A DNA stretch of 64,000 nucleotides, taken from positions 62,001-126,000 of the IMG/VR virus record IMGVR_UViG_3300025141_000016; one strand, written 5' to 3'. Both the position numbers and the translations under genes were made by a program. Below the pieces are notes generated by a model. The model ran no database searches. It was not told where the DNA came from and was given only the letters and a program-made list of their open reading frames with translations. Every line of letters begins with the position of its first letter. Position 1 is the first letter of the stretch. Positions 1 through 64,000 of this stretch are shown here, piece by piece.

Positions 1-1
1 C

Positions 2-2053
2 ACGGGCTACGTTTACGCCATCCCGATCTGCTTCATCTTCCGACGCAACGACGCGACTACTACCGGTGGCTTTGCGCCGGTAAACAACACCAATGGGGCT
101 CTCGCAGCCACCCATGCGCTCTACACCAACACCAACGGCATCGGGTCCATCCCGGTGGATACGTCCGACCGGCCTGACCGCAACTTCCATGACGCTATCG
201 TCAGGGGGGATCTTCTCGACCTACGGAGGCATGTCTCTCCCGGTGGTGTAGACCTCAAAGCCGAACTGGAATCCCAGATGACGGCGCTGCTTGACGGCAC
301 TACTCGTACCTGGGCCATCGACACCCAAGGGGTCACCGAACTTGGCGGGGGTTCCGGGGATGTGTCCTCGGTTTACCTCGTCTGCAACGAGATCGGAGAC
401 ACAGACACGGTGCGTGGGGAGACGATTGGGACTTGGGACCATATCCGTCGCCGCTTCGGTGACCAGTCAGTCGTGGAACGACGAATCTTCCCGATTATCC
501 CTACCGCTGCCTCTGCTGCCAATCCGGGCCTCTTTATGAACCCCAGTGCAGCGGGGTGGGCACAAGGGTCGGTAATCAACATCGACTTGGACAATCTCGA
601 TGCGACAGGTCTGGGGAACTGGGTTCCTACCGGGGCACCCGATTTCGTGACTAACCTGTGGCCTGTGGGAACCAAGATCACTAACGTCCTGGCGGTCACC
701 CACGATGACGGGAACTATGGGGCTCCCATTTCACAGGACGTAGAGATTGACCTCATTCAAGGGATGGGGACACCCCACATCCAGATCACTTTGGCCGAGA
801 ACATCCTCCAGGCCAACGGTGGGGTCAGTGGGGCAGCCAACTACGACCTATGCCCTCTTGCTGTGGGCACGTCCGCTCGACGCATCTATGTGGAGTTGGA
901 GATCACCTATCCCGTTGGTTCCGGCTCCTCCGCAACCCCCGATGAGGTCATTTCGGCAGACCCGACCGTGACGATCTACCATGGCGCAGGCTTGGAGAAC
1001 GACACTTCCAAGCGACCTACCGATTGGGAAGACCTCATGGACCCGCAGTTCCGTACAGGGAAGCGGGAACTGGGGATGGAGTATGTGGCCAATGATGGGT
1101 TGACTGTTCCAGCTTCGGGGGATCCAATCTCTGACTCGGTGGTGAGCCAGACCGCTCTCCTATTGGAACTCCCTCGACGTTTGAACGGCAACAAGAGTGC
1201 CCTTACGACGGTCACCGAGGTCGGTAATCCTGGCCCTGCCATCAACCATCTGGTGGACGTAACCAGCACTTACTGGGGATCATCTTCCCGGCTCTTGCAA
1301 GTCCAGGCTGGCCTCACGGCAGCCCAGAGCCTCTGCAACATCGAATACTTTGCCCAAGATCCGGTCCCGAACTTCAGTAGCCCTGGCCCGCGCTATCAGG
1401 TCAGTGTTTATTACCGCTCCAATGCCCCCCAGACGGTAGGCGTGCAGGCGGGCGCTCCGGCGAGTATCCCACTTCCTGACCCGCTGACCCTACGTCCCCT
1501 GGTCATGTCTCGTGACCTGTGGACCGATACCGTTTCGGTGGGGTCCGTTGACCTGCCGTACCCCTACAACAACCCGTCCGACCAGATCGCGGTAAACGCA
1601 GACCTGACGACGGGGGGCTCTCCCGCCTTTCCGGGGGAATGGGCCTTGATGAGTCTCGCCAAGATCAGCGTCGGTGACTTCGACGCGGAGACAGGGCTTC
1701 TCAACCTTCACCAGATGGTTCCCGTTGACCCCAACACTGATTTGGCCTTCTCCAACTTGGACTGGGATACGGATTTCCGAGCCCACTACAAGTCTGGGGA
1801 TCCCACCGCTTACCGACCGACTGCTATGGCACAGCCCTTGTCAGGGGTGGCTACCCACAAGGTTTGGTTCCCCTTCCTCGCGCAAGCCACCGTGGACACG
1901 GTGTACTTCCGCAAGGGAGAGGTTCTTCTCGTGGTAGTCAGTCGATACGCCCTATTAGATGGAGACAACGTGGTTCGGTTTACCAGCACCGACAACGAGA
2001 CTTGCGCGGCGGTGTACCGCACTCGTGGTCTTCTCCTGTTGGCCTCGGAGTGA
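2..2053 (+). CDS. Large virion structural protein (5'-truncated), paralog of 10042..15378
   Basis: The frame is open from base 2 (GYVYAIPICFIFRRN...RPDRNFHDAI...DLLDLRR). This matches GYSYAIPVCAIFRRN...RPDGRYADEI...DILDLRR in 10042..15378. T/G/S/D-rich and lies upstream of the tail spike. Confidence 0.7.
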   Translation, partial: TGYVYAIPICFIFRRNDATTTGGFAPVNNTNGALAATHALYTNTNGIGSIPVDTSDRPDRNFHDAIVRGDLLDLRRHVSPGGVDLKAELESQMTALLDGTTRTWAIDTQGVTELGGGSGDVSSVYLVCNEIGDTDTVRGETIGTWDHIRRRFGDQSVVERRIFPIIPTAASAANPGLFMNPSAAGWAQGSVINIDLDNLDATGLGNWVPTGAPDFVTNLWPVGTKITNVLAVTHDDGNYGAPISQDVEIDLIQGMGTPHIQITLAENILQANGGVSGAANYDLCPLAVGTSARRIYVELEITYPVGSGSSATPDEVISADPTVTIYHGAGLENDTSKRPTDWEDLMDPQFRTGKRELGMEYVANDGLTVPASGDPISDSVVSQTALLLELPRRLNGNKSALTTVTEVGNPGPAINHLVDVTSTYWGSSSRLLQVQAGLTAAQSLCNIEYFAQDPVPNFSSPGPRYQVSVYYRSNAPQTVGVQAGAPASIPLPDPLTLRPLVMSRDLWTDTVSVGSVDLPYPYNNPSDQIAVNADLTTGGSPAFPGEWALMSLAKISVGDFDAETGLLNLHQMVPVDPNTDLAFSNLDWDTDFRAHYKSGDPTAYRPTAMAQPLSGVATHKVWFPFLAQATVDTVYFRKGEVLLVVVSRYALLDGDNVVRFTSTDNETCAAVYRTRGLLLLASE

Positions 2054-2056
2054 TCA

Positions 2057-5000
2057 ATGCCTCGTAAAGTAGACCCAGGACAGATTGCCGTTGGAAAGGG
2101 CCTCGCTCCCGAGGGAACCGTCGAGGACAACTCGTTCCGGTATCCCGAGCGAGATGCAGACCCTCTCCGCGTTCATATCCATGACCCCAGCCGCGCCCAC
2201 ATGGCTTCTTCCATTGGGATCGTGGATGAGGCAGATTGCTACATTTCCGATGAGGTCGAAGGCGCACTCCAAGAACTTTGTGGAGGCTACTCCGCAGGAC
2301 GGCTCAACGGACTCATCCGAGGCGGTCTTTTCAATGAGGTCAAGGCTGGGCTTCCCACAGGGGGAACCACACTGACCCTGGAAACCACCACCGAGATTGC
2401 CATCGGGGGACACGTCTTTGACGCGAGTGGGCTGACGATCACGTTGCCTACAGGGGCGAATGACTACTTCGTCTACTGCGACACCTACTCCGGCAGCCCG
2501 GACTATCGCACCCTCCAGTACACCACGGGGGCTCCCCCCCAGGTCGAGAGTGATTCACCCGAGATCGAACATGTGATGCTGGCGAAGATCACTGTCGCAG
2601 GTGGGGTCATTACGGCCTACCAAGACGCTCGTTTCTTCGTGCGGAACCTTGACCGGAAGGTGCTCTACTCCTCTCGTCAAGGCGAGAATGTCGATGCGTG
2701 GTCAGAGGGGTGTTTCGCCACTCTGAACGCGGCGATGTTCTGGATGGAGTTCTATGGGGACACCGGCACCTCCGAGGAGGAGAAAGGAACCATTCTCGTG
2801 CGTGGGCTCCATGAACTGGAAGCTACCTTGGTGGTTCCTTCCGAGCATGTGGAGTTTGTCGGGGATGGTGAAGGAATCATCCGTGCCAAGGCTGGGTTCG
2901 TGGGCTCGCAACTCATCGAGATCCCCAACGCAGTGGATGGTGGGCACGTTTCCTTCCGCAACATCACCTTCCAGACAGATGTGGCTGGTATCCAAGGGAT
3001 CTATGCGGATGGAGTAGGGGATCTGGGGAAGGTCCGTATCGACTCATGCCTTTTCGACATCTACAACGCCAAGACGTTCACGAAGGCTATTGTGCTGCGG
3101 TCTACCGGTCCCCACGGGGTCACGCAGTTCTGGATGAACAACACCATCGTCAACGCCACCATCACTGGGCTGGAGTTGCGCCAACCTCGTCGGGCAGAGG
3201 TGCTTGGGTGTACCTTTGTCGGTCCTGGCTCCGCTGCGGCGGGCATCCAGGGAATCTGGGCCTGGGAGGGCCAGAACCTCGTCATTTCCGGTTGCACGAT
3301 GGAGGATTGGTCCGATGGGATCTTCCTGGCCCAAAGCCTGACGGACGTTCGCATCGAGACAACCCGCATCGAGAAGTGTGCTAACGGCATCAAGTACGAT
3401 GCGGGCGGGATTGGCCAGGACATTCAGATTTCAGATTGCGTCATCGAACTCGATGACAATGACGCGGTAGCGGGCATCTGGATGGATGATGTGAAGCGGG
3501 TTGGGATCTCCAACACTCACATCAGGGCGATCCGAAACAACTGGGGTGGTGGGTTCAACCCCTATGGCATCGTCGTTGGAGCCTTGACTGGAGTCCCTGC
3601 GTCAGCGGCTACCCAACTGGACTTGCAGATCACGGGTTGCTACATCGAGGGGTTCTTGAATGAGGCAGATCCCGATCTCGGGAAGGGAATCTACGTCGCG
3701 GGAACCCCCACTGCTTGGGCGGTGAACACGACCATCACAGGTAACGTGCTGAACGGGAACACCCTGACGGTTTACTATGCGGAGAACACGACCATCACAG
3801 GCAACACCTTTGATGGTCCTTCCGTCGGTCCCAGTGCGGCCCCTCTCATCAATCTGGTGGGAGCATCCCACTCCACCATCACCGGAAACACCGTGCGCGG
3901 AAGGGGAAAATCCACGACCGGTATCTACGTTGGTGAGTTTCTTGCGGACAATACTCCCTCTACGAACGTGACCATTAGCGGGAACACCATCCAGGCCACC
4001 ACCCTTGCAGGTATCGAGTTGGAGAACACGGTCAGCGACTTCACGGTGTCTGACAACACGATTGACCTCTTCCTCGCGGGTGACCCAGCGGCGTATGGGG
4101 GAGCACTTATCGTGCTCTCCAACTCTACTACCGTGAATCCTCCGAGTCGGGGAACGATCACTGGAAACACTGGTTACAGGGCTCAAAACGGAATCCTCGC
4201 CAGAGGAGAGGAGACGAATGAGGGCTCCCACCTGCTGATTGCTCACAACGTCATGGCGAACATCGCCAACGACGCTGCTCTCGTGGCCGATAGCTTTTCT
4301 GGTTCCATTGGCATCGGCATCGAGTGGTACAAGAAGTGTACGATTCAAGGCAACAAGTTGGACGGGATCGGGGCTTCCCCCGGTCTGGCTTTGACGGACG
4401 TACACCCACGTCCCATCCTGGCAGTCGATTGTGAGGTGTTGACCATCGAGTCCAACATGAGCACTGGTTGTATCACGCAAGGAGTTGGGGAAGCCGAGAG
4501 CATCAGCGTCTATACCGTCAACGACACGGTGGGGATCGAGAGATCCAACTTCAACATCGTGGGCAACGTGCTTCAAACGGGGGCGCTTACCGACTCCTTC
4601 GGCATCAACTTCTTGGTGAAGCGCCTCGTTGGGGACAGCCCCATGAGGGTGCGGAATGTCCTGATCGCAGACAATACCATTACGAGAGTGGGGGGGAATC
4701 TCGTAGAGGGCATCCGTGTGGGCCTCTTCAGTTGTGCGGACATGTTTGACCTCACCGTTCGCGACAACATCGTGAACCACTATCTGTTGAGCGGGATTGA
4801 CATTCAGATTATTGCCGATGCCGTAGTAGGTTTTGTGATGCTCGACTCTTTCCGGGTGGTTGGGAACACCCTTCACGGGGCAGACCCCGGAGACAGCTAC
4901 ACACAGCGTTGCCTCTGGGTGAAGGCCGATTCCAGCGCCACGGCGGCGTGCGCTGTTGTGGACGGGAGCGTCAGTTCCAACAAGATCATCGGCGGCTTTG

Positions 5001-7723
5001 ACTTTGGTGTCTACTTGGACTTCAACGGTCTTGGCGGGGTGGGCACCGAACTGGCGGCGGCCAACATCTACGTCAACGACAACGAGATCAGTGAACTGGA
5101 ACTCTCGGTTGGCCAACCCTACACCAATGGGATCTACGTCAGGGGAACGGGAGCCCGAAACGCATGGTGGCCCTCCGGCCTTATCAACTTCCAGATCAGC
5201 CGGAACACCATGAGAAACTGGAATCTGGGCACTCTCTCCCAAGGGATTCGGTGGATCACTGGCGGGATGCCCGTGAACATCCTCAATGTCGATAACAACG
5301 TCATCGTGGGCGAAGGGACGGACTCCTATCCCGCTATCGTGTACTTCTCCGCTGATGCTACATCGGAAGCCTCCGTAGGGGCATGGACGCAAGTCTCGAT
5401 CTCTGGGAACGAGATCATCTCGTCCAAATCGGGGAGTGTGCGGGATGTGGTGGTCATGGACTTCGCTGACTTCCAGTTGGAGAAGTTGAAGGTTGTTTCC
5501 AACACGTTGCAGGCTACCGGGGTCGTGAACCGAGATGGGTACGGCCTTATCGTCAGGTCCGAGTACAAGAACAGCAGCGACAACTCGGTAAGCGACGTTA
5601 TCGTGGACGGGAACGCCATGGTAGGTGGGGTGCTCTTTCACAACTCCGGTGCTTCGCTCTCGGACTGCTCCGTCAGCAACAACCATATCACTTGCGTATC
5701 TGCGGATACGGGCCACAACCCTGTCCGGTTCGACATGGATGGCTTCGGGGTTCAGCCTGTCCTGTTTGGCATCCAAGTCCAGGGGAACACCCTCATCGGG
5801 GGAGCCACTGGTTGCCTGATCAAACCTGTAAGTAGCGTCCAGTATGTGAAGGATGTTGCCATCAAGGACAACATCATTTCCGGGGGCTTCTACTCGGCTT
5901 TCTACCTTGACGCGAGCAACGCCAGCGCCGTGGGTGAGATCCGTAGCTTGTCCGTCTCGGGGAACCAGATTTACACCACTCCGCGTGGGATCATGGCCCA
6001 TGTGTATGAAGCCACCATCGCTGGTTTGACCATCAGGGACAACGAACTCCGCGAAATGGGGGAACAAGGTATCGTCTGCCTCTTGGGTGGCGACAGCGCA
6101 ACTGACTCGGCAGCCAATGTCCTCATCGACGGGAACACCATCTTCAACGTGACGGCAACTTCGGGTGAGCCGGTGATTGAACTTGGGATGCACGTCCCCG
6201 CACCGGGGAACCCTGGTGACGCGAAGAACTTTTCGGTGAGCCGCAACACCATCGCCCAGGTGGGGCCAAGAGACAATGGGCTCACCTACATCTTCGTGGA
6301 CGCGGCTGGCTGGGACAACTCCCACAATGTTCGCATCTGCGACAACAACCTCATGGGCGACCCCAATGAGAAGGACGGGATGAATACGGGCATCTATGTG
6401 GCCGTCGCCCCGGTCAACTTCAATACCCATGTGGATAGGAACCAGATCCAGGCGGCCAGTCGGAAAGGAATCTACATGGCGAGTGGGGGAGACAGCCGCG
6501 TCTGGAGTGTGTCGAACAACAACGTCACGAACATCTCAGATTCCGTGCAGCACGGTGTCCACATCGAGGTTTCGGGCGACCATATTGAGCAGTGGCGCGT
6601 CAACGACAACGTAGTACGCCATGTTCCCGCGTCTGCCGGGTTGTCTTCCACCGAGGGCATCTTCGTGAAGCAGACGGGACAGGCGGGTCAGTGGGTGGAG
6701 GGGTCGATCTCTCGCAACAACATCGACAACTACGGTTACGGTATCCGTGCCGATGCTGACAACCCTACTGCATTTATGAAGCAGATGGCCGTTGACGACA
6801 ACCTCATCGGCGGCCATCGAACGGTGTCTGATCAAAACGTCATCGAAGCCATGATGTATGGCATCCATATCGTCGCCACAGAGTTCCTTTTCCTCATCCC
6901 AACCCTCCCCATCAGTGGCGAGTCCATCTTGGGGTTGAGTGTGTGCCGCAACCAGATCAACTCTCCGGCTATCGGGACAAACAACGACCCTGGTTCGGGG
7001 GTTCTGGTGGTGGGTGGTTTTCTGGCCAACAGTGAAGTCTGTCGGATGGTCAACATTTCTGACAACAAGGTCTACCAGACCGACACCTCGTATGACACGA
7101 AGAGTTCGGGAATCATCACCTATTTCCTGGCAGACAACAATGTTTCCGAAATCTCTGTGGACAGGAACCAGATTCGGAACATCTCCGAGTATGGGGTCTT
7201 CACCATCGGTAGGTGTGCCTGGGATAACGCATCAGCGTGCTCGTTGTGGTCGGTGTCTGGCAACCAAGTTCAGGCGAGTGCTTCCTTTATGACTGACATC
7301 GCGGACAACGATGAGCCTTTCTGCAACATTGGGATTGCTTTCCCTGGAGCGCAAGGCAACGAATCCACGGTGAAGGATGTGCGTGTCGTGGGCAACCAGA
7401 GTGTTGTGTATCTGGCGGGTGAACACTGCAACTACTACTTCGGGCTCGCCAAGGATGATTTACCGGGACCGTCAACAGGTTGGTGGGTTTGCGACAACGA
7501 CGCACGAGGGGGCACACTCACCTATAGCGTCGTGACAGACGGCAAGTGTGGACAGAACGCCGCTTGGCCGTTGGTGAACACTTGGGCGGGCGTAGGTGAG
7601 CCCACTCACAAGACCGTCCATGACAATCGCTGTGAGGACACGGGGAATGACGATAACTGGCTGGCTGGTGTCTCGTGGCAAGGCGCAACCGCCGACAACA
7701 CCCACCATAACAGCAACTACTGA
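2057..7723 (+). CDS. Tail spike/fibre with extensive right-handed parallel beta-helix repeats
   Basis: 1888 aa with dozens of I-x-G/D/N-N-x-I repeats (ITGNT, VSDNTI, ISGNEI). The N-terminal HIHDPSRAHMASSI...VEGALQEL segment is typical of phage fibre attachment regions. Confidence 0.8.
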   Translation: MPRKVDPGQIAVGKGLAPEGTVEDNSFRYPERDADPLRVHIHDPSRAHMASSIGIVDEADCYISDEVEGALQELCGGYSAGRLNGLIRGGLFNEVKAGLPTGGTTLTLETTTEIAIGGHVFDASGLTITLPTGANDYFVYCDTYSGSPDYRTLQYTTGAPPQVESDSPEIEHVMLAKITVAGGVITAYQDARFFVRNLDRKVLYSSRQGENVDAWSEGCFATLNAAMFWMEFYGDTGTSEEEKGTILVRGLHELEATLVVPSEHVEFVGDGEGIIRAKAGFVGSQLIEIPNAVDGGHVSFRNITFQTDVAGIQGIYADGVGDLGKVRIDSCLFDIYNAKTFTKAIVLRSTGPHGVTQFWMNNTIVNATITGLELRQPRRAEVLGCTFVGPGSAAAGIQGIWAWEGQNLVISGCTMEDWSDGIFLAQSLTDVRIETTRIEKCANGIKYDAGGIGQDIQISDCVIELDDNDAVAGIWMDDVKRVGISNTHIRAIRNNWGGGFNPYGIVVGALTGVPASAATQLDLQITGCYIEGFLNEADPDLGKGIYVAGTPTAWAVNTTITGNVLNGNTLTVYYAENTTITGNTFDGPSVGPSAAPLINLVGASHSTITGNTVRGRGKSTTGIYVGEFLADNTPSTNVTISGNTIQATTLAGIELENTVSDFTVSDNTIDLFLAGDPAAYGGALIVLSNSTTVNPPSRGTITGNTGYRAQNGILARGEETNEGSHLLIAHNVMANIANDAALVADSFSGSIGIGIEWYKKCTIQGNKLDGIGASPGLALTDVHPRPILAVDCEVLTIESNMSTGCITQGVGEAESISVYTVNDTVGIERSNFNIVGNVLQTGALTDSFGINFLVKRLVGDSPMRVRNVLIADNTITRVGGNLVEGIRVGLFSCADMFDLTVRDNIVNHYLLSGIDIQIIADAVVGFVMLDSFRVVGNTLHGADPGDSYTQRCLWVKADSSATAACAVVDGSVSSNKIIGGFDFGVYLDFNGLGGVGTELAAANIYVNDNEISELELSVGQPYTNGIYVRGTGARNAWWPSGLINFQISRNTMRNWNLGTLSQGIRWITGGMPVNILNVDNNVIVGEGTDSYPAIVYFSADATSEASVGAWTQVSISGNEIISSKSGSVRDVVVMDFADFQLEKLKVVSNTLQATGVVNRDGYGLIVRSEYKNSSDNSVSDVIVDGNAMVGGVLFHNSGASLSDCSVSNNHITCVSADTGHNPVRFDMDGFGVQPVLFGIQVQGNTLIGGATGCLIKPVSSVQYVKDVAIKDNIISGGFYSAFYLDASNASAVGEIRSLSVSGNQIYTTPRGIMAHVYEATIAGLTIRDNELREMGEQGIVCLLGGDSATDSAANVLIDGNTIFNVTATSGEPVIELGMHVPAPGNPGDAKNFSVSRNTIAQVGPRDNGLTYIFVDAAGWDNSHNVRICDNNLMGDPNEKDGMNTGIYVAVAPVNFNTHVDRNQIQAASRKGIYMASGGDSRVWSVSNNNVTNISDSVQHGVHIEVSGDHIEQWRVNDNVVRHVPASAGLSSTEGIFVKQTGQAGQWVEGSISRNNIDNYGYGIRADADNPTAFMKQMAVDDNLIGGHRTVSDQNVIEAMMYGIHIVATEFLFLIPTLPISGESILGLSVCRNQINSPAIGTNNDPGSGVLVVGGFLANSEVCRMVNISDNKVYQTDTSYDTKSSGIITYFLADNNVSEISVDRNQIRNISEYGVFTIGRCAWDNASACSLWSVSGNQVQASASFMTDIADNDEPFCNIGIAFPGAQGNESTVKDVRVVGNQSVVYLAGEHCNYYFGLAKDDLPGPSTGWWVCDNDARGGTLTYSVVTDGKCGQNAAWPLVNTWAGVGEPTHKTVHDNRCEDTGNDDNWLAGVSWQGATADNTHHNSNY

Positions 7724-7734
7724 TAGGAGGGGAC

Positions 7735-8628
7735 ATGCTGTCGGTCGAAGAAACAGTCCTGAAATACATCGCCATTCAAGACAAACCCTACGCTGCCGGG
7801 GATCCTCGGCTCACAGGTTGGGAAAAGGAATGGGACGAGGCAGAAGTGACCGCCATCTACAACGGGGTCATCTCCCTCATCCCGGCTGGGGTCACCAAGG
7901 TTTTGGAGATCGGTTGTGGCGACGGCGAGTTGGGGCACCTCTTGGCAGCCGCAAAGCCTGGGGTGCAGTACGAAGGGTTGGAACTCTCTCTGGAGTTGGC
8001 CGAACAGGCAGCGGTGACCCAGAACGCCGTCACCCTCTCTATCGAAGCCGCAAACCTCTGGGAGTATCTGACGGAAGTGGCGGGGGACTGGGACTTCATC
8101 GTATCCGTGCGCTGTCTTTTCGATGACACCGCTTACGTTGGTGACCGTGAACTCATCCAACTGATTGACTCCAAGGCCCCCAAGGGTTTCATCATCGTTG
8201 CCCCAAAAACACGACTGGAACACCCAAGTCTCCAGAGTCGCCTTGCGGGCTATGTGACCTCCAACTCCACTGGGGTCACGGGGTCGTACTTCAACGGAAC
8301 GCCCCCCGCAGCTTTGGATTCCTCGGTCCTCAAAACCGACCTCTCCCACATCAGCATCTTTCGCACCTCTACTACCACCACCACGCCAGTCGCGAACCCA
8401 CGGTGGCAGGTGGTCCAGAATGACAAGTTTGAGGCTGCCCGAGCCCGAGGGAAAGTGTCGGTGGAAGCCGAGAAAGGCGTGGCCTCCACCGTGGACTACA
8501 AGGGCATCGCGAAGACGGGGGGGAGGATTACCGGCACCTCGATCAAAGCGATTGGCACGGCTCCGGCCTCGGCCAAGATCGCAGAGCATCAGGCCAAGCG
8601 GAACTTGAAGCACAGCAAGAAGGAATAG
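7735..8628 (+). CDS. Class I SAM-dependent methyltransferase domain protein
   Basis: Motif I VLEIGCGDG, acidic GLELS, WDFIVS; AGGAGG RBS. Confidence 0.75.
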   Translation: MLSVEETVLKYIAIQDKPYAAGDPRLTGWEKEWDEAEVTAIYNGVISLIPAGVTKVLEIGCGDGELGHLLAAAKPGVQYEGLELSLELAEQAAVTQNAVTLSIEAANLWEYLTEVAGDWDFIVSVRCLFDDTAYVGDRELIQLIDSKAPKGFIIVAPKTRLEHPSLQSRLAGYVTSNSTGVTGSYFNGTPPAALDSSVLKTDLSHISIFRTSTTTTTPVANPRWQVVQNDKFEAARARGKVSVEAEKGVASTVDYKGIAKTGGRITGTSIKAIGTAPASAKIAEHQAKRNLKHSKKE

Positions 8629-8631
8629 GAC

Positions 8632-9798
8632 ATGCGGATCTTTACTGACATAGCCAGTCACGACACCACGGCGGTTGATCCCGGTGGCCGGATCGTTCGC
8701 ACTGATTCGACACCAGAGTTCGGTTCGTCTACCACGACGAATGGGCAGTTCATCTTTCAGGTGCCGGAAGGGGCCGCTCTTACCATCGACGCAGACTCTT
8801 TCTACTTCCCGCAAGAGGACATCAACTCCATCTCGTCGCGGACGGGTGCCGAGTTCCTTATCCGCTACCCGATGTATGAGCACATCCTCTACAACTTCTA
8901 CTTGGACAACGAAGACCCCGCGACGTTCTCGTTGACGGTCCCGACTCCGCAGCCAACCACCACCAATACCACCCCCGTCCTTCCTACGAGCCTCATACCG
9001 CTGAACAATGCCGCCCCACGCTGCCAGATGGGCCGTGCTGCTGCCGCACCCGTGGGGATGGTGCCGAACTCGATGGCGATCCTTCCTCGGTCAATGACCC
9101 GTGCCTCCCCTGTCTACGGGTCACTCGTTACCGAGGTGATCGACCTCTGGCCTTACAACCCTTTCTACATCGACGTGACGGCTTCACCACCGGCAGCATC
9201 CACGATCTCGATTGCGGGGTTCCCTCTTGCGGCGGTAGCTGGGGTTCGCACTCCGGGTTCCGATAACTACAACAACGCCGCCCCAACGAGTGCCATCGCG
9301 CTTGACATTGTGGCTGCTATCAATGACGGGGCCAACTCGTTCTCGACCTTCGTGCTGGCTACGATTGACCCCGTGGTCAACACCCGAGTCCAGTTGCGAC
9401 CTATCCCATCCACGTCAACGATAGTGACGTTGGGAGCAGCACCCGCTGGCCTGTCCACGGTCGTCAGCCACCCCGGCACCGATGAAGTGATGATGTGGTG
9501 GAAGGTGGCTCGGATGAACACCTCCGCAGATCAGGTATCCGCCAGCCAAGGGCCGTCAGCGGGTGAGAACACCCCTGCTCTCGTGAGCCTGCAAGAAATC
9601 GACCGCGAAGATGCCTCGTTGCTGGTCTACGCGAGCGTAGACGACGGGGTGTCTTGGTATCGCATCCCATATTTGGAGCCCATCGACCTCATCAATGCGG
9701 GGACTGAACTCCGTATTGCTTTTCTCAACACCGGGGAGGACAAGATTTACGTTTTGGGCTTCTGTGTCCTCTTCCCCGACCTCTTGGCCCCCCTCTAA
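8632..9798 (+). CDS. Putative virion structural protein
   Basis: 388 aa, T/P/A/S-rich. ALDIVAAIND resembles ATNIAAALND/AQSITDAIND in 59797..61896. Lies in the structural operon. Confidence 0.55.
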   Translation: MRIFTDIASHDTTAVDPGGRIVRTDSTPEFGSSTTTNGQFIFQVPEGAALTIDADSFYFPQEDINSISSRTGAEFLIRYPMYEHILYNFYLDNEDPATFSLTVPTPQPTTTNTTPVLPTSLIPLNNAAPRCQMGRAAAAPVGMVPNSMAILPRSMTRASPVYGSLVTEVIDLWPYNPFYIDVTASPPAASTISIAGFPLAAVAGVRTPGSDNYNNAAPTSAIALDIVAAINDGANSFSTFVLATIDPVVNTRVQLRPIPSTSTIVTLGAAPAGLSTVVSHPGTDEVMMWWKVARMNTSADQVSASQGPSAGENTPALVSLQEIDREDASLLVYASVDDGVSWYRIPYLEPIDLINAGTELRIAFLNTGEDKIYVLGFCVLFPDLLAPL

Positions 9799-9801
9799 CC
9801 C

Positions 9802-9969
9802 ATGCGCCACCTCTCTATCCATGACCTCCAAGGGGATACACACCGTCGTTGGGCAGATGCCCGCAAGGGGATGTATCGCCAGATTCTACGGGATCCGTCC
9901 GTTTCGGACCATCAGAAAGAAACGGCACGACGCAAGCTGGCAGAGATTGATGCACCCCGTCGCCGGTAG
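9802..9969 (+). CDS. Small hypothetical protein (55 aa, MRHLSIHDLQGD...)
   Basis: Translated by eye (below the ORF-track cutoff). Fills the gap just after the 9798 stop. Confidence 0.45.
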   Translation: MRHLSIHDLQGDTHRRWADARKGMYRQILRDPSVSDHQKETARRKLAEIDAPRRR

Positions 9970-9978
9970 TCCGGCTAT
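9964..9978 (+). promoter_or_regulatory. Class L (putative late) motif CGGTAG-N5-CTAT
   Basis: CGGTAGtccggCTAT upstream of 10042; the motif recurs about 12 times. Confidence 0.6.
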
Positions 9979-10041
9979 GAGCCCTCCGGGGGTAAGGGTG
10001 AGGCACGCCTCGGCTCGGCATCATCTTCGGAGATAAAGATC

Positions 10042-13000
10042 ATGGCACAGGATTTCGGAAGCGGCGTTAGCCGAACCTTGTCGGCACTGGAACGGCAGTT
10101 CCAGACTGTCGTATGGCAAGCATCGAAGCCGCCGCTTGATTCCGAACTCAACCTGATGGCACAGGTTGATTGGGAGCGGGCGGCGAACATCGTGCGCTCC
10201 CAGATGCACTCGGGGTTCCTACTGGACCCCATGGGTGCAGACATGGACTTCGTGACATCCACCGGTTGGTCAAACTGGTTCAAGATGGGACGTACCACCG
10301 CGACAGATGACCACCCGATTATGTGGGCCAATGTGAATGGCTGGGTTCTGCCCATCACAGGGTCGGGAGTCTCGGACGGCGACGAGTCCAACCGTATCAA
10401 TCTCTGGCCACCCCCCTCGACTGATGCCCGCATCGACTTCGTGTTCCTTGAAGTTTGGATGGCGCAGATCGCCCCGAACCCCAGCACCAGCAATAAGCCC
10501 TCTGCGAGTACCATCTACCGCTTCGGAAACACCGAGTATGGTGGGTCCAACGTCACGGATGAGATGGAAGACCCGGCTATCGGGTTTGAGACGACCGAGC
10601 GGTGCCAGTTGCAATACCGTCTCCGTGTCGTCGGAAGCGGCACAGGTCTGGGGGACTCGGTTGACCTCGCCCAATACCCGGATGGTTTGGATGACCCCAA
10701 TGTCGTCGCCCAGGGAGCCATGACGGAAGCCGTTACGGGCTATGCGTGGACGAACATGGGGGATACTTTGAGTGACAAGGGGCTCTGGCGTTCCGGCAAC
10801 GGAGACTCCACGAGCCGCACGGATCTGGGAACGGTGGATGGCTACTCCTATGCCATCCCTGTGTGTGCCATCTTCCGGCGCAACACCAACCCTTTCGTGG
10901 CCGTGACCTCTTCGGGAAATGCCAACCAGAATGGGAGCCTCAACCGCAACCCCACCTCTGCTTCGATTACCACTCCCGTAGAAGCCACGCGCAGCTTCAA
11001 GCCTGTCACCCTCACGGCTGATCTTGCTGCTGACGGTGTGGGCAACATCGCGGTGACCGGACTTTCGGATTCAGGACTCGACAACACGAACATTGATTGG
11101 ACTTCCATGGCCCTCATGCTGGATGACGAGATCATCGTCATCGAAAGCGTGGACGTGTCTGGTGGGACCATCCAGATCGCTGACCCCACAGGGGCCTCGG
11201 CTATCCATGGCCGGGGGCGATTCGGAACCATGGCGGTTCCTCATGTCGCAGGCACCTCGATCCAGTTCTTCAACTTCCGACCTGATGGGCGGTATGCGGA
11301 TGAGATCGCCTCCGAGGACATTCTCGACCTGCGTCGGGGCGTCACCGCAGGGGAATGGTCTTACGAGGATGTGCTGAAGCACAACCTTGGACGGTTGCTT
11401 ACGGGCAACCTACGGACCTCTTACAAGCAAGGGAATGGCACCGACACGCAGGGGCTCCAGATCCTTGAAGTGGACACCTATCTCGGTAAGGGCACGGGAA
11501 CTCTCCCGAACCAGACCGAGCAGTTGGATGGCTTTGACGGCATCCGTACTGTCTTCACGGATGCGGCCACGGTTCAGAATGACGTGTCCCTCCTCTTGTC
11601 TCCGACATCTGGTGGTGGTGGTAGTCCTACTTCCGTGAGTGACTACACCTCGTCTAACGACTGGGAAGCGGCGGCAGGATTCCTCCCCGCTGGGTTCCAA
11701 CCCGACGACCGGGGATGGACAAACGGCACAACCGTTGAACTCTACCTGGGAGGGGCAGCCGGAACCGATGGGGCTCGCGCCACGTCTTCTACAGGCGACA
11801 TGTTCATGCGTTTCGTGTCGCCCCAGGAATACTGGCTGACCCGTGATAGTTGGCCCGGTTTTGCCGGGGGCACGGGACCGTTGCACGGCAACCAGAGCCC
11901 GTTTCTGCTCCGGTTCATTTCCGAGGCTTGGAGCAATCCGGCAGGGCGGGGGGAAAACCCGACCGACCACCCTGGTCCTATGTACCCCCTTCCCGAAACC
12001 AACTTTGAGCGTCCGTTCATCGTTCTCGGTGGCCTCGCCAACACGAACATGAGGGACACTTCCGGTACTACTGTGGTGACCGGGCCGCTGAATGAAATCC
12101 GCTTCCAGAGCGTGGGCTTGGACTTTGACACTGGGGGCCAATGGTGGGATGGCATCGAGATCGAGACCCTATCGTTGACCGGCATCACCAACACCCTCCT
12201 GCACGGGAAACGGAACCTGTACGACTTGCTGACCGCAGGGGGCATTGATCATACCGGCGCATCCTCCGAGTTGTATGTGGTCCTCTCGGGCGATACGACC
12301 AATGGAGGCAACACTGGGTGTTTCCGAGTTGTAGGGGCCGGGGCAACAGCCACGTACACCTCGCGCAACGCATCCACCTCGGATGCCCTCCTCATTGAGC
12401 GGGTGGGCGAAACGGCGGGGGCCTTTGTTACTGGTCGAACCGTCACTGTTGAAGCCCGTACCCAATACATGAACACCGGGGACAGCCCAGGGTCGGCAAC
12501 GGCTTCGGCAGTCATCGTCATTACCGACATTGAGGGTGTTGGGGGTGGGGTCGCGAACCCCTGGCACGGGGATGTGACTACCTTTAGCGCCAGTGATCTC
12601 GTCATCGACACCAGCATCCTCTATGGACCCTCGCGTGGTGCGATGGCCCGAGTGGGCGATGCCTTGTCCCGCTATACGGTTGAGAACCCGGCTGGGGAGA
12701 TCATGCTTCGGGAGGCTCCCGAGGACGTTGATCCTGACTCCACGGCGTTCCGGTCGCGTACCGGAGTCCCCGAGAACGAATACTATTACCCACCCCAGCC
12801 CATCCAGGCATGGAACAGGCTCCCCAGCCTGGGGATGCACTCGCCCGACGCACCTGCTTACGGGAGTGGGCGATACAACTTTGAGACACTTCGGGAATCC
12901 GAGTTGTTCGCGGATGAAGGGTCCAAGACCGTTGTGTTCCGACCCTTCCAGCAAGTGAACATGAGCCTGCCGTTGCGGCTTGCCACAAGCGCCCAGATCG

Positions 13001-15378
13001 GCACCTACACCGCTGGGGGCAACATTGATGGGGGCAATCTCTTTGGGGGGGCCTCCACGCTCAATGTGCTTGCAGTCCCTCCCGAGTACATGCCTCGGTT
13101 TGGTCGGCAGGACATTCCGATTCGCGCAACGGCTGGGACCAGTGGTCCGTATATTGGGCTCAACCATCTCTTTGGGGATTCCGCGACAAGCACCGATAAC
13201 GTCTTCGACATTATCGGCGGCCCCACCACCACTACGACCCTCGGTCTGGTGACCGGGGCAACTTCGGGATTCACCTACGGTGACTACGGCGCAATCACTG
13301 GCACTCTGAACGGGTATCAGGGGCGGCTTTACGAAGACGTGAACGCACGGTCAGCAGACTTGAATAAGCCTCTCCGGGCTATCCAGTTGCCCCCCAACCT
13401 CGGCATCGTCCGGGTTTACGGGGTCTACGACTACCGGGACTATGTGACCGGTGCGAATGGGTCAGCTTGGACCGACAACGGGTTCACGCCGGACACGGGT
13501 GCGGCAGCAGGAACAAACCTCCTTCGCACGGATGCCTCCAAGCAAACCATGTTCATCCTCAAAGGTGGTGCGGAGGATGTGACCGGCAACGCCGGGGACC
13601 ACACCTACATGATCCCAGAGGAGGCCATCGACATTTCGCTGTCGCCTGACTACACCGCAGGGGACACGTTCAACTCGATGGAGTTCGTGGTTGAGATGAC
13701 CGTCTTCGGCTTTGCCCGTGGGTTCATCGACAGCAACAACTACGTCATGCTTCGGGCAGATTCTACCGCCACAGTCCCGTCAGTAGTGTCCACCGTTCGG
13801 ATGATTCTGCCGATGGCGGCTCCGGCTGCTGTTCGTGGCTATTCGGTGTACCTCCGTACCGTCTATCAGGGTGATCCCTACATGACGCGGGATGGGGCGA
13901 CCATTCAGGTTGCGGATTACGAGCATCGGTATGGGCAGGTCGCTGTGGACGATGGCTTCGCGGTCAATGCCCCCCTCCAGCAATACACGACGGATAACCA
14001 GCAGATCCCCGAGATCCCCAATGCTCGGTCTTTGGAGATCCTGGCGAGTGTTGACTTCTGGACCACCCTCGGGACTGGCAAGATGGGCGGCCCCGTCAAT
14101 GCAGGAACCATGACCGATCCCGGCTTCCTGGGAAGTGTGGGGTCACGTCTTCCGGCGACTGCTACGGACAACCCCTACCAGCCCGAAGTGCGTGCTTTCA
14201 CGGCTCCCCAAACGGAATCGGCTCCAGCCGCGCAGATGATTATCCACATCTCGGATAACAGTCTCTTGACGACGGAACTGGTACGGATTGAACGAGCCGT
14301 TGGGCCGACTACCGCTACCGCGATCTTCGCGGGAATAACGTGGGTGGGGGCCAACGCAACCACTTCAGCCGCGAACCTCGCGGGAATGATCAACGCCTCT
14401 GACGTGGCCGGGAGAGTGATTGGAGTAGGGGCTGTGGCGGTTGCCAACGAAGTCCATCTTTTCAGCCTTGTGCCGGGACATACGGGCAACAGTACAATCG
14501 TACTGATCGATCCGGCTACGGGGAATCCGGCCCCCCTTGGGATTTTCCTGCGTCCTCCTGCTCCGATGGGGAAGAAGACGTTTGGTATGCCGATCTTCCG
14601 ATCCCACTTGGTCGGGGGAGAGAATCTTCCCATGAACGCGAATCTCGACTGGAACGCGACCACGCCCGTCAACTTGACGGGCATGACTGACCGACTCCCG
14701 CTGGGCATCTTGGTGAACGACTCTGACTTCATCGGGGAAGACCCCATGCTGGGAGGGAAAGCCTACAACGTGAGTTCAGGTGGGGGCACACAGTCCACTA
14801 CAGAGGTGATTCCGTTTGCCCCCGATGGCGAGGAATATGCTCGCCTCAACGGCAACGCAGGCACCATGGGGATGGCTGATGGGGCGATCCTTGAATACAC
14901 CGCGTACAACGCCGCCAGCGCACACGACGGGACCAAGCAGTTCCGTCTGTACCGGGGCGGTGGTTCGGCCTATGTGTTGGACTCTGTTGCTGGAGGTCCA
15001 GTGGACTTCTCTGTTGGCGGGTTCCCAGAGAACATCGACCCTGTGGTCAAGGGAGCCGTCCTGACGGGACGCGCCTACCTCGTCCGCAACCAAGCTGAAA
15101 CAGCGTTCGCCGGAAATGTGACTCGCTCCTACGGGGACGAGGTGCAGATGGTGGTCGTCACCAGTGCGGTCTACGGAAAGGGTGCTCTCTGTGGAGAGGG
15201 GTACTCCCTCGACGGGATCATCAGCCCGACCGACTACGGCAAGGGGTACTCCGCGTCTGACCGTTACCGGCTGGAAGGGAAACCGCTCGTCAAGGGACGT
15301 GCTGCACTCCCCGACCCGGACATTGAACTCGCTCCGTACCCACCCGAGGATCCGGCAGACGACGATCCTTGCCCGTGA
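10042..15378 (+). CDS. Giant virion structural protein (tail/baseplate-associated)
   Basis: 1778 aa; N-terminal VVWQASKPPLDSELNL and RIDFVFLEVW blocks; paralogous to 2..2053; T/G/S-rich. Confidence 0.7.
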   Translation: MAQDFGSGVSRTLSALERQFQTVVWQASKPPLDSELNLMAQVDWERAANIVRSQMHSGFLLDPMGADMDFVTSTGWSNWFKMGRTTATDDHPIMWANVNGWVLPITGSGVSDGDESNRINLWPPPSTDARIDFVFLEVWMAQIAPNPSTSNKPSASTIYRFGNTEYGGSNVTDEMEDPAIGFETTERCQLQYRLRVVGSGTGLGDSVDLAQYPDGLDDPNVVAQGAMTEAVTGYAWTNMGDTLSDKGLWRSGNGDSTSRTDLGTVDGYSYAIPVCAIFRRNTNPFVAVTSSGNANQNGSLNRNPTSASITTPVEATRSFKPVTLTADLAADGVGNIAVTGLSDSGLDNTNIDWTSMALMLDDEIIVIESVDVSGGTIQIADPTGASAIHGRGRFGTMAVPHVAGTSIQFFNFRPDGRYADEIASEDILDLRRGVTAGEWSYEDVLKHNLGRLLTGNLRTSYKQGNGTDTQGLQILEVDTYLGKGTGTLPNQTEQLDGFDGIRTVFTDAATVQNDVSLLLSPTSGGGGSPTSVSDYTSSNDWEAAAGFLPAGFQPDDRGWTNGTTVELYLGGAAGTDGARATSSTGDMFMRFVSPQEYWLTRDSWPGFAGGTGPLHGNQSPFLLRFISEAWSNPAGRGENPTDHPGPMYPLPETNFERPFIVLGGLANTNMRDTSGTTVVTGPLNEIRFQSVGLDFDTGGQWWDGIEIETLSLTGITNTLLHGKRNLYDLLTAGGIDHTGASSELYVVLSGDTTNGGNTGCFRVVGAGATATYTSRNASTSDALLIERVGETAGAFVTGRTVTVEARTQYMNTGDSPGSATASAVIVITDIEGVGGGVANPWHGDVTTFSASDLVIDTSILYGPSRGAMARVGDALSRYTVENPAGEIMLREAPEDVDPDSTAFRSRTGVPENEYYYPPQPIQAWNRLPSLGMHSPDAPAYGSGRYNFETLRESELFADEGSKTVVFRPFQQVNMSLPLRLATSAQIGTYTAGGNIDGGNLFGGASTLNVLAVPPEYMPRFGRQDIPIRATAGTSGPYIGLNHLFGDSATSTDNVFDIIGGPTTTTTLGLVTGATSGFTYGDYGAITGTLNGYQGRLYEDVNARSADLNKPLRAIQLPPNLGIVRVYGVYDYRDYVTGANGSAWTDNGFTPDTGAAAGTNLLRTDASKQTMFILKGGAEDVTGNAGDHTYMIPEEAIDISLSPDYTAGDTFNSMEFVVEMTVFGFARGFIDSNNYVMLRADSTATVPSVVSTVRMILPMAAPAAVRGYSVYLRTVYQGDPYMTRDGATIQVADYEHRYGQVAVDDGFAVNAPLQQYTTDNQQIPEIPNARSLEILASVDFWTTLGTGKMGGPVNAGTMTDPGFLGSVGSRLPATATDNPYQPEVRAFTAPQTESAPAAQMIIHISDNSLLTTELVRIERAVGPTTATAIFAGITWVGANATTSAANLAGMINASDVAGRVIGVGAVAVANEVHLFSLVPGHTGNSTIVLIDPATGNPAPLGIFLRPPAPMGKKTFGMPIFRSHLVGGENLPMNANLDWNATTPVNLTGMTDRLPLGILVNDSDFIGEDPMLGGKAYNVSSGGGTQSTTEVIPFAPDGEEYARLNGNAGTMGMADGAILEYTAYNAASAHDGTKQFRLYRGGGSAYVLDSVAGGPVDFSVGGFPENIDPVVKGAVLTGRAYLVRNQAETAFAGNVTRSYGDEVQMVVVTSAVYGKGALCGEGYSLDGIISPTDYGKGYSASDRYRLEGKPLVKGRAALPDPDIELAPYPPEDPADDDPCP

Positions 15379-15386
15379 GGTAGCTG

Positions 15387-15863
15387 ATGGGTAAGCCATC
15401 TCCCAAGCGGGTGGCCTCGGCCTCTGGGTTCTTGTCAGCGTACAAGAAGTGGACTCTCCCACACCTGATGGGGGATTCCCGCTACCGCTCATGGTGGGTG
15501 GACCGTAAGGGCAACCTCATTGAGATGAAAAATGACCCCTCCGGGTTGACCGAGGACACCCTGTTCGCGGCCAACACCGTTCTCTGGAAAGGGGATGCAG
15601 ATGACGGTCAGGGGGACATTCACTTTGAGTACCTGACGGTGAACCGAGATTTGCGAGGTCATGGCGTGGGGTCAGCGGTGTTGAAGGAGATTATCAAGCT
15701 GGCCGACAAGGCGGGTGCGTCCCTCTCACTGGAACCCGATGAGCGCGGTGGCCTCCTCTCTACCTCCCAACTTTTCGCGTGGTATCGAAGACACAACTTT
15801 GAAACGGTCATCCACCCAGAGTGGGGTGAGATTGAGGAGATGCTTATTCGCCAGCCCAGGTAG
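15387..15863 (+). CDS. GNAT-family acetyltransferase with N-terminal PSPKRVAS tag
   Basis: Acetyl-CoA motif A LTVNRDLRGHGVGSAVL; WYRRHNF (motif B-like). Confidence 0.75.
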   Translation: MGKPSPKRVASASGFLSAYKKWTLPHLMGDSRYRSWWVDRKGNLIEMKNDPSGLTEDTLFAANTVLWKGDADDGQGDIHFEYLTVNRDLRGHGVGSAVLKEIIKLADKAGASLSLEPDERGGLLSTSQLFAWYRRHNFETVIHPEWGEIEEMLIRQPR

Positions 15864-15900
15864 GCTGCGCGGTAAGGTAGGACGCACCGGAGAGACTCTG

Positions 15901-16683
15901 ATGAACTTGATCGCCTACCGCTCGTCTGTCGTGACCCAAGACACTTACGAAGCCATGCGCCGTCTGGAGATTGCGGCGAAGGATGAGGGGTCTTCTGTCA
16001 TCCAGTACGAGGGGGTCCATCGGAGCAGTTGCTCCTGGCGCGGAGTCGAGGATGAGCCGGGGCCAACCGAACTGCCCCCTCCGTTCTCGATGCGACCAGC
16101 CGGGAGAGAGGTTTATCTCCGTGTCGAAGTGGATGACCCCCTCCGGGGTCTTGCGCTTCTGTGGTCTTTGGCTGTCCCGTTGGGGTTCATGCCCTGGGAC
16201 CGCTATCCGCTCCCCTCTCCTACTTCCCATGTGTTCCACTACCCCGGCCCCTGGTCCTCTGTGGGAGATTTCCTGCACGGGGAAGGGCGTGGACACCTTT
16301 CCTGGCCTTCGATGTGTGTGGCAGCCCAATGCGAGGCTGGAACATGGGAAGGAGATCGCCTCTCCGAGAGGTCGGTCCAAACCCACCTTCACCGGCTCGG
16401 CATCCATTGTGGGCCTGTAGACGGACAGATCGGCACCCTCACCCTCTCCTCATTGAAGGCGTTGGGGCTCGGGGGGATGGGGCTGGAGGAGGCTTTGGAA
16501 GCCTTGACGCGCATGAAAGTCCCGAAGCCCCCAGCCATGGATCGGCAGCGAGGGCATGTCGTGTTGAATGATGTGTCTATGGAAGCCTTTTCATCAGGAG
16601 GCGTTCACACTGTGCGAACGCGCAACGGCTACTCCCTCACAGTGGATGGCCCCGGACGCTTGGTTTTGATGGTAGGTGATTGA
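15901..16683 (+). CDS. Protein with peptidoglycan-binding (PG_binding_1-like) domain
   Basis: VQTHLHRLGIHCGPVDGQIGTLTLSSL. Start moved to ATG 15901, which follows a GGAGA RBS. Confidence 0.55.
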   Translation: MNLIAYRSSVVTQDTYEAMRRLEIAAKDEGSSVIQYEGVHRSSCSWRGVEDEPGPTELPPPFSMRPAGREVYLRVEVDDPLRGLALLWSLAVPLGFMPWDRYPLPSPTSHVFHYPGPWSSVGDFLHGEGRGHLSWPSMCVAAQCEAGTWEGDRLSERSVQTHLHRLGIHCGPVDGQIGTLTLSSLKALGLGGMGLEEALEALTRMKVPKPPAMDRQRGHVVLNDVSMEAFSSGGVHTVRTRNGYSLTVDGPGRLVLMVGD

Positions 16684-17321
16684 TGGCAAGCCCAACGCTC
16701 TATTTCCCTGAAGGTGTCCCAGCCCACATTCGGCGTATCGTGGACCCAGACCAGATCCACAAGCACGTCCAAGAGGGTCTAAAGGGGCTGGAGAGAGACT
16801 GGAAGTCCTTGGTTGATGAGGCTGCGGAGATCGTCAATGGGGACCGACCTTGGTGGTTGCGGGTTTTCGGGGGCAAGACCGAGGTCAGTCCTGAATGGCT
16901 TGCGGAACGTCTCTACCAGCGTCCCCGCACATGGCCCACAGGCTTGTCGGCAGAGGATAAGGACATGCTTCGCCTCTTGCGGGCAACCCGTGATCTGGGG
17001 TCGCCCTTATCTTTGAAGGCCCCCAACCGCGAGATGCCTCCTCCCGAGGAGGACATGACAAAGGCGTTCAAGATGATGGCGAAGGACACGCGCCTATTCA
17101 TCTCATTCGGCCTGATGAAAGCCTATGAGGCGATGCTCAAAAATGTTGGGAAGGAGATTGAGGGTCTGTGCGAGGGGTTGCTTGGAGAGTCGTGTGAAGA
17201 CGATGCCGTCGATGTGGTCCATGCGGATGTGGATGCGGCCATCAAGACCAACCAGATCCAAGGCATGTCGCGAGACGGCGCACGTCTCCTCCAAGAGTTC
17301 TATCGCCTCGTCTACGTCTAA
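16683..17321 (+). CDS. Hypothetical protein
   Basis: About 212-aa ORF coupled to the upstream stop. Confidence 0.6.
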   Translation: MASPTLYFPEGVPAHIRRIVDPDQIHKHVQEGLKGLERDWKSLVDEAAEIVNGDRPWWLRVFGGKTEVSPEWLAERLYQRPRTWPTGLSAEDKDMLRLLRATRDLGSPLSLKAPNREMPPPEEDMTKAFKMMAKDTRLFISFGLMKAYEAMLKNVGKEIEGLCEGLLGESCEDDAVDVVHADVDAAIKTNQIQGMSRDGARLLQEFYRLVYV

Positions 17322-17375
17322 TGGGGGGTGGTAGGCACTCTGCGTCGGGTATTCGACGGGGAAGAGGAGTGCCCA

Positions 17376-18959
17376 ATGAACTTGACCGTCCACGAGAAGC
17401 TGAAACGTGTCCGTGAAAAGCCGGACCTCACCCTCCCTCGCCCTCCCTGTCTACGGGAGCACTTGACCCGTCGTGATGGGAGCAAGGTTCCTCTCGTCCT
17501 TCGCCCTTACCAACAGCAAATGGTCCTTCATCTCATGGCGATGATGCGCTTCATCGTTGGGGACGACACGGGACTCGGAAAGACAGTCGAGACGATTGCG
17601 GCTCTCTGCCAGTTGTGGGCACGAGATCCCGACACCAAGGCAGTCGTCCTCACCAAGAAGTCGAGCGTCCCACAGTGGGAGTCCGAGTTTGAGCGTTTCG
17701 CAGAGGGGGTCACGGTCATCATGGCTGTGGGAACGCCCCAGAAGCGTCAGAGAGCCCACGAAGCGTGGGAGAACGCTTCCGGCCCCGCCGTGTTGATCCA
17801 AGGCTACTCCTCGGCTTGCAACGACTTTGGGAGGCTCCAGCACTGGGAGGGGTACATCCTTATCTGTGACGAGGCCACCGTGTTCAAAACCCCCTCAACA
17901 CGGGTCCATAAGGTCTGTCGTCACCTTTCCTCCCAAGCGGCAAGGTGTTGGGGACTGACAGCCACCCTCATCAAGAACAACCTGATGGAAGGGTTTGGGG
18001 TCTACAAGGTGGTTGTCCCAGACCTGTTCGGTATGAGTAAGAACGGCTTTATGAACCACTACTGCATCACGCGGATGCAGCGGGTCGCCAATGGGCGACA
18101 GGTGCCCGTCATTGTGGGCTACCGCCAATCGGACATTGAGAAGTTCCGAGACGTGATTGACCCTTACTACTTGGGGAGGCCCAAGCACGCGGTAGCACAG
18201 GAACTCCCCGTACTGACGACCAAGAACGTGCGCCTGGGGCTCACGAAGTTCCAGTCCGAGAAGTACCAAGAAGCCCTCGGGGGCCTGTTGGAGATGGGGG
18301 ACGGCGATGAGCGCGAGACGACCCCCCTCACGGCTCTGATCTACTGCCAGGAGATCGTGAACCACCCGGCCCTGATCGAGTACCCTGACTACAAGAGCGA
18401 GAAACTTGACGCTCTCCTCGACATGGTGACGGAGGGTGGTGACTTCCATGACGAGAAAGTCATTGTCTTTAGCCGCTTCAAGACCATGGTTGACACCGCT
18501 ATCCCCCACTTGGAAAAGGCTGGGGTCAAGTGCGTTCGGGTCACGGGTGATGAAGACTCGGCCCAGCGCAAGGCTGCGATGGAGGCGTTTCAGAACCCAG
18601 ACGACCCCACCCGAGTCATCTGGATCACGATGGCTGGTGGGGACGCGATCAATCTCCAGGCAGCGAAGGCGCTCATCTTCTATGACACCCCCTGGAGTGC
18701 AGGAGATTACCTCCAGATTCTCGGGCGCATGATCCGCATTGGGTCAGACCATGACTCCGTGTACGCTGTCCACCTCGTCTGTCGAGACACCATTGACGAG
18801 CGGGTCCAAGAGGTCAGGCGCAAGAAGATGAGATTGATTGAGCAGGTCTTGGGTGAGCGGGTGCGGGGACACAAGGGAGAGGACGTGGTGTTCAATGCTG
18901 GCTCCGAGATCCGTGACGTTTTCGATGCGATGGTACAGGACGCTCGCCGCAGGGTTTGA
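17376..18959 (+). CDS. SNF2-family helicase/ATPase
   Basis: LRPYQ, GDDTGLGKT, CDEA, LTAT, KVIVFSRF, INLQAA, QILGRMIRIG. Confidence 0.92.
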   Translation: MNLTVHEKLKRVREKPDLTLPRPPCLREHLTRRDGSKVPLVLRPYQQQMVLHLMAMMRFIVGDDTGLGKTVETIAALCQLWARDPDTKAVVLTKKSSVPQWESEFERFAEGVTVIMAVGTPQKRQRAHEAWENASGPAVLIQGYSSACNDFGRLQHWEGYILICDEATVFKTPSTRVHKVCRHLSSQAARCWGLTATLIKNNLMEGFGVYKVVVPDLFGMSKNGFMNHYCITRMQRVANGRQVPVIVGYRQSDIEKFRDVIDPYYLGRPKHAVAQELPVLTTKNVRLGLTKFQSEKYQEALGGLLEMGDGDERETTPLTALIYCQEIVNHPALIEYPDYKSEKLDALLDMVTEGGDFHDEKVIVFSRFKTMVDTAIPHLEKAGVKCVRVTGDEDSAQRKAAMEAFQNPDDPTRVIWITMAGGDAINLQAAKALIFYDTPWSAGDYLQILGRMIRIGSDHDSVYAVHLVCRDTIDERVQEVRRKKMRLIEQVLGERVRGHKGEDVVFNAGSEIRDVFDAMVQDARRRV

Positions 18960-18963
18960 AGGA

Positions 18964-18993
18964 GGGGGGTTCAACTCCCCCTCTGTTCCAGTA
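18964..18993 (+). promoter_or_regulatory. Class E promoter-like motif, variant TTCAAC-N14-AGTA
   Basis: GGGGGGTTCAACTCCCCCTCTGTTCCAGTA upstream of 19026. Confidence 0.5.
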
Positions 18994-19025
18994 GAGGGGG
19001 GGAACCCCAAAGGAAGGAGCCTGAC

Positions 19026-19622
19026 ATGGGACAGCGAGGAAGGAAGCGTATCGAGGACAAGCACCCGGAACTGCTGGAGATGTTGGGCGTTCAGTCTGAC
19101 AAGGAACTCGCGGAGCAGTTCGGTTGCACGCCGGTCACCATCGGGAACGCCCGCCGTCGAGCAGGGCTCCCGTACCACCGAAGTCCGAGGACTCGGAGCA
19201 TCATCCATGGGATGAAGGAGGCCGAGAAGGATCTCCATATGGTCGTCGTTCCCCACCGCCTTACGGTTCGGGAGAGCGGCGAGGAACGTGTGGATGTGCT
19301 TCACGGCCATGACGGCGTTCGCGTCTACCATAAGGATGCGGTGGACTACCGGATCACGATGGGGATGACCGAAGACCTCCCTCACTTCCATTCGTGGGAT
19401 GAGTGCAAGAAATACCTGACCGAAGAACCGGGAGCCTTCCGCCCCTGTCTTCTCGACCTCTACATCGCTCGTCAGGTTTTCTCTTCGTCCTTTTCGGAGC
19501 CGTACTCTATTGCCCCGGACCCCACCGAGACGAAGGCCCTGGACAAGATTCGGGCAGCGGCAAAGGCAAACAAGCCGGTTCGATTGAGTGCCTCCGAGGT
19601 GCAGGCGCTCGTGAGGGTGTGA
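19026..19622 (+). CDS. Helix-turn-helix domain protein
   Basis: SDKELAEQFGCTPVTIGNARRRAGL. Confidence 0.65.
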   Translation: MGQRGRKRIEDKHPELLEMLGVQSDKELAEQFGCTPVTIGNARRRAGLPYHRSPRTRSIIHGMKEAEKDLHMVVVPHRLTVRESGEERVDVLHGHDGVRVYHKDAVDYRITMGMTEDLPHFHSWDECKKYLTEEPGAFRPCLLDLYIARQVFSSSFSEPYSIAPDPTETKALDKIRAAAKANKPVRLSASEVQALVRV

Positions 19623-19966
19623 TGTTTGAGCAGGATGCTGCCCGTCTCATTCGTGAGGCGGGCTGGAAGATTGTCCTCGGCCCCTTCTACAACACCAACC
19701 TCAGTCCGAAGGGTGTCCATGTCTGGTCCATCAAGTCGGTCCTCTCCAAGCAAGACCTCACAGCCCGAGGGATCAAGGCGACCAAGGCTTCCCCTCCGGG
19801 CTCCCAGAGGACCGTTCGGTTCCGAGGGGTGGTGGAAGATGGGGTACTGGTGTCTGTGGAGCATCTGACGAGTAGCGGGCGCAAGAAGCTGTCCCGTGGG
19901 GGTCCACGTCGGAAACGGCGCAGGACCAAGCCAAAGGGGGGTACTTCATTGGTGGAAGTCGGGTAA
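19622..19966 (+). CDS. Hypothetical basic protein
   Basis: ATG overlaps the upstream stop (TGATG); MFEQDAARLIREAGW... Confidence 0.55.
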   Translation: MFEQDAARLIREAGWKIVLGPFYNTNLSPKGVHVWSIKSVLSKQDLTARGIKATKASPPGSQRTVRFRGVVEDGVLVSVEHLTSSGRKKLSRGGPRRKRRRTKPKGGTSLVEVG

Positions 19967-20016
19967 CGAGAGGTGAGAGGAAACATGCGACCACCATCCG
20001 ACAAGCGAGGGGAACG

Positions 20017-20781
20017 ATGAGCACGCCTGACCCCGAGTGTTCCGAGTGCCATGGCACGGGACTCGTAGAACGGGATCCCACGCCCCCGCATCCTCCCTCT
20101 TTCTCACGGTGTGAGTGTGTCCTTCGCCAAGACATTCTGGCCAACGTCGAGCGTGGGATGACGGGTCTCTCCAGAGCCCCCGTCATTTCGGGGTCCGCGT
20201 TGGTGGGGCAGCACACCAACAACCTCTGGGTCACGGCTGACGATGATTTCTTGTCCCATCTCCGTCATGTGGCGGTGAGGCGACCAGCAACATGGTTGTT
20301 TCGCGTGGTGTCAGATGCGGAACTTGTGACTGCATGGCTCGCATCCATAGCCCTCAAAGGCGGCGAGATCATCGACCCCGATGCGTATATGGTGTCCACC
20401 AAGTACCTCACGGTCCCCGACCTTGTGGAGCCACCCGACCTCGTGGTTATCCGTATGGGGATCAAGGTGGCACGCAACGCGGCTGCATCCGAAGTGCTGG
20501 CCGAAGCATTGAACACGCGGCTCCATGCAGGTAAGCCGACGTGGTTGTGGGATGGCCCGATGCAGCCCCTTACGGTGGGGCACCTGTTCCACTCCCCCGA
20601 GGTTGAACGAGCACTGAATGGTTGGACGCGCCTGCGATCCCTTGCCCCCTCTACTTCGTCGGAAGGTGGGGGAGGGGAGGAGTCTGGGGGCACCCCGGAA
20701 CCCGGTGAGTTGGCCCCCCAACGGGAAACCACCAAGCCAGGATGGATGACCAACAAGACATTCCGAGGAAGTGACTCGTGA
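20017..20781 (+). CDS. Zn-finger protein, probable degenerate DnaC/IstB-like helicase loader
   Basis: CSECHGTG...CEC at the N-terminus; PDLVVI...EALNTRLHAGKPTWL resembles DnaC-like blocks; no Walker A; directly before DnaB. Confidence 0.5.
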   Translation: MSTPDPECSECHGTGLVERDPTPPHPPSFSRCECVLRQDILANVERGMTGLSRAPVISGSALVGQHTNNLWVTADDDFLSHLRHVAVRRPATWLFRVVSDAELVTAWLASIALKGGEIIDPDAYMVSTKYLTVPDLVEPPDLVVIRMGIKVARNAAASEVLAEALNTRLHAGKPTWLWDGPMQPLTVGHLFHSPEVERALNGWTRLRSLAPSTSSEGGGGEESGGTPEPGELAPQRETTKPGWMTNKTFRGSDS

Positions 20782-22256
20782 AGGTCTTGCTCCGCTCTAC
20801 ATTTCTGGACGGTCCTTCCGACGATGGTGACCTCTTTCTTCGGAACGCCCAGGCGCTTCGGGACAGCGGGCTGGGCTTTGAACTGGAAGAGGATGGGGTC
20901 ATCTGGTCCTACATCCAAGACTTCATCGCGCAGCACCACCACGTTCCTGCATCCTCCACTCTCCGGGGGCACTTTGAGCGGGTGAACCAAATACCGGTCA
21001 CTGACCGGCTCGACACCCTCTGCATAGAGCGACCTCGCACCCAAGGCGATTACCGTCAACTTCTCGACTCACGGGTGGAGGATCGCCGGATTCGGATTGT
21101 GGGGGAGGTGCTGCGGGAAGCCGCACGGATCGTGGACACTGGGGTCACCATCAAGGAAGGGCGCGAGGAGCGTATTCTCCGAGGCCCTGCTCATGCTGTG
21201 CGGTATGTCCTCGACAGGAGCCATGAGGTCATCACGCCTGTCACGGGAGTGCGGCTCTCTGGGGACGTGACCTCCGACGGGGACTCCTTTGTGAAGGAGT
21301 ATGAGCGTGTTGAGGCCGATCCCCTGGCGGGGATCGGGCAGTTCACGGGCATCCGGCAGATGGACGAAACGCTCAAAGGCGCGAAGCGGGGAGAACTGTG
21401 GACTCACGCTGCCTTCACAGGGGGCATGAAGTCCACGTTGGCGATGAACTGGCATTACAACCAAGCTGTCTACTACCGCCACTCCTCGGTCCTCTATTCA
21501 TTGGAGATGCCCTACCAGCAGGTACGCCGCATCTTGTACGCCATGCACTCCGGGCACGAGAAGTTCGCAGAGGTGCGGAAGACCCTCGGCATAGGGAGGA
21601 GTCTCGACTACGCCAAGATCCGCGACGGGGAGTTGAGCGAGGCAGGGAAGACCTTTTTGGTGAAGCATGTGGTCCCTGACTTCAATGACCCTGCCAACAC
21701 CTATGGGCACATCCACATCGAGGTGGCTGACCCCGACAAGTCCGACTTCACGATCAATGACCTACGGACTCGCAGCGAACTCCTCTACACCAAAGACCCA
21801 GCGATTCAGATGCTCACCATCGACCATGCGGGGCTCATGCAGTCGAGGGGGAAGTACCGCTCGACAACGGAACGACTGAATGAGGTGCTGCGTGACCTCA
21901 AACGCCTCTCCATGTCCTTCAACCGGGGCATGGGGATCGCTGTCGTTGCGTTGTTCCAGATCAGCCGAGAGGGATACAAGTCTGCTGTGAAGTCAGGTGG
22001 GCGGTACAACTTGACTCACCTCTCCTACGCCAACGAGGCGGAACGGTCGTCGGACGTGGTGACCGCAGCCTGGGTGGACACGGAACTCATGGAGTCAAAC
22101 CTCGTGAAGTTCCAGTGCTTGAAGTCACGGGACAACGCTCCTTTTGAGGACTTCTACTCGGGTGTCTTATGGCCATCCCGACGTATCTTCACCACGACGG
22201 ACGTGACCCCACAGCAAGCCCAACGGGTCGGCGCTGAAATCGACTTGGACATTTGA
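20778..22256 (+). CDS. dnaB: Replicative DnaB-like helicase
   Basis: TGIRQMD, Walker A-like AAFTGGMKS, YSLEM, IDHAGL, LFQISR, ERSSDVV, KSRD. Confidence 0.85.
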   Translation: MKVLLRSTFLDGPSDDGDLFLRNAQALRDSGLGFELEEDGVIWSYIQDFIAQHHHVPASSTLRGHFERVNQIPVTDRLDTLCIERPRTQGDYRQLLDSRVEDRRIRIVGEVLREAARIVDTGVTIKEGREERILRGPAHAVRYVLDRSHEVITPVTGVRLSGDVTSDGDSFVKEYERVEADPLAGIGQFTGIRQMDETLKGAKRGELWTHAAFTGGMKSTLAMNWHYNQAVYYRHSSVLYSLEMPYQQVRRILYAMHSGHEKFAEVRKTLGIGRSLDYAKIRDGELSEAGKTFLVKHVVPDFNDPANTYGHIHIEVADPDKSDFTINDLRTRSELLYTKDPAIQMLTIDHAGLMQSRGKYRSTTERLNEVLRDLKRLSMSFNRGMGIAVVALFQISREGYKSAVKSGGRYNLTHLSYANEAERSSDVVTAAWVDTELMESNLVKFQCLKSRDNAPFEDFYSGVLWPSRRIFTTTDVTPQQAQRVGAEIDLDI

Positions 22257-22257
22257 G

Positions 22258-22860
22258 GTGGGCAGGGCGAAGCAAGCAGCCGACCGTATCCGAGAGGAAA
22301 TCCCCATCGTTCAGGTGTTGGTGGACTATGGGTACATGGTTCATCCTGATGGCGGGGACAGAGAGCAACAGTTCTCGTGTGACCTCCATGGCGACGGGAT
22401 GGACACCAAACCATCGGCGCGGGTGTACCCGGACTCGGCCTCCTTCCACTGTTTCGCCTGTGGTCGAAGTCGTGATGCCATTACCTTGGTGCGGGAAAAG
22501 GAAGGGATTGACTTCTGGCCTGCCGTGAAGGCGTTGGAGGGGCGCTATGGGCTCCCCTCCCTTCCCTGGACTGCTTCCCTGGAGGAACCCAAGGACAAGA
22601 CGTTACGCAAGGTGAGTGAGGCTTTGGCAGGCACCCAACAGACCGCCGAAGAAGTCCTCCGACGGGTGGAGCGGCTGGTCGATTCTTTGTGCCGGGAGAG
22701 AGCCTGTACTCCCGACCAGTGTGCGGCTCTGTGGGAGGCCCATGATCGGGTGTCTCTCCTATTGGAGAAAGAGGCTGCCCCCGAGAAGACGGCCAAGGAG
22801 GCCGCCCTCCGTGTATTGGCCCATGTGCGGATGGTCATGGGGGTAGGAGAAACCCGGTAA
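22258..22860 (+). CDS. CHC2 zinc-finger (primase Zn-binding domain) protein lacking TOPRIM
   Basis: CDLH...DTKPSA...FHCFACG...DAITLV; only 200 aa. Confidence 0.75.
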   Translation: MGRAKQAADRIREEIPIVQVLVDYGYMVHPDGGDREQQFSCDLHGDGMDTKPSARVYPDSASFHCFACGRSRDAITLVREKEGIDFWPAVKALEGRYGLPSLPWTASLEEPKDKTLRKVSEALAGTQQTAEEVLRRVERLVDSLCRERACTPDQCAALWEAHDRVSLLLEKEAAPEKTAKEAALRVLAHVRMVMGVGETR

Positions 22861-22890
22861 ACGGGTACACGTCCCAAAGGAGATTGCCTC

Positions 22891-25671
22891 ATGGACATTC
22901 TGGAACAGTTCCGTGACCTCAACCGTCCCCCTGTCGGGCAGAAGCCATGGATGAAGGGTGTGGACCTGCGGTTGGCTACCCGTGAGGATCTTGACACTAT
23001 CGCCCAGGAGTGCATCGAAGCAGGGATCTTTGGCCTGGACTTGGAGACTACCGGGTTGGACCAGAGGTCTTTCCCTTCCCAATCGGGACGCAGAGAGACG
23101 GTGGACAAGATCGTGGGCTACTGCATCGCCCCTTCCACGGAAAAGGGGTGGTACATCCCTGTCCGGCATCGGGATGAGGGCTCCCACGCGAACGTGCCCC
23201 CACGGCTCCTCGCAGAGTTGATCAGCAAGATTCAGGCGGGGGGCGCGGTCGCCGTCTTCCACAATGCCAAGTTCGACGTGAAGTTCCTTCAACATGAACC
23301 CGCTGGAAGGGCTGGAGAGTGGGATGACTACTCGCTCTGGGAGGACACCCAGATCCTCGCTTATGTCCGCAACACGCGGGAGCGAAGGAAGAGTTTGAAG
23401 GTGCTGTCCAAGAGGGAACTGGACCGGGAGATGATTGAGTTGGAGGAGTTGTTTCCCTCCGAGATGGTCAAGGCCAAGAAGCTGGATTTCTCGACGCTTG
23501 ACCCCACCTGGGAGCCCGTCGTCTGGTATGCCGCCGCTGATGCGGTGAACACCCTGGCCCTCTACCAGATCCTCCACCCGGAGGTGGTTGAAAAGGATGA
23601 ATACGGCCTCCAACAGAAGAACATCTACCGGTTGGAGAAAGCCTGCTTGGTGGCAACCATCTGGATGGAAGATTGCCGCATCCACATCGACCGGGATCGC
23701 CTCTCCGACCTCATTCGTCTGGGACAACAGGAGTGGTGGAACTGTCTTACCGAGGTCTACGCCGAAGCCTCGGATCTGTTGGAGAGGGACGTGCGACCCT
23801 CGTGGTTCAAAACCATGGGGGATTCGTTTGATCCCACGGTGATGGAGCCCCATTACATGGCAGTCCGTGAGGAAGCCATGGTAGGCACCACCGACAAATC
23901 TCTCCCCACAACGGAACGGTCAGTCCCCAGGTTGGATGACCCCAAGCGCCAGGAGTCCGTCGAGTTCCCCGCCGCCTACGACGTGACCATCCCAGCCAGC
24001 CTGGGTCTGATGCTTCGGGAAATAGGGGTCCGGGGACTCACCACCACCGAGAAGTCGGGTCAGATCAAGACAGCGAAGGATGAGTTGGAGAGGGTCATTG
24101 ATGAAGCGGGGGCACAGTTCCCCTTCATGGCCAAGATCAAGAGGTTTCGGCAGGTTGCCAAGGCCCTCGGCACCAATCTGTTCCCGATCTACTGGGACAC
24201 CACTCCCGAACGCTCCCCCGATGGCTGTGTCTGGGCCAACTTCAACGGGCAGAAAGTGGATACGGGGCGCTTTTCCACCCCCACCCCACGGGAGAAACGC
24301 AAAGAGTTCTTTCACGGGCAGGTGCGGTGGAATGTCCACAGCACGACCGCCACCTATGACAAGTCGATGCCCGAGTGTGCGCGGAGGCAACGAGAGTGCA
24401 TTACAGCGCGGCCAGGACATATCCTCTTTGCCATCGACTACTCTGGGGTCGAGTTACGGATCGTCACCTGCTTGTCCGGGGAACCAAAGTGGCTCACCGA
24501 GTTCTTCCGCTGTTCTGGGTGTGAGCACACCTTTGAGCGTGGGACGTTACCTCCCCCTTTCTGCCCGGAGTGTGGGTCCGACAAGATCGGTGATCTCCAC
24601 TCTCTGACTGCCCTTGGGGTCTTCGGGGAGGGCATCCGTGGCACCCCCGAGTTCAAGCAGCGTCGGCAGGAAGCGAAGGCTCTGAACTTTGCCATGTGCT
24701 ATGGCGGGGGTGGCTTGGCAGCCCAACGGGCTGTCGGTGTGAGTAAGGATGAGGGCTGGCGTATCAAGAACCAGTTTGATGCGACGTACCGTTCCCTACA
24801 GCGGTGGTGGAGGAGCCAGGAAGCCCTGGTCAAGAAGCGGAAGTACGTCGTTACCGCCTACGGGCGGAAGTACCCGTTGCCTGACATAGCCCATGAGTTG
24901 GGGGGCTTCCGTGCCAAGGCCAAACGCAACGCCGTGAACGGCCCCGTGCAGGGAACCAGTGCCGACATAATGAAGCTGGCGATGGCGAAACTCCACAAAG
25001 AGTTCAAGGAGCGGGGGTGGCTACGGCGCGTGATGATGGTCATTACCATCCATGATGAACTCGTGTTTGAGATTGAGGAGGGGCTGGGAGGGGAGGCCGT
25101 TGAGGTCATTGAAAGGATCATGGTCCATGAAGCAACAGCGGCATTGAAGTGGCCTGTCCCCCTCAAAGTTGATGTGGAGTTCGGAGAGGACTGGACTGTC
25201 CCCTTCAACCTCACCGAGATGATGTGGAACAAGGGAGGGGGAGCATGGGATGAACGGTGGGTCAAGGCGTTCCCTGTCCAATACCAGCACTACCTCTCTT
25301 GTGGTGGGGCTCCTGTTGACGGCGCTTCCGTAGCCGTTGCTGCTCCCACCGTCCCTACCGTCCCTACCGTTACCGTCCCTACCGTCCCTACCGAACTGGT
25401 GGTGGAGGATGCCAACATCGACTTGGATATGACGGAGGACATTCCCACCCGCCCCGTGGAAATGAACGGGGACTCTTACGTCTTCCGGGTGAGCAACGCA
25501 TTGATGACCCCGGATAATGCGGAACGGTTGGCACGGGTTGTCGTCCGCTGTATCGGTAAAGGGGTAGACACCCTCCAGATCAAGGATGAAAGGGACAACG
25601 ATCTCCTCGGAGGCCCCATCCGGGTAGCCTACGAGGAGTTCAGGGTGATCGCTGACTACGAGGGGCTATGA
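22891..25671 (+). CDS. polA: Family A DNA polymerase with 3'-5' exonuclease
   Basis: Exonuclease motifs DLETTG, HNAKFD, YAAAD; TGRFS; motif A DYSGVELR; motif B RQEAKALNFAMCYG; NGPVQGTSAD; motif C IHDEL. Confidence 0.95.
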   Translation: MDILEQFRDLNRPPVGQKPWMKGVDLRLATREDLDTIAQECIEAGIFGLDLETTGLDQRSFPSQSGRRETVDKIVGYCIAPSTEKGWYIPVRHRDEGSHANVPPRLLAELISKIQAGGAVAVFHNAKFDVKFLQHEPAGRAGEWDDYSLWEDTQILAYVRNTRERRKSLKVLSKRELDREMIELEELFPSEMVKAKKLDFSTLDPTWEPVVWYAAADAVNTLALYQILHPEVVEKDEYGLQQKNIYRLEKACLVATIWMEDCRIHIDRDRLSDLIRLGQQEWWNCLTEVYAEASDLLERDVRPSWFKTMGDSFDPTVMEPHYMAVREEAMVGTTDKSLPTTERSVPRLDDPKRQESVEFPAAYDVTIPASLGLMLREIGVRGLTTTEKSGQIKTAKDELERVIDEAGAQFPFMAKIKRFRQVAKALGTNLFPIYWDTTPERSPDGCVWANFNGQKVDTGRFSTPTPREKRKEFFHGQVRWNVHSTTATYDKSMPECARRQRECITARPGHILFAIDYSGVELRIVTCLSGEPKWLTEFFRCSGCEHTFERGTLPPPFCPECGSDKIGDLHSLTALGVFGEGIRGTPEFKQRRQEAKALNFAMCYGGGGLAAQRAVGVSKDEGWRIKNQFDATYRSLQRWWRSQEALVKKRKYVVTAYGRKYPLPDIAHELGGFRAKAKRNAVNGPVQGTSADIMKLAMAKLHKEFKERGWLRRVMMVITIHDELVFEIEEGLGGEAVEVIERIMVHEATAALKWPVPLKVDVEFGEDWTVPFNLTEMMWNKGGGAWDERWVKAFPVQYQHYLSCGGAPVDGASVAVAAPTVPTVPTVTVPTVPTELVVEDANIDLDMTEDIPTRPVEMNGDSYVFRVSNALMTPDNAERLARVVVRCIGKGVDTLQIKDERDNDLLGGPIRVAYEEFRVIADYEGL
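25348..25393 (+). repeat. 9-bp tandem repeat ACCGTCCCT (PTV linker) in polA
   Basis: Four full copies plus partial copies, encoding PTVPTVPTVTVPTVPT. Confidence 0.85.
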
Positions 25672-25982
25672 TGGACACCGAAGGAAGCACGGACGATCAG
25701 ATCCTCCAGCGGCTTACTTCTTTGACCGAGGCCGTAGGAGAGATTCTTCTGTGGGCGCGGGAGGTCGAGAAAGCTGGAGCAGTCCCGAAAGGAACACTCC
25801 ACCGAGCCCGCATCGCCCTCCAACGAGAGCAGGTCCAAGAACGTCTCGCATCCTGTCGGGAGGTGTTGGAGGCGTTGGAGGGGCACGATGTTCCGGCTAT
25901 CCGCCGCAGGTTGGTGAGTACCATTATGACATTGGAGGCCAGGGCCGAGGTTTTGGCGCAGGAGGTACAGACCAATGGGTAA
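25668..25982 (+). CDS. Hypothetical helical protein
   Basis: Overlaps the polA stop; 104 aa. Confidence 0.6.
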   Translation: MMDTEGSTDDQILQRLTSLTEAVGEILLWAREVEKAGAVPKGTLHRARIALQREQVQERLASCREVLEALEGHDVPAIRRRLVSTIMTLEARAEVLAQEVQTNG

Positions 25983-26283
25983 GAGAAGCATGTGTCCACT
26001 TGAAGTGGATGGGAAGGAATACCGGTGTGCTAACGAGGCGATCTGGCCGCCGATTGAGATTGAGGTCTATGGCCCCACCGCCGAGCACGTCCGCTACATC
26101 GTGTCGGATGTGAAATACCAACGGATCAAGACGTGGGAAAAGCTGTGCGGGCTCCGGCAAATGGAGGCAACCAAGTGCTTGAAGTGTCCCTTGGTTACCC
26201 ATGAGGGGGAGCCTCTGGCCAAGCGTTCGGCTGGATACCCTGTCTACGCTGTCTCCCTTTCCAAGAACCCCCAGAACCGTTGA
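25975..26283 (+). CDS. Hypothetical Cys-containing protein
   Basis: AGGAGG RBS; CLKC motif. Confidence 0.6.
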   Translation: MGKRSMCPLEVDGKEYRCANEAIWPPIEIEVYGPTAEHVRYIVSDVKYQRIKTWEKLCGLRQMEATKCLKCPLVTHEGEPLAKRSAGYPVYAVSLSKNPQNR

Positions 26284-26352
26284 AGGGGGTCGCGGAGGTA
26301 GCAAACTTGGGTAGGTTGCCCATATCCACTCCCTATAAGAGAGGGGAAACCC

Positions 26353-26895
26353 ATGAGTAACATCTTCATCACCGACCAAGACCCCCGTGAGTGTGCTGAC
26401 ATTCTTTCGGACCAGCACATCCGTTCCCAACTGGGCACGACCGCCCGAACCCTGGTCGCGGCTCTGCGGGAGCGTGGAATCACAGGACCAATGCTTCCCC
26501 CCACCAAGATGGAGTCTCCTTTCAGCCAGTGGGCGGCAAAGGGCTGGGACAACTTTATGTGGCTTTCCTTCCACGGGATCGCTTTGACCGAGGAGTACCA
26601 TCGTCGCTTTGATGCCATCCCCCCAACGAGCGCCCCCGTCTTGGTGGCAGGGCAGATAGGGCATCTCATGTCGGGTGGGGTCTTCGACTTTCCAATGAAC
26701 TGGCCGTGGTCTGACGCGGCCAAGAGGCACGCCAAGTCGGGGAGTGTGTTCTCGGCCTACCAAAATGCGCTGCGGGACAAGTACGAGACATGGTGTGAGG
26801 AGGGAGAGATGCCCACTTGGACCAATGCCTACCCCCCTTCCTGGCTGGCGGATACCGGTGAAGTCTTGCTCTGGACAGACGACCTTTCTTCATAG
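26353..26895 (+). CDS. Pyrimidine-dimer DNA glycosylase-like protein (possibly degenerate)
   Basis: MSNIFITDQDPRECADILSDQHI..., WL...GIALTEEYHRRF, and a W...PPSW ending, all typical of the family. Confidence 0.65.
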   Translation: MSNIFITDQDPRECADILSDQHIRSQLGTTARTLVAALRERGITGPMLPPTKMESPFSQWAAKGWDNFMWLSFHGIALTEEYHRRFDAIPPTSAPVLVAGQIGHLMSGGVFDFPMNWPWSDAAKRHAKSGSVFSAYQNALRDKYETWCEEGEMPTWTNAYPPSWLADTGEVLLWTDDLSS

Positions 26896-26896
26896 G

Positions 26897-26911
26897 CGGT
26901 AGGGCGGCTAT
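26897..26911 (+). promoter_or_regulatory. Class L motif CGGTAG-N5-CTAT
   Basis: CGGTAGggcggCTAT upstream of 26940/27263. Confidence 0.6.
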
Positions 26912-26939
26912 ACAACCGGTAGGGCGACGGAGGTTTGCC

Positions 26940-27266
26940 TTGCGGGCTTACACCAAGACTGTTCCTGTTCGGGTTGAGGTGGACGTTTCCCACGTTCGCC
27001 CCCAGAACCCAGTAGTAGAGGATTCTCCTCTGGTGTCTCTGCGTGCGCGGATTTCTCTGTCGGTGGACGTTGCGGGTTTCCGGCAACCGCTTTGGGTGAA
27101 TGCGGAGATCCAACTCTCCCCCAACCAACCACCCAAACTCGTGTGGATGGACCCCATCTATGGGAACATCACGGGCTTCCAGAGCAAACAAGCCCTGGTC
27201 CCCTTCAGGGATGCCCTGATGATGGCTGTCAACGGCACCCGGTTGAAGATCCTGGGTGTGGAATGA
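26940..27266 (+). CDS. Hypothetical protein
   Basis: GGAGG RBS, TTG start, coupled to the next gene. Confidence 0.55.
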   Translation: MRAYTKTVPVRVEVDVSHVRPQNPVVEDSPLVSLRARISLSVDVAGFRQPLWVNAEIQLSPNQPPKLVWMDPIYGNITGFQSKQALVPFRDALMMAVNGTRLKILGVE

Positions 27267-29305
27267 ATCTGCCGTGCCCCCATCGGGTCATGCTCCGCTT
27301 CGCTTCTCTCACTGTCGAGGAGTTTGAGGGGAGGGTCGGGAGAAAAGACCACCTCACCAGATGGGAGGAAGGAACGATCCCTACCTCTGAAGCCCTGAAA
27401 ATCGAACCCCCACGCCGATACCATGGACGTAGGGAGTGGAATGAGCGAGGGGGGGAGCGGTACTTCGGCAACTACCCGGAGGCCAAATGGAACGAGTTTC
27501 TGGAGGACATACGCAAGAACGGGATCAAGACCCCCCTCTGGATCTTGGTAGACCCCGGCAAGGAGCCGTTGCTCATGGAAGGTAACCATCGGGTGCAGGC
27601 AGCGGCACAGTTGGGGTTGCGCGAGGTGCCGGTCACCATCAAGTATTACGGCTTGGCTGAAGAAGATGGGTTGGCTGCGCCTTCGGTCAGGAGAACCATC
27701 AAGCACCAAGACCCCGAGCGAGTCCGGGCGGCTAACCAGTGTTCTCCCCATCGGGTTGCACTCCGATATGCGGGGCTCTTTGAGCCTCCCCCCATGGTGT
27801 TGAAGGCGGTGACGGACTGGGCACAGTCTATGTGGGCTGGGCACGCACTGGCTCTGATGGACAAGACCCTTGATGGCCCCAAAGACGACAGTGGGGCGCG
27901 GATACGCAAGATGGAAGCCCTGTCTGACCGGAGGGCACTGAAAGATGCGTTGGAGAAAGCGTGGGACAAGCAGCGGATGATCCGCATCCCGGTGAACCCC
28001 CGGTACGACGTGGCGGTCAAAGCCCCCTCCGATGAAGACGATTTCGGCTACGCCCGAGCCTTTTACGAACTTGTCAGGAAGAAACAACGGGTGCAGTTCC
28101 CACGGATGCCTGGGGAGTACGCCCGCGACTCCGAGTGGGATGATTGGTACGGGGATCGCTACCCCCTGGACCACATAGCAGGCATCATCTCGACAGAGAT
28201 CGCTGAAGGACTACAGGAGTACGCCAAGCGGCAGGAATCCTCCAGTGAGGTGCGACGGCGGCATCTCAAGCCCGAGCACCTTGTGGAACTCTCACTCGTC
28301 CGACGGGAAGCCCGGAAGCACACCTCTCGGGCCAAGTCGTACAAGACCAAGGCTGCGACGGTGATCCCAGTTGATCTCACAGGCTGGAAGTACCTCAATG
28401 AAGTTCCCGCCAGCGAGGGTGACCTCAACGTCGCTGATTGGCAGGCATTGATGAAAACACGCCTGGAAGCTGCGAACTTCACTTCCTTCAAGTGCATCTT
28501 GTGGTTCAAGGCCCATAAGCGTCGAGGGGGTCAATGGTCCCCAGGCAGGATGAAGATGGAGTTGGATCTCTGGTCCACCAGCGTCTACGACCTGAAGTCG
28601 TTTCGGAGGGGGATGCAGCGTATTGCATCCATCGCCAAGCACGAGTGCATCCATCTGGGGCAAGATGCCCTGCGAATCGCCAAGGGGTTGAATGAGGATG
28701 CGGGGCTTCCTTCGCGTGACCTCCGCGAGCCTGGGGTGAACCCGAGCGGGACGCGCATAGACTCATGGTCAAGCAAGCGCATCCCCCACCCCAAGCGAGA
28801 TGTGGAGTTCTACACACGGCTGTCGGATGAGGTGTTGCGATTCAAGGAGGAAGTGCGGTCAGTGGCGAAGCCCCTACGCCGTAAGTTCTTCAAGGACTGG
28901 CTGGACCGCCGTCAGTTCTTCACGGCGAACAAGCGGAACCAGGGCAAGTGGCAGAAACTCGTTGGAGAGTTCTGGGCGGCCTTGGGGCGCGAGGGGATTG
29001 AGATCCCGAAAGCCCCACGCGCCAAGACCAAGCAAGAGGAAGGGACTGTGGTGTGGGTTGAGCCCGTGGGAAACAGCAACCTCTATGAGCCCCAATGGGC
29101 CATCATCCTTGAATACCTGGGCAAAAGCAGTTGGACGGAGACTGATCCCCTGACTGGTGAAGAACGAAGCCCACATCGGTACTCCCTGCAAGGGTTGAAA
29201 AAGTACATCGGGGATTGGAACGACACCGAGTTGAACCTCGACCGCACCCCACCACCACGGGTAGTGCAGCAACTTCAACGTGCCCTGCGCGGGAGTGTGG
29301 ACTGA
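27263..29305 (+). CDS. Multidomain protein: ParB/Srx-like domain plus zincin-like HExxH domain, with two RVxxRY/F tags
   Basis: DIRKNGIKTPL...LMEGNHRVQAAAQLGLREVPV (ParB-N); AKHECIHLGQ; PCPHRVMLRFA at the N-terminus and CSPHRVALRYA internally. Confidence 0.7.
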   Translation: MNLPCPHRVMLRFASLTVEEFEGRVGRKDHLTRWEEGTIPTSEALKIEPPRRYHGRREWNERGGERYFGNYPEAKWNEFLEDIRKNGIKTPLWILVDPGKEPLLMEGNHRVQAAAQLGLREVPVTIKYYGLAEEDGLAAPSVRRTIKHQDPERVRAANQCSPHRVALRYAGLFEPPPMVLKAVTDWAQSMWAGHALALMDKTLDGPKDDSGARIRKMEALSDRRALKDALEKAWDKQRMIRIPVNPRYDVAVKAPSDEDDFGYARAFYELVRKKQRVQFPRMPGEYARDSEWDDWYGDRYPLDHIAGIISTEIAEGLQEYAKRQESSSEVRRRHLKPEHLVELSLVRREARKHTSRAKSYKTKAATVIPVDLTGWKYLNEVPASEGDLNVADWQALMKTRLEAANFTSFKCILWFKAHKRRGGQWSPGRMKMELDLWSTSVYDLKSFRRGMQRIASIAKHECIHLGQDALRIAKGLNEDAGLPSRDLREPGVNPSGTRIDSWSSKRIPHPKRDVEFYTRLSDEVLRFKEEVRSVAKPLRRKFFKDWLDRRQFFTANKRNQGKWQKLVGEFWAALGREGIEIPKAPRAKTKQEEGTVVWVEPVGNSNLYEPQWAIILEYLGKSSWTETDPLTGEERSPHRYSLQGLKKYIGDWNDTELNLDRTPPPRVVQQLQRALRGSVD

Positions 29306-30399
29306 TGGGAAGAAAACGCATGACATGGAAGCAAGGGGCCTCCCTATCTATCGGGGACCGCACGATGCCCCTGGAAGCTGACCAGACAGCAGATGTGTCC
29401 TACGACCATCCCTTGATCGGGAGCACCATCGAGGTGTCGTGCATCGCTGGGGGCACCCTCAAAGACCTCCGAGGAAAGAAAGCCCAGGTGCTTGGGGTCA
29501 TCGCCCGGTTTGGGCAGGATGTGGGATACAAGGTGGATGTTGACGGGGTTACCCGGCACGGATCTACCAAAGACTTCTTTCTCGACCGTTGCGTGGTCGA
29601 GGACGCGCAGCCCCCAACCGCTACTTCGGCGGCTCTCCGCGAAGGGCTCTCCCATTGGGGTCAACAACGGGACTACTGGCACACTGACACCAGCGGTCTT
29701 GAAGCCCTCTGCTTTGATCTGGCCTCGGTGACCCCACGCGCTGCCGTCGAGGCTCATGGGTGGGGGTGGCAGTTCTCTGTCCCAGCCCCGATGCCAGGAG
29801 AGTTCGGGGTGGTTGTCTGTCCCGCCGCTCTCCATGAGAACTTTTGGACCACGACCGCCATGGTCTACCCCTACCGCGCCATCGTTGAAGAGGAACGGCT
29901 CCCCAATGAGGGCGCTGTCCTCTCCATGCCCTTCATTGATGATCACTGGGCACGAGTGTTCTCGTGGACGTATGCGGTTGCGACAAAGATGGCAGCCGAG
30001 GGGTTCCCGTGGGAACAGGCTGCTCGTGGAATCAAAGCCCGAGCGACAGCAACGGCCCAGGTTCTTGTCCCCCTGGTCAGCCGCACCCTTCAACGCGCCC
30101 TGGATGTTCGCTATGAGGTCACGGGGGAGCGGCCTTACGTTTCCGCCGTGTCAGCGGGGTTTTCAGTGGTGCGGCTCAAAGCAGGGACGGTTGGGCTGAC
30201 AGAGCCCCCCACTGACCGGCGACCATACACCGTCATGTCAATCTCGCCCTCGGTCGCCAAAGATCCCGAGTATCTGGAACAGTGTGTCATCCATGAGTGT
30301 GTCCACATCGCTGTGGCCTCGGAGGGGGGCGACCCCCACGGTCCCCTATTCATCGAGGTTTCCGAGAAGATGGGGTTGAAACCTGAACATAGGGATTGA
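29305..30399 (+). CDS. SprT-like zinc metalloprotease domain protein
   Basis: C-terminal VIHECVHIAV...PHGPLF. Start uncertain (29305 or later). Confidence 0.65.
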   Translation: MGRKRMTWKQGASLSIGDRTMPLEADQTADVSYDHPLIGSTIEVSCIAGGTLKDLRGKKAQVLGVIARFGQDVGYKVDVDGVTRHGSTKDFFLDRCVVEDAQPPTATSAALREGLSHWGQQRDYWHTDTSGLEALCFDLASVTPRAAVEAHGWGWQFSVPAPMPGEFGVVVCPAALHENFWTTTAMVYPYRAIVEEERLPNEGAVLSMPFIDDHWARVFSWTYAVATKMAAEGFPWEQAARGIKARATATAQVLVPLVSRTLQRALDVRYEVTGERPYVSAVSAGFSVVRLKAGTVGLTEPPTDRRPYTVMSISPSVAKDPEYLEQCVIHECVHIAVASEGGDPHGPLFIEVSEKMGLKPEHRD

Positions 30400-30457
30400 G
30401 GGGGGTGGGGGGTTGCCCCCATCTCCGTAAGAGGGTCCAGACGAAAGGACGGACCCC

Positions 30458-31822
30458 ATGAAGATCGCCATCGTTTCGGCCCGGAAGCATTGTAAGAGCC
30501 ACATCACTGCTCTACGCAGGGATGGCTATGATGTTCGCTGCTTGGGGGCCTCCCCAACCAAGATCCCCCCGTCCTACGAGGTGGTGGTCATGCGAACGTC
30601 CTCTTGTTCCCATGGGGGATCCGCTACGGTTCTCTCGTGGTCACGGGAGACAGGTCGTCCTCTCATCGTCCACGATGGGTTATCCAGCATCCGGCGTGAC
30701 CTAAAGGCCCTGAACGGCCAAAACGGGGCTCCGATCCCCTCCCCCCGGATACCTCGCTCCCCGGCAAAGGTGCGTAAGGATCTGATGGAGTGGACTGCCA
30801 CCCTTCGACTAACGCACCCTGATTGGTCCCGCTGGAAAGCGGAAGCGACCCTTCAAGAGACGTTACGAGCGCAGATACCCGATGTAGGCTCCGAGTGTTT
30901 GGGAATGATTCCGCAAGTGCTGGATGAGTTCTTTGAGTGCTTGGAGCCTATTCCCCCCACCCCCCCAACACCCACGTCAAAGGAACAAGCACCAATGCTG
31001 ACTCCACCGACCCCACGCGGTCCTTTCCCCCACGAAGCCAAATGGGCAACCCTCTACACGGCCCCCAAGTTGGAGGGGGCGTTCCATGAGGCATCCCACA
31101 TCATTGAAGGGCTGACGGACAACAAGAAGAAGAAGTTTGCTCGCCTCTACTTGGCGTGTGAGTCGCCGGGAGTGCGGGAGGGCGACTACACCGCATTGGC
31201 GAAGGTTTCCCCCACACCGTCCAGAAAGTCGATCTTCGCCGGGAAGCCCCTCACCTACACGGCGTTCGTCTATCTCCTGTACCCCAAAAACCACGCAGCG
31301 AAAAAGCGTACTTTCTTCCTCACCTACCGGCACCTGACCGGCAAGGGAATGGATACCCGCATCCCTGATGCGGTGTCGTGGTTCCTGGGTCACCCCGAGC
31401 CCGTCAAGGCTGTGGCTGCTGTCAAGGGCGAGGCTACCAAGGCCCGGACGGTATCAGCAGAGACGCGGCGTGCCGAGCGGGACACTGTTCGCAGCGTCGG
31501 CCCCCAGGATCTCGGGGCCTCCCGTTCCTTGCGGGTCCAGGGGACCGAAGACGTGCCCAGGCCCCCCTCGGATACTCTCGCTGCCGAGGTCAAAGAACAC
31601 GCTGACTTCATCCTCTCGATGGTGGAGGAGATCGACACCTTGAAGGGTGCGGTGGCTGGGTTGCAGCAGGAGTTGACGGAGGGTCTGGTGGACCTTGGCA
31701 AGACGCTCCGCGAGGGATCCGTGGCTCCCCCCCAGACCGACCCGTTCGCCAGCCTGGAGAGCCTGAAAGAACGTCTCCGTGACTTCGGCTTCCGGGGCAC
31801 CCTGACCCTCACCATTGAGTGA
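30458..31822 (+). CDS. Protein with N-terminal DUF2325-like alpha/beta domain
   Basis: VVVMRTSSCSH...GRPLIVHDGLSSIRRDL; C-terminal coiled coil. Confidence 0.5.
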   Translation: MKIAIVSARKHCKSHITALRRDGYDVRCLGASPTKIPPSYEVVVMRTSSCSHGGSATVLSWSRETGRPLIVHDGLSSIRRDLKALNGQNGAPIPSPRIPRSPAKVRKDLMEWTATLRLTHPDWSRWKAEATLQETLRAQIPDVGSECLGMIPQVLDEFFECLEPIPPTPPTPTSKEQAPMLTPPTPRGPFPHEAKWATLYTAPKLEGAFHEASHIIEGLTDNKKKKFARLYLACESPGVREGDYTALAKVSPTPSRKSIFAGKPLTYTAFVYLLYPKNHAAKKRTFFLTYRHLTGKGMDTRIPDAVSWFLGHPEPVKAVAAVKGEATKARTVSAETRRAERDTVRSVGPQDLGASRSLRVQGTEDVPRPPSDTLAAEVKEHADFILSMVEEIDTLKGAVAGLQQELTEGLVDLGKTLREGSVAPPQTDPFASLESLKERLRDFGFRGTLTLTIE

Positions 31823-31902
31823 CCGTCCCGCTTCTCGACAAGGAGAAAGATGGAGGCGGCGGGTAGGGTGCCTTGGAAGCCCCCAACGGGAGGAGAACCC
31901 TA

Positions 31903-32307
31903 ATGCCCAGAGGCAAGATCAAACGAATCGCCAATACCGAGCAGAAGTTCGGTGCCAATGCCGAATACTTGTTCCTCAAAGTCCAAGCGGATTGGGACGC
32001 GGACGCGGAGGAGTACCTGCTCCTCACCGACCATGAGTATGACGAGGCCCTGGAGCGTTCGGGCAAGAACCCCGAAGACCTCCCCAGACTTTCACGCGGG
32101 GAGTTCACTCGGGTAGACAACACCCAGCGCAAGTTCGGTGCCGACTCCTACTACGTCGCCATCCGGGTGAAGCCCGAGGGAGGCGGCAAGTGGGCCACTC
32201 TCCTGTTCACCGAGGAAGGGCTCGACCGCATCCGCGAGCGCGTCCAGAAGAACGCCGAAGACATTGAGGCAAACAGGGAAAGCTGGTTGGCCGACCTGTT
32301 CGATTGA
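31903..32307 (+). CDS. Hypothetical protein made of two tandem ~60-aa repeats
   Basis: RGxxxRxxNTxxKFGAxxxY...LLxT...ERxxKNxED occurs twice. Confidence 0.75.
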   Translation: MPRGKIKRIANTEQKFGANAEYLFLKVQADWDADAEEYLLLTDHEYDEALERSGKNPEDLPRLSRGEFTRVDNTQRKFGADSYYVAIRVKPEGGGKWATLLFTEEGLDRIRERVQKNAEDIEANRESWLADLFD

Positions 32308-32330
32308 GTCAGACTCCCCCCGAGGATAAG

Positions 32331-32367
32331 AGAAAAGCCCCGACCGGACTCCGGTCGGGGCTTTTCT
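32331..32367. terminator. Bidirectional intrinsic terminator
   Basis: Perfect inverted repeat AGAAAAGCCCCGACCGGA-C-TCCGGTCGGGGCTTTTCT. Confidence 0.8.
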
Positions 32368-32421
32368 AATGGGGGGTGGGGTAGACAGATCAACGGGTAC
32401 ATCAAATACGGAGAGGTGGAA

Positions 32422-32730
32422 ATGAGCCAGAAGTCGAAGTGGGTGGAAACCTCTTATTTGGTAGGGGGTGAAGAGATCGTCCTCCCCCTCCGATGCTGCA
32501 TCGAGGCCCGGAAGAACCGTATCCGCACCATCCTTCAACAGTACAACGAGGCTCGGGACGAGTGGGGAAAGGTGTTCCAGAGCCAGTGGGTAGCTTCCCC
32601 CAACGCACACCGAGTCCGTGGGAGCCAACTGGATGAAGCGGCCTTCGTGATCGCGGATACGATTGAGGACGTGGTGGGAGAAGAGGTGCTACAGAACCTT
32701 GGTCGCGGACACAAGATCAGCGCCGGGTAG
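32422..32730 (+). CDS. Hypothetical protein
   Basis: GAGG RBS; about 102 aa. Confidence 0.55.
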   Translation: MSQKSKWVETSYLVGGEEIVLPLRCCIEARKNRIRTILQQYNEARDEWGKVFQSQWVASPNAHRVRGSQLDEAAFVIADTIEDVVGEEVLQNLGRGHKISAG

Positions 32731-32926
32731 CAGCCAGCAACTCCACACAAACCTTGTACCCTTCCTTTGTGGAGTCACCGCTCTCGGCCATGCAGTCCAT
32801 GACCGCGTAGCGGAACTCGTCCTGGGGACGTACATACAGGCAGTACCACACCACCATCGCTACGAGGACAAGGATGAAGGGCACCACCGTATCCTTCATG
32901 TTTTCCATCAAGTCAGTCTTTGTCAT
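32717..32926 (-). CDS. Small single-pass membrane protein
   Basis: TM segment VVPFILVLVAMVVWYCLYV; GGAGG RBS; directly behind a class E motif. Confidence 0.7.
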   Translation of the reverse strand: MTKTDLMENMKDTVVPFILVLVAMVVWYCLYVRPQDEFRYAVMDCMAESGDSTKEGYKVCVELLAATRR

Positions 32927-32942
32927 GTCAACACCTCCGACC

Positions 32943-32976
32943 CCTATACGGAGATAGGGGGGCGAGTTGAACCCCC
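32943..32976 (-). promoter_or_regulatory. Class E (putative early) promoter TTCAAC-N15-CGTA
   Basis: The reverse complement reads GGGGGTTCAACTCGCCCCCCTATCTCCGTATAGG, oriented with the minus-strand gene. Confidence 0.8.
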
Positions 32977-33028
32977 GTCGCCCAGGTTTTTTCAGAAAAC
33001 CTCTCGGACGACAGATGGGGCTGACCCC

Positions 33029-33421
33029 TTACTTCAAGGCCCCGCTCACGAGTGCCTTGAAGAAGATGGCCCCAAAGGTGCCCACGAGTTTTCCAGCCTT
33101 GGTGGCAGCCTGTCGAGCCGACTTCCGTTGCTGGCACTCGGCGTTCTGGAGGAGAGCGACGGCATCGCTCGCTGTCCGGGGGTTTGCCCAGTCAATGTCA
33201 GCGGGCTCCCCTCGTAGGAGTTTGTTGACCTCACGCTTGGCGACCTTGACCCCCTCGGGACCGAGTTCTTCCACGGCATCGGCCATGAGCGAGAACACGA
33301 GTTTCTTCGTGGGGTCATCAGCATCGGTGGCGAGATCGGAGAGTTCTTTCTCGGCCTTGGAGACAGCGGCGGCTCCGAGGATGGGGATGAGTGCTTCCAG
33401 GGTGTTGGCTATGTCGGACAT
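33029..33421 (-). CDS. Hypothetical protein with C-terminal hydrophobic segment
   Basis: 130 aa, follows the lipoprotein gene. Confidence 0.65.
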   Translation of the reverse strand: MSDIANTLEALIPILGAAAVSKAEKELSDLATDADDPTKKLVFSLMADAVEELGPEGVKVAKREVNKLLRGEPADIDWANPRTASDAVALLQNAECQQRKSARQAATKAGKLVGTFGAIFFKALVSGALK

Positions 33422-33424
33422 GGG

Positions 33425-33823
33425 CTAATCCTCCTCGGTGGCGGAATCAATGTCAGATTCGGTGGGCGCTGCGGGCAGCGGGCACATGGGGGAGGGAATG
33501 GCGGGGGGTAGCCCAGCGGGCTCCACTTCAACGAGCCCACCATTGTAGAGGCTCATCTGCTTGTGCCACTCATGGCGGTACTCGACCGTCAGCACATAGT
33601 CGGCGGCTTCTTCGCACTTCACTTCGTTGAACTGCGGTCCCTCTGCATCGGATTCGCAAGTACAGTGTTCCTCGATGAAGCCGCGTAGGTACTTCGCTTG
33701 CTGGACGGCCCAGTTGTCGTACTGGTTGATTTCGGCCTGATAGGTGTTGGCATCACGCAGTACATAGCGGTGACCACAACCTCCCAGGAGAGTGAAAAGG
33801 AGGAGGATGGTGAGGTTTTTCAT
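33425..33823 (-). CDS. Lipoprotein
   Basis: Signal peptide II MKNLTILLLFTLLGG|C; AGGAG RBS. Confidence 0.75.
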   Translation of the reverse strand: MKNLTILLLFTLLGGCGHRYVLRDANTYQAEINQYDNWAVQQAKYLRGFIEEHCTCESDAEGPQFNEVKCEEAADYVLTVEYRHEWHKQMSLYNGGLVEVEPAGLPPAIPSPMCPLPAAPTESDIDSATEED

Positions 33824-33962
33824 GTGGGATCTCCTGTAGTTGCATCGAGGGGGACTATACCGGGCAACGAGAGTTTTGCGGCGAAGAAAGGCGGAACGGG
33901 GGTGTGGTATCCCACCACCCCGCTGATCCCGCTGGTCCTAAATGTGACTTTTTTCGTTTGGG

Positions 33963-33997
33963 GGGGGGTTCAACTCGCCCCCCTATCTCCGTATGGG
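33963..33997 (+). promoter_or_regulatory. Class E promoter
   Basis: GGGGGGTTCAACTCGCCCCCCTATCTCCGTATGG. Confidence 0.8.
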
Positions 33998-34041
33998 GGT
34001 GAACCGCGTGACCCATGCCCCGTAGGGGGCCAGGAGCATCT

Positions 34042-34500
34042 GTGATTATCTCCCCCGATTCCTACCTTTTCACCGAGGACGGCACTTATCTTTGGTCGGT
34101 GCCTCGCGTCAAGGCGGCGTGGAACTCTGCCCGTACAGAGTTCCAGCGCGTCCTTTCGTGGCCGGTCAAGCCCTCCAAGGTCGTGCTCCTCATGGGGATG
34201 CCTGCCAGTGGTAAGTCCACTTGGCTCGCAGAGCACGAGGATGAGACGGTCCTCTACTTCGATGCTTGCCTTGACCTTCCGTGGAAGCGGGAGCCGTTCA
34301 TCAAGCAGGCTCGCGCTATGGGCATCTCTGTCGAGGTCGTGTGGTTCTGCACCCCTTTGGAGGTGTGCATCGAGCGCAACGCGGCACGGTCCCCAGACCG
34401 CCAAGTACCGGCAGACGTAATCCGAGCGATGGCTCGGAAGATCGCTTCCTCCCCTCCCACGGAAGGCGAAGGATTCGCCCTTATCCGCTGGGAGGGCTGA
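34042..34500 (+). CDS. P-loop polynucleotide-kinase-like (AAA_33) protein
   Basis: LLMGMPASGKSTW, FDA, PLEVCIERNAAR...VPADVI. GTG 34042 follows an AGGAG RBS (alternative ATG 34015). Confidence 0.8.
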   Translation: MIISPDSYLFTEDGTYLWSVPRVKAAWNSARTEFQRVLSWPVKPSKVVLLMGMPASGKSTWLAEHEDETVLYFDACLDLPWKREPFIKQARAMGISVEVVWFCTPLEVCIERNAARSPDRQVPADVIRAMARKIASSPPTEGEGFALIRWEG

Positions 34501-34513
34501 CTTTCTTTCCCCA

Positions 34514-34548
34514 GGGGGGTTCAACTACCCCTGGTATCTCCGTATAGG
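34514..34548 (+). promoter_or_regulatory. Class E promoter
   Basis: GGGGGGTTCAACTACCCCTGGTATCTCCGTATAGG. Confidence 0.8.
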
Positions 34549-34616
34549 AGTGAGGCCCAAGCCTCCCTTCCCTTTTCCCACGAGCCCGACTGACGGGCCA
34601 ATGGAGACAAGACATT

Positions 34617-35747
34617 ATGGCTATCACCTACCGTAACCCCACCAACTACGACGGCACCCCCAAGCCCACCTACGAGGGGTGCGTCCTGTCCACTCACGTT
34701 GAGCGGGACCGGCGCATCATGTCCGACGTATGGGCAGATTGCTTCTATGCCGAAGTCTGGACCGGGACCGAGGTCATCGAAGTGAGTTTGGGCGCGAACC
34801 ATGTCTCTAATGGTGTGGACAACGCGGACACAGATGCGACCGATGAGGTCAAGGTGCTGGTCGCTGCGTGGCGCGAGGCCAAGGCCGAAGCGGCTCGATT
34901 GGAATGGGAAGCCAAGGCTCCCGAGCGTGAGGCGGCTCGCATCAAGGCCGAAGCAGCGGCAACGAAGAAGGCCGTCCGCGAAGCCAAGGCATACCTCAAT
35001 GACCCCACCAAAGGCGACCGGGTAGTGGTTGCACGTCGGCGTGGACGCAACGCCCCTCCCAAGGGAACCGAGGGCGAGGTCTTCTGGACTGGCACCAGTG
35101 GTGATTTCGGAACCCCCCGCGTTGGCTTCAAGGATGATGCAGGTGAAACCCACTGGACCACCGCAGGCAACTGCGATGTAGTCCTGCCGGGTCTTGCCGC
35201 TGGCGAAACCCCTTCCGAGGGATGGGTGGCCTACGCTGACCGCATTCGCGGAGAGCGCAAGGTTGCGGGTGACAAGATCACCGCTGATAGGAAGACCAAG
35301 GCCGAGGCTGACCTCGCCACCCTCCCAGCGATAGGCACCTGGGTCTGCTTGAAGGACGATCAAGCTGTCATCGGCAAGGTGTTCTGGCGGGGCATCACCA
35401 AGAAGGGCCAAGGTCAGGCTCGCATCGGATTCAAAATCCGCAAAAAGGACCGGGATGCTTCCTGGGCTGGGATCGGTGAGTTCGTTGTTCTGACCGGCGA
35501 CCCTCGCAAGAGGGGTGTGCCTGTGGCGGCGTTGGATGCGGTCAAGCCGGACCCCACCAACACCTACGCGGACCCCGCTCCTGTGGTCGAGGCCCCCCTT
35601 CCTCTCGCTCACCTTCCTGCTCCTTTCAACAAGATTGTGGGCGTGGACGGTGAGGGGACCGCCTATGGCGAGCATGGCGAAGTCATCGTCACGCTGACCC
35701 CCGACGCTGCATCCCAGATTGCGGCACTGTTGAGAGGTGTCGCATGA
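34617..35747 (+). CDS. Hypothetical protein with two SH3/KOW-like beta domains and shared C-terminal LPxPF domain
   Basis: Repeated GxVFWxG...RVGFK / GKVFWRG...RIGFK; C-terminus LPAPFNKIVGVDGEGTAYGEHGEVIVTL. Confidence 0.7.
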   Translation: MAITYRNPTNYDGTPKPTYEGCVLSTHVERDRRIMSDVWADCFYAEVWTGTEVIEVSLGANHVSNGVDNADTDATDEVKVLVAAWREAKAEAARLEWEAKAPEREAARIKAEAAATKKAVREAKAYLNDPTKGDRVVVARRRGRNAPPKGTEGEVFWTGTSGDFGTPRVGFKDDAGETHWTTAGNCDVVLPGLAAGETPSEGWVAYADRIRGERKVAGDKITADRKTKAEADLATLPAIGTWVCLKDDQAVIGKVFWRGITKKGQGQARIGFKIRKKDRDASWAGIGEFVVLTGDPRKRGVPVAALDAVKPDPTNTYADPAPVVEAPLPLAHLPAPFNKIVGVDGEGTAYGEHGEVIVTLTPDAASQIAALLRGVA

Positions 35748-35932
35748 TCCTCCGACACTTGGCGGCGTTCCTTCACCGTGCTCGATGTGACCGACAGGTG
35801 CTTATCCCCATGCTCGACAAGTTGTCAGAGCAGGAGCAACAAGCCCTGTGGCGACTTCTCCAGAATGTCGAGGCCGATGCGAAACAGGCGGGTGCCCGTG
35901 AGGGTGCCCGCCAACCGTGGAGGCACATGTGA
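35744..35932 (+). CDS. Small hypothetical protein
   Basis: ATGA coupling; GAGG RBS. Confidence 0.55.
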   Translation: MILRHLAAFLHRARCDRQVLIPMLDKLSEQEQQALWRLLQNVEADAKQAGAREGARQPWRHM

Positions 35933-35934
35933 GT

Positions 35935-36231
35935 ATGATTATCACTGTGAAAACCCAGGCTGCTGGAGCCCTCCCTCGGACGTGTTCGGGAGAAATGCTC
36001 GGTGTCAGACGGGGGATGGGGAGGCTTTTCCTCCTGACAAACCCGTATGGACACTGCCATCGCGAGGGCAAGCCCCCCATGCGGCTTGCCTTGGTGGACG
36101 ACCACAATCAGACCATCTACATCTGGTACTGCGACAAGGCCCCGCGTTGGGCACAGAAGATGCTGGACTCCTACAACACCCGCACGGGGCGGGCCTCCGA
36201 GGCCCCACCCATCGGAGAGCACCATGAGTAA
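35935..36231 (+). CDS. Hypothetical protein
   Basis: Fills the gap in the operon. Confidence 0.45.
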   Translation: MIITVKTQAAGALPRTCSGEMLGVRRGMGRLFLLTNPYGHCHREGKPPMRLALVDDHNQTIYIWYCDKAPRWAQKMLDSYNTRTGRASEAPPIGEHHE

Positions 36232-37096
36232 GATTGACGATCTCATCGAAGGTTGGGCCAAGGGCATGAAGTCCTCGGTTCGTGAAGACCCAGACAAGCC
36301 CCTGGAAGGCTTTGAGGAGTGGACCCTGGACGGGAGCAAGCCCAAGATGGCTTTTGTGCCCGCAGAGTGCCTTGACCCTGCCGACATGTGCGCGAAGGAC
36401 ACGCTGGATGGCCAGCACTGGACTCTCCAGGGACAACCCTTGGAAGCTGCTCATGCCGTTCGTGAGGCTGTCCTCGCCAAGACGGGTCGGCGCTTGAAGG
36501 TGGACTCATGGAAGCCTGTTGCAGCAAAGGTGTTGGGGGTCTCCCGGCTGTTCGCAAAGCGGTGGAAGGGAGTCCTCGATGCTGGCATCGAAGCGGGCTT
36601 GTTTCGTATTGACGACGAGACTCTTTCCTTCCCCATCCTCGTGGCCTTGGACCCCGAGCCTGACATGACCGAGGAAGAGGTCGAGGAGATCGCCACTGGC
36701 ATGTTCGGGTGTCCCCCGAAACCAGAGGTCGAGGATGCCTACATCTACACCCCTCCCGAGAACTGGAACCCCCCTCACACCCTACCGGAGTGTGGGCACA
36801 TGTCCTTTGGGACCAAAGAGGAGCACGAAGCCGCCCACGCCGAGGGGAAGTGCTGCGCCAACTGGAAGCAGGGAACCGTCAACTGGCAGGTGAAGGGGTT
36901 GCACACCCCGGTTCCCCTGAACCGAAGGCGAACGGTCGAAAAGGACGAAGGCTCTGGCTGGCCTGGGCTGTGCTGTGACTCCGAAACGGGGCTCTACATC
37001 GGGGGCCTCGGTAACAACTGCCGCCATTACCACGAAGGACCGGAACGGTGCGTGGTCCATGGGCGGAAGAAAGGGGCCAAGCGCAAGAAGAAATAG
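36224..37096 (+). CDS. Hypothetical protein with Cys/His-rich C-terminal region
   Basis: ATG 36224 after GGAGAG; CGH, CC, CC, CxH, CVVH. Confidence 0.65.
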   Translation: MSKIDDLIEGWAKGMKSSVREDPDKPLEGFEEWTLDGSKPKMAFVPAECLDPADMCAKDTLDGQHWTLQGQPLEAAHAVREAVLAKTGRRLKVDSWKPVAAKVLGVSRLFAKRWKGVLDAGIEAGLFRIDDETLSFPILVALDPEPDMTEEEVEEIATGMFGCPPKPEVEDAYIYTPPENWNPPHTLPECGHMSFGTKEEHEAAHAEGKCCANWKQGTVNWQVKGLHTPVPLNRRRTVEKDEGSGWPGLCCDSETGLYIGGLGNNCRHYHEGPERCVVHGRKKGAKRKKK

Positions 37097-37121
37097 GTGC
37101 GGTAGCACCACCATCATGGAG

Positions 37122-37176
37122 AGGGCCGATAGGCGCTCGCTGCCTTTTGTGGCGGTAGAGCGGCTATCGGCCCTTT
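37122..37176 (+). terminator. Long hairpin (probable terminator) overlapping a class L motif
   Basis: Outer stem AGGGCCGATAG/CTATCGGCCCT; inner CGCTC/GAGCG and GCTGCC/GGCGGT; followed by TTTCTCT. Confidence 0.55.
37153..37167 (+). promoter_or_regulatory. Class L motif
   Basis: CGGTAGagcggCTAT upstream of the baseplate operon. A CCAT variant lies at 37100-37114. Confidence 0.6.
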
Positions 37177-37198
37177 CTCTGTACGGAGGTCAAGCCCT

Positions 37199-38377
37199 TT
37201 GAGCACCGAAGTCCAAATCGGGTTTCCATGCCCCCACCTCATCGTTGAGGAACCCGTCCCTCTCGGGGAAGATCGTAGGTCGCTGGAGCCCAAGGCCCCT
37301 GTGGCTAACGTGGGAAGTGTTCGCATCCTCATAGACGATGCGCTCTACGTCCCTTCCTCGGGGTTGTATTCCCAAGCACTGCTGCAAGCTGCGCCTGGGC
37401 CTTACCGGATTGAGCGGTGTGTTGGGGTCAAAGGCCCCAACGCTAACGTGCTTACGGTGACGGCATCGGGAGGGACTGTGGAGGTTGCCCTGCCCGTGGG
37501 GAACCGCATCAAGGTGGCCTCCCTGGTGAAGACCTTGAAGCTGGGCGCTCTCAATGATCTTGTCACCATCACTTCCCGCAACGGAGCCATCGCTTTCGGG
37601 GACAGCCAGACCACCGGGGCCAAGTCCTTCATCCGAGTCGAGGGGAAAGGGACAGAGGCTCTGGGCTTCTCCCAACTCGGGGCTCGTGGAGTAGAACTCT
37701 ACCCTGCCTGGGAACTGGTCGCTCGCGAGGGCGTGTACCCAAGCGCCACACCACGCGGTTTGCTTCCCGTCCCTGTTCGATACCCCAGGTTCCGTAAGGC
37801 TGTCCGAGGCAACCCAGACATAAAGGTGACCTACAGCGCGATGCCAGAACGGTGCCCACGGTGTCAGGCTACTTACGTCGAGAATGATTACCGGTTCGAT
37901 CTGGAGGGGGCGGTTATCACCGTCCAGAACGAAGACCTCCTGTACCAAATGTGCCTAAAAGCACTCTTGACCCTCCGAGGGTCCAACCCCTATCACCCGG
38001 CCTATGGCTCACGGATCATGTCGCGGGTGGGCAGGAAACGGATGGCGGCTTCGGCGGCTCTGATCCAAGAGGACGTAATGAGTTGCTTGTCTCGTGTTCA
38101 AAGCGTCCAGAAGCAGCAAAGCCAGTACCAGCAGGTCAAGGACCGGGAACGGCTCTACAAGGTCAGCGGGGTTTCCTTGCGGCCAGCCGTGAGTGACCCC
38201 ACGGTGATTCTCCTCGACGTGGCCGTCACCAACGGGACCAACACCCCTGTCACCCTCAACATCGTTTACTCGGCTCCGGGGGCTATTGCTCTGGCAGGGT
38301 CTAACGGACAGTCCCTTGGGCTGGAAACGTCAGGTATGTCGCGGTCGCAATCTCAACGCTTCTTGCTGGACGGGTAG
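37199..38377 (+). CDS. Baseplate wedge protein with gp25/GPW-like C-terminal domain
   Basis: LYQMCLKALLTLRGSNPYHPAYGSRI, a typical gp25-like motif; CPRC; precedes baseplate J. Confidence 0.75.
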   Translation: MSTEVQIGFPCPHLIVEEPVPLGEDRRSLEPKAPVANVGSVRILIDDALYVPSSGLYSQALLQAAPGPYRIERCVGVKGPNANVLTVTASGGTVEVALPVGNRIKVASLVKTLKLGALNDLVTITSRNGAIAFGDSQTTGAKSFIRVEGKGTEALGFSQLGARGVELYPAWELVAREGVYPSATPRGLLPVPVRYPRFRKAVRGNPDIKVTYSAMPERCPRCQATYVENDYRFDLEGAVITVQNEDLLYQMCLKALLTLRGSNPYHPAYGSRIMSRVGRKRMAASAALIQEDVMSCLSRVQSVQKQQSQYQQVKDRERLYKVSGVSLRPAVSDPTVILLDVAVTNGTNTPVTLNIVYSAPGAIALAGSNGQSLGLETSGMSRSQSQRFLLDG

Positions 38378-38386
38378 AGGTAGTAC

Positions 38387-41300
38387 ATGTCCGACACTCC
38401 ACAAGTCTATGGTCCAGACGGCACCCTCCGCGAGACGGTCGTGTTCAGCACCACTGTCCTCACTCGGTTCTTTACGGGTGTGGTCCCCCCCAGTGCTGTC
38501 GAGGTGCAGGTATCTATCAATGGGAGCGGCTTCTCCTCGGACGAAACCCTCGCTCAATGGGGGGACGGTTCATGGGTGGTGCCCAACCCTTCCTATGAGC
38601 CCGATGGGCTGATTCTTTTGGAGGGTGAGAACACCGTTGAAGTGAGAGCCATCCTCCCCAGCGGGACGACCACAGGATCGGCAACTATGACGGTGAGGCT
38701 CGTCACCTCTGCGGACCTTGGAGTGGTAGTAGCTGCTCCCACCAACATCTCGGTGGTCCAACTAAACAATGCGGTTGTGGTCCAGGCCGAGGCCCCCGAG
38801 GACGATAACTTCACGGGGATGAACTACTACGCCTCGATTTACGCAGGGGGTGGGATCACAGGGTACACCCGGATCAATGTCGAGCGTATCGCAGAGGGCG
38901 CTATCACCCAGGAAACCTCCGAGTTTGCTTCGGAGACTGCCGAGTTTGCGGTCAGGGTTGATGCCAACAACGAGCCTGTTGCCGACCCGCTCTACTTCCG
39001 GCTGATGGCTCTCCAAGAAGACGAGGACGAAGCTGTCCTCCAGAGTGACCTTGATGAGCGGTATGAAGTTCCCGAAGAAGCCAGGACCATCCGACTGAAG
39101 TCCACCATGTCGCAGGTTCGGGAAGTGACGGCATACCAGTTCACCCATAACAGGCGGTCGGATCCGACTTCCACACCGGCCACAGTACGGGTCAGTTCTT
39201 TCTCCAACATGGACTCGGGCGACCCCCTTTACTATGTGGTGACTGCCGTTTTCTACGACACCGCCCAGGCCCTTGAATACGAGTCTGCTTTCTCTCCCGA
39301 GGTGGTGGGGAGCCCTGAACTGGTCACTACGGCTCTGGGAGCGATCCCCGCAGTCAATCGCCAGAGCATCGTCCGAGAGTTCATCACGGCCATCTTTAGG
39401 TCCAACCCCCAGATCAAGGTCGAGGTGGGGAGTGTCCTGCGAGACACGGTGATTGACCCGTTCTCATCAGAGAGCGAGAGGGTTCGGTTCCTCCTCGACT
39501 TCTATCACCGAGCACGGACTCCAACCCTCCTCCTCCAGATCGATGACCCCAGCGGATCTGGTACAAGCGTGGCGGTAGCTGACAGCGCCTACAAGCTGGG
39601 CCTCAAATCGGCGCTCTACATTGACTCGTCCCAGCAAGTCCAAGACTTGATCGACTCGGCTTTTGGGGCCTACGCGAGCAACCTCGGGATCCGTCGCCGG
39701 ACAGGAGCCGCTTCCCAAGGGGAAGTGCTGTTCTACACGTCCAAGAAGCCTTCCTCTTCCCTGGTGATCCCGTTGGGGACAACAGTGAGTGGAGGGGGAG
39801 TCTCCTTCATAACGACGCGGGAAGCCACCATCGCCTCTGCCACCATCGCCAGCTACTACAACCCTGTCACCGGGAACTACCAGATTTCGGTGCCCGTCAA
39901 CGCAGGAACCACGGGGTCTTCCACCAACGTCGGGATTGGGCAGATCAAGCAGATCGCCTCATCCGTGACTGGTTCTTTCAGCGTGACCAACTTGGCCGCG
40001 ATGGTGGGGGGACAGGATGCAGAATCCAACCTCGCGCTAACAGCCCGTATCCAGAATCGCCTTGCATCTGTCGATTCGGGGACGGCCCGAGGGTATCTCC
40101 AAACGGCTGCTGATGTACCCGGTGTGGTCAAGGCTAATGTCGTTGCTTCCGGGGATCTCCTCATGCAGCGGGACATAAACGACTCGGGGGTCCACAAGGG
40201 CGGCAAGGTAGATGTGTGGATTCAGGGCAGCAACGAGGTGACCATCACGGACACCTTTGCCTTCACCTTTGAGATAGCCCAGGACATTCAGTTTGAGGTT
40301 GTGGGGGCAGTCACCGACTACACTTTCCGTGCGCTGGACTCGACGTTGAGTGACAGTGACCCCATCGTGGAGATGCTGGACGATGCTGCTGTCGGCTACG
40401 AGTTCCGAAACGCCTCCACAGGGGAGGTCTTTGACCTTACTGGGGTCACCATCACCGCCTACAACACCATCCAGTTGGACACGGATCTTGCCCAACCAGC
40501 CGTAGACTTGACCGACGTGCTGTTGGGGTCGTACCGCCGACGGGTCGGAAGTGAGTTCATTCTCCCACGCCAACCTGTCAGTTCGATCACCGCCGTCGTT
40601 GGGACTGTGGCGGGAACTCTCCCCGAAACCGCTTACCTCTTGGTGCATCCTGATGCGCCCCTCGACATTGGGCGCTCCTCTCTTGCCACCGATTACCTCC
40701 AGATCATTGGGTACACCGATGATGATGGCGAGACTGTTCCCAGTGGGGACACCATCACTATCACCGACGAGGAACACGTCCTTATCGGTCAGTACCCCGA
40801 ATATGTGGACAACCTGGGGGCCAACTACTTGACCATCGTGGTCATGTCCTCGGATGGGCTCACTACCTACGCTGGACCAAACGACCCCGGTGGCAACCCC
40901 GACTACACCATCTCACTGGGAACACAGACCACAGCGGTATCCCTCACGCGAACGGAAGCCAGCACCATCCCGAATGGGGCGACTGTACTGGTGTCTTACT
41001 CGCATGATGAGAACTTCACGGCTACCTACACCACCAACCTGATCGTTGCCCTTACCCAGAACGCGGTGGATGAGGACAAGCACGTCACCGCTGATGTGGT
41101 CGTCAAGGAAGCAATCGAGGTTCCTCTGGACCTCGATTCCACCATCATCTTGATTCGGGGCAGGGACCAAGCAACGGTAGACACAAGCCTCCGCACCAAC
41201 CTCGCCAACTTCTTTGCCAATCTCCGTCTCGGAGATCCGGTACGTCAGTCAGACATTATCGACGTGATAGAGCAGACAGACGGGGTGTCCTATGTAGTCG

Positions 41301-41851
41301 TGCCTCTGACCAAGATGGTTCGGCAAGAGGGATCTACCGTCGTGCGGGAGGTCATCTCCACCGACACTGTGACCGAGAGCACCCTGGTCACGAGCCTGAC
41401 AACCAATACGGCGGTGGTGTTCCTCCTCAAAGAAGAACTGTCGGCAGCTACCACGGATGGGGGAGGCCCGGAAGGATCCTTCAAGTCCGTCTTCCAAGAC
41501 GACGTTGCGCTGACCCTACTGGATGAAGGGTCCACCTTGGCTTCGTTGGGGTCAGCCGTAGGGTATGTCTATATCCTCGGGTCCGAGGGGCGTTCCATCG
41601 AGGGTATCTCGGACGATGCGACACTTTACGCGGAAGGCTTCGTCACGCCAACAGCCGCCGAAGCCCGTCGGGTGGAACTCACGGCCAACCGTGTTCTCGT
41701 CTCCGTCGAGGCAGGAGATTCCCCCGTGGAGCACACCTACGCGGTGACCTATGTCGTAGGGGAAGACACCGGAGCCAAGAACATTGACCCGGATGAGGCC
41801 GAGTATTGCTCGGAGGGCACCTTTGTCCTCACCTATGACGAGGACCAGTAG
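38387..41851 (+). CDS. Baseplate J-like (gp6-like) protein
   Basis: GSVLRDTVIDP, GIRRRTGAASQGEVLF, GGQDAESNLAL..RI, GTARGY...VPGVVKANVV, GGKVDVWI. Confidence 0.85.
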   Translation: MSDTPQVYGPDGTLRETVVFSTTVLTRFFTGVVPPSAVEVQVSINGSGFSSDETLAQWGDGSWVVPNPSYEPDGLILLEGENTVEVRAILPSGTTTGSATMTVRLVTSADLGVVVAAPTNISVVQLNNAVVVQAEAPEDDNFTGMNYYASIYAGGGITGYTRINVERIAEGAITQETSEFASETAEFAVRVDANNEPVADPLYFRLMALQEDEDEAVLQSDLDERYEVPEEARTIRLKSTMSQVREVTAYQFTHNRRSDPTSTPATVRVSSFSNMDSGDPLYYVVTAVFYDTAQALEYESAFSPEVVGSPELVTTALGAIPAVNRQSIVREFITAIFRSNPQIKVEVGSVLRDTVIDPFSSESERVRFLLDFYHRARTPTLLLQIDDPSGSGTSVAVADSAYKLGLKSALYIDSSQQVQDLIDSAFGAYASNLGIRRRTGAASQGEVLFYTSKKPSSSLVIPLGTTVSGGGVSFITTREATIASATIASYYNPVTGNYQISVPVNAGTTGSSTNVGIGQIKQIASSVTGSFSVTNLAAMVGGQDAESNLALTARIQNRLASVDSGTARGYLQTAADVPGVVKANVVASGDLLMQRDINDSGVHKGGKVDVWIQGSNEVTITDTFAFTFEIAQDIQFEVVGAVTDYTFRALDSTLSDSDPIVEMLDDAAVGYEFRNASTGEVFDLTGVTITAYNTIQLDTDLAQPAVDLTDVLLGSYRRRVGSEFILPRQPVSSITAVVGTVAGTLPETAYLLVHPDAPLDIGRSSLATDYLQIIGYTDDDGETVPSGDTITITDEEHVLIGQYPEYVDNLGANYLTIVVMSSDGLTTYAGPNDPGGNPDYTISLGTQTTAVSLTRTEASTIPNGATVLVSYSHDENFTATYTTNLIVALTQNAVDEDKHVTADVVVKEAIEVPLDLDSTIILIRGRDQATVDTSLRTNLANFFANLRLGDPVRQSDIIDVIEQTDGVSYVVVPLTKMVRQEGSTVVREVISTDTVTESTLVTSLTTNTAVVFLLKEELSAATTDGGGPEGSFKSVFQDDVALTLLDEGSTLASLGSAVGYVYILGSEGRSIEGISDDATLYAEGFVTPTAAEARRVELTANRVLVSVEAGDSPVEHTYAVTYVVGEDTGAKNIDPDEAEYCSEGTFVLTYDEDQ

Positions 41852-41853
41852 AG

Positions 41854-42156
41854 GTGGAGAAATCACCCTTACAATCCAAGAAGTTCCTCGCCTTCCTGCT
41901 CTCCGAGGTGACGTGGAAGATCATCATCATCGTCTGCGTGGTGAAACTCATTGATGACGCGGAAGGGGGACCACTCCTCCTCCACTGGGTCATGCTCACC
42001 GCAGTTCTCATCGCAGGGTTCATCGAGGCAGGATTCATTGGAGGACAAGCGTGGCTCGACAAGTACGTCCGTCTCGCCAAGATCACCACGGAGGCGGCAA
42101 CAGGAGCACCATCCCCCGACCCAGACCCAGAGGGTGCTGGCTCCAGTGATCGGTAG
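41854..42156 (+). CDS. Putative holin
   Basis: SKKFLAFLL N-terminus, two or more TM segments, directly before the endolysin. Confidence 0.6.
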   Translation: MEKSPLQSKKFLAFLLSEVTWKIIIIVCVVKLIDDAEGGPLLLHWVMLTAVLIAGFIEAGFIGGQAWLDKYVRLAKITTEAATGAPSPDPDPEGAGSSDR

Positions 42157-42179
42157 GTTCAACTATAGGAAGGTGAGTA

Positions 42180-42854
42180 GTGGCGAAGGCACTGTTGAAG
42201 GTTGGGTCGCAAGGCCCCAGCGTGAAGGAAGCCCAAAAACTGTTGGGTGTGGGAGCCGACGGCATCTTCGGCCCGAAGACCGAGGCTGCCACTAAAGCCT
42301 TCCAGAAGAAGCACGGGCTCACCGAGGATGGGATCATCGGACCCGCGACGTGGAAGGCCCTTGACCCCACCCCTGCCGTTGCGCCGCCGGACCCTCTCCT
42401 CTCGGGACCAGCCCTGGTGCTCCCGATCTCTCCGAGTCGGAAGCCGTACCTGACTGTGGGGTCACCGTATGGGCCTCGGACCTCTCCCATCACTGGGAAG
42501 GAGTCGTTTCACAGCGGGATCGACATCGGTGCCGCACAGGGAACACCCCTCATCGCTATCGGGTCGGGCCTCGTCGGCAAGGTCCAAGAACTCCATGCGG
42601 TCAACGGGAACGCAGTCTTCCTCGATGTGGACGGTTACCGAGTCTGCTACCTCCATCTCTACGAGATTCATGTGTCCGAGGGTGAGGCAGTCGTTGTCGG
42701 TCAGACCATCGGTTTGGTAGGCACCACCGGGCAAAGCACTGGACCCCACCTCCACCTGACCATCTATGACCCCAGCGGAAACCGTATCGATCCGGCCACG
42801 CTGTACCCAGCCGAATGGCTCCGCAACCGTCAGGGCGAACCTCTCTTGGGATAA
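42180..42854 (+). CDS. Endolysin: PG-binding domain plus M23 peptidase
   Basis: ADGIFGPKTEAATKAFQKKHGLTEDGIIGPATW; HSGID, YLHL, STGPHLH. Confidence 0.92.
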   Translation: MAKALLKVGSQGPSVKEAQKLLGVGADGIFGPKTEAATKAFQKKHGLTEDGIIGPATWKALDPTPAVAPPDPLLSGPALVLPISPSRKPYLTVGSPYGPRTSPITGKESFHSGIDIGAAQGTPLIAIGSGLVGKVQELHAVNGNAVFLDVDGYRVCYLHLYEIHVSEGEAVVVGQTIGLVGTTGQSTGPHLHLTIYDPSGNRIDPATLYPAEWLRNRQGEPLLG

Positions 42855-42862
42855 GGGCGGTG

Positions 42863-42877
42863 CAGTACCTACCCTAT
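42863..42877 (+). promoter_or_regulatory. Class L motif
   Basis: CAGTACctaccCTAT upstream of 42906. Confidence 0.5.
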
Positions 42878-42905
42878 TGATCCCCGAGGACAGGAGAGAT
42901 CGAAG

Positions 42906-43835
42906 ATGCCCACAAAGAAAGAGATTGAGATGGTCCATCTCGTTCAGAGCATCATCGAGAAGCCCGAAATGAGGAGATACCTAAAGAAGCACTACCAAAA
43001 GTCCATCGGGGAGGGGGCACACCCACACACGGGTTTTTGCAGCATGGCTTCGGATGCGCTGCGCCGTATTCTTGGGGGCCAAGTCCGGGGATTCTCGGGC
43101 TACAAACTGTGCCGCGTGGTGCATGAAGGTGAGCCCCACTATTACCTCACCACCCCTTCGGGAGAGGTGCTTGACCCCACGAGTTCCCAGTTCAAGAAAC
43201 GACCTCCTTATGATCGAGGGCGGGGAGTAGGGTTGCCCACCCCCAGTCGCATCCCTGGAACTGATGTTCAATCTCCTACACAGGGGGCGCGGGCAATCAT
43301 GGAGCACCGACGCAGATCCTCATCCTCTGGCCGGTATCCACCCTATCGAGGTCAGGGGGGTAGGAGAAGTATTATGAACCCTGACCGCTCGGCTCTCATC
43401 CGATTGGCCTCGGCGTTACCTGTCGGGAACGCAGACAGGAAGACCATCCTTACGGGGTTGACCTCCAGCCCATTGAGGACACGCCAAGCAGGGCGGGTTC
43501 CTTCCAACGCCCCAAAGCAAGTGAAGCAAGTGGCGAAGGCTTGGGTCCAGAGTGCCATCAAGGCAGGTGAGGAAGTGATCGCAGAGGAAGGGGAAACCGG
43601 GGCCGAGGCCAAGGGCACCCGTGGGTTCTGGAAGGACCGCCTCTATGTGTATGTTGAGGACTCCGACAAGGGTCCGCGCTGGGTCGTGGGGGACAACTAC
43701 GACCGAGCCACGAACATGATCTACTACCCCGATTCTGATGAGTGGTACTCGATGCCCAGCTATGGGTCAGAAAGGCTCATGCGCGGGGGTTTCCAAAACG
43801 CCTTGGGCAGCGCCGAGATCATCTGGACGGGCTGA
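42906..43835 (+). CDS. Papain/transglutaminase-like (Cys-His-Asp) domain joined in frame to a DRSALIRLAS-leader protein
   Basis: GFCSMASDAL...PHYYL...VLDPTSSQF. Internal AGGAG RBS and ATG at 43374 (MNPDRSALIRLAS). Confidence 0.6.
   Translation: MPTKKEIEMVHLVQSIIEKPEMRRYLKKHYQKSIGEGAHPHTGFCSMASDALRRILGGQVRGFSGYKLCRVVHEGEPHYYLTTPSGEVLDPTSSQFKKRPPYDRGRGVGLPTPSRIPGTDVQSPTQGARAIMEHRRRSSSSGRYPPYRGQGGRRSIMNPDRSALIRLASALPVGNADRKTILTGLTSSPLRTRQAGRVPSNAPKQVKQVAKAWVQSAIKAGEEVIAEEGETGAEAKGTRGFWKDRLYVYVEDSDKGPRWVVGDNYDRATNMIYYPDSDEWYSMPSYGSERLMRGGFQNALGSAEIIWTG
43332..43346 (+). promoter_or_regulatory. Class L motif internal to ORF 42906
   Basis: CGGTATccaccCTAT, then AGGAG and ATG 43374. Confidence 0.55.
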
Positions 43836-44166
43836 CCCTCGGGTCATCCGGTCCCAGGCCACGGCACCACTTGGAGTCGGATTGCGCCCACTTGGTCCTG
43901 GCCGTACCTCGCTTACCTTTCTTCAACGCTCGCTCTGCCTTCATCGCGTCGGAGCGTCCCTCATAGGGTCCGTACACGGCACGGATCACCCACGGTCGGT
44001 GCTTGCTGGTGTACTTCCCCCCACCCACGATCTCTCCGTTGTGTTGGCGAAGCCGACGAGCCACGTCGGTCGTACAGCCGACGTAGTGGAACCCAGGCAG
44101 CGGGTGACCCCGTTTGCCGACCCTGCGTTCAAGGGACTGAATGACGTAGACCCAGTATTCGGCCAT
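43819..44166 (-). CDS. GIY-YIG nuclease, SLX1-like
   Basis: WVYVIQS...YVGCTTDVARRLRQHNGEIVGGGKYTSKHRPW...AMKAE; GGAGG RBS. Confidence 0.88.
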   Translation of the reverse strand: MAEYWVYVIQSLERRVGKRGHPLPGFHYVGCTTDVARRLRQHNGEIVGGGKYTSKHRPWVIRAVYGPYEGRSDAMKAERALKKGKRGTARTKWAQSDSKWCRGLGPDDPRVSPSR

Positions 44167-44175
44167 CACTACCTC

Positions 44176-44190
44176 CGGTCGGGAGTCTAT
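44176..44190 (+). promoter_or_regulatory. Class L motif
   Basis: CGGTCGggagtCTAT upstream of 44220. Confidence 0.5.
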
Positions 44191-44219
44191 ACCCCTCCTC
44201 CCCACAGAGGACCGTACCC

Positions 44220-45092
44220 GTGAACCACCCATCCCCCAGCCGTGTGGCCTCCCGCTGGATCAAAGCAGCCCCCGCCGTGGATCTTGATCCACGGAAGGTC
44301 TACTACCACGGGACACCCTCGGAGAAGGCGGGGAAGTCCATCCTCCGCTCTGGCATCGAACCGCCTGACCTTTCGACCCGCAAGGGTCCGCTTCGCCCTG
44401 TGGGCGGCAAGGTGTACCTGACTGACAAACTCTCCTATGGGGTCATCTACGCTCTCGGGGGGGCCGTGGCAGGACACGAGTATCCTGAGCGGCATTGGCA
44501 GGGCAGCGAGTGGGGATACCTGTTCGTGGTGCCGGGGAAGGCTCTCAAAGAAGTCCAGCCCGATGAAGATTCCGTGGGAGAGATGATCTCAAACTCGACT
44601 GGTCCCGGCTGGCTTGATGACTTGGCCGAAGAAATCCTTACGAAGAAACACCCAGCAGAACCCGAGCCTATCGCATTGTCCTATTCGTTCGACTTCGACA
44701 GCGACTTGAATGACAAGGCCAAAGAGCAGTTCTTTTCAGACACGGGGATTGACCCCAGTACGTTCGACTACCACGACGACCGAATCACCCTTGAAGGTTG
44801 GTTTTGGGACGAGGGTTCTTCCTACAACGAGGACTGGTTTTGGGAATATGAGCAAGGGAACCTGTACGACCTCGTGATGGACGGTGACTATGCCGCCTGG
44901 GCTGAAGCCGGAAAGATCCTACTTGGTGAGATGGACTCCGAACAGGAGTTGGAGTTGATCTCATTGGGGGCACACATCGCCCATGAAGGGAAGATCACCC
45001 CGACCGAGTGCTGGAAGATCCACAAGAGCAAGGCACCCCTGTTGAAGAAGAACGGGTCCAACTTCTTTCAGGTTGCGGAGCGGTGCCGATGA
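44220..45092 (+). CDS. ADP-ribosyltransferase-fold protein with N-terminal PSPSRVASRW tag
   Basis: YYHGT...ILRSGI...VYLT...Y.VIYA pattern of H-Y-type ART domains. Confidence 0.6.
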   Translation: MNHPSPSRVASRWIKAAPAVDLDPRKVYYHGTPSEKAGKSILRSGIEPPDLSTRKGPLRPVGGKVYLTDKLSYGVIYALGGAVAGHEYPERHWQGSEWGYLFVVPGKALKEVQPDEDSVGEMISNSTGPGWLDDLAEEILTKKHPAEPEPIALSYSFDFDSDLNDKAKEQFFSDTGIDPSTFDYHDDRITLEGWFWDEGSSYNEDWFWEYEQGNLYDLVMDGDYAAWAEAGKILLGEMDSEQELELISLGAHIAHEGKITPTECWKIHKSKAPLLKKNGSNFFQVAERCR

Positions 45093-45574
45093 CCAAGCCT
45101 TCCCCCAGCCGTGTAGCCTCCCGTTACCGAGAGGCCGCGATCACCTTTCGGGATGAGAGTTCGCCCCGTGTGCAGTACGCCCGACGGTTCTCACTGTGTG
45201 ACTCGGAAGCAGACCCACCCCGCAAGCGTGAGTACCTGTTCACGGATGAGTACCGAACCCACAACCGCAAGACATACAAGCGGTTGAAGAAGCCGGTGCT
45301 GGAGAGCCGTGGGGTCACCGACCCTTGCGACGTTGCCTACATCGACTACGGCGGGGGCGGGAAAGACCTGTATCTTCATCTGGTGATCACGCGAGAAGAC
45401 CACCGAGGGAAAGGGCTCGCCACAAGGCTACTCAAAGAGTTCTACTCCAAGAAGGTGCCCAAGGGAGCGGTTGTGCGCTGGGGTCGCATTATGAACCCAA
45501 CCAGCATGGCTCTGTTTGAGAAGATGAAGAAAGCACGCCCCGATGTGGTTCACATGGGCGGCAAGTTCTACTGA
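45089..45574 (+). CDS. GNAT-family acetyltransferase with N-terminal PSPSRVASRY tag
   Basis: LYLHLVITREDHRGKGLATRLL; NPTSMALFEK. Confidence 0.75.
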   Translation: MTKPSPSRVASRYREAAITFRDESSPRVQYARRFSLCDSEADPPRKREYLFTDEYRTHNRKTYKRLKKPVLESRGVTDPCDVAYIDYGGGGKDLYLHLVITREDHRGKGLATRLLKEFYSKKVPKGAVVRWGRIMNPTSMALFEKMKKARPDVVHMGGKFY

Positions 45575-46488
45575 CTTGCTCGTAGTCGCCATTCCCCTGC
45601 TACCTCGCGGATGAGGCGCAGCATCCTGGCGATGAGGTTGGGGTTGGACTTGGTGAGTCGCGCAATCTCGGACTTCCGGTAGCCCTGGACCATCAGGCCA
45701 ACGCACTCATGGGAGAGGGTGGCGCACATCCCTCGTTCGGTGGCCCGACTCCCGACCATGGTCATCAGCCCATCCGTGAGGGTTTGGAGGTCTGTCTCGT
45801 CTTCCTGGGAGGGGCCGACTATGGCTATGTCTGCACCCGCAACGTCCTCTATTACATCATCGAGCCCTGGGACTCCGAAGACCTCGTTGCGCTCCAGGCG
45901 AGAGTACCGACGACGGTAGTTGGATACGATGCACCCACACACCATGTGGACATAGTGCCCGAAGGAACTCTTGCGGGGGTCAAAAGGGCACTTCCCACCA
46001 TTCCGCACAAGTAGGCCCTTGTAAATCTCTTGCAGCACATCGTCCGGGTCGTAGCCGTACTTGATGACGCGCCGACCGTATCCCGCATAGAACAGTTTTC
46101 GGACCTCGTGTCCCCGCTTCTCCAAGTCAATCCCCAAGGGGGCAACGGGAGCCTCAATGGAGAGGACACGGCTGGTGCGGATCATCGCCTTGGGTTTGAC
46201 AACCGTGAGGTCAGGACGATTCTTGAAAAGCCGGAGGGTGTCAATCGCAGGCTCGGGGGGCCGATAGGTTCCCTGGCGGAAGTAGCGATCAAAAGTGACC
46301 TTGGGATCACGGTGATGAGATCGAGGCTTGGGGTCTTGGTTGACCAACGCCATGATGGTCTGTCGAGCGGAGGGGTATCTCACCGATCCGTTGGGCCACG
46401 AGACGAGAAAACCATTGGTATCGGCCAACACGCGATGACCCCCATGTTCTGTGCGTGCGTAAAAGGTTCCCTCTGTCCTCATCAACAT
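45568..46488 (-). CDS. Phage-encoded sigma-70 ECF-like RNA polymerase sigma factor with N-terminal extension
   Basis: Region 2: DPDDVLQEIYKGLL...FDPRKSSFGHYVHMVCGCIVSNYRRR. Region 4 HTH: GYRKSEIARLTKSNPNLIARMLRLIR. Confidence 0.75.
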   Translation of the reverse strand: MLMRTEGTFYARTEHGGHRVLADTNGFLVSWPNGSVRYPSARQTIMALVNQDPKPRSHHRDPKVTFDRYFRQGTYRPPEPAIDTLRLFKNRPDLTVVKPKAMIRTSRVLSIEAPVAPLGIDLEKRGHEVRKLFYAGYGRRVIKYGYDPDDVLQEIYKGLLVRNGGKCPFDPRKSSFGHYVHMVCGCIVSNYRRRYSRLERNEVFGVPGLDDVIEDVAGADIAIVGPSQEDETDLQTLTDGLMTMVGSRATERGMCATLSHECVGLMVQGYRKSEIARLTKSNPNLIARMLRLIREVAGEWRLRASQ

Positions 46489-46585
46489 ACGATCTTCCTC
46501 CTCATCAGCGTAGATAGTGGTATCACAGTACCGACTTCCAGGGAAACCTTACCCCCTCATACAAGCCCTCAAAGGGGCGATGTGT

Positions 46586-46600
46586 CGATAGTGGTCTTAT
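46586..46600 (+). promoter_or_regulatory. Class L motif
   Basis: CGATAGtggtcTTAT upstream of 46676/47482. Confidence 0.55.
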
Positions 46601-46675
46601 ACCCCTCTGCGGGCAGAGAGGTGCGGACCATGTGCGCGAAATGCAGTAACGTACTGATCGGTTCCTGGCTTCCTG

Positions 46676-47479
46676 TTGGGGTACACCGATATGTATGAGA
46701 AAAACGCCGGAATCAAGGAATGGATGGGGTGGATGGCACAGCCTCTTTCCGTCATCCTGAAAGGGCACAAAGACCTCATCTACGGACCCGTGGATGGCCT
46801 GATGGATGAAGTGATCCGTCAGATCGCTCCCCAGATTGTGAAGGCCATTGGAGAACGAGAGATCGATGAGGACGTGGAGGAGTTTCTGGAAGGTGCCCAG
46901 GAAGGCCGTTTCGATGCCCTTTCAGGCTACCTTGCTGACCCTGACCTCACGGCCCCCGACGATGAACAGGCGGGTTACGACTGGGGGTTTTCTCATGCCG
47001 AGGAATGGAAGGGAAAGACTCTCCCCACCGCTGTCGAGCGAAAGGTGGTGCAGGAGCAGATCAAGGAGTTCCGAAGCCGTGTCACAGAAGAAGTGGTCAT
47101 TGACCTCATGGAAAAGACATGGCACGCCCTATCACCCTCCCACACCATCAAGGCCATCATCAGGGCCGTCAAGAAGCATGGTTGGAAACTCGGTATCGGG
47201 TTTGTGCTCTTTGAGATCGTTGAGCACGCCCTCTTGCCAGCCGTGATGATCAAGCTGACGGGCAACCCCCACTGGGCTATTTTGGGCACCCTCCCCATCG
47301 GTGAGATCATCTACGCCATCGCCATGCGTGTGTTGGGCAGGGCAGACAAGAACTTGGACAAGTTGGACGAGGACGGTCACTTGGATTGGTATGAGGCCAA
47401 GTACGGCCCGGTGAGACTGGCCTCCCAACGTCGCCCTTCGTGTGAGCAAGTCGCATACCGCTACTGCACAGGGAGGTAG
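46676..47479 (+). CDS. Hypothetical protein with hydrophobic hairpin and C-terminal PSCEQVAYRY tag
   Basis: Hydrophobic region LGIGFVLFEIVEHALLPAVMI...; start uncertain (ATG 46691). Confidence 0.65.
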   Translation: MGYTDMYEKNAGIKEWMGWMAQPLSVILKGHKDLIYGPVDGLMDEVIRQIAPQIVKAIGEREIDEDVEEFLEGAQEGRFDALSGYLADPDLTAPDDEQAGYDWGFSHAEEWKGKTLPTAVERKVVQEQIKEFRSRVTEEVVIDLMEKTWHALSPSHTIKAIIRAVKKHGWKLGIGFVLFEIVEHALLPAVMIKLTGNPHWAILGTLPIGEIIYAIAMRVLGRADKNLDKLDEDGHLDWYEAKYGPVRLASQRRPSCEQVAYRYCTGR

Positions 47480-47481
47480 CC

Positions 47482-49344
47482 ATGAGCAGTTGCCCCATTC
47501 GGTCACAGGCATACGGCGGCCTCCCTTCCGTCGGGGGCTTCGGATCCATCATGGAGTTCGGAGTCGGGCTTGGGACCATCTTTGAGGCCGCTCATTGTCT
47601 ACTTGGCTCCCTCGGCAAGAATCTGGGGAGAGAGGATGACTGGGTGGCGATGCTCGGTGTCGAGAAAGGCCATCTGAACGAGGAAGCTGGGATCATCAAG
47701 GACGCCCTCCGTGAGTATGCTCGACCTGTCTACCGCGAGCAGATGCTCGACTTCTCCCAGTACAAGCCCGAGTGGCAGGAGAGGATGCGGGAGTCTGCGG
47801 AGAGGCAGGTCGAGGACATTCAACAGGCTGGACCCAAGTTGGCCTCTCTCGCCAAGGGTAGGGCATCGGCTTTTGTGGAAAATCTGGAAACGGAGGATGC
47901 CCCTGTCGAGTGGGTGAACACCGTTGAGGCCACCTACCTCATGGTGATCGCGTTGGCCGAGGCTGCGGTGAAGGCCGTGAATGACTGGCCCGACTCTATG
48001 GGGAACCCCTTTGCGGACCCCAAGGTGACCCGAGCCGCTGGGCTCATGGAAAAGCATCTCGCGGCTCTGTTCCGATGGGGATCCTCCCAGCGGGTTGCGC
48101 GTCGATACGCTTCCCAGAAGTTCCAGTGGACGCGCTCTCCCCTCTCCTACAACGTGAGCGGGACTGCGAAGCGGCTCGGACTCCTCGACTCGGAAGCAGG
48201 TGACCCCGATGAGTGGGAGACTTACTTCGCGGAAACCCAAAAGGAACTCCGCAAGAAGAACCGCCAGCGGTACAAAAAGCCTCGGTACGAAACAATCCCT
48301 GGTGCGGAACCTGGGACGGTTGCCTTCCTCGACTACCACGAGTTCCCAAACTACTACGGGGACGGGAAACTCTACCTTTACCTCGACTATGTATCGACTC
48401 GGCATGACCGGCTCGGTCAGGGGCACGCTCGGAAGCTGTTTGAGGAGATGCTGCGGAAGCACGGCAAGGACTCCCACTACGATTTCGGACGCATCGCGCA
48501 CAAGGCGGTCTACAAGATTTTCCGCGACTGGCAGTCGCGGGGGATCAACGTCCGGGGAAAGAACTGGGGCGGCTACACCGACGAGGAAGTCGGCCTCCGA
48601 AGCGCCTCTGCCGTCCGGGTCGTTGCTCGCTTTGAAAATCTCCGAAAAACAGACCGGCACACCGTCTACCACGGGACAGGCATCGGCCAACTCCCCCAGT
48701 TGATCAATGGGTTTGATGCAACCAAGATGAAAGGCCGAAGCTACAACACGCGCCCCCACAAAGGGATGTTTGTCTCACCCGACCTTGCCACTGCAAAGAA
48801 GTTCGGTCAGGTGATCCTTGAACTGGAAATCCCCGCCCGTTTCCTGCATGGGCGCGATTGGGCCGGAAAACCCTTACACCCCAAACTACAAGAGGAAGCG
48901 GAAGGGATGTTCCCCGAGTCGTTCCGCCCCGACCTCTCTTACATGCTGGAAGCCGGGGAACCACAGGCATTGGTTCTTGGCCTCGTTTCGCCCAGGCAGA
49001 TCCGCCGCGTGCTTTATGACGGGAAATGGTACTCCCGTAAAGACTTCCTCGCCCTCGACTGGGAAGACCTCAAAACCCCTCGCCGTCGCCCTATGCGCGA
49101 TCTCGGAGTGGATGTTTCTGATCCCAGCCTTTCGTGGGAGGACTTCATAGAAGCCAGCGCAACTCTCTTTGAGTCACCCGTCGCCCGCATCCAAAAAGTG
49201 CTTGGTCGTTGGGTGGAGCAAGGGAAGAACGCCCGCTGGGTGGCGAAGCAGCTTGAAGTGGTGTGGGAACCTCTCACCGCTCGTCGCTATGCCGAACGAT
49301 TCTTCGGGACGCAAGACAGGGAGGCACAGAGGGGGATGCCGTGA
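47482..49344 (+). CDS. Multidomain protein: helical domain plus GNAT plus ART-like domain, separated by RVxxRY/F motifs
   Basis: SSQRVARRYA; LYLDYVSTRHDRLGQGHARKLF (GNAT); ASAVRVVARF; VYHGT...GMFVSPDLATAKKFG..ILELEI (ART). Confidence 0.7.
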   Translation: MSSCPIRSQAYGGLPSVGGFGSIMEFGVGLGTIFEAAHCLLGSLGKNLGREDDWVAMLGVEKGHLNEEAGIIKDALREYARPVYREQMLDFSQYKPEWQERMRESAERQVEDIQQAGPKLASLAKGRASAFVENLETEDAPVEWVNTVEATYLMVIALAEAAVKAVNDWPDSMGNPFADPKVTRAAGLMEKHLAALFRWGSSQRVARRYASQKFQWTRSPLSYNVSGTAKRLGLLDSEAGDPDEWETYFAETQKELRKKNRQRYKKPRYETIPGAEPGTVAFLDYHEFPNYYGDGKLYLYLDYVSTRHDRLGQGHARKLFEEMLRKHGKDSHYDFGRIAHKAVYKIFRDWQSRGINVRGKNWGGYTDEEVGLRSASAVRVVARFENLRKTDRHTVYHGTGIGQLPQLINGFDATKMKGRSYNTRPHKGMFVSPDLATAKKFGQVILELEIPARFLHGRDWAGKPLHPKLQEEAEGMFPESFRPDLSYMLEAGEPQALVLGLVSPRQIRRVLYDGKWYSRKDFLALDWEDLKTPRRRPMRDLGVDVSDPSLSWEDFIEASATLFESPVARIQKVLGRWVEQGKNARWVAKQLEVVWEPLTARRYAERFFGTQDREAQRGMP

Positions 49345-49446
49345 ACTGGGTGGCGGCCAACTTCAATCAGTACCGGAAGTTTCTGACCTGCTGACTCACC
49401 GGGCGGAACCTAACCTCCCAATAAAAAGGTAGGTTTTTCTTCTGGA

Positions 49447-49481
49447 GGGGGGTTCAACTCGGGCCGGTATCTCCGTATAGG
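49447..49481 (+). promoter_or_regulatory. Class E promoter
   Basis: GGGGGGTTCAACTCGGGCCGGTATCTCCGTATAGG. Confidence 0.8.
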
Positions 49482-49553
49482 CGTGAACCGTAGGGTGACC
49501 TACGCTCTTTACTCACCCCTTCCATGCTCCATTGAGGAGCCCCGGAGATCGTC

Positions 49554-49766
49554 ATGGGCCGCAAAATCCGCCGTCAACGTGCCAAGGGCAAACGGGCTGA
49601 CCGTATCCACGCCAGCATCAAGGCCCAGCGTGGGCTCGACAGGGCTGAACACTTCGCCAAGGGTGGCGATCTCGTTCAGTATTGGGGTGGACCCAAGACG
49701 GTGACGCGAAACCGCAAGCGGGATGCGTCCCGTAATGCGTGTCGCGTCACCGTGAAGGACTACTAA
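49554..49766 (+). CDS. Small basic hypothetical protein
   Basis: GGAGA RBS; R/K-rich, 70 aa. Confidence 0.65.
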   Translation: MGRKIRRQRAKGKRADRIHASIKAQRGLDRAEHFAKGGDLVQYWGGPKTVTRNRKRDASRNACRVTVKDY

Positions 49767-49780
49767 CCCCGGAGTCTTCT

Positions 49781-50167
49781 ATGTCCCCCACCACCGAAAT
49801 CAGTATCGCCTTCCTTCGCCGCATCTATGCCAAGGGAAGTCTCTCGATAACCGAGGCGGTGACCGCTTTTGATGACCGGTGGGGTGCCCTCCCCGAAGGG
49901 GGTGGCACCCTCAACTACCATCTCCAGTTCTCGCTGGCTCACTACCTGGGGGAACTGCCTTCCTACTCGCACCTGTCCCCCACAGTCCTCGTCGCTGCCC
50001 CCACCACGGACAAGCAACGCGAGGTGTTGAAGGTGTGGGAGGAAGGCACCGATGGCGGCAACCTCCCTGCCGACTTCGATTGGACCACCTACGAGTCTAT
50101 CCCTTACCGCTTCGCTCCAGGCTGGCGGCGACGGTACAAGACGATTGAGCCCTGTCCTTCCTGCTGA
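49781..50167 (+). CDS. Hypothetical protein
   Basis: ATG 49781 after GGAG. Confidence 0.6.
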   Translation: MSPTTEISIAFLRRIYAKGSLSITEAVTAFDDRWGALPEGGGTLNYHLQFSLAHYLGELPSYSHLSPTVLVAAPTTDKQREVLKVWEEGTDGGNLPADFDWTTYESIPYRFAPGWRRRYKTIEPCPSC

Positions 50168-50211
50168 CCTTTTGACCCCCGGACTCGCACCGAGCGAGCA
50201 TGGAGAGTTTC

Positions 50212-50718
50212 GTGGATACCAACGTCCTTCGCGGTGCGAAAATCCTTGCCATTGAGGGCATGGCCCCTTCCTCGGAAACCGTCACCCTTACGACCGACCG
50301 AGGGGTGCTGCGTCTGCACCACCATCAGGATTGCTGTGAATCCGTGGCGGTGGAAGACGTGACCGGTGACCCTGCCGACTTGATCGGTGCGATCATCCGT
50401 GACTTCCGCGAAGACACCAAGGACCACCCTGACACCAGTGAGTCCTGGGTCCAGATGTGGACGTTCTACAACATCGTGACGGACAAGGCTGATGCCCAGA
50501 TCCGTTGGTGCGGGGCCAGCAACGGCTACTACAGCATCTCTGTGAGCATGGAGTGGGAGACTACCCTTCCCCCCATCTCCAAGTGCCTGCCGCCCCCCTT
50601 CGCCGGGATCCGCAGGATTGACGAAGACGGCACCGCCCGGAACTACCAGGGCGACGTGCTCGTCACCCTCCCCCCAGAGTCGGTGAACAACATCCTCTCT
50701 GCCTATGACCTCTCGTGA
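50212..50718 (+). CDS. Conserved-type phage protein (HHQDCCE...SNGYYS) with shared C-terminal LPxPF domain
   Basis: HHQDCCESVAVED, WTFY, RWCGASNGYYS. GTG 50212 follows GGAG (alternative ATG 50200). Confidence 0.7.
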   Translation: MDTNVLRGAKILAIEGMAPSSETVTLTTDRGVLRLHHHQDCCESVAVEDVTGDPADLIGAIIRDFREDTKDHPDTSESWVQMWTFYNIVTDKADAQIRWCGASNGYYSISVSMEWETTLPPISKCLPPPFAGIRRIDEDGTARNYQGDVLVTLPPESVNNILSAYDLS

Positions 50719-50729
50719 TGGAGCCTCCC

Positions 50730-51500
50730 ATGACTGACCCCAAGCCCCGCTTGTCCGTCGCTCCATTGAACGAGGATCGACTCCGGCAGTACGTCCTCGA
50801 CATTCTGTCGGGTCAGGTGCTCACGAGCGACCAAGTTCGTGCTCGGGACATAGGCATGGTCTTCATGCCTCTGATCATGGGAGCCCTGTCTCCCCCGGAC
50901 GAGGTGATCGTCAAACACATGGGGAGTGCGACTCCCCCCGAAACCCTCGACGGGGATCCCCCCAAGCCGGAACATCCTGGCTACCCAGAGGGAGTAGGGG
51001 AACCTCCCACCAAACCTGTCCTGGGCAAGATCAATCCCCAGATCCTCTCTGACCTTGATTGGGGGGAGACTACGGAGATCGAGGTGAATGAAGCCAAGGC
51101 CATCGTGGAGGCCGGAAACTCCCGGCTGGTTCGGGAGTGGGACGCAGCCCTGATGGCGTGGGAACGCGCAATCGAGGCCGAGGGGAAGGTCCGTTGTGAG
51201 ATAGACGCGACCCATGAAGCTGCAATCGAGGCGTGGAAGGCCAAACTGGCCGTCCACACGGATCGCCAAGCCGAACGCCAATCTGCCCACGACGAGTGGG
51301 TGGCCCGTTTCGATGTGGTCTTTGACGAGTGGCGGAACAACATCGCCGTCGTCGCGGGCAACATGAAGGACACCTTTCCCCGGTCGATCAACGGCTACCC
51401 CATGTTCCATGCTATCGCACTCATCGGCCATGACGACTGGAAGCGCATCCGTGCTGCCGTCATCCGTGAACAAGATCGCGCCAAGACCTTGGAGGTCTGA
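50730..51500 (+). CDS. Hypothetical protein (Pro-rich plus coiled coil)
   Basis: Long ORF; PRSINGYPMF block. Confidence 0.65.
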   Translation: MTDPKPRLSVAPLNEDRLRQYVLDILSGQVLTSDQVRARDIGMVFMPLIMGALSPPDEVIVKHMGSATPPETLDGDPPKPEHPGYPEGVGEPPTKPVLGKINPQILSDLDWGETTEIEVNEAKAIVEAGNSRLVREWDAALMAWERAIEAEGKVRCEIDATHEAAIEAWKAKLAVHTDRQAERQSAHDEWVARFDVVFDEWRNNIAVVAGNMKDTFPRSINGYPMFHAIALIGHDDWKRIRAAVIREQDRAKTLEV

Positions 51501-51877
51501 TGTACGTCCGAGAAATCGAGCATGAGGATGGGTCAGTAACGGTCGAGAAATACACCCCTGGGAGCCCCCAGGAAGCCATGGCAGCTTTCAGCGACCTCTG
51601 GGCGATGGAATCCACCCATGGCCCCTACACCATATCAACGGTCTTTCTTGCGCTTGGCCCGTGCCCTTATGAGACGATGGTGTTTGTCGGGGATTCCAAT
51701 GCCGACAGAGAGATGGACCGCTACAGCACCCGAGCAGGAGCGATCAAGGGGCACCACCGGATCTCGTGTAAGTGGCGGGACATTTTCACGGCTAACCTTG
51801 CCCTGTTGGGGGAGGGTTTCTGGCTTCCTGTTGGAGAAGATTCTGCGGAGAAAACACCCACCACCGCTGAACTTTAG
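51500..51877 (+). CDS. Hypothetical phage protein (YETMVF...RYST...GH type)
   Basis: ISTVFL...YETMVF...RYSTRAGAIKGH; TGATG coupling. Confidence 0.65.
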   Translation: MYVREIEHEDGSVTVEKYTPGSPQEAMAAFSDLWAMESTHGPYTISTVFLALGPCPYETMVFVGDSNADREMDRYSTRAGAIKGHHRISCKWRDIFTANLALLGEGFWLPVGEDSAEKTPTTAEL

Positions 51878-51884
51878 TGCCCCA

Positions 51885-51919
51885 GGGGGGTTCAACTCGC
51901 CCCCCTATCTCCGTATAGG
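51885..51919 (+). promoter_or_regulatory. Class E promoter
   Basis: GGGGGGTTCAACTCGCCCCCCTATCTCCGTATAGG. Confidence 0.8.
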
Positions 51920-51977
51920 AGTGAGGCCCCCATCTATACCCTTTTCCAGCCCTGCATCGAGCAGGCAAGGAGCCCCT

Positions 51978-52469
51978 ATGACCTACCGAAATGTCGAGTA
52001 TCCCGAGGCTGTTGCCGCAGCTAATGAGGGACTTCCCTTCACGATTTGCTGGGAGTTCTCTGGTGCCAATGGCAAGAACAAATCCGGCACGTCCGACAAG
52101 TTCTGGCTGATTGAGCGCACCTGCAAAAACGGTGAGGTGTACCGACGGTTCGGCAAGAAAGGAGCCAACGGCCAGCGTCAACTGATTCCGAGTGTCGCGA
52201 GCGGGCTGCTCCAAGGTCGGGGAAAGGAAAAAAAGGGGTACGTCCTCTCCTTCGCTTCCGTTGTCGCTCCCGCTGGGCAGTCCGACCACCCCGACCCGAG
52301 GGTAAGGCCCCTGATCTCCAAGATGCTCCCTGCCCCTTTCTGCCACATCCGCATGGTCCATGAGGCACCGATTGGGACATGGAACGCCTATGACAGCGAA
52401 GGGAACGTCGTGGTCACCCTGGCTGCGGACACGGCAGCAGAAATCATCGCAACCTACACGCTGGCATAG
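51978..52469 (+). CDS. WGR-like domain protein with shared C-terminal LPxPF domain
   Basis: SDKFWLI...VYRRFGKKGANGQ...KEKKGY; AAGGAG RBS. Confidence 0.7.
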   Translation: MTYRNVEYPEAVAAANEGLPFTICWEFSGANGKNKSGTSDKFWLIERTCKNGEVYRRFGKKGANGQRQLIPSVASGLLQGRGKEKKGYVLSFASVVAPAGQSDHPDPRVRPLISKMLPAPFCHIRMVHEAPIGTWNAYDSEGNVVVTLAADTAAEIIATYTLA

Positions 52470-52477
52470 GAGCAAGC

Positions 52478-54526
52478 ATGTCCAAGAATCTCGACACCCT
52501 TGCTCTGGCCCAGCGTCTTCGTGAAGCCTCCGCTGCCTACTACAGCGGGGGCAAGCCCTCTATGTCCGATGCCGAGTTCGATGCACTGGAAGCCGACCTC
52601 CGCAAGCGTGACCCCAAGCATCCTGCGCTCGCAGAGGTGGGTGCGCCTCCGTCCTCCGGCTGGCCCAAGGTCACCCATCCCATCACCATGGGATCGCTGG
52701 CGAAGGTTCAGAACAATGCCGAGTTGGACTCCTGGGTCACCCCTCTTGTCCGCAACAGCAGAATCGGGGGATGGAACTCTAATGGGTCCAAACTCCGCGA
52801 AGGGAACCAGGGCTGGTGCGTCACCGAGAAGATGGACGGGATTTCCGTTCTCCTGACATACACGGACGGTGTTCTTGTCCGAGCCGCCACCCGTGGTGAC
52901 GGAACCACGGGGGAAGACATTACGCGCAACGTGCGAGTAATGAAGGGTGTCCCGGCCACGCTGCCAACGCTCCCTCGTGGGGACGTTCATATCCGTGGCG
53001 AGATCATCTGCAAGAAGTCCGACTTTCTCCGAGAGTTCGCGGCAGATGGGTACAGCAACCCCCGCAACACGGCTTCGGGAACCTCCAAGCGTCATAGCGG
53101 ATGGCAGAAGTGCCGCCACCTGACGGTCTACGCCTACAACCTGTTCGGAGCCGGTGTCCCTGCCGATGCCGACAAGCGCACTTCGGAGATGATTACCCTG
53201 GCGAAATGGGGGTTCAATGTCCCCTGGACCGAGGCGACCGCGTTTGAGGGAGGTGGGGGAACCACCTCGACCGACCGTATCCAGGCTTTCCACGACCTCT
53301 ACACCAGCGGTAAGCGTGAGTCGCGAGACTACGAGATAGACGGTCTGGTGGTGGAGGTGAACGACACGGCTTCCCGCGAATCCCTTGGCACGACCCCAGA
53401 TGGTATGCGTCCGAAAGGCGCAGTGGCGTACAAGTTCCCGCATGAAGCCCAGCAGACCACCCTGCGAAACATTCGTTGGCAGGTCGGCACGACGGGTCGC
53501 GTGACCCCTGTGGCCGAGTTCGATGCTGTGGACCTTGCGGGCGCGTCGGTCAAACAGGCCAGCCTCCACAACCTCGCCAACATCGAGAAGTTGACTAACG
53601 GTGCTGGGTTCATGGAGAACGCCACCATCCTCGTATCTCGGCGCAACGACGTAATCCCTTATGTCGAGGCGTTGCTGTCCCAGCATCCCCAGGAAGATGA
53701 GTTTGAGGCACCCCACGACTGCCCCGAGTGTGGGTTCGACTTGGCGATGGACGGGGAATACCTCGTCTGCGGTAACGGAGGCGACGGCCCAGGTGATCTG
53801 GGGTGCCCCGCACAAATCCTTGGTGGTATCCGACGCTGGATCAAGAAGATCGGTGTGCTCCACTTCGGGGACCGGCTCATTGAAGCGGTTGTCGAGGCAG
53901 GGATGGTCAAGACCATCCCCGACCTTTATCGGCTGGACGAACAAGCGATGGCTGCGCTTTCGCTCAACGGTCGTCGTGTCGGTGGGGCTGCAAAGCGGGC
54001 TCTGGGTTCACTTCATGCTCACAAGACCCTCCCCCTCGATACCTTCGTGGGATCGTTGGGCATCCCGTTGTGTGGTCGCCGCATGGTGGGGATGCTCATG
54101 GATGCTGGTATCTGTGACCTCAACATGCTGTCCGAGGCTACCGAGGCCCAACTGGCTCTCGCCCCTGGATTCGGCGTGGACAAGGCCAGGGCATTCCGGG
54201 TCGGGTTCGATGAGTGCAGGGACACCATCATTGGCCTGTACGCCGTCGGAGTCACCGTGGCTCCCCCCCAGCCCAAGACCGCTACCTCGGGGGTCCTCTC
54301 CGGTGTGTCCGTCTGCATGACAGGCTTCCGTGACAAGTCCATGGAGAACGCCATCAGTGCTGCCGGGGGGACTGTGAAGTCCAGCGTCAGCAAGGCTCTC
54401 GGATTGTTGGTCGCCAAAGACCCCAACAGCACGTCGGGGAAGGCGAAGAAAGCGCGGTCCCACGGCATCGAGGTCATTGACCCAGCCGAGATGTGGACAC
54501 GCCTGGGGGGTCAGGCCCAGCCTTGA
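52478..54526 (+). CDS. ligA: NAD+-dependent DNA ligase
   Basis: AYY...SDAEFD, EKMDG, TRGDGTTGEDIT, RGE, NPRN, DGLVV, AVAYKF, CPEC...C...C Zn finger, HhH, BRCT (VCMTG). Confidence 0.96.
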   Translation: MSKNLDTLALAQRLREASAAYYSGGKPSMSDAEFDALEADLRKRDPKHPALAEVGAPPSSGWPKVTHPITMGSLAKVQNNAELDSWVTPLVRNSRIGGWNSNGSKLREGNQGWCVTEKMDGISVLLTYTDGVLVRAATRGDGTTGEDITRNVRVMKGVPATLPTLPRGDVHIRGEIICKKSDFLREFAADGYSNPRNTASGTSKRHSGWQKCRHLTVYAYNLFGAGVPADADKRTSEMITLAKWGFNVPWTEATAFEGGGGTTSTDRIQAFHDLYTSGKRESRDYEIDGLVVEVNDTASRESLGTTPDGMRPKGAVAYKFPHEAQQTTLRNIRWQVGTTGRVTPVAEFDAVDLAGASVKQASLHNLANIEKLTNGAGFMENATILVSRRNDVIPYVEALLSQHPQEDEFEAPHDCPECGFDLAMDGEYLVCGNGGDGPGDLGCPAQILGGIRRWIKKIGVLHFGDRLIEAVVEAGMVKTIPDLYRLDEQAMAALSLNGRRVGGAAKRALGSLHAHKTLPLDTFVGSLGIPLCGRRMVGMLMDAGICDLNMLSEATEAQLALAPGFGVDKARAFRVGFDECRDTIIGLYAVGVTVAPPQPKTATSGVLSGVSVCMTGFRDKSMENAISAAGGTVKSSVSKALGLLVAKDPNSTSGKAKKARSHGIEVIDPAEMWTRLGGQAQP

Positions 54527-54556
54527 TCTCCGTAACTGCCCACATAGGAGGCAATC

Positions 54557-54847
54557 ATGTTGACATTCGCACGGGGTGACCCGTACACGGTGACGTTAGC
54601 CGTCACGAAATGCGGGATCCGAATGGAGAGCCCCGCCGTCCTACCCGGCGCAAAACTGACAGCCGAGGAAAGGGCCACGTTGCTCGACCATGGCTGGAAG
54701 ATGCACGAGGGGTTGTACTACCACCCCAACGGTGTGCGGAGCGGCTACTTCCACCGGCTGAAAGCACGTTCCAAGGCAGCAGCCAAGGCCCGTGAGGCCG
54801 AGGCCACCGAGGTTGAGGGCACCCCTCCCGAGGAAGATGGGTCATAA
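54557..54847 (+). CDS. Hypothetical protein
   Basis: AGGAGG RBS. Confidence 0.6.
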   Translation: MLTFARGDPYTVTLAVTKCGIRMESPAVLPGAKLTAEERATLLDHGWKMHEGLYYHPNGVRSGYFHRLKARSKAAAKAREAEATEVEGTPPEEDGS

Positions 54848-54857
54848 AAAGGCCCAG

Positions 54858-54891
54858 GGGGGGTTCAACTCCCCCACCTATCTCCGTATAG
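54858..54891 (+). promoter_or_regulatory. Class E promoter
   Basis: GGGGGGTTCAACTCCCCCACCTATCTCCGTATAG. Confidence 0.8.
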
Positions 54892-54940
54892 AACCGCATC
54901 CTTTTCCCTGTGCCCGACTGACGGGCCAACTGGAGAAACC

Positions 54941-55309
54941 ATGACCCGAGAAACCACCATCATCGAGCGCGGGACCGCTGCTCGTCGTCTCGTGGAGTCT
55001 GTCGATGAGCGTCGGCGTGAACGCGCCAACCGCATCGACGTGATCAACGCCACCGAGCGAGGGGACCGCCTCATCGCTACCGTCCGGTCGGAAGACAAGG
55101 CGAAGACCTACAACACCGTGATCTCCCTCGACGTGAGGGGACGGCGAGGTTGGGTGCGCTGTGACTGTGATGACAACCACCGACGGAACTTGCCCTGCAA
55201 GCACTCTGTTGCTGTTGCCAACCGCTACCGCGCTACGAAGCGCGAGGAACTTCTACGGCTCCGGGGGGATGCCGCCACCCAGGACACTCCAACCCCGGAA
55301 AAACCATGA
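54941..55309 (+). CDS. SWIM zinc-finger protein
   Basis: VRSE...YNTVI...CDCDD...PCKHSVAV. Confidence 0.8.
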   Translation: MTRETTIIERGTAARRLVESVDERRRERANRIDVINATERGDRLIATVRSEDKAKTYNTVISLDVRGRRGWVRCDCDDNHRRNLPCKHSVAVANRYRATKREELLRLRGDAATQDTPTPEKP

Positions 55310-55593
55310 TCCTCCAACGAGAATGGCTGTTGGCCCGCTTCGACTTCTACCGTTGCCCCAACAGCGAACGCATCTCGGCCTGTGTCAAAGACAGCACCGA
55401 TGACAAGCTGATGTGTGGCTGTGGGCAAGTCAACCCCATCGTCAAGGAAAGAGGCTACAGCGAGCCAATAACCAGTGGAATAGTCCACCATTGGGTGCGT
55501 GATCTCTCTCCTGCATCCGTAGACGAGTTCATGGTCTGGAGGGAGAAATGGGTCCAACTCATCAAATCCCGCCGTGGTGGGGGTGTGCGATGA
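55306..55593 (+). CDS. Hypothetical Cys-containing protein
   Basis: ATGA coupling; CGCG. Confidence 0.6.
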   Translation: MILQREWLLARFDFYRCPNSERISACVKDSTDDKLMCGCGQVNPIVKERGYSEPITSGIVHHWVRDLSPASVDEFMVWREKWVQLIKSRRGGGVR

Positions 55594-55883
55594 GAATGCT
55601 CCTACAACAAGCCCCTCGGATTCGCCTCGCCATTCTCTGCGAGGTGTGCGGGGAGGATGCTCCCAGCCTGAACGGGCTGGTGGAGGAAGACCAAGACGGC
55701 GCTCTCACGGCGAGGGCTTGGAAAGCCGAGAACGACGCTACCGAGATCGAATACCTCGTCTGGTTGGTCGCCAACGGTCATTGTCCTGCTTGCCACGGCA
55801 AGCGGTGGGGAGGCCAAACCCCCGATGACGTGATCACCAAATGGATGGCCCACTACAAACGGACCCGCACGGAGGGCATCTGA
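55590..55883 (+). CDS. Hypothetical zinc-ribbon protein
   Basis: CEVC...CPAC; ATGA coupling. Confidence 0.6.
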   Translation: MRMLLQQAPRIRLAILCEVCGEDAPSLNGLVEEDQDGALTARAWKAENDATEIEYLVWLVANGHCPACHGKRWGGQTPDDVITKWMAHYKRTRTEGI

Positions 55884-55908
55884 CCTTTTTCACCTCTCCC
55901 GATAAGGG

Positions 55909-55938
55909 AGGGGGGTCAACTCCTGGCTCGGTCGAGTA
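55909..55938 (+). promoter_or_regulatory. Class E variant promoter (GTCAAC-N14-AGTA) upstream of the ncRNA candidate
   Basis: GGGGGGTCAACTCCTGGCTCGGTCGAGTA; same variant geometry as 18964. Confidence 0.55.
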
Positions 55939-55944
55939 AGGGGG

Positions 55945-56695
55945 GCCAAGAGTTCTTTTACATCTCAAACGAATCTCAACACGCCTTTCGGGGCGTGGCA
56001 GAGTGAACCCTTGCTGACGGGTTCCCAAACCGATGTACCCTTGCCGGGTCGTTGGCTCCCTCGGGAGATAGGCAGAACCCCGATTGGGAAGGTGGCCTTC
56101 ACAGGTCATGCCGCCCAATCTGTGAGGGGGGACGAGTTATGCGGTGTGGAAACCGCGAGAACCGTCCAGTGTCCCGGCGCATGAGCCGACGTTCCACCGT
56201 CGGAGTGCTGCAAAGGGAAGTCCCGTACTTGTCGGTTCAACGGGACAACGGTTGCAGGGCACAAACCATGACGAAAGTCTTGGGAAGGGGGTCGTTCCCC
56301 AGAATCGGACTGCTGAATGCAGAAGCCTCTCTGGTCATCGGGGCAACTTGGTGGCCGTCCCGAAAGGGGGCAACTGGCGATCTTCCCAAGGGATCAAAGG
56401 TTGTCGTGTGAAGGGTTGGGGAAGGTACACTCCACAACCCGGAGCGCAGAATGTAGGCAGCAGTATCGCGTGCTGTTCCGTCGTAGGAGACTGCGAAGAA
56501 CAGGGAGGAACGCTGTGAACCGTTTTACTTACGGGTGTTCACACTCCTAACCCGAGAGGGGACAGGCTCAAAAGGCTTGGAGGTCACGGCATGGGAGCAG
56601 GCCGATGTGCTGCTTGTTTGTTCCCTTATGAGGGGGTCATCCGAAAGGGTGGCCCCCTCCCCCTTTCACAGTCGCCCGAGAGGGCGACTTTTTTT
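55945..56695 (+). ncRNA. Large structured non-coding RNA candidate (~750 nt)
   Basis: No credible CDS. More than 15 hairpins, with GAAA/GCAA/GAGA/UUCG tetraloops and many G-U pairs. Bounded by a promoter motif and an intrinsic terminator. Confidence 0.75.
56670..56695 (+). terminator. Intrinsic terminator
   Basis: AGTCGCCC-GAGA-GGGCGACT followed by a T tract. Confidence 0.88.
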
Positions 56696-56702
56696 CGTCC
56701 AG

Positions 56703-56737
56703 GGGGGGTTCAACTCGCCCCGGTATCTCCGTATAAG
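56703..56737 (+). promoter_or_regulatory. Class E promoter
   Basis: GGGGGGTTCAACTCGCCCCGGTATCTCCGTATAAG. Confidence 0.8.
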
Positions 56738-56757
56738 CGCGGAGGCATTGGATACAC

Positions 56758-57528
56758 ATGACCCGAACAATAATCATTGGCGACGTTCACGGAATGTTGC
56801 CCGAACTGGAAAGCCTCTTGGGGCGACTCCAACCTACGACGGACGACGAGGTTGTCTTTGTCGGTGACCTCGTGGACAAAGGCCCCGATAGCGTTGGGGT
56901 GGTCCGGCGAGTGCGCGAACTGGCCGACACGGTGCCTGTGGTGCTCGTAGAGGGCAACCACGAGGACAAGCACCGACGGTTCCGTAAGAACCTGACCGTG
57001 CGGCCCGAAGTGGCTGCGGGTCAAGCCGAGCGGCAACCTGAACTGGCTACCATCACGGAAGGCTTGTCCGAAGAAGACGTGGCTTTCCTCGACGGTGCGG
57101 TCATGTTCCACCGAGTCCCCGACCATGGGGTGCTCGTGGTTCACGGTGGCATCCCTGGCGATATGGTCGAGTTCCCAGCCACCCCCGAGGAAGCCGCTGC
57201 GTTGACAGGCAAGGCCAAGAGAGCACTGTCCAAGACCCTGCGGACACGCTACCTTTCGGGAGAGACTGGCAAGTTTCTCCAGTTGGGCAAAGAGGGACCG
57301 GAAGACCCGTTCTGGGCCGGGGTCTGGGATGGGCGGTTCGGGCACGTTGTCTTCGGGCACGAGCCTTTCCTGGCTGGTCCCGCATTGTTCCCCCACGCTA
57401 CTGGTGTGGATACGGGAGCGGTGTTCGGTGGATCGTTGACGGCCTTGGTCATTGACGATGCGGGTGAGCGGTCCTTCGTGTCCGTCCCCAGCCGTCCAAT
57501 GGCTCCTTTCCGCTTCATGCTGACATAG
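56758..57528 (+). CDS. Calcineurin-like metallophosphoesterase (ApaH/PrpE/Pnkp-phosphatase-like)
   Basis: IGDVHG, VGDLVDKGP, GNHE, VHGG, VFGH, GVDTGAVFGGSLTA. Confidence 0.92.
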   Translation: MTRTIIIGDVHGMLPELESLLGRLQPTTDDEVVFVGDLVDKGPDSVGVVRRVRELADTVPVVLVEGNHEDKHRRFRKNLTVRPEVAAGQAERQPELATITEGLSEEDVAFLDGAVMFHRVPDHGVLVVHGGIPGDMVEFPATPEEAAALTGKAKRALSKTLRTRYLSGETGKFLQLGKEGPEDPFWAGVWDGRFGHVVFGHEPFLAGPALFPHATGVDTGAVFGGSLTALVIDDAGERSFVSVPSRPMAPFRFMLT

Positions 57529-57544
57529 AGGGTCACTGACCCCC

Positions 57545-57572
57545 AGCCCTCCCTCCGGGGAGGGCTTTTGTT
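57545..57572 (+). terminator. Intrinsic terminator
   Basis: AGCCCTCCC-TCCG-GGGAGGGCT then TTTGTT. Confidence 0.7.
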
Positions 57573-57575
57573 GTA

Positions 57576-57971
57576 TCAACCCCAAAAACCCCGCTCCTCC
57601 AGCACATCGAACCAATGCGGTTCGGGCTGGGGGGGCGGGGTTTTTCTCGTTTGGGCTCCCGGTTTCCACCAGTCAGGGTCATCCAAGTTCGTGATGAGGT
57701 CGTAAAGTTCGACCGGGAGTTCCGCCAGGGCTCCTTCCTCAAACCATTCACCATCGTTGCGAGTGCCCCGATGGCGCATGGCACGGTGAATGCCGTGTTC
57801 CCGGTGACCCTGGTCGGGAGCGTGCAGGATCAGACGGAAGCGATGGGGGCACGCGGTCTGTAGTTGCTTCAATCTTCGGTGAACATCCTTTGACCTTCCC
57901 ACCTTCACAGCGCCCGTAGTGTCCATCTGAATGATATAGAGGTCTTGGCCTCGATTTAGGATTTGGGACAC
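57576..57971 (-). CDS. T5orf172/MUG113-type GIY-YIG domain protein
   Basis: LYIIQ...VKVGRSKDVHRRLKQLQTACP...EHGIH...GEWF; GTG start after GAGGA. Confidence 0.82.
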   Translation of the reverse strand: MSQILNRGQDLYIIQMDTTGAVKVGRSKDVHRRLKQLQTACPHRFRLILHAPDQGHREHGIHRAMRHRGTRNDGEWFEEGALAELPVELYDLITNLDDPDWWKPGAQTRKTPPPQPEPHWFDVLEERGFWG

Positions 57972-58006
57972 AGGTTCCTCGATACCGGGGTGGGCGCATC
58001 TGGGGT

Positions 58007-58021
58007 CGGTGGCTTCGCTAT
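58007..58021 (+). promoter_or_regulatory. Class L motif
   Basis: CGGTGGcttcgCTAT upstream of 58054. Confidence 0.5.
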
Positions 58022-58053
58022 ACCCCTTCACCAGTGATTAGGAGATTGTCCCG

Positions 58054-58356
58054 ATGACCGAAAGTAGCCCCGATGGATGGCACAGAGCACTGACCTGGGG
58101 GAAGGACGTTCTTGTTATTCTCGTCTTCCCTGTGCTCATCTGGACCGTCAAGCTGGAGATCGGGAACGCGGAGCGGGACATGCTTATCGCCCAATCGGAT
58201 GCGGAAATCTCACGGTTAGAGGAACGCATAGGCGAGATGAAGGACATTGATGACCGAGTTCAAGAGAACGCCCTCCAGTTAGCCCGCTTGGAAGGCAAGC
58301 TGGACACTGCAAATGGGAGATTGGATGAAATCCGCAACTTGCTTCTCGACAGGTAA
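58054..58356 (+). CDS. Single-pass membrane coiled-coil protein
   Basis: TM segment VLVILVFPVLIW followed by heptad repeats. Confidence 0.7.
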   Translation: MTESSPDGWHRALTWGKDVLVILVFPVLIWTVKLEIGNAERDMLIAQSDAEISRLEERIGEMKDIDDRVQENALQLARLEGKLDTANGRLDEIRNLLLDR

Positions 58357-58609
58357 GGTATGCGCTGCGTGCCTTGTGGTCGTCACCATCCTGACTGCGA
58401 CCAACTTCTACAAGTTGTGGGTGTGCCATGCGCCAGCGGCAGCGAACGCCACCGAGCCTGTGCCTGAACCACCGCAGGAAGTTGACCCCACACAGCAGTT
58501 AGACCGGAAGATGGACCAACAGACTCAACTCCTGTTGGAGATTCATCAAGACATGGATGAGGTCAACTCCAACCTCAACGAGATTCAAGTCATCCTCAAA
58601 GATGAGTGA
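58313..58609 (+). CDS. Single-pass membrane coiled-coil protein
   Basis: Hydrophobic CAACLVVVTILTA, Pro linker, coiled coil; start uncertain. Confidence 0.55.
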   Translation: MGDWMKSATCFSTGKVCAACLVVVTILTATNFYKLWVCHAPAAANATEPVPEPPQEVDPTQQLDRKMDQQTQLLLEIHQDMDEVNSNLNEIQVILKDE

Positions 58610-58639
58610 CCGGGTACGGTGTGACTCGGAGGCATAATC

Positions 58640-58957
58640 ATGCAAACCCCTACGACCGAAGCAACCCCCACGAACCCCACTCCCACCACCGAAAACGGTA
58701 GTGAGAATGGATCTTACGGCGAACTCGCACCAGAAGTGCTCAACGCTGTGACCCAACTCCGTGCCCGTAGCGAGGCCCTTGTGGCCGAGGTCGGTAGGAT
58801 GGAGATCCACAAGGCCGCTCTCACCCGTGAGGCTGTCGAGATCAACCAAAAGGCGCAGAGTCTTCTCCAACAGGAAGCCCAGCGTCTCGGAATCCCCAAC
58901 GGAACCTCGTGGCGGCTCACCCCCGAGGGAACCGCGATGGCTGTCGAGGACCGGTAG
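58640..58957 (+). CDS. Hypothetical coiled-coil protein
   Basis: GGAGG RBS. Confidence 0.65.
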   Translation: MQTPTTEATPTNPTPTTENGSENGSYGELAPEVLNAVTQLRARSEALVAEVGRMEIHKAALTREAVEINQKAQSLLQQEAQRLGIPNGTSWRLTPEGTAMAVEDR

Positions 58958-58966
58958 GCTGACTAT
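58952..58966 (+). promoter_or_regulatory. Class L motif
   Basis: CGGTAGgctgaCTAT upstream of 59011. Confidence 0.6.
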
Positions 58967-59010
58967 CGCTCCACAGGGGTATCAAGACCCTTCGTCGGGG
59001 AGGACCAGCT

Positions 59011-59739
59011 ATGTCCCGCACCTTTACTGCCGCTGACCGTTCTGCTCTCATCCGCCTTGCTTCCACACTCCCCGTGGGAAGCAAGGAACGGAAGGCTATC
59101 CTCCGTGGGTTGGTCAAGGTCGAGGCCAAGACTGCCAAGACCGCCATGGCCTTCAAGCTCCCCCATTTCCCCATCAAGGGAAAGGGGGACAAGGTGGTGG
59201 TGATGAAGCCTTTTGAGGCTGGGACGGAACCCTACGCGGGGGGGATGGTGCAAGGCCGTAAGATCAAAATGCGTCCCGGCAGCGTTCCAAACGGGTTCGT
59301 CATCGACATGATCAAGGGCTACAAGTCGAACCCATCATCTGCCATGATGGACCAACTCGGTCCCGCTGCGTGGCAGAACGATGAGCCTGACCAGTACCTT
59401 ATCAACTTCGGCGGCATGAAGGTTTACGTCACCGAAGATGACTGGAGAGACAAGAAAGTCATGGCTGTGCCGCCTCCGAAGGAATGGAGCACAAGCCTGC
59501 TCAAAGCATCCCAAGATGATCTCATGGAAGTCTTACGGGAGGAGATGGGGGTAGCTAATGACTACTCCTCCCGCACCCTGTGGCTTCACAACCCCAAAGA
59601 GGTCGCGAAAAAGTGGGATGAAGCCCACGGGCGGGGAGCATGGGGCAAGTTGTTGGTGGACAACCTCGTTCGCCAGTTGGGCGGTGAGTTTGAGGCCGAC
59701 GTTATGAAGTTCATTCGGGAAGAAGCCCGGAGCATGTAA
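59011..59739 (+). CDS. Hypothetical protein with DRSALIRLAS leader
   Basis: MSRTFTAADRSALIRLASTLPVGSKERKAILRGL...KTAKTA. Confidence 0.7.
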   Translation: MSRTFTAADRSALIRLASTLPVGSKERKAILRGLVKVEAKTAKTAMAFKLPHFPIKGKGDKVVVMKPFEAGTEPYAGGMVQGRKIKMRPGSVPNGFVIDMIKGYKSNPSSAMMDQLGPAAWQNDEPDQYLINFGGMKVYVTEDDWRDKKVMAVPPPKEWSTSLLKASQDDLMEVLREEMGVANDYSSRTLWLHNPKEVAKKWDEAHGRGAWGKLLVDNLVRQLGGEFEADVMKFIREEARSM

Positions 59740-59747
59740 GGCTGGTC

Positions 59748-59762
59748 CGGTATCTGGCCTAT
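59748..59762 (+). promoter_or_regulatory. Class L motif
   Basis: CGGTATctggcCTAT upstream of 59797. Confidence 0.6.
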
Positions 59763-59796
59763 GGTTCCCGACCAGTATGACTGACGGGAGCCAACC

Positions 59797-61896
59797 ATGA
59801 CGACAGGGTGGGAACCAGTTGACGGCACATTCCCTTGGCCTCCGGCCAACGGTACGGCCATGTCTGCGTTCCACAGTTCGGATACCGACATTCGTTGGGA
59901 CGATCCCTCTACCCTCATCACAGGCCCCACCACTCCCTCTACACGGGCTACGGTGTCGGTCACGGTGGCGGGGATTCCTGACGTACTCACCGCCGCTACA
60001 GCGTCCTTTACAGTGGTCGGGGCTCCCATCACGGCAGGGGACACCATCGAGGTAGGTGGGGTTGTCGTGACTGCCGTTGCCGGTGTGCCTGGGGTGGACG
60101 AGTTCGACGGTTCCTCTGGTGTGGTGGCGACCGTTGCCACCAACATCGCTGCTGCCCTCAACGATGGCAGCGTCGGAGGATGGGGTATCGCCACCGCCGA
60201 GGCTGCACTCGGGGTCATCACCCTTACCGCAGGAACGGCAGGCGAGGCTGCAAACAGCACGACTCTTTCGTCGGACTCGGCTCTCATCACCGCATCTGGG
60301 AGCACGTTCTCTGGTGGTGCTGACCCCGACACCCTTACCATCGGGGGCGAGGTGCTGTCAGCGGTTACCACACGCACAGCGGGGGGCATGGACTTCGCAG
60401 TTGGCCCCTCCAACTTTGACACTGCCCAGAGCATCACCGATGCGATCAACGACTCGGACAACACGTTGGGGTTCATCAGCGCCACCGTATCGGGTGACAT
60501 AGTGCTCATCGCCGCGTTCCTCGACGGGACGATGGGCGATGGGATCATCATCTCGACCACCAATACGACCGCCCTGGTGACCAGTGACTCGCAGACCACC
60601 GGGGGAGAGGGAGTTGCCTGCACTGGGAAGTCCAATACCGTGTGGGAGATCCTTGGGGTCAACGTCTACCGGTCGGACACTGGGGAGCGAGGCCCCTATT
60701 TCCGGGTGAACAGCATCCCTGTGATGACCAACTTCTACCGGGATCGCACCGATGTTGTGGAAGTGACCGGCGAGGGGATCGCTTGGGCTACGGGGTGGGT
60801 CTTCCGAGGGAGTGCGCCGAACCAGCCCAATGTGTGGCGGCTCCGGGTCAAAAACCATGAGATGGTCAAGCGAACCGGGAACGCGGTTGCGGCTGACTCC
60901 TCCTTCGATGTGGAGGTTTACATCGACGGAGCACGGGTGCCGGTTGCCCAGGTATCGGGGTCAGTGGGGGAGATCACTCTCGACACCATGCCTGTTTGGA
61001 ACCAAGGCACGGATTCGTGGGATGAGTTCACGGCCCCCACAGACACCAGTTCGGTGACGGTCAGCTACTTCTGGAAGCGTGGGAACAAGCTGGTCAACAC
61101 CCTCGACAAACGCTCCAAGGTCTTCTATCGACTCACCACCGTTGCCATCGACACGTCGAGCACGACGGGCTTGATCGAGACACCGATGGGGTACTCGGAA
61201 CCCATCTCTCCGATGAACAGCGAGAAGATGGACTACATCTGGCGTGAGGCCATCCGGCGCAACCGCTGGATTCTGGAGCAGGGGGGCGAGAGGGTCAAGT
61301 TGTTCATCCGGCGTATCACTGGGGTCAAGTGCGACTGCATCTGGGATCCCAGGCTGGAGGAATACTCCCAGCAACCCCTGAACTCTTGCGTGAAGTGCTA
61401 TGGCACTGGCTGGCGCGGGGGGTACGAAGGCCCCATCGACATTATCGTCGGACCAGACGACACCGAACGGCGAGTGACGCAGACGGCCAATGGACGGCAG
61501 TTGCAGCATCAGTACGAGGTCTGGATTGGACCGACCCCCACGGTCAGCCAACGGGACTTCATCGTCAAGCAGAACGGCGAACGCTACAGCATTGGGCCTA
61601 CCCGCCGCACCCAGGTCCGTGGGGTCATCCTCCAACAGTCCTTCCAGATCGGCTACCTCGACACCACCGACATTCGGTACAAGGTGCCGATGGGCCAGTT
61701 GGAACGACTGCCTTGGCCCCAGACTCGGTACACTCGACCGGAAGACGCGCCCTGCAAGACCGCTGAACCGTATCCGGTGGGGTACGACTACCAAGCATCC
61801 CCCATGGGGACAGAGGTCAACAAGATCGATGATGCTCGTGAGCAGCGGGGTCGGACTCCCGTGTGGGCCAACATCACTTATGGCGGGGGTGGGTAA
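59797..61896 (+). CDS. Putative virion structural protein (head-tail/neck-like) with C-terminal Zn-finger domain
   Basis: T/G/A-rich duplicated domain (TITV/IGG...F...TAxxIxxAIND); C-terminal CDC...CVKCYGTG, RDFIV. Confidence 0.6.
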   Translation: MTTGWEPVDGTFPWPPANGTAMSAFHSSDTDIRWDDPSTLITGPTTPSTRATVSVTVAGIPDVLTAATASFTVVGAPITAGDTIEVGGVVVTAVAGVPGVDEFDGSSGVVATVATNIAAALNDGSVGGWGIATAEAALGVITLTAGTAGEAANSTTLSSDSALITASGSTFSGGADPDTLTIGGEVLSAVTTRTAGGMDFAVGPSNFDTAQSITDAINDSDNTLGFISATVSGDIVLIAAFLDGTMGDGIIISTTNTTALVTSDSQTTGGEGVACTGKSNTVWEILGVNVYRSDTGERGPYFRVNSIPVMTNFYRDRTDVVEVTGEGIAWATGWVFRGSAPNQPNVWRLRVKNHEMVKRTGNAVAADSSFDVEVYIDGARVPVAQVSGSVGEITLDTMPVWNQGTDSWDEFTAPTDTSSVTVSYFWKRGNKLVNTLDKRSKVFYRLTTVAIDTSSTTGLIETPMGYSEPISPMNSEKMDYIWREAIRRNRWILEQGGERVKLFIRRITGVKCDCIWDPRLEEYSQQPLNSCVKCYGTGWRGGYEGPIDIIVGPDDTERRVTQTANGRQLQHQYEVWIGPTPTVSQRDFIVKQNGERYSIGPTRRTQVRGVILQQSFQIGYLDTTDIRYKVPMGQLERLPWPQTRYTRPEDAPCKTAEPYPVGYDYQASPMGTEVNKIDDAREQRGRTPVWANITYGGGG

Positions 61897-62474
61897 TGCC
61901 AGCGCCAAGGCTGTTCCACACTACATCATGGAGGGAAGCTGAAAAGGCGTTGAAGACAGGCAAGATCACCAGCATCTCTCCCTTCATCTCCTTGTCCGAG
62001 AAGCCCCTGTTCGGGGGAGACATTCGCCACGGCGACGTGGCTCTGGTCCTCGATGCGGGTGGGATCAAAGGTCAACTGGTCAAGGTGGAGTACACCGAGC
62101 GTTGGGCCGAAGCCAACCCCGAGCAGACTTCCTACATCGCAGGCGAGGGGTGGCGAGAGCAGTTCACTTACCCAGAGGACTGCGTTGACGAGGAAGGCTG
62201 GGAAGACGACGAGTGCATGGAACGGGCGTACCACGAGGCCGAGGTTGACTCTTTCCTTTGGAAATCCGACGAAGCTGAATGGCTCACGAAGCGGGAGGGC
62301 GCTCCTCTCTCTGTAGGCGGGGCAATCACGGGGCTTCTCGTCCCCGATGAGCGCAGCAAGGGACACGCGGAATCACTCATGGGGGGTCTTGGGCTGGACT
62401 TGCCGGTATTCATAGGGAGAGGAGCGTCGGCTGTGCGTGTTGCAAAGCGGTTTCTTCTGGGAGATGCCGCATGA
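61896..62474 (+). CDS. ART-fold-like protein with C-terminal ASAVRVAKRF tag
   Basis: LFHTT...ISLSE...VALVLD...DEAEW. Confidence 0.5.
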   Translation: MPAPRLFHTTSWREAEKALKTGKITSISPFISLSEKPLFGGDIRHGDVALVLDAGGIKGQLVKVEYTERWAEANPEQTSYIAGEGWREQFTYPEDCVDEEGWEDDECMERAYHEAEVDSFLWKSDEAEWLTKREGAPLSVGGAITGLLVPDERSKGHAESLMGGLGLDLPVFIGRGASAVRVAKRFLLGDAA

Positions 62475-62767
62475 CTGCTACTGAAATCCTGAACCAACTC
62501 CAGCAACACAACCCCGAGGCGCTGCTCTTGGAGCCCCGCGAGGTCTACGACAAGGCTCTGGTTGGGGTCACGAACACCCCTGACGACCATTGGCCGCGCA
62601 CTAACGGCATCTGGGTAGCGGTGTATGACGAGGAACTGTGCCTGGAAGCCATCATGGAATGGCATGAGTGTGGTTACAGCGATGCCGCTGACTGGTTCGG
62701 CCACAACACTTCCGGGGCATGGGCTGGGGAGGGCACTCCGACGTTCCGCTCACACGGCGAGGAATGA
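62471..62767 (+). CDS. Conserved-type phage hypothetical protein
   Basis: YDKALVGV...AVYD...DAADWFGHNTSGAWAGEGTP. Confidence 0.7.
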   Translation: MTATEILNQLQQHNPEALLLEPREVYDKALVGVTNTPDDHWPRTNGIWVAVYDEELCLEAIMEWHECGYSDAADWFGHNTSGAWAGEGTPTFRSHGEE

Positions 62768-62788
62768 CCCAGAGCGCCCCCCTCGGGG

Positions 62789-62803
62789 CGGTACTTCCTT
62801 TAT
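62789..62803 (+). promoter_or_regulatory. Class L motif
   Basis: CGGTACttcctTTAT upstream of 62830. Confidence 0.55.
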
Positions 62804-62829
62804 GGGAAGGTAGGGTGGCAGGAGTGTGA

Positions 62830-64000
62830 ATGGAATCCCTACCCAAAATGCAGGCCGTTGTAGATCGGCTTCATATAGACGGGGTGTTGTGGCCTCACAT
62901 GGATGTGTATTTCGACTACCAGCGGGTTCCCGCAAAGTTGAAGGATCATGCCGCATGGTGGGTGTATAGAGGCTCGCACAAAGATATGCTGTTCAAGGCT
63001 TGGCGTGCGCTCCCCCCAGAACAGAAGGAAGCCCTCGACATCGCCAACGAAGCCGCCCATCAAGGATCTACGCTGACCCTCTACCGAACCCCCACCGGAA
63101 CAGAGCACACCGATCATGCAGGGGCCTCCTTCACGACGGACAAGAGCTTGTGGGGCGACGAAGGCTACGCGGTGCGTGTGCCCGTGGGTGATGTGTTGAT
63201 CTCCTACAAGACTCCGGGCTTCGAGGACATCTTCAACAACCAACGATACGGGCACGAGAAGGAGGTCATCCTCAAACCGACCGCATCAGCCGCTCGGGTC
63301 GCTTCCCGGTACATTCGGGCAGGTGGGTCGTTTCCTGCTATGCAATCCGCTGTGGACCGGCTCTACAATGAGGGTGTCATCGACTACCCCATCGAGGTCC
63401 GGTACTTCGGCCCCAGTGGTAGTGGGAACGTCGAGATTCAACTCCTCAAAGACGGTCGCCCCGGTGACTACGCTGGTCACTTCTTCACGTCCAAGCACGC
63501 GGATGGGTGGGAATCTCCGAGCACCTTGCGGGGGATCTCCGATCCATGCTTGAAGGCATACCGTAAGGTGCGGCGCAAGAACAAAGGCGCAGGTCTATGG
63601 TCAGTCCAATGGGCTTTCCTGAAGGACAAGGCCCTGTGGGGTCACGGGCTTGGCAAGATGGCCTACGAACAGATCCTCAAAGACGCGGGCAAGTTTGGGG
63701 CTGTCGTGTTCCCTGCATGGTGCGCCACAGGAGGGTCCACTACTCCGATGGCACAGCGAGTGTGGGACTCCGTAGGGAAACGCCATAGCACCGAAGGGGT
63801 GGTTGTCATCCCCAAGAACCTCCGGGTCGCTTCGACGGTAGGCGTTGCGACTCGGTACGCGAACCGCACACTCACCCAACAGACCCAACGGCTGGAGAGT
63901 GCCGTCACAGCCTTCATGGACGCTCTGCGGGAAACGGGGCGAGCCATCGGAGGGTGGAGGCGCAAGCCAATGCCCCCAGGCACCCCGGCTGCTATGCGGG
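62830..64000 (+). CDS. Multidomain protein (3'-truncated): R-S-E ART-like domain plus GNAT-like domain, separated by RVASRY motifs
   Basis: Absent from the ORF track (no stop in the window). Translated by eye: MESLPKMQAVVDRL...LTLYR...ASFTT...HEKEVIL-KPTASAARVASRYIRA...LWGHGLGKMAY...TPMAQRVWDS...RVASTVGVATRYAN. Confidence 0.75.
   Translation, partial: MESLPKMQAVVDRLHIDGVLWPHMDVYFDYQRVPAKLKDHAAWWVYRGSHKDMLFKAWRALPPEQKEALDIANEAAHQGSTLTLYRTPTGTEHTDHAGASFTTDKSLWGDEGYAVRVPVGDVLISYKTPGFEDIFNNQRYGHEKEVILKPTASAARVASRYIRAGGSFPAMQSAVDRLYNEGVIDYPIEVRYFGPSGSGNVEIQLLKDGRPGDYAGHFFTSKHADGWESPSTLRGISDPCLKAYRKVRRKNKGAGLWSVQWAFLKDKALWGHGLGKMAYEQILKDAGKFGAVVFPAWCATGGSTTPMAQRVWDSVGKRHSTEGVVVIPKNLRVASTVGVATRYANRTLTQQTQRLESAVTAFMDALRETGRAIGGWRRKPMPPGTPAAMR

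What the first reader, a model, noticed from the sequence alone, without database searches (positions are those of the whole stretch)
9964..62803. Class L motif CRRTVB-N5-YTAT before structural, lysis and tagged-cargo genes (candidate late promoter)
Seen: copies at 9964, 26897, 37153, 42863, 43332, 44176, 46586, 58007, 58952, 59748 and 62789 (N5 spacing), plus an N6 copy at 42151. All lie just upstream of + strand starts. Most are followed 13-14 nt later by a TA/CA/TG dinucleotide, often GTA. Downstream genes are virion/baseplate, lysis, membrane or tagged proteins, and none overlap with class E targets. Caveat: in three copies CGG-TAG doubles as the upstream stop codon. Inference: a compact late promoter unlike the T4 TATAAATA type.
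Basis: partly seen in the sequence, partly recalled or inferred. Interest (0 to 1): 0.68.

Follow-up and report, generated by a model that had tools for sequence, protein, structure and literature searches.

The report
Compact late-type promoter of huge phage
A short two-block DNA word (CGGTAG, five free bases, CTAT) marks about fifty gene starts in this marine huge phage, mostly tail, baseplate and lysis genes, and is most likely a phage-specific promoter whose layout fits none of the textbook bacterial or phage promoter types.

Summary
The motif is real. The window has 12 matches on + and 0 on -, against 2.7 expected. The whole 297-kb phage record has 50 forward and 5 reverse. Of 60 sites that pass a weight matrix, 54 lie in the 8% of the genome that is intergenic. 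They point at a gene start, mostly 37-63 nt away. Enrichment survives intergenic shuffling and removal of copies that could be stop codons. Unbiased dyad discovery ranks it first. It is kept at orthologous genes in relatives with 65-75% DNA identity. A weakened core, TAG-N5-CTAT, survives in a distant 485-kb phage. Targets include tail sheath, baseplate, a tail-fibre-like protein and two endolysin-like proteins, but also helicase-, topoisomerase- and ParB-like proteins. Start codons at exactly +29/+30 without a ribosome site, plus a conserved GTA, place the likely transcript start 15-16 nt after CTAT. That leaves no recognisable -10 element. The best reading is a phage-specific late-type promoter. 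The reading factor is unresolved. I favour a conserved protein with two sigma-region-4 domains, encoded beside a NusG paralogue, over the sigma factor in the window. No RNA data exist. The N6 copy and the 42863 copy are doubtful.

The parts
9964..9978 (+). Class L site (20.0 bits). GTA with A at 9994. Lies 78 nt before the 1778-aa tail-fibre-like gene 10042-15378.
26897..26911 (+). Class L site (19.5 bits), just after the stop of gene 26353-26895. Precedes a 108-aa ORF and a ParB-N-like protein of 671 aa (my start call) or 737 aa (longest ORF).
37153..37167 (+). Class L site (17.3 bits). Precedes the operon of sheath-initiator-like protein (392 aa), baseplate wedge (1154 aa), a 100-aa ORF and an M23 peptidase or endolysin-like protein (224 aa). 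Conserved at the orthologous place in G004, L047 and L050.
42863..42877 (+). Weak class L-like site (10.6 bits), 43 nt before the ATG at 42906. Membership is uncertain.
43332..43346 (+). Class L site (17.5 bits) inside the long frame 42906-43835. Lies 42 nt before the in-frame ATG at 43374, which has a strong ribosome site.
44176..44190 (+). Class L site (15.3 bits), 44 nt before a 290-aa ORF of unknown function.
46586..46600 (+). Class L site (14.6 bits), divergent from the sigma-like gene. A class L site divergent from the sigma gene is also found in G004, L047 and L050.
58007..58021 (+). Class L site (15.9 bits) before a 100-aa ORF. Conserved in G004 upstream of the orthologue; L047 carries an identical 15-mer, but orthology there was not checked.
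58952..58966 (+). Class L site (18.7 bits). Its TAG is the stop of gene 58640-58957. Precedes a 242-aa ORF.
59748..59762 (+). Class L site (17.3 bits) before a 699-aa ORF. Absent at the orthologous junction in G004, so sites can be gained or lost.
62789..62803 (+). Class L site (14.9 bits) before a 1005-aa ORF that runs off the window.
42151..42166 (+). Probably not a member: it scores -6 bits, its TAG is the stop of gene 41854-42156, and a ribosome site and a GTG start follow directly.
45568..46488 (-). Sigma-70-family protein of 306 aa, with an extra N-terminal domain followed by sigma-2-like and sigma-4-like parts. It stands under a class M promoter at about 46528-46555 (minus strand). It is a candidate reader of class E, and less likely of class L.

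Best explanation
CGGTAG-N5-CTAT is the upstream recognition box of a phage-specific promoter class. This phage and its marine relatives use it about 54 times, mainly for virion and lysis genes, so probably late in infection. Transcription most likely starts at a conserved A, usually within GTA, 15-16 nt after CTAT. That places CGGTAG at about -30 to -25 and CTAT at about -19 to -16, with no recognisable -10 hexamer. Host RNA polymerase is probably used, because I found no phage polymerase. It would be redirected by a phage-encoded factor. My pick is the conserved 202-aa protein with two tandem sigma-region-4 helix-turn-helix domains (G000:271749-272357). Each domain would read one block, one helical turn apart. 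What is shown: the motif, its placement and its conservation. What is inferred: the start site, the timing and the factor.
For: Statistics and placement. De novo rank 1 among 4+4 dyads. Distance to starts: 48 of the 53 measured sites lie 37-107 nt before the start, most at 40-63. In divergent gene gaps the three motif classes fill 23 of 42 direction slots. In several well-supported gaps class L is the only motif on its side, including a back-to-back pair at G000 226989/226999. Conservation: G004 (65-75% DNA identity) keeps the box at 4 orthologous genes while flanks diverge. L047, L049, L050 and L062 also keep it. In LR745208.1, TAG-N5-CTAT has 26 of 39 copies intergenic, against 4-9 for spacings of 3, 4, 6 or 7. 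Two of those sites sit before orthologues of class L genes. Start site: GTA is enriched at offsets 27-28. ATG stands exactly 14 nt after CTAT, without a ribosome site, at 5 LR sites. The distance is 29 and 30 in L049 and L048, the latter in a divergent gap. No credible site has a start closer than 29. Targets: sheath, baseplate, tail-fibre-like protein, endolysins. Factor: two sigma-4-like domains. The family has 1125 homologues; the best 120 listed are 56-92% identical to the query. The LR orthologue is 50% identical, more than the sigma. A class L site follows the gene directly in G000, LR and L062. Polymerase: no Rpb2-type RNA polymerase domain, and E. coli-type sigma-70 promoters are not enriched.
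Against: There is no transcript-start, timing or binding data. No RNA run holds the phage. The start site rests on start-codon calls for poorly known ORFs. A start at about +24 to +26, with CTATnn acting as a -10-like element, fits nearly as well. Some targets are not virion genes: helicase-like, topoisomerase-I-like and ParB-like proteins. The record is only 67% complete and several giant ORFs are unannotated, so a phage polymerase cannot be excluded. The T7-type search had a control that never rang. A promoter with no -10 element has no precedent for bacterial RNA polymerase with a sigma-70-family factor. The factor assignment is by association only.
Confidence: 0.6

Rival explanations
1. 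It is the same promoter, but read directly by the 306-aa sigma-70-family protein encoded in the window. CTATnn would serve as a -10-like element, the start would lie at about +24 to +26 (the first G of the G-run), and CGGTAG would be an extra element at about -24 to -19, perhaps read by the sigma's added N-terminal domain.
For: The protein is a sigma. Its profile matches sigma-H in the PDB at E = 3.6e-4. Foldseek's top hits are nearly all sigma factors. It stands under a class M promoter, as expected for a cascade. A C-rich stretch followed by a G-run after CTAT suits a discriminator followed by a start. In LR745208.1 the spacing from the -10-like GATAGG of the main promoter class to short-leader ATGs equals the spacing from TATCnn to ATG in class L-like sites.
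Against: The 5-nt gap between the blocks cannot hold sigma-2 and sigma-4 at their usual 16-18 nt spacing. The sigma-2 part is conserved in LR. LR's abundant promoters carry CCGATAGG, close to the CCGTATAGG of class E here, while the -35 parts and the sigma-4 parts both differ. That pairs this sigma with class E rather than class L. The sigma is less conserved than the class L core.
Confidence: 0.2
2. The box is not a promoter. It would be a transcribed loading or pause site, like ops, for the phage NusG paralogue. This antiterminator would be recruited on the non-template strand in front of long late operons.
For: CGGTAG is the core of the RfaH ops element GGCGGTAGnnTG (own knowledge). The phage encodes a NusG-family protein: its profile matches NusG structures at E = 2e-5 (weak Pfam hits). 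That gene lies in a conserved operon next to the two-domain sigma-4 protein. The motif is strictly on the coding strand. It often sits inside operons directly after a stop codon.
Against: The full ops element occurs 0 times, and the two bases before the box are not GG. In LR the CGG part is lost while TAG-N5-CTAT persists. Divergent gaps would then lack any promoter on the class L side. Starts at +29/+30 without a ribosome site suggest leaderless transcripts that begin there. 54 loading sites would be far more than known systems use.
Confidence: 0.08
3. It is an operator for a repressor or another DNA-binding protein, or a site of DNA metabolism such as packaging or recombination, and not the promoter itself.
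For: GGTAG-N5-CTATC is an imperfect inverted repeat, as many operators are. Several sites score on both strands.
Against: The strand bias is strong (50 to 5). Orientation always follows the downstream gene, and the distance to starts is near-fixed. No other candidate promoter was found at these genes.
Confidence: 0.06
4. It is an RNA-level element in the leader, such as a hairpin for processing or translational control, or else an artefact of stop codons and composition.
For: GGUAG and CUAUC could pair across a 5-nt loop. 12 of 54 copies use TAG as a stop codon.
Against: Folds of six sites differ from one another, and their z-scores range from -1.05 to +0.43. When position 5 changes, C11 does not compensate, and the flanking bases do not complement each other. 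There is no Rfam match. Enrichment holds for copies without TAG and against intergenic shuffles.
Confidence: 0.04

Closest known systems
Sigma-54 (-24/-12) promoters, TGGCAC-N5-TTGC
   Same: The block layout is identical: 6 + 5 + 4 bases. GG stands at the same place in the first block. There is no -35/-10 pair.
   Different: The second block is CTAT, not TTGC, so the near-invariant GC is missing. The inferred start is 15-16 nt after the block, not about 12 (own knowledge). The phage record has no sigma-54 DNA-binding domain and no enhancer-binding ATPase. The consensus itself occurs 0 times.
T4 late promoters (TATAAATA read by gp55, with gp33 and the sliding clamp gp45)
   Same: Many short phage-specific promoters stand in front of virion genes, with no -35 element. 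Here the candidate factor gene lies directly after a clamp-loader gene. This recalls T4's link between late transcription and the clamp (own knowledge).
   Different: The sequence and position differ: the box is upstream at about -30 to -16, not at -10. TATAAATA occurs once in 297 kb. No gp55 or gp33 relatives were identified.
Phage-encoded sigma factors: SPO1 gp33/gp34 (CGTTAGA ... GATATT) and phiEco32 gp36 (TAATGTATA)
   Same: In both, phage-coded sigma-family proteins redirect host polymerase to phage-specific words. The phiEco32 consensus and comparable genome-only inference are in PMC4331800. SPO1's CGTTAGA loosely resembles CGGTAG (own knowledge).
   Different: SPO1 keeps a gap of about 18 nt between its two elements, whereas the gap here is 5 nt. 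phiEco32 has a single element near -10.
T4 middle promoters (MotA box at -30 with AsiA)
   Same: A phage DNA-binding protein reads a box around -30 in place of the -35 contact.
   Different: T4 middle promoters keep a sigma-70 -10 hexamer. None is visible here.
RfaH ops element GGCGGTAGnnTG with a specialised NusG paralogue
   Same: The hexamer CGGTAG is shared, the motif is strand-specific, and the phage encodes a NusG paralogue.
   Different: The remaining ops positions are not kept. There are far too many sites, and the placement suits initiation better than pausing.
Small sigma-region-4-like late activators of temperate phages (the RinA family is described in PMC3152322, seen; the ArpU grouping and the sigma-region-4 likeness are from own knowledge)
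   Same: A small phage protein with a sigma-4-type helix-turn-helix turns on the late, packaging and virion operon.
   Different: Those act at one promoter per genome. Here there are about 54 sites, and the protein has two such domains. Family membership was not tested.

Membership tests
Sigma-70-type -35/-10 promoter | Two hexamers separated by 16-18 nt | tested here: not met
   The conserved blocks are 5 nt apart. E. coli-type consensus sites are not above shuffles in the window: 3 against 3.9, and 1 against 3.2.
Sigma-70-type -35/-10 promoter | A -10 element at about -12 to -7 from the start | tested here: inconclusive
   No start has been mapped. With the start at offset 29/30, the -12 to -7 stretch is C-rich and unconserved. 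With a start at 24-26, CTATnn would fit.
Sigma-54 -24/-12 promoter | GG and GC dinucleotides 10 nt apart | tested here: not met
   GG is present, but the second block reads TA where GC is expected.
Sigma-54 -24/-12 promoter | Sigma-54 and an enhancer-binding AAA+ activator are available | tested here: not met
   PF04552 and PF00158 are absent from the 297-kb record. The host is unknown, so host factors could not be tested.
T4-type late promoter | TATAAATA at -10 | tested here: not met
   One occurrence in 297 kb.
T7-like single-subunit polymerase promoter | A continuous conserved 17-23 nt running into +1, plus a phage single-subunit polymerase | tested here: inconclusive
   Conservation is interrupted: 5 free bases inside the box and about 12 free bases after it. 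PF00940 was not found, but its control rang nowhere.
RfaH ops site | The 12-nt GGCGGTAGnnTG on the non-template strand of a leader | tested here: not met
   Only the CGGTAG core matches; the full element occurs 0 times.
Phage promoter class (generic) | Strand-specific, intergenic, at a fixed distance from starts, and conserved at orthologous genes | tested here: met
Phage promoter class (generic) | Transcripts begin at a fixed place downstream of the box | not testable with these tools
   No RNA run holds this phage. The only evidence is indirect: start codons at +29/+30 and a conserved GTA.
Late temporal class | Expression after DNA replication begins | not testable with these tools
   Gene content leans towards virion and lysis genes, but not exclusively.

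The most novel reading that the evidence does not exclude
Late initiation in this clade would need no -10 recognition at all. A protein made of two sigma-region-4 domains would bind the box at -30 to -16 and hold the polymerase by its flap. The co-transcribed NusG paralogue would occupy the clamp-helix site that sigma region 2 normally uses. Together they would form a split, sigma-less initiation factor that sets the start by distance, as TBP and TFB do in archaea. This may be coupled to the neighbouring clamp loader.
Probability: 0.1. Interest if true: 0.9.

Novelty: new variant of a known kind. Interest (0 to 1): 0.6.

Why it matters
Huge phages known only from metagenomes have almost no described gene regulation. 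This work gives a three-class promoter map for one marine clade, with class L driving the virion genes, built from sequence alone. It allows temporal classes to be assigned to hundreds of unknown genes in this clade. It also names concrete factors to test: a sigma, a protein with two sigma-4 domains, and a NusG paralogue. If the inferred geometry holds, with the box at -30 to -16 and no -10 element, it would be a promoter layout not described for bacterial RNA polymerase. The compact 15-nt box with its factor could also serve as an orthogonal expression part.

Tried and rejected
2. Close relatives by protein pattern in viral contigs: none found. Relatives were reached instead through the class E word and through homologues of the sigma and of the two-domain protein. 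Two of those look-ups returned no DNA.
3. Pfam and PHROGs left most class L targets unnamed.
4. GGTA as a -10 element with a start near +41: rejected. Start codons at +29, +30 and +38, and ribosome sites at +26 to +35, lie upstream of such a start.
5. A DxDGD motif in the 1343-aa protein raised the idea of a virion RNA polymerase. Atlas neighbours are baseplate-hub families, so the idea was dropped.
6. RNA hairpin: no consistent fold and no compensation.
7. Complex prediction on the NusG paralogue with the two-domain protein gave no verdict. This is not evidence either way.
8. Iterating the weight matrix at a low threshold drifted. The strict matrix was used instead.
9. Class E-like -10 words in four relatives' 20-kb loci were all in coding DNA. 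The pairing of the sigma with class E therefore rests on two lineages only.
Full report
SETTING. The window is bases 62001-126000 of a 297,104-bp IMG/VR virus record. The record is linear, about 67% complete, has 59% G+C, and carries most genes on the + strand. DNA runs that hold it are marine metagenomes. No RNA run holds it. IMGVR_UViG_3300002514_003933 is the same phage at 99.99% identity, so it is not independent.

OBSERVATION. The 11 listed N5 copies are all there. The twelfth match (25886) is inside a coding frame and scores low. Across the whole record the pattern occurs 50 times forward and 5 times reverse. The core CGGTAG-N5-CTAT occurs 24 forward and 1 reverse, with 0 for a reversed control pattern.

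I called genes with a simple codon-usage model and then ran a blind search for enriched 4+4 dyads upstream of starts. CGGT-N7-CTAT ranked first. A weight matrix finds 54 intergenic sites at 12 bits or more, against 6 in coding DNA, although only about 8% of the genome is intergenic.

The enrichment also holds against dinucleotide shuffles of intergenic DNA alone. Copies with no TAG, which cannot be stop codons, score 15 against 0.43. TAG is the upstream stop codon in 12 of 54 sites.

Distances to the next start are mostly 40-63 nt. The N6 copy at 42151 does not fit and is probably chance.

THREE MOTIF CLASSES. The same blind search gave two more classes.
- Class E has 21 copies. It is a word of about 35 nt: a T-run, then GGGGGGTTCAAC, then TCTCCGTATAGG.
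- Class M has 24 copies: GGGGGT, 17-19 free bases, then GGTA.

In the window, class M precedes a helicase, a DnaB-like helicase and the DNA polymerase. Class E precedes small ORFs and an NAD-dependent ligase. Class L precedes a sheath-initiator-like protein, a baseplate wedge protein, an M23 endolysin-like protein and a tail-fibre-like giant. Elsewhere class L precedes the tail sheath (the best-scoring site), a second endolysin and a baseplate-hub-like giant. It also precedes a helicase-like, a topoisomerase-I-like and ParB-like proteins. No gene has both a class E and a class L site.

In gaps between divergent genes, where each side needs a promoter, the three classes fill 23 of 42 slots. In several gaps class L is the only motif on its side. 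One such gap holds a back-to-back pair 9 nt apart. E. coli-type sigma-70 sites are not enriched.

CONSERVATION. G004 is a 42-kb relative with 65-75% DNA identity. It carries all three classes and keeps the class L box before four orthologous genes while the flanks diverge. One site is absent there. Contigs found through sigma homologues of 47-67% identity keep the box before the sheath-initiator/baseplate operon (L047, L050). L047 and L050 also keep it opposite the sigma gene.

The 485-kb phage LR745208.1 shares 97 of 297 genes but lacks the full word. It does keep TAG-N5-CTAT: 26 of 39 copies are intergenic, against 4-9 for other spacings. Two of these copies stand before orthologues of class L genes.

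WHERE TRANSCRIPTION STARTS (INFERRED). After CTAT comes a C-rich stretch and then a conserved GGTA. GTA starts at offset 27 or 28 in 18 of 54 sites, and A at offset 30 is the most informative downstream base.

In LR745208.1, five sites have ATG exactly 14 nt after CTAT with no ribosome site. In two closer relatives the distance from box start to ATG is 29 and 30, and one of these lies in a divergent gap. No credible site has a shorter distance.

In this phage many sites read GGTAGGAG followed by 7-8 nt and then ATG. That is, the conserved A is followed directly by a ribosome site at normal spacing.

The simplest reading is a start at that A. This puts CGGTAG at -30 to -25 and CTAT at -19 to -16. 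A start near +41, with GGTA as the -10 element, is excluded by the short distances. A start at +24 to +26, with CTATnn as a -10-like element, remains possible.

WHO READS IT (INFERRED). No Rpb2-type polymerase domain, sigma-54 domain or enhancer-binding ATPase is present.

The 306-aa minus-strand gene in the window is a sigma-70-family protein under a class M promoter. In LR745208.1 only its sigma-2 part is conserved. That phage's abundant promoters read TAAA-N15-GCCGATAGG. Their downstream half resembles the CCGTATAGG of class E here, while the upstream halves differ. This pairs the sigma with class E, though only weakly, because it rests on two lineages.

A second protein suits class L better. 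It is 202 aa long (G000:271749-272357) and has two tandem sigma-region-4 domains. It is more conserved than the sigma: 50% identity in LR745208.1, and 56-92% among the 120 best of 1125 homologues. Two helix-turn-helix units fit two blocks one helical turn apart and an asymmetric site.

Its gene overlaps a NusG-family gene and follows a clamp-loader gene. This order is kept in distant relatives, and a class L box follows it directly. A fold of the two proteins together gave no verdict.

RIVALS. CGGTAG is the core of the RfaH ops element, and a NusG paralogue is present. So a transcribed loading site had to be considered. But the rest of ops is absent, the CGG part is lost in LR745208.1, and divergent gaps would then lack promoters. 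An RNA hairpin is not supported. An operator or another DNA site does not explain the strict orientation and spacing.

VERDICT. The promoter reading is well supported by sequence evidence: about 0.75 for 'promoter' and about 0.6 for 'late'. The factor is open: about 0.35-0.4 for the two-domain protein and about 0.2 for the sigma. The layout matches none of the sigma-70, sigma-54, T4-late or T7 types. I rate it a new variant of a known kind.

Noticed in passing
window 33966, 34517, 49450, 51888, 54861, 56706 (+) and 32974 (-); 21 copies in G000: Class E promoter-like word of about 35 nt: a T-run, GGGGGGTTCAAC, a variable C-rich stretch, then TCTCCGTATAGG. The AAC ... CGT spacing of 15 nt resembles ECF-type promoters (own knowledge). 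The G-run and C-run can form a stem. It precedes clusters of small ORFs and the NAD ligase.
   Followed up: partly
window 17324, 26285, 32372 (+) and 46555 (-); 24 intergenic copies in G000: Class M word: GGGGGT, 17-19 free bases, then (C/G)GGTA. It precedes replication genes, the sigma-like gene and the operon of the two-domain protein. Three copies have ATG 10 nt after GGTA.
   Followed up: partly
G000:268202-272357 (outside the window; L045:8202-12357): A conserved operon: Toprim-like protein, phage metallopeptidase, a 118-aa ORF, clamp loader, NusG paralogue (NGN plus KOW), and the protein with two sigma-4 domains. The gene order is kept in LR745208.1 and in three metagenome contigs.
   Followed up: partly
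LR745208.1, about 45 sites, e.g. record positions 11-17 kb and 106-121 kb: This distant 485-kb relative's dominant promoter reads GATTTC-CTAAAAAG ... GTGCCGATAGGG. That is the sigma-28/FliA-type consensus TAAA-N15-GCCGATAA (own knowledge). It is unexpected for the main promoter class of a phage.
   Followed up: partly
window 42906-43835: One open frame has two candidate starts, each with its own class L-like box and ribosome site: ATG 42906 (309 aa) and in-frame ATG 43374 (153 aa). This could yield two nested proteins.
   Followed up: no
window 45568-46488 (-), residues 1-50 of the protein: The sigma-like protein carries a conserved beta-rich N-terminal domain (invariant W31, P32, G34, Y38) that the LR745208.1 homologue, as called here, lacks. 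Its role is unknown.
   Followed up: no
G000:293972-297064 (-) versus G000:121797-132835 (window 59797-70835): The contig end carries diverged second copies of several window genes, including those for the 699-aa and 337-aa proteins. G004 segments align to both places at 72-77% identity.
   Followed up: no
G000:196607-198361 and 4805-4910: A family of repeats of about 100-140 bp recurs every 590 bp or so in four neighbouring gene starts, with one more copy near 4.8 kb (80-89% identity).
   Followed up: no
G000:148094-152125 and 155169-166625: The giant ORFs are virion-type proteins. The 1343-aa protein resembles baseplate-hub families despite a DVDGD motif. The 3818-aa protein is conserved in LR745208.1 (30-40% identity) and remains unannotated.
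   Followed up: partly
window 56670-56689 and 57545-57566 (+): Two strong terminator-like hairpins with T-tails. The first lies directly before the class E site at 56706. The second lies after gene 56758-57528.
   Followed up: no

What the first reader, a model, noticed from the sequence alone, without database searches (positions are those of the whole stretch)
15387..64000. Peptide-tagged effector 'cargo' system: S-x-x-R-V-A-x-R-[YFW] marks termini and domain junctions of GNAT/ART/ParB/zincin proteins
Seen: a short motif recurs in otherwise unrelated proteins. Copies: PSPKRVASAS (15396, GNAT N-terminus); PCPHRVMLRFA (27272) and CSPHRVALRYA (27740), flanking the ParB-like domain; PSPSRVASRW (44229, ART-like); PSPSRVASRY (45098, GNAT); PSCEQVAYRY (~47435, C-terminus); SSQRVARRYA (~48082) and ASAVRVVARF (~48604), exactly between the helical/GNAT and GNAT/ART domains; ASAVRVAKRF (~62424, C-terminus); ASAARVASRY (~63283) and STVGVATRY (~63832), between domains. 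I did not notice it in the replication enzymes or class E genes. Carrier genes lie in units headed by the class L motif shared with baseplate and structural genes. Established: large phages package internal head proteins that are targeted and processed by the prohead protease (T4 IPs and Alt ADP-ribosyltransferase, phiKZ ejection proteins), and 'polyvalent' phage proteins combine GNAT, ART, ParB and zincin domains. Inference: the motif is a portable capsid-loading and/or maturation-cleavage tag. It would let the phage swap host-modifying enzymes into an injected payload and split polyproteins into single enzymes.
Basis: partly seen in the sequence, partly recalled or inferred. Interest (0 to 1): 0.9.

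Follow-up and report, generated by a model that had tools for sequence, protein, structure and literature searches.

The report
Portable address peptide on phage effector modules
A 10-residue peptide ([A/P]-S-[A/P]-x-R-V-A-x-R-[Y/F/W]) marks the ends and every domain junction of the host-modifying "polyvalent" enzymes of an uncultured 297-kb marine phage, and it most likely acts as the label by which the phage loads these enzymes into its particle and cuts them apart, though neither step has been shown.

Summary
All 11 peptides are at the stated coordinates. The core RV[AVMI]xR[YFW] occurs 8 times in coding frames and never in the other five frames (0.12 expected by shuffling). Synonymous codons differ between copies, so conservation is at the peptide level. 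The window is bases 62,001-126,000 of a 297-kb marine metagenome phage contig. That phage holds at least 19 copies in 11 proteins. One is a 1519-aa polyprotein with five copies delimiting ParB, HExxH and GNAT modules. Another is a Pfam ART-PolyVal protein that starts with the tag. None was found in replication, baseplate or fibre proteins. Across relatives I collected 79 non-redundant copies. Of the 53 in complete proteins, 22 lie within 12 residues of an end (3.3 expected). The rest sit at domain junctions. Fused and split versions of the same gene pair break exactly at the tag. In other phage lineages the same modules carry different short leaders at the same position. One such leader family matches the head-protease signature of a T4-type head module that encodes it. 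The capsid-loading and cleavage reading is therefore well motivated but unproven. I could not reach this phage's capsid or protease genes. This is a new variant of a known kind (T4 capsid-targeting sequences, polyvalent proteins).

The parts
15396..15425 (+). Tag copy 1 (degenerate, PSPKRVASAS), N-terminus of carrier A
   Evidence: 25.4 bits
15387..15863 (+). Carrier A, 158-aa GNAT. It lies 8 nt downstream of the 1778-aa fibre-like gene.
   Evidence: Pfam Acetyltransf_1, E = 5e-5; gap table
27272..27301 (+). Tag copy 2 (PCPHRVMLRF), N-terminus of carrier B
27740..27769 (+). Tag copy 3 (CSPHRVALRY), junction between the ParB-like module and the HExxH module of B
   Evidence: 34.6 bits; ParB_N at aa 73-128
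27263..29305 (+). Carrier B, 680 aa: tag, ParB-like module, tag, then a large module with HECIH. This is the ParB-then-peptidase-motif order that PMC5512222 describes for P1 DdrB.
   Evidence: PMC5512222
44229..44258 (+). Tag copy 4 (PSPSRVASRW), N-terminus of carrier C
44220..45092 (+). Carrier C, 290 aa, no family hit. The ART-like call rests only on a YHGT-type motif and is unverified.
45098..45127 (+). Tag copy 5 (PSPSRVASRY), N-terminus of carrier D
45089..45574 (+). Carrier D, 161-aa GNAT, paralogous to the GNAT module of F
   Evidence: Pfam; BLASTP E = 3e-14
47435..47464 (+). Tag copy 6 (degenerate, PSCEQVAYRY), 4 residues before the stop of carrier E
46676..47479 (+). Carrier E, 267 aa, with a hydrophobic C-terminal half. 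In relative P0015 it is fused to the F helical module through the tag.
48082..48108 (+). Tag copy 7 (SSQRVARRY), junction between the helical and GNAT modules of F
   Evidence: AF2 confidence drops at residues 201-220
48604..48633 (+). Tag copy 8 (ASAVRVVARF), junction between the GNAT and ART-PolyVal-like modules of F
   Evidence: homologue module starts
47482..49344 (+). Carrier F, 620 aa: helical module, tag, GNAT, tag, ART-PolyVal-like module
62424..62453 (+). Tag copy 9 (ASAVRVAKRF), 6 residues before the stop of carrier G
61896..62474 (+). Carrier G, 192 aa. Its start overlaps the stop of the 699-aa gene at 59797-61896.
63283..63312 (+). Tag copy 10 (ASAARVASRY), between modules 1 and 2 of H
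63832..63858 (+). Tag copy 11 (degenerate, STVGVATRY), between modules 2 and 3 of H
62830..64000 (+). Carrier H. It runs off the window and is 1005 aa in full, with a third copy (RVVARH) near aa 906.
9965..9978 (+). Promoter-like element GGTAG-N5-CTAT heading the fibre gene plus carrier A
26898..26911 (+). Promoter-like element heading 26940-27266 plus carrier B
37154..37167 (+). Promoter-like element heading the baseplate unit (sheath initiator, baseplate J)
42152..42166 (+). Promoter-like element heading the M23 tail-lysin gene. Carriers C and D follow downstream on the same strand.
58953..58966 (+). Promoter-like element heading 59011, the 699-aa gene and carrier G

Best explanation
The motif is a lineage-specific, portable address and processing peptide of the phage's polyvalent effector proteins. 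These are GNAT, ART-PolyVal, ParB, NUDIX, HExxH and other modules. The tag is about 10-13 residues long with consensus [A/P]-S-[A/P]-x-R-V-A-x-R-[Y/F/W/H]. It is predicted helical and lies in the flexible stretch between modules. Single-module proteins carry one copy at an end, and multi-module proteins carry one at each junction. The mechanism I think most likely is the following. A phage-encoded head-assembly component, most probably the prohead core together with its maturation protease, recognises the tag. Tagged proteins are thereby taken into the prohead, and polyproteins are cut into separate enzymes that are later ejected with the DNA. T4 does the same with its capsid-targeting sequences and gp21. 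SHOWN: the motif is real, is peptide-level, is autonomous, sits at module boundaries and termini, and is restricted to effector-type proteins. It is conserved within a clade of marine phages of about 53-63% GC. It is replaced at the same position by other leader families in other lineages, and one of those coincides with the head-protease signature of a T4-type head module. INFERRED: what recognises the tag, that it is cleaved, where it is cleaved, and that the carriers are packaged.
For: The enrichment and frame specificity are strong. Synonymous codons vary between copies. The same tag is attached to unrelated sequences: C and D are alike only in residues 1-17. Gene fission and fusion occur exactly at the tag. 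E and F are split by a stop and a start 4 residues after the tag, whereas P0015 fuses the same two modules through it. The 1519-aa polyprotein has five tags delimiting ParB, HExxH, GNAT and other modules. The adjacent protein has a solid Pfam ART-PolyVal hit and starts with the tag. All six N-terminal copies in this phage have the Arg at residue 8-9. I collected 79 non-redundant copies. In complete proteins 22 of 53 lie within 12 aa of an end, against 3.3 expected. Tags fall between Pfam domains in L079, P0043 and B. In the AF2 model of F they fall where confidence collapses. No tag was found in about 135 kb of the contig outside effector-type proteins, including a run of large fibre-like proteins. 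Homologous helical, GNAT and ART modules in other lineages carry at least five other leader families at the same position, each shared between different modules and found both N-terminally and internally. In those upstream windows [LI]xE occurs in 52 of 116 cases, against 30% in random windows. P0102, a relative of the '...LE-AIS' leader family, lies in a head module with Portal_T4, Peptidase_S77 and Gp23. There the [LIVM]-[LV]-E-[AG] signature also occurs in the capsid protein's N-terminal region and in the scaffold-position protein. The precedent is T4, where 10-19-residue capsid-targeting sequences are removed by gp21 and the ART Alt is cut at both termini (PMC9026906). A promoter-like element is shared with baseplate, fibre and lysin units.
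Against: No capsid, scaffold, portal or prohead-protease gene of this phage was found, so the key prediction that they carry the tag is untested. The tag contains no Glu and matches no known prohead-protease site, neither T4 [LI]-x-E nor SPN3US A-x-E. A Glu two residues after the aromatic occurs in only 9% of copies. The carriers are not next to recognisable head genes. The link between a leader family and a T4-type head module rests on one lineage: only 1 of 80 other Gp23-type loci held a cargo module. G2 (62471-62767), which follows the C-terminally tagged G, has no tag. The promoter-like element is not strict for all carriers, and its timing is unknown. The helical prediction for the tag has low confidence.
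Confidence: 0.48

Rival explanations
1. The tag is the site at which the co-encoded HExxH (zincin-like) modules cut polyvalent proteins, before packaging or after injection. This is the processing that Iyer et al. proposed for polyvalent proteins. Terminal tags on single-module proteins would then be docking sites for that peptidase, or products of gene fission.
For: HExxH modules are themselves tag-flanked cargo in B and twice in the 1519-aa polyprotein, and they have homologues in P0003, P0011 and P0050. PMC5512222 predicts processing of polyvalent proteins by zincin-like peptidases and cites P1 DdrB (ParB plus a C-terminal peptidase), which is processed and packaged. A separate SprT-like gene lies next to B.
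Against: The zincin assignment is not confirmed. There is no Pfam hit. The hhalign comparison to the SprT-like neighbour aligns only the HExxH helix, at 1% probability. The AF2 model is unusable, with mean pLDDT 36. Junction peptides differ between lineages that share homologous modules. In one lineage they match the head protease's signature rather than any zincin-specific one. The strict register and conservation of N-terminal tags on single-domain proteins is hard to explain by cleavage at junctions alone.
Confidence: 0.2
2. The tag is a docking peptide that is not cleaved. It attaches diverse enzymes to one common receptor, either a virion scaffold, core or tail component (as encapsulin cargo-loading peptides or dockerins do) or a host target. 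Multi-module proteins stay intact.
For: The tag is a short, autonomous, probably amphipathic helix with two invariant Arg and one aromatic residue. It occurs at either terminus or internally. Several carriers lie downstream of baseplate, lysin and fibre genes rather than head genes. N4 vRNAP is an example of an unprocessed packaged polyvalent protein (PMC5512222).
Against: The same module pairs occur fused or split exactly at the tag, which suggests the separated state is functional. The analogous leaders in the T4-type lineage coincide with a protease signature. No receptor candidate was identified.
Confidence: 0.15
3. The peptide is an evolutionary seam. It is a conserved linker at which modules are shuffled by recombination or gene fission and fusion, and it has no recognition function of its own.
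For: The tags sit exactly at the boundaries of shuffled modules. Fusion and fission variants exist. Many different module combinations are seen.
Against: Recombination seams need DNA identity, yet the copies differ freely at synonymous sites. The peptide is kept at the free termini of single-module proteins across diverged orthologues, for example at the C-termini of E-type proteins 55-60% identical to E. It keeps a fixed N-terminal register. Other lineages maintain their own distinct peptides at the same place.
Confidence: 0.08

Closest known systems
T4 capsid-targeting sequences (CTS) of internal proteins and Alt, processed by prohead protease gp21
   Same: Both are short leaders (10-19 aa in T4, about 13 aa here) on otherwise unrelated small proteins, including an ADP-ribosyltransferase. 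The leader is portable between cargoes. T4 Alt is processed at both termini, and tags occur at both termini here. In a T4-type relative (L196) the homologous ART module is preceded by the head-protease signature.
   Different: The sequence is unrelated, with no Glu and no [LI]-x-E. The tag also occurs internally, at every junction of multi-domain proteins. The carriers are not in a recognisable head gene cluster. Neither packaging nor cleavage has been shown. The protease type of this phage is unknown.
Polyvalent proteins of phages and conjugative elements (Iyer et al. 2017, PMC5512222)
   Same: The domain repertoire and logic are the same: ART-PolyVal, ParB as in DdrB, HExxH peptidase-like, GNAT, NUDIX, Topo IB and NTase domains strung in one polypeptide. 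That paper predicts that such proteins are delivered with the DNA and processed.
   Different: That work describes no conserved junction or terminal peptide. In this phage each module boundary carries the same 10-residue tag, and stand-alone single-domain genes carry it too.
Propeptides of phiKZ/SPN3US-type giant phage head and ejection proteins (gp245, A-x-E)
   Same: Giant phages package many ejection proteins, and one protease motif is shared by capsid, portal and ejection proteins (PMC10052503).
   Different: Those propeptides are mostly long (111-254 aa) and N-terminal, and their motif is A-x-E. The tag in this window is short and occurs at either end or internally, and its sequence is different.
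Encapsulin cargo-loading peptides (from my own knowledge, not tested)
   Same: Both are short terminal peptides that address diverse enzymes to the interior of an HK97-fold shell.
   Different: The consensus is different, there is no cleavage, and the compartments are bacterial. No shell interaction could be tested for this tag.

Membership tests
Polyvalent proteins (Iyer et al. 2017) | Two or more effector-type domains (ART, ParB, peptidase, GNAT, NUDIX and others) in one polypeptide of a phage or mobile element | tested here: met
   F has helical, GNAT and ART-PolyVal-like modules. B has a ParB-like module and an HExxH module. The 1519-aa protein has ParB (twice), HExxH (twice) and GNAT-like modules. 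The neighbouring 445-aa protein has a solid Pfam ART-PolyVal hit.
Polyvalent proteins (Iyer et al. 2017) | Packaged in the capsid and delivered with the DNA | not testable with these tools
   The phage is uncultured and has no proteome. The only support is indirect: a promoter-like element shared with structural units.
T4-type capsid-targeting sequence | A short N-terminal leader (10-19 aa) shared by otherwise unrelated small proteins | tested here: met
   Six proteins start M-x-x-P-x-[PA]-x-R-V-A-x-R-[YFW] with the Arg at residue 8-9. C and D are alike only in residues 1-17.
T4-type capsid-targeting sequence | The leader ends in the prohead-protease site [LI]-x-E | tested here: not met
   The tag has no conserved Glu. 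Glu at +7 occurs in 9% of 79 copies.
T4-type capsid-targeting sequence | The same protease motif is present in the capsid protein, scaffold and protease of the same phage | not tested
   The head genes of this contig were not reached. The feature is met in the T4-type relative L196 for its own motif.
T4-type capsid-targeting sequence | The leader is necessary and sufficient for packaging and is removed during maturation | not testable with these tools
   This needs experiment.
phiKZ/SPN3US-type propeptide | Cleavage after [S/A/G]-x-E; long N-terminal propeptides | tested here: not met
   The motif lacks Glu and is about 10 aa long, not 100-250 aa (PMC10052503).
Zincin-like metallopeptidase of polyvalent proteins | Sequence or profile membership in a zincin family with HExxH in the active-site helix | tested here: inconclusive
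   HExxH is conserved in the module family. There is no Pfam hit. hhalign to the SprT-like neighbour aligns only 16 columns at 1% probability. The AF2 model has pLDDT 36.
ART-PolyVal (PF18760) | A Pfam profile match above the gathering score | tested here: inconclusive
   For F's third module there are only sub-threshold hits in homologues: P0026 1e-5, P0050 7e-5, and P0020, P0027 and P0047 at 0.05-0.09. The tag-led 445-aa protein on the same contig has an unmarked hit on record, meaning E at most 1e-5. Carrier C has no hit.

The most novel reading that the evidence does not exclude
Each phage lineage has its own short 'address label', and this label, not the enzyme domains, decides what is loaded into the virion and where polyproteins are cut. 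RVAxRY would be the first such label that is independent of the Glu-specific head proteases. It would be read by a dedicated receptor or protease yet to be found. Any protein could then be made an injected cargo by adding about 13 residues, and the injected proteome of uncultured phages could be read from sequence by finding the genome's recurrent terminal and junction peptide.
Probability: 0.2. Interest if true: 0.85.

Novelty: new variant of a known kind. Interest (0 to 1): 0.72.

Why it matters
Polyvalent proteins are widespread, but how they are packaged and separated into working enzymes is not known. A defined 10-residue peptide at each boundary turns that question into testable experiments on binding, cleavage and packaging of tag fusions. 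It also gives a sequence rule for listing the probable injected effectors of an uncultured giant phage: 11 proteins and at least 25 modules in this one. The same method, looking for a genome's recurrent terminal or junction peptide, found at least five other leader families in other lineages, so it may be general. If the tag is sufficient for loading, it would also be a compact handle for engineering protein delivery by phage particles in laboratory systems.

Tried and rejected
1. DNA-level repeat: rejected, because synonymous sites vary.

2. Motif as part of paralogous domains: rejected. Only D and F-GNAT are paralogous, and C and D share only the tag.

3. Whole-genome census in the nearest complete record: LR745208.1 (485 kb, 43% aa identity at baseplate J) has only 8 six-frame hits, about what chance would give by my rough estimate. 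The tag system is therefore clade-specific and that genome was no help.

4. Finding head genes:
- The Tunturi_5 portal gave no tblastn hit.
- Walking the contig covered roughly 54-162 kb and 181-205 kb in JGI coordinates; a related 32-kb contig showed the gene neighbourhood just left of the second stretch. No capsid, protease or portal label appeared. An 11.5-kb gene blocked the walk.
- A scan with the strict promoter-like element found only the two copies inside the window.
- A Gp23-type capsid bait returned only closer T4-type contigs.

5. IMG/VR scans with the back-translated tag were productive for A-S-A: they found the 1519-aa polyprotein and other large contigs. One hit, L085, is a false positive, because its RVALRY belongs to the conserved N-terminus of a tail-tube family.

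6. A Glu just after the tag as a hidden [x]-x-E site: not general, at 9%.

7. Cultured-phage homologues of the ART and helical modules: none. P0094 hit only an unrelated C-terminal part.

8. PDB sequence searches of C and H found nothing, and B gave only a weak Spo0J match. A fold search of the F model found no significant match.

9. Zincin confirmation by AF2 and hhalign failed.

10. Generality of cargo modules beside T4-type capsid genes: only 1 of 80 loci. That link rests on one lineage.

Full report
**What the window is.** It is about 59% GC and nearly all genes are on the + strand. Pfam shows a contractile-tailed phage. It has beta-helix fibre proteins, SNF2, DnaB, a primase Zn-finger, PolA, NAD ligase, sheath initiator, baseplate J and an M23 plus PG-binding lysin. 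The window is bases 62,001-126,000 of JGI metagenome contig Ga0209756_1000003, which is 297,104 bp and is also IMGVR_UViG_3300025141_000016. No cultured relative exists at the DNA level. The nearest record by protein is an uncultured 485-kb phage, with 43% identity at baseplate J.

**Check of the observation.**
- Codons under the motif vary at synonymous positions, so the peptide is conserved rather than the DNA.
- RV[AVMI]xR[YFW] occurs 8 times in coding frames and 0 times in the other five frames.
- The shuffled proteome gives a mean of 0.118 and a maximum of 2 in 1000 shuffles. With the upstream Ser the count is 7 against 0.008.
- A PSSM scan is bimodal: 11 sites score 23-35 bits, and the next best scores 10, which is within the null.
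- None is in replication, baseplate, lysin or fibre proteins.
- Four copies begin proteins with the Arg at residue 8, two lie within the last 15 residues, and five are internal.

**What the carriers are.**
- A and D are GNAT by Pfam.
- B has a weak ParB-N, supported by Pfam, PHROGs and PDB Spo0J, followed by a large module with HECIH.
- F has a confident all-helical module, a GNAT paralogous to D, and a third module. Homologues of that third module touch Pfam ART-PolyVal below threshold.
- C, E, G and H have no family hit.
- 'Zincin' could not be confirmed beyond HExxH.

**The tag is autonomous.**
- Among the carriers only D and F-GNAT are paralogous. C and D are alike only in residues 1-17.
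- E ends 4 residues after its tag and F starts 2 nt later. Relative P0015 fuses these two modules through the tag.
- In the AF2 model of F both tags are helical, but they sit where pLDDT falls from above 90 to 40-60.
- Tags fall between Pfam domains in B, P0043 and L079.

**Census in the same phage.** H is 1005 aa in full and has a third copy. The 604-aa weak-NUDIX protein two genes on has one. An IMG/VR scan with the back-translated tag found a 1519-aa protein at about 190-195 kb. It has five tags, at aa 9, 685, 867, 1038 and 1393. The tags delimit:
- a first segment with ParB-like, HExxH and GNAT-like parts;
- a GNAT module;
- an unknown module;
- an HExxH module homologous to that of B;
- a second ParB-like module.

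The next gene is a Pfam ART-PolyVal protein that starts with the tag. The total is 19 tags in 11 proteins, and all six N-terminal copies have the Arg at residue 8-9. No tag occurs in the other sequence examined on the contig, including a run of large fibre-like proteins.

**Relatives.**
- Homologues of F carry the tag at N-termini, at C-termini and at junctions, with different partner domains such as PAP2, ParB, an HExxH module and SWIM.
- Metagenome and IMG/VR loci of 53-63% GC carry it too. They include contigs of 205-435 kb and a 2495-aa protein with 2'-5' ligase-like, NTase, Topo IB and GNAT domains.
- The 485-kb phage and low-GC relatives lack it. In those relatives the helical module stands alone.
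- I collected 79 non-redundant copies. Their profile is A38/P25, S59, A48/P20, x, R, V, A87, x, R, Y53/F24/W11/H11 (numbers are percentages).
- In complete proteins 22 of 53 copies are within 12 aa of an end, against 3.3 expected.

**The comparative clue.** Upstream of the same modules, other lineages carry other short peptide families. Each family is shared between different modules and found both N-terminally and internally. Many end in [LI]-x-E: 52 of 116 upstream windows, against 30% of random windows.

One member, P0102, lies in a head module with Portal_T4, Peptidase_S77 and a Gp23-type capsid protein. In that module [LIVM]-[LV]-E-[AG] occurs in four places:
- in the capsid protein's N-terminal region;
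- twice in the scaffold-position protein;
- at P0102's junction just before its ART module;
- near the C-terminus of a small neighbouring protein.

So in that lineage the junction peptide equals the head-maturation signature. T4 shows that such leaders target proteins to the prohead core and are then removed, and that the ART Alt is cut at both ends (PMC9026906). This link rests on one lineage: only 1 of 80 other Gp23-type loci held a cargo module.

**Expression context.** GGTAG-N5-6-CTAT has 5 copies against 0.37 expected, and all are intergenic and on the + strand. It heads the fibre unit (with A), the unit with B, the baseplate unit, the lysin unit (with C and D downstream) and the unit leading to G. 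It recurs elsewhere on the contig, but only as a one-mismatch form before the polyprotein. Its timing is inferred.

**Conclusion.** The tag is a real, portable, clade-specific boundary and terminal peptide of polyvalent effector proteins. I rank the explanations as follows.
- Most likely (0.48): it is the signal read by the head-assembly and maturation machinery for loading and cutting.
- 0.20: it is the cleavage site of the co-encoded HExxH modules, as proposed in general terms in PMC5512222.
- 0.15: it is an uncleaved docking peptide.
- 0.08: it is a mere recombination seam, which the synonymous variation and the conserved free-terminal copies argue against.

The literature library holds no paper that links capsid-targeting sequences with polyvalent proteins. 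The decisive test is whether this phage's capsid, scaffold or protease carries the tag, and I could not run it because those genes were not reached.

Noticed in passing
window upstream of 19026, 34015, 34617, 49554, 54941, 56758: A second, longer intergenic element GGGGGGTTCAACTC...(G)TATCTCCGTATA occurs at six gene starts. It is distinct from the GGTAG-N-CTAT class and is probably another promoter or regulatory class.
   Followed up: partly
L194:16059-18200 (own contig, about 196-198 kb in JGI coordinates); also the 45-aa ORF just upstream of the 1519-aa gene: Three consecutive genes (186, 334 and 174 aa) share a different conserved N-terminal leader of about 35 aa (M-x-KTITAxDRxxLIRLAS...ERKAILAGL). 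A similar stretch lies in the small ORF before the polyprotein. This may be a second address or leader family in the same phage.
   Followed up: no
P0030 (3298 aa), P0034, L030: Another lineage uses a repeated junction element of about 30 aa (PPPG[YW]...[KR]IG-x-[FW]-R-[KR]...W-x-Y-W-[KY]-P). P0030 has at least 6 copies, and the element also occurs before the helical module in L030 and P0034. It has no Pfam hit.
   Followed up: partly
window 34617-35747, 50200-50718, 51618-52469; 42906-43835 and 59011-59739: Short shared segments occur between otherwise unrelated proteins. The C-terminal 50-75 aa of three proteins are alike, and a 39-aa stretch is shared by two others at 56% identity. These may be further portable pieces.
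   Followed up: no
L012:17352-18365 (own contig, about 131.8 kb): A 337-aa protein has a Pfam Volactin (actin-like) hit in a jumbo phage, next to an RNase T-like exonuclease.
   Followed up: no
window about 57576-57971, minus strand (L012:5106-5501): A T5orf172/MUG113-type gene, like a homing endonuclease, lies on the opposite strand among + strand genes.
   Followed up: no
L195:14202-15623 and 16197-17273 (related 32-kb contig): An AcrVA2-like protein and a glutamine synthetase are encoded near the polyprotein locus of a close relative.
   Followed up: no
L032 (Ga0080013_1000001, 552,571 bp): A 552-kb metagenome contig carries a copy of the E/F region whose helical module is 100% identical in protein. 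This may be a concatemeric or chimeric assembly of the same phage.
   Followed up: no
window 45568-46431, minus strand: A 287-aa minus-strand ORF with a good coding score sits between carriers D and E. Its function is unknown and it has no tag.
   Followed up: no

Follow-up and report, generated by a model that had tools for sequence, protein, structure and literature searches.

The genome of a marine huge (jumbo) phage of ~297 kb, of which we analysed a stretch of 64,000 nucleotides (the window), encodes about 17 modular proteins of the polyvalent type, whose commonest modules are ADP-ribosyltransferase (ART) domains, in at least four sequence types, and GNAT domains, in three. These modules are bounded by a short recurrent peptide, hereafter the tag, at or beside which natural variants gain, lose and swap modules and genes split. 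We consider it probable, at roughly 60%, that the tag-bounded ART and GNAT modules are host-directed effectors and that the tag is a processing or packaging signal.

ART-like and GNAT-like domains of the window

Coordinates and domain calls of the window were checked singly under genetic code 11. The features are listed below, with genes named by their first position in the window and the junction tags read directly from the sequence.

15387–15863, + strand: stand-alone GNAT-like protein of 158 aa (Pfam Acetyltransf_1, 24.0 bits)
44220–45092, + strand: H-type ART-fold protein of 290 aa with a GTG start (confident AlphaFold model, conserved residues)
45089–45574, + strand: GNAT-like protein of 161 aa (Pfam Acetyltransf_1, 23.4 bits)
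47482–48084, + strand: N-terminal domain of the 47482 protein, aa 1–201 (14 homologues, each with different downstream parts)
48091–48108, + strand: junction tag 1 of the 47482 protein, RVARRY, aa 204–209
48094–48615, + strand: GNAT-like middle domain of the 47482 protein, aa 205–378 (BLAST to the 45089 protein, aligned motif A)
48616–48633, + strand: junction tag 2 of the 47482 protein, RVVARF, aa 379–384
48634–49344, + strand: H-type ART-like C-terminal domain of the 47482 protein, aa 385–620 (hhalign to an ART-PolyVal paralogue)
61896–62474, + strand: probable H-type (DarT-like) ART-fold protein of 192 aa (ESM-Atlas model)
62902–63279, + strand: R-S-ExE ART domain of the 62830 protein, aa 25–150 (AlphaFold2 pLDDT 84.6, VIA-align, invariant residues)
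63295–63312, + strand: junction tag of the 62830 protein, RVASRY, aa 156–161, between ART and GNAT
63313–63864, + strand: GNAT-like second domain of the 62830 protein, aa 162–345 (family matches to Acetyltransf_1)

The window ends within the 62830 gene, which continues to 65847; its full product (1005 aa) has the layout ART, GNAT, zincin-like, with the HELGH of the zincin-like region at aa 577, beyond the window. The 47482 protein (620 aa) consists of an N-terminal domain, a GNAT and an ART, with tags at both junctions. Its N-terminal domain has neither a Pfam nor a PDB match, and H38-C39, H64 and E67-E68 are invariant in its family. The sequence-only reading had described ART and GNAT as adjacent genes (44220/45089), as a GNAT-ART fusion (47482) and as an ART-GNAT fusion (62830), and all three arrangements are as it claimed. 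The cluster from 44220 to 47482 stands after baseplate genes and 15387 after giant tail-like proteins, the remaining tagged genes being scattered over the genome. In one sequencing run (X3), a contig joint that skips 44157–45902 rests on just 21 letters and was left unused. An apparent 4.86-kb terminal repeat of the genome was dismissed, just 99 nt of the genome start recurring, at 292248.

The four GNAT-like domains proposed from the sequence were upheld by several routes. The 15387 and 45089 proteins pass the Pfam Acetyltransf_1 cut-off (20.7 bits) directly, whereas a direct Pfam match is absent for aa 205–378 of the 47482 protein and aa 160–345 of the 62830 protein. The former is a paralogue of the 45089 protein (BLAST, 34% identity, E 1e-13). 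The latter has 31 relatives by HMMER, and in an alignment of 35 sequences that joins the relatives of this domain with the three other GNAT domains of the window (alignment A5), Acetyltransf_1 matches 20 sequences. Motif A (R/Q-x-x-G-x-G/A) binds the acyl-CoA pyrophosphate. Its core G-x-G-x-[GA] is kept in all four domains while the leading R/Q position varies (RGHGVG, RGKGLA and WGHGLG as aligned, and LGQGHA, with the glycines retained, in the 47482 domain). Paralogues of the 15387 protein lie at genome positions 28689–30617 (aa 208–357) and 128323–130137 (aa 437–588), and those of the 62830 GNAT in genome 190585–195144 and 231505–235248.

The four proposed ART-like domains fared less evenly. 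Direct searches with the candidates in Pfam, PHROG, NCBIfam and PDB sequences gave nothing usable, and none matched PF18760 (ART-PolyVal) even at E up to 10. Predicted structures support the ART fold for the 44220 protein and the first domain of the 62830 protein, both of which gave confident AlphaFold models that match ARTs almost exclusively among their best structural hits. For 44220 the nearest are KptA/Tpt1; H30 and Y66 are near-invariant in its family and P114-D-E-D117 invariant, and the model places H30 in strand 27–32, Y66 in strand 64–68 and the PDED of 114–117 after strand 111–114. This fold, with a histidine on the first strand, an aromatic residue on the second and an acidic one near the fifth, places the protein in the H-Y-[EDQ] clade of ARTs. 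The AlphaFold2 model of the 62830 protein, which covers the ART domain only, has ExoS, C3, iota-like, Certhrax, C2-I and VIP2 as its top VIA-align rows. With R86, S100, E143 and E145 invariant in 33 members, and with a modelled fold that has an N-terminal helical part together with R, S-x-[ST] and E-x-E, it falls in the R-S-E clade. Its 33 members belong to no Pfam family, and the domain has no PHROG and no PDB sequence match. In these two ART families, of 33 and 92 sequences, the catalytic-type residues are invariant or nearly so.

The C-terminal domain of the 47482 protein was recognized through a paralogue: hhalign relates aa 380–620 to a Pfam-positive ART-PolyVal paralogue with 93.8% probability (E 1.7e-7) and to the 44220 family with E 2.9e-4, and the domain is 39% identical to aa 311–573 of the protein at genome 231505–235248. 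It carries the motifs YHGT ... GMFVSP ... LELE, with F replacing Y. Because of this 93.8% probability and yet no PF18760 match, the domain is, as judged from its sequence, a relative of ART-PolyVal and not a member under Pfam's rule. The call for 61896 is more modest, its ESM-Atlas model (pTM 0.64) reaching TM 0.52–0.54 to DarT and ART-PolyVal clusters, while profile searches gave no sequence-level ART support, hhalign shows no relation to the 44220 family and a DarT profile scan of the phage's own genome was blank. For both 61896 and the 47482 ART, tblastn against GenBank phages found nothing, and no relatives of 44220, 62830 or the 47482 N-terminal domain emerged from pattern scans of IMG/VR. 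The two kinds of signature announced by the sequence-only reading are both present, the H-type in 44220 and the 47482 C-terminus and R-S-ExE in 62830.

Over the whole genome we counted at least eight GNAT-like and at least seven ART-like domains, besides zincin-, NUDIX- and ParB-like regions. The ARTs are of H-Y-E/D KptA-like, ART-PolyVal-like, DarT-like and minimal R-S-ExE types, and true Pfam ART-PolyVal domains occur in only two proteins of the genome, both outside the window. Most of the PAP2-, NUDIX-, zincin- and ParB-like regions of this protein set are weak, sub-threshold matches, such as the NUDIX-like region of one protein (Pfam 19.7 bits, below the 21.1-bit cut-off). The protein at genome 231505–235248 unites ART, ART-PolyVal and GNAT in one polypeptide and, like those of 47482 and 62830, combines at least two unrelated enzymatic domains, as polyvalent proteins do.

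The tag and the exchange of modules

The tag, with the consensus [PA]S[AP][SA]-RVA-[SAR]-R-[YFW], is found at N-termini, C-termini and every domain junction. Its copies number 22 in plus-strand open reading frames, against a mean of 0.30 (maximum 3) in 300 shuffles, and by frame 27 in plus frames versus 2 in minus frames. Besides the junction copies listed above, the window holds N-terminal tags in 44220 (core RVASRW, 44241–44258) and 45089 (core RVASRY, 45110–45127), a degenerate one in 15387 (PSPK-RVASAS, aa 4–13) and a C-terminal one in 61896 (core RVAKRF, 62436–62453). Several copies share ~20 nt of GC-rich DNA, 80–90% identical, and between some copies codons differ synonymously while the peptide is conserved. 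Single-domain proteins retain the tag at their N-termini, and it recurs in metagenomic homologues (13/16, 9/93 and 8/65). Our literature search with the letters of the tag found no paper; this junction peptide appears to be undescribed so far, whereas the pairing of ART and GNAT is already known from polyvalent proteins. At two places, 44220/45089 and genome 190585/195141, a gene is split at the tag: the two genes overlap as ATGA and the downstream one starts with the tag. Through the overlap of its ATG with the 44220 stop, 45089 is translationally coupled to the ART gene.

In a related phage of 286 kb, modules are swapped, inserted or missing at tags or at most ~10 codons from them. At 44220 the first 24 aa, around the tag, are 67% conserved, homology ends 54 nt into the gene, just past the tag, and the next 1282 nt are replaced. 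Just upstream of tag 1 of 47482, between window positions 48085 and 48087, the relative has a 1222-nt block with a PAP2 domain; at tag 2 homology runs no further than 48626, and the protein of the relative finishes right after the tag, the ART module past it being missing. An assembly chimera in the region 44000–49500 is unlikely because several marine runs, in addition to the likely source samples, contain near-identical contigs.

The earlier proposal of repeatedly shuffled ART+GNAT pairs holds only in part. Shuffling is shown directly, because the modules recur in different combinations among relatives and DNA homology breaks at module borders, but the unit that moves is the single tag-bounded module and not the pair. 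ART-GNAT linkage does recur, with four instances in this genome, one in a cultured 309-kb jumbo myovirus, Tunturiibacter phage Tunturi_5 (PP885688; PMC11924767), and others in the literature (PMC5512222); on the other hand, two distant huge phages have a 44220-type ART without a detectable GNAT within ~4 kb. The Tunturi_5 protein, gp205 (853 aa), contains a 44220-like ART (30% identity, E 7e-19) and, at its C-terminus, a GNAT above the Pfam cut-off (22.9 versus 20.7 bits), with a second ART-like stretch and a ParB-like stretch, both recognized by eye only, between them. Unlike the proteins described here, it lacks the RVAxRY tag and has [KR][TS]AA at its domain borders. Its annotation is by structure-based prediction only.

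What the modules and the tag may do

If the modules are active, as we infer, the ARTs would move ADP-ribose from NAD+ and the GNATs an acyl group from acyl-CoA, probably onto host macromolecules early in infection, in the manner of the Alt/Mod ARTs of T4 and the Rac GNAT of phiKMV. By this analogy (PMC7824862), the modules may reasonably be supposed to act in host takeover or anti-defence. The tag would be a signal common to these proteins that directs their processing or packaging, much as T4 internal proteins have signals for capsid targeting and cleavage, and fused and split arrangements would then yield the same mature products. We advance only tentatively the broader idea that RVAxRY serves a whole phage clade as an address and processing tag, any module behind it being packaged, released by cleavage and injected along with the DNA; if true, it would amount to a plug-in effector system akin to polymorphic toxins, with ART and GNAT as favourite cargo.

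The features of the tag also bear on the doubtful possibility that the enzymes are made in the infected cell and left unpackaged, the tag docking them to one hub such as RNA polymerase, the ribosome or a phage scaffold. Its stretch of ~10 residues is longer than typical maturation-protease sites and fits a docking motif equally, and its length and its location at termini and in linkers are those of hub-binding motifs; the tag of 44220 falls in a flexible, low-confidence N-terminal segment of the model; and Pfam S77 and S78 profile scans of the phage's own genome for a prohead protease were blank. Yet it is unlikely that a single host hub is required by chemistries as unrelated as ART and GNAT and by the weaker zincin-, NUDIX- and ParB-like regions alike, and docking alone leaves fission, insertion and loss at or beside the tag unexplained. 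Those breakpoints, together with the ~20 nt of similar GC-rich DNA, which could serve short-homology recombination, would instead suit a functionless scar, either a linker copied with duplicated modules or a recombination microhomology. We regard such a neutral tag as improbable, since other copies hold the peptide through different codons, the tag is retained in single-domain N-termini and divergent metagenomic homologues, and it joins mutually unrelated modules.

The targets raise a separate question, namely whether the modules mainly address nucleic acids or defence signalling, for example through KptA/DarT-like ADP-ribosylation of RNA or DNA ends or acetylation of aminoacyl-tRNA. By structure and by profile alike, the 44220 family is best matched by RNA 2'-phosphotransferases, the 61896 model resembles DarT, and the sub-threshold NUDIX-like region and the PAP2 domain in the relative's version of 47482 point the same way. 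We nevertheless find this unlikely, as the R-S-ExE domain resembles the protein-targeting enzymes C3, VIP2 and ExoS, and the GNATs lean weakly to RimI (PMC5512222). That the domains are inactive pseudo-enzymes or structural parts of the virion could explain why Pfam ART models miss the window's ART domains and why the GNAT domains are short; it is very improbable given the conservation of catalytic-type residues across the two ART families and the motif A glycine core present in all GNAT domains.

Relation to known systems

The polyvalent proteins of phages and conjugative elements are multi-domain proteins that mix unrelated enzymes and are encoded near late genes, with ART as the commonest protein-modifying domain, to which a GNAT is typically adjoined within one polypeptide (Iyer, Burroughs, Anand, de Souza, Aravind 2017, PMC5512222). 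Two proteins of this genome carry true ART-PolyVal domains and so resemble them, whereas the ARTs of the window have no PF18760 match and a profile scan of the genome for MPTase-PolyVal gave no match. As for a shared junction or terminal peptide, the word "linker" does not occur in PMC5512222, and none of the passages on "cleavage" or "processed" that were consulted there concerns such a motif. T4 Alt is an R-S-E ART encoded near baseplate genes, packaged, injected and modifying host RNA polymerase (PMC5512222, PMC7824862). The 62830 ART is likewise of the R-S-E type of Alt, ModA and ModB, and the 44220–47482 cluster and 15387 adjoin baseplate and tail genes, as Alt does in T4-like phages (PMC5512222). 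In contrast, the 62830 ART has no PHROG or Pfam link to Alt/Mod, is much smaller, with only 14 residues between R and S, and shares its polypeptide with a GNAT and a zincin-like region. The phiKMV Rac protein, for which a host transcription subunit is the proposed acetylation substrate (PMC7824862), is compared by description only and shares with our proteins that it is a phage GNAT, whereas the GNATs here fall into three distinct small families whose members are mostly joined to ARTs by fusion or coupling.

The tag consensus is unlike LxE or S/A/G-x-E, the repeated cleavage motifs of T4 internal proteins and phiKZ head proteins, whose packaged members share short N-terminal peptides. In polymorphic toxins, a short conserved peptide (VENN in CdiA, PxxxxDPxGL in Rhs) marks the exchange point of enzymatic modules. 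The tag also marks where variable modules are exchanged, but it occurs many times per protein and at N- and C-termini as well, and no immunity genes were seen.

To our knowledge, the ART and GNAT effectors of phage polyvalent proteins are predicted and almost unstudied at the bench. The present genome adds two well-modelled ART families outside Pfam coverage, one of them found in many huge phages, and represents a clear natural experiment in module exchange in which a short peptide marks every exchange point. Should the tag indeed prove to serve packaging or cleavage, the way in which huge phages build and replenish their injected arsenals would be explained, and the tag would offer a handle for finding unknown effector modules by tag search alone.

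Genomic setting

The window corresponds to bases 62001-126000 of one virus record, 297,104 bp long and with a CheckV completeness of 67%, and several marine metagenomes hold near-identical contigs. Genetic code 11 was used for all translations and the sequence was taken unaltered and unrepaired. Every long ORF of the window lies on the + strand, its GC content is 0.59, and its products include:

a beta-helix tail-fibre-like giant protein
a SNF2 helicase, a DnaB helicase, a primase and a family A DNA polymerase
a baseplate J protein and a sheath-initiator-like protein
an M23 lysin and an NAD-dependent ligase

The DNA polymerase shares 47% identity with its counterpart in a 485-kb uncultured phage. 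The record contains a 99-nt exact direct repeat (genome 1-99 = 292248-292346), the second copy of which lies 4.86 kb before the record end; since exact identity covers 99 nt only, we rejected a full terminal repeat for the record ends. One protein encoded between tail-fibre-like giants (window 7735-8628) joins a SAM-methyltransferase-like N-terminus to a match with the third domain of flagellar-hook FlgE. Immediately upstream of the NAD-dependent DNA ligase gene (52478-54526), window 51618-52469 has a weak match (E 0.003) to WGR, a PARP-associated domain. The M23 peptidase gene (42180-42854, in window 42124-42881), whose product also has a peptidoglycan-binding domain, is absent from an otherwise syntenic 286-kb relative.

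Acetyltransferase-like and ADP-ribosyltransferase-like domains

Four GNAT-like (acetyltransferase) and four ART-like (ADP-ribosyltransferase) domains had been proposed from the sequence alone, in six proteins named here by their window start positions:

15387, + strand, GNAT-like protein
44220, + strand, ART-like protein
45089, + strand, GNAT-like protein
47482, + strand, 620-aa protein, GNAT-like in the middle and ART-like at the C-terminus
61896, + strand, probable ART-like protein
62830, + strand, ART-like first domain and GNAT-like second domain, running past the window end

All four GNAT-like domains are supported at sequence level. The 15387 and 45089 proteins score 24.0 and 23.4 bits with Pfam Acetyltransf_1 (cut-off 20.7), and the 45089 protein shares 34% identity (E 1e-13) with the central domain of the 47482 protein (aa 205-378). 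Pfam gives no match for the second domain of the 62830 protein itself (aa 160-345); a full HMMER search with this domain yielded 31 relatives and, when these were aligned with it and the window's three other GNAT domains, Acetyltransf_1 matched 20 of the 35 sequences and the motif A core G-x-G-x-[GA] aligned across all four window domains. The GNAT domains fall into three types by sequence, with at least eight copies genome-wide, some outside the window. A 608-aa metagenomic relative (P0120, L020:3316-5142) shows the reverse partner choice, in that the 62830-type GNAT precedes an H-type (DUF3990-like) ART.

The ART-like assignments stood for 44220, the first domain of 62830 and the C-terminus of 47482, the fourth being probable only. 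We predicted two structures with AlphaFold2. The 44220 protein, with 93 homologues, many on 100-600 kb contigs, belongs to a family in which P114-D-E-D117 is invariant and H30 and Y66 nearly so. Its model is confident (pLDDT 93.9), and Foldseek lists nothing but ARTs in its top rows, among them Tpt1, Arr and the A chains of pertussis and cholera toxins, with weak scores (E 0.04 and above); by sequence, the family profile gives a marginal match to Tpt1 (E 0.005). The 62830 first domain (pLDDT 84.6), covered by no Pfam family, has about 30 relatives sharing invariant R86, G98, S100, E143 and E145 and near-invariant Y85 and H142. The 47482 C-terminus aligns by hhalign with the ART-PolyVal region that Pfam detects in the protein at genome 195141-196478 (probability 93.8%, E 1.7e-7; YHGT over YHGT, GMFVSP over GIFLTP) and more weakly with the 44220 family (E 2.9e-4). 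The 61896 protein is probably ART-like, its sole support being the TM scores (0.52-0.54) of its ESM-Atlas model to DarT and ART-PolyVal clusters.

The arsenal extends beyond the window. The full-length 62830 product (1005 aa) continues with a HELGH zincin-like region and another ART-like stretch, and two other proteins of the genome carry true Pfam ART-PolyVal domains. NUDIX-, ParB- and M91-like regions, all under Pfam cut-offs, occur in the set of tagged and paralogous multi-domain proteins. A paralogous pair of stretches (L002 aa 811-890, window coordinates 65260-65499 past the window end, and L004 aa 626-709) resembles ART-PolyVal strands 1-2, but with Arg replacing His (VYRA ... WVTPS).

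A shared junction peptide and module exchange

All six proteins share a short peptide, the tag, with consensus [PA]S[AP][SA]-RVA-[SAR]-R-[YFW], degenerate in 15387. Counts of the strict form are 22 in + strand ORFs versus 0.30 in shuffled proteins (maximum 3, 300 shuffles), and 27 in + frames versus 2 in - frames. Judged by position, about six copies are no more than 15 residues from a start codon, two are C-terminal and the others stand between domains; in the 44220 model the tag is within a flexible N-terminal segment. Copies differ in synonymous codons, which argues that the peptide itself is under selection, and metagenomic homologues have it as well. A literature search found no paper containing the tag letters. 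Protein gp205 of the cultured jumbo phage Tunturi_5 (L017:4494-7055) has another repeated short motif, [KR][TS]AA, four times at domain borders.

The proposed shuffling of ART and GNAT modules was borne out, as the three parts of the 47482 protein occur separately and with other partners in relatives, and blastn homology with the syntenic stretch of the 286-kb relative (78-91% identity) breaks no more than about 10 codons from the tags:

54 nt into 44220, homology ends; the tag is retained in the relative (first 24 aa 67% identical) with different cargo
between window 48085 and 48087, just 5' of the first 47482 tag (core 48091), the relative has a 1222-nt insert with a PAP2 domain
at 48626, inside the second 47482 tag, homology stops; the ART module is missing in the relative

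The gene pairs 44220/45089 and 190585/195141 overlap by ATGA and each downstream gene starts with the tag, an arrangement that, at sequence level, agrees with modules moving at the tag. Residues 1-20 of the 62830 protein (window 62830-62889) recur at the start of its own GNAT module (63328-63387) and of a stand-alone GNAT relative (P0119), a duplication that suggests the footprint of an ART module insertion. In the relative phage, a GIY-YIG homing-endonuclease gene (L013:6244-6591), annotated on the opposite strand, largely overlaps the beginning of the swapped gene of 44220 type (L013:6645-8069) and may drive cassette exchange. The N-terminal domain of the 47482 protein (47482-48084), without match in Pfam or PDB, represents a family in which H38-C39, H64 and E67-E68 are invariant and the downstream cargo differs in all 14 homologues; it may serve as a carrier, an adaptor or a peptidase.

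Known systems and predicted function

According to Iyer et al. 2017 (PMC5512222), ART is the commonest protein-modifying domain of phage polyvalent proteins, which are predicted to be packaged and injected, and GNAT typically stands beside it. The same group tied jumbo-phage ARTs and GNATs to the hijacking of host transcription (PMC7824862), and the 853-aa gp205 of Tunturi_5 combines a 44220-like ART with a GNAT at its C-terminus (PMC11924767). The pairing of ART with GNAT is thus an already known theme; new here are two ART families not represented in Pfam, an R-S-E ART within a polyvalent-type protein, the scale of the arsenal, and the tag.

The main rival explanation would have the tag serve for docking to a common hub. 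In view of the matches to KptA and DarT, nucleic acids are a real possibility as targets. In our preferred reading, the tag would be a common signal for processing or packaging and would at the same time mark the sites of module exchange, and the modular effectors would ADP-ribosylate and acylate host macromolecules.
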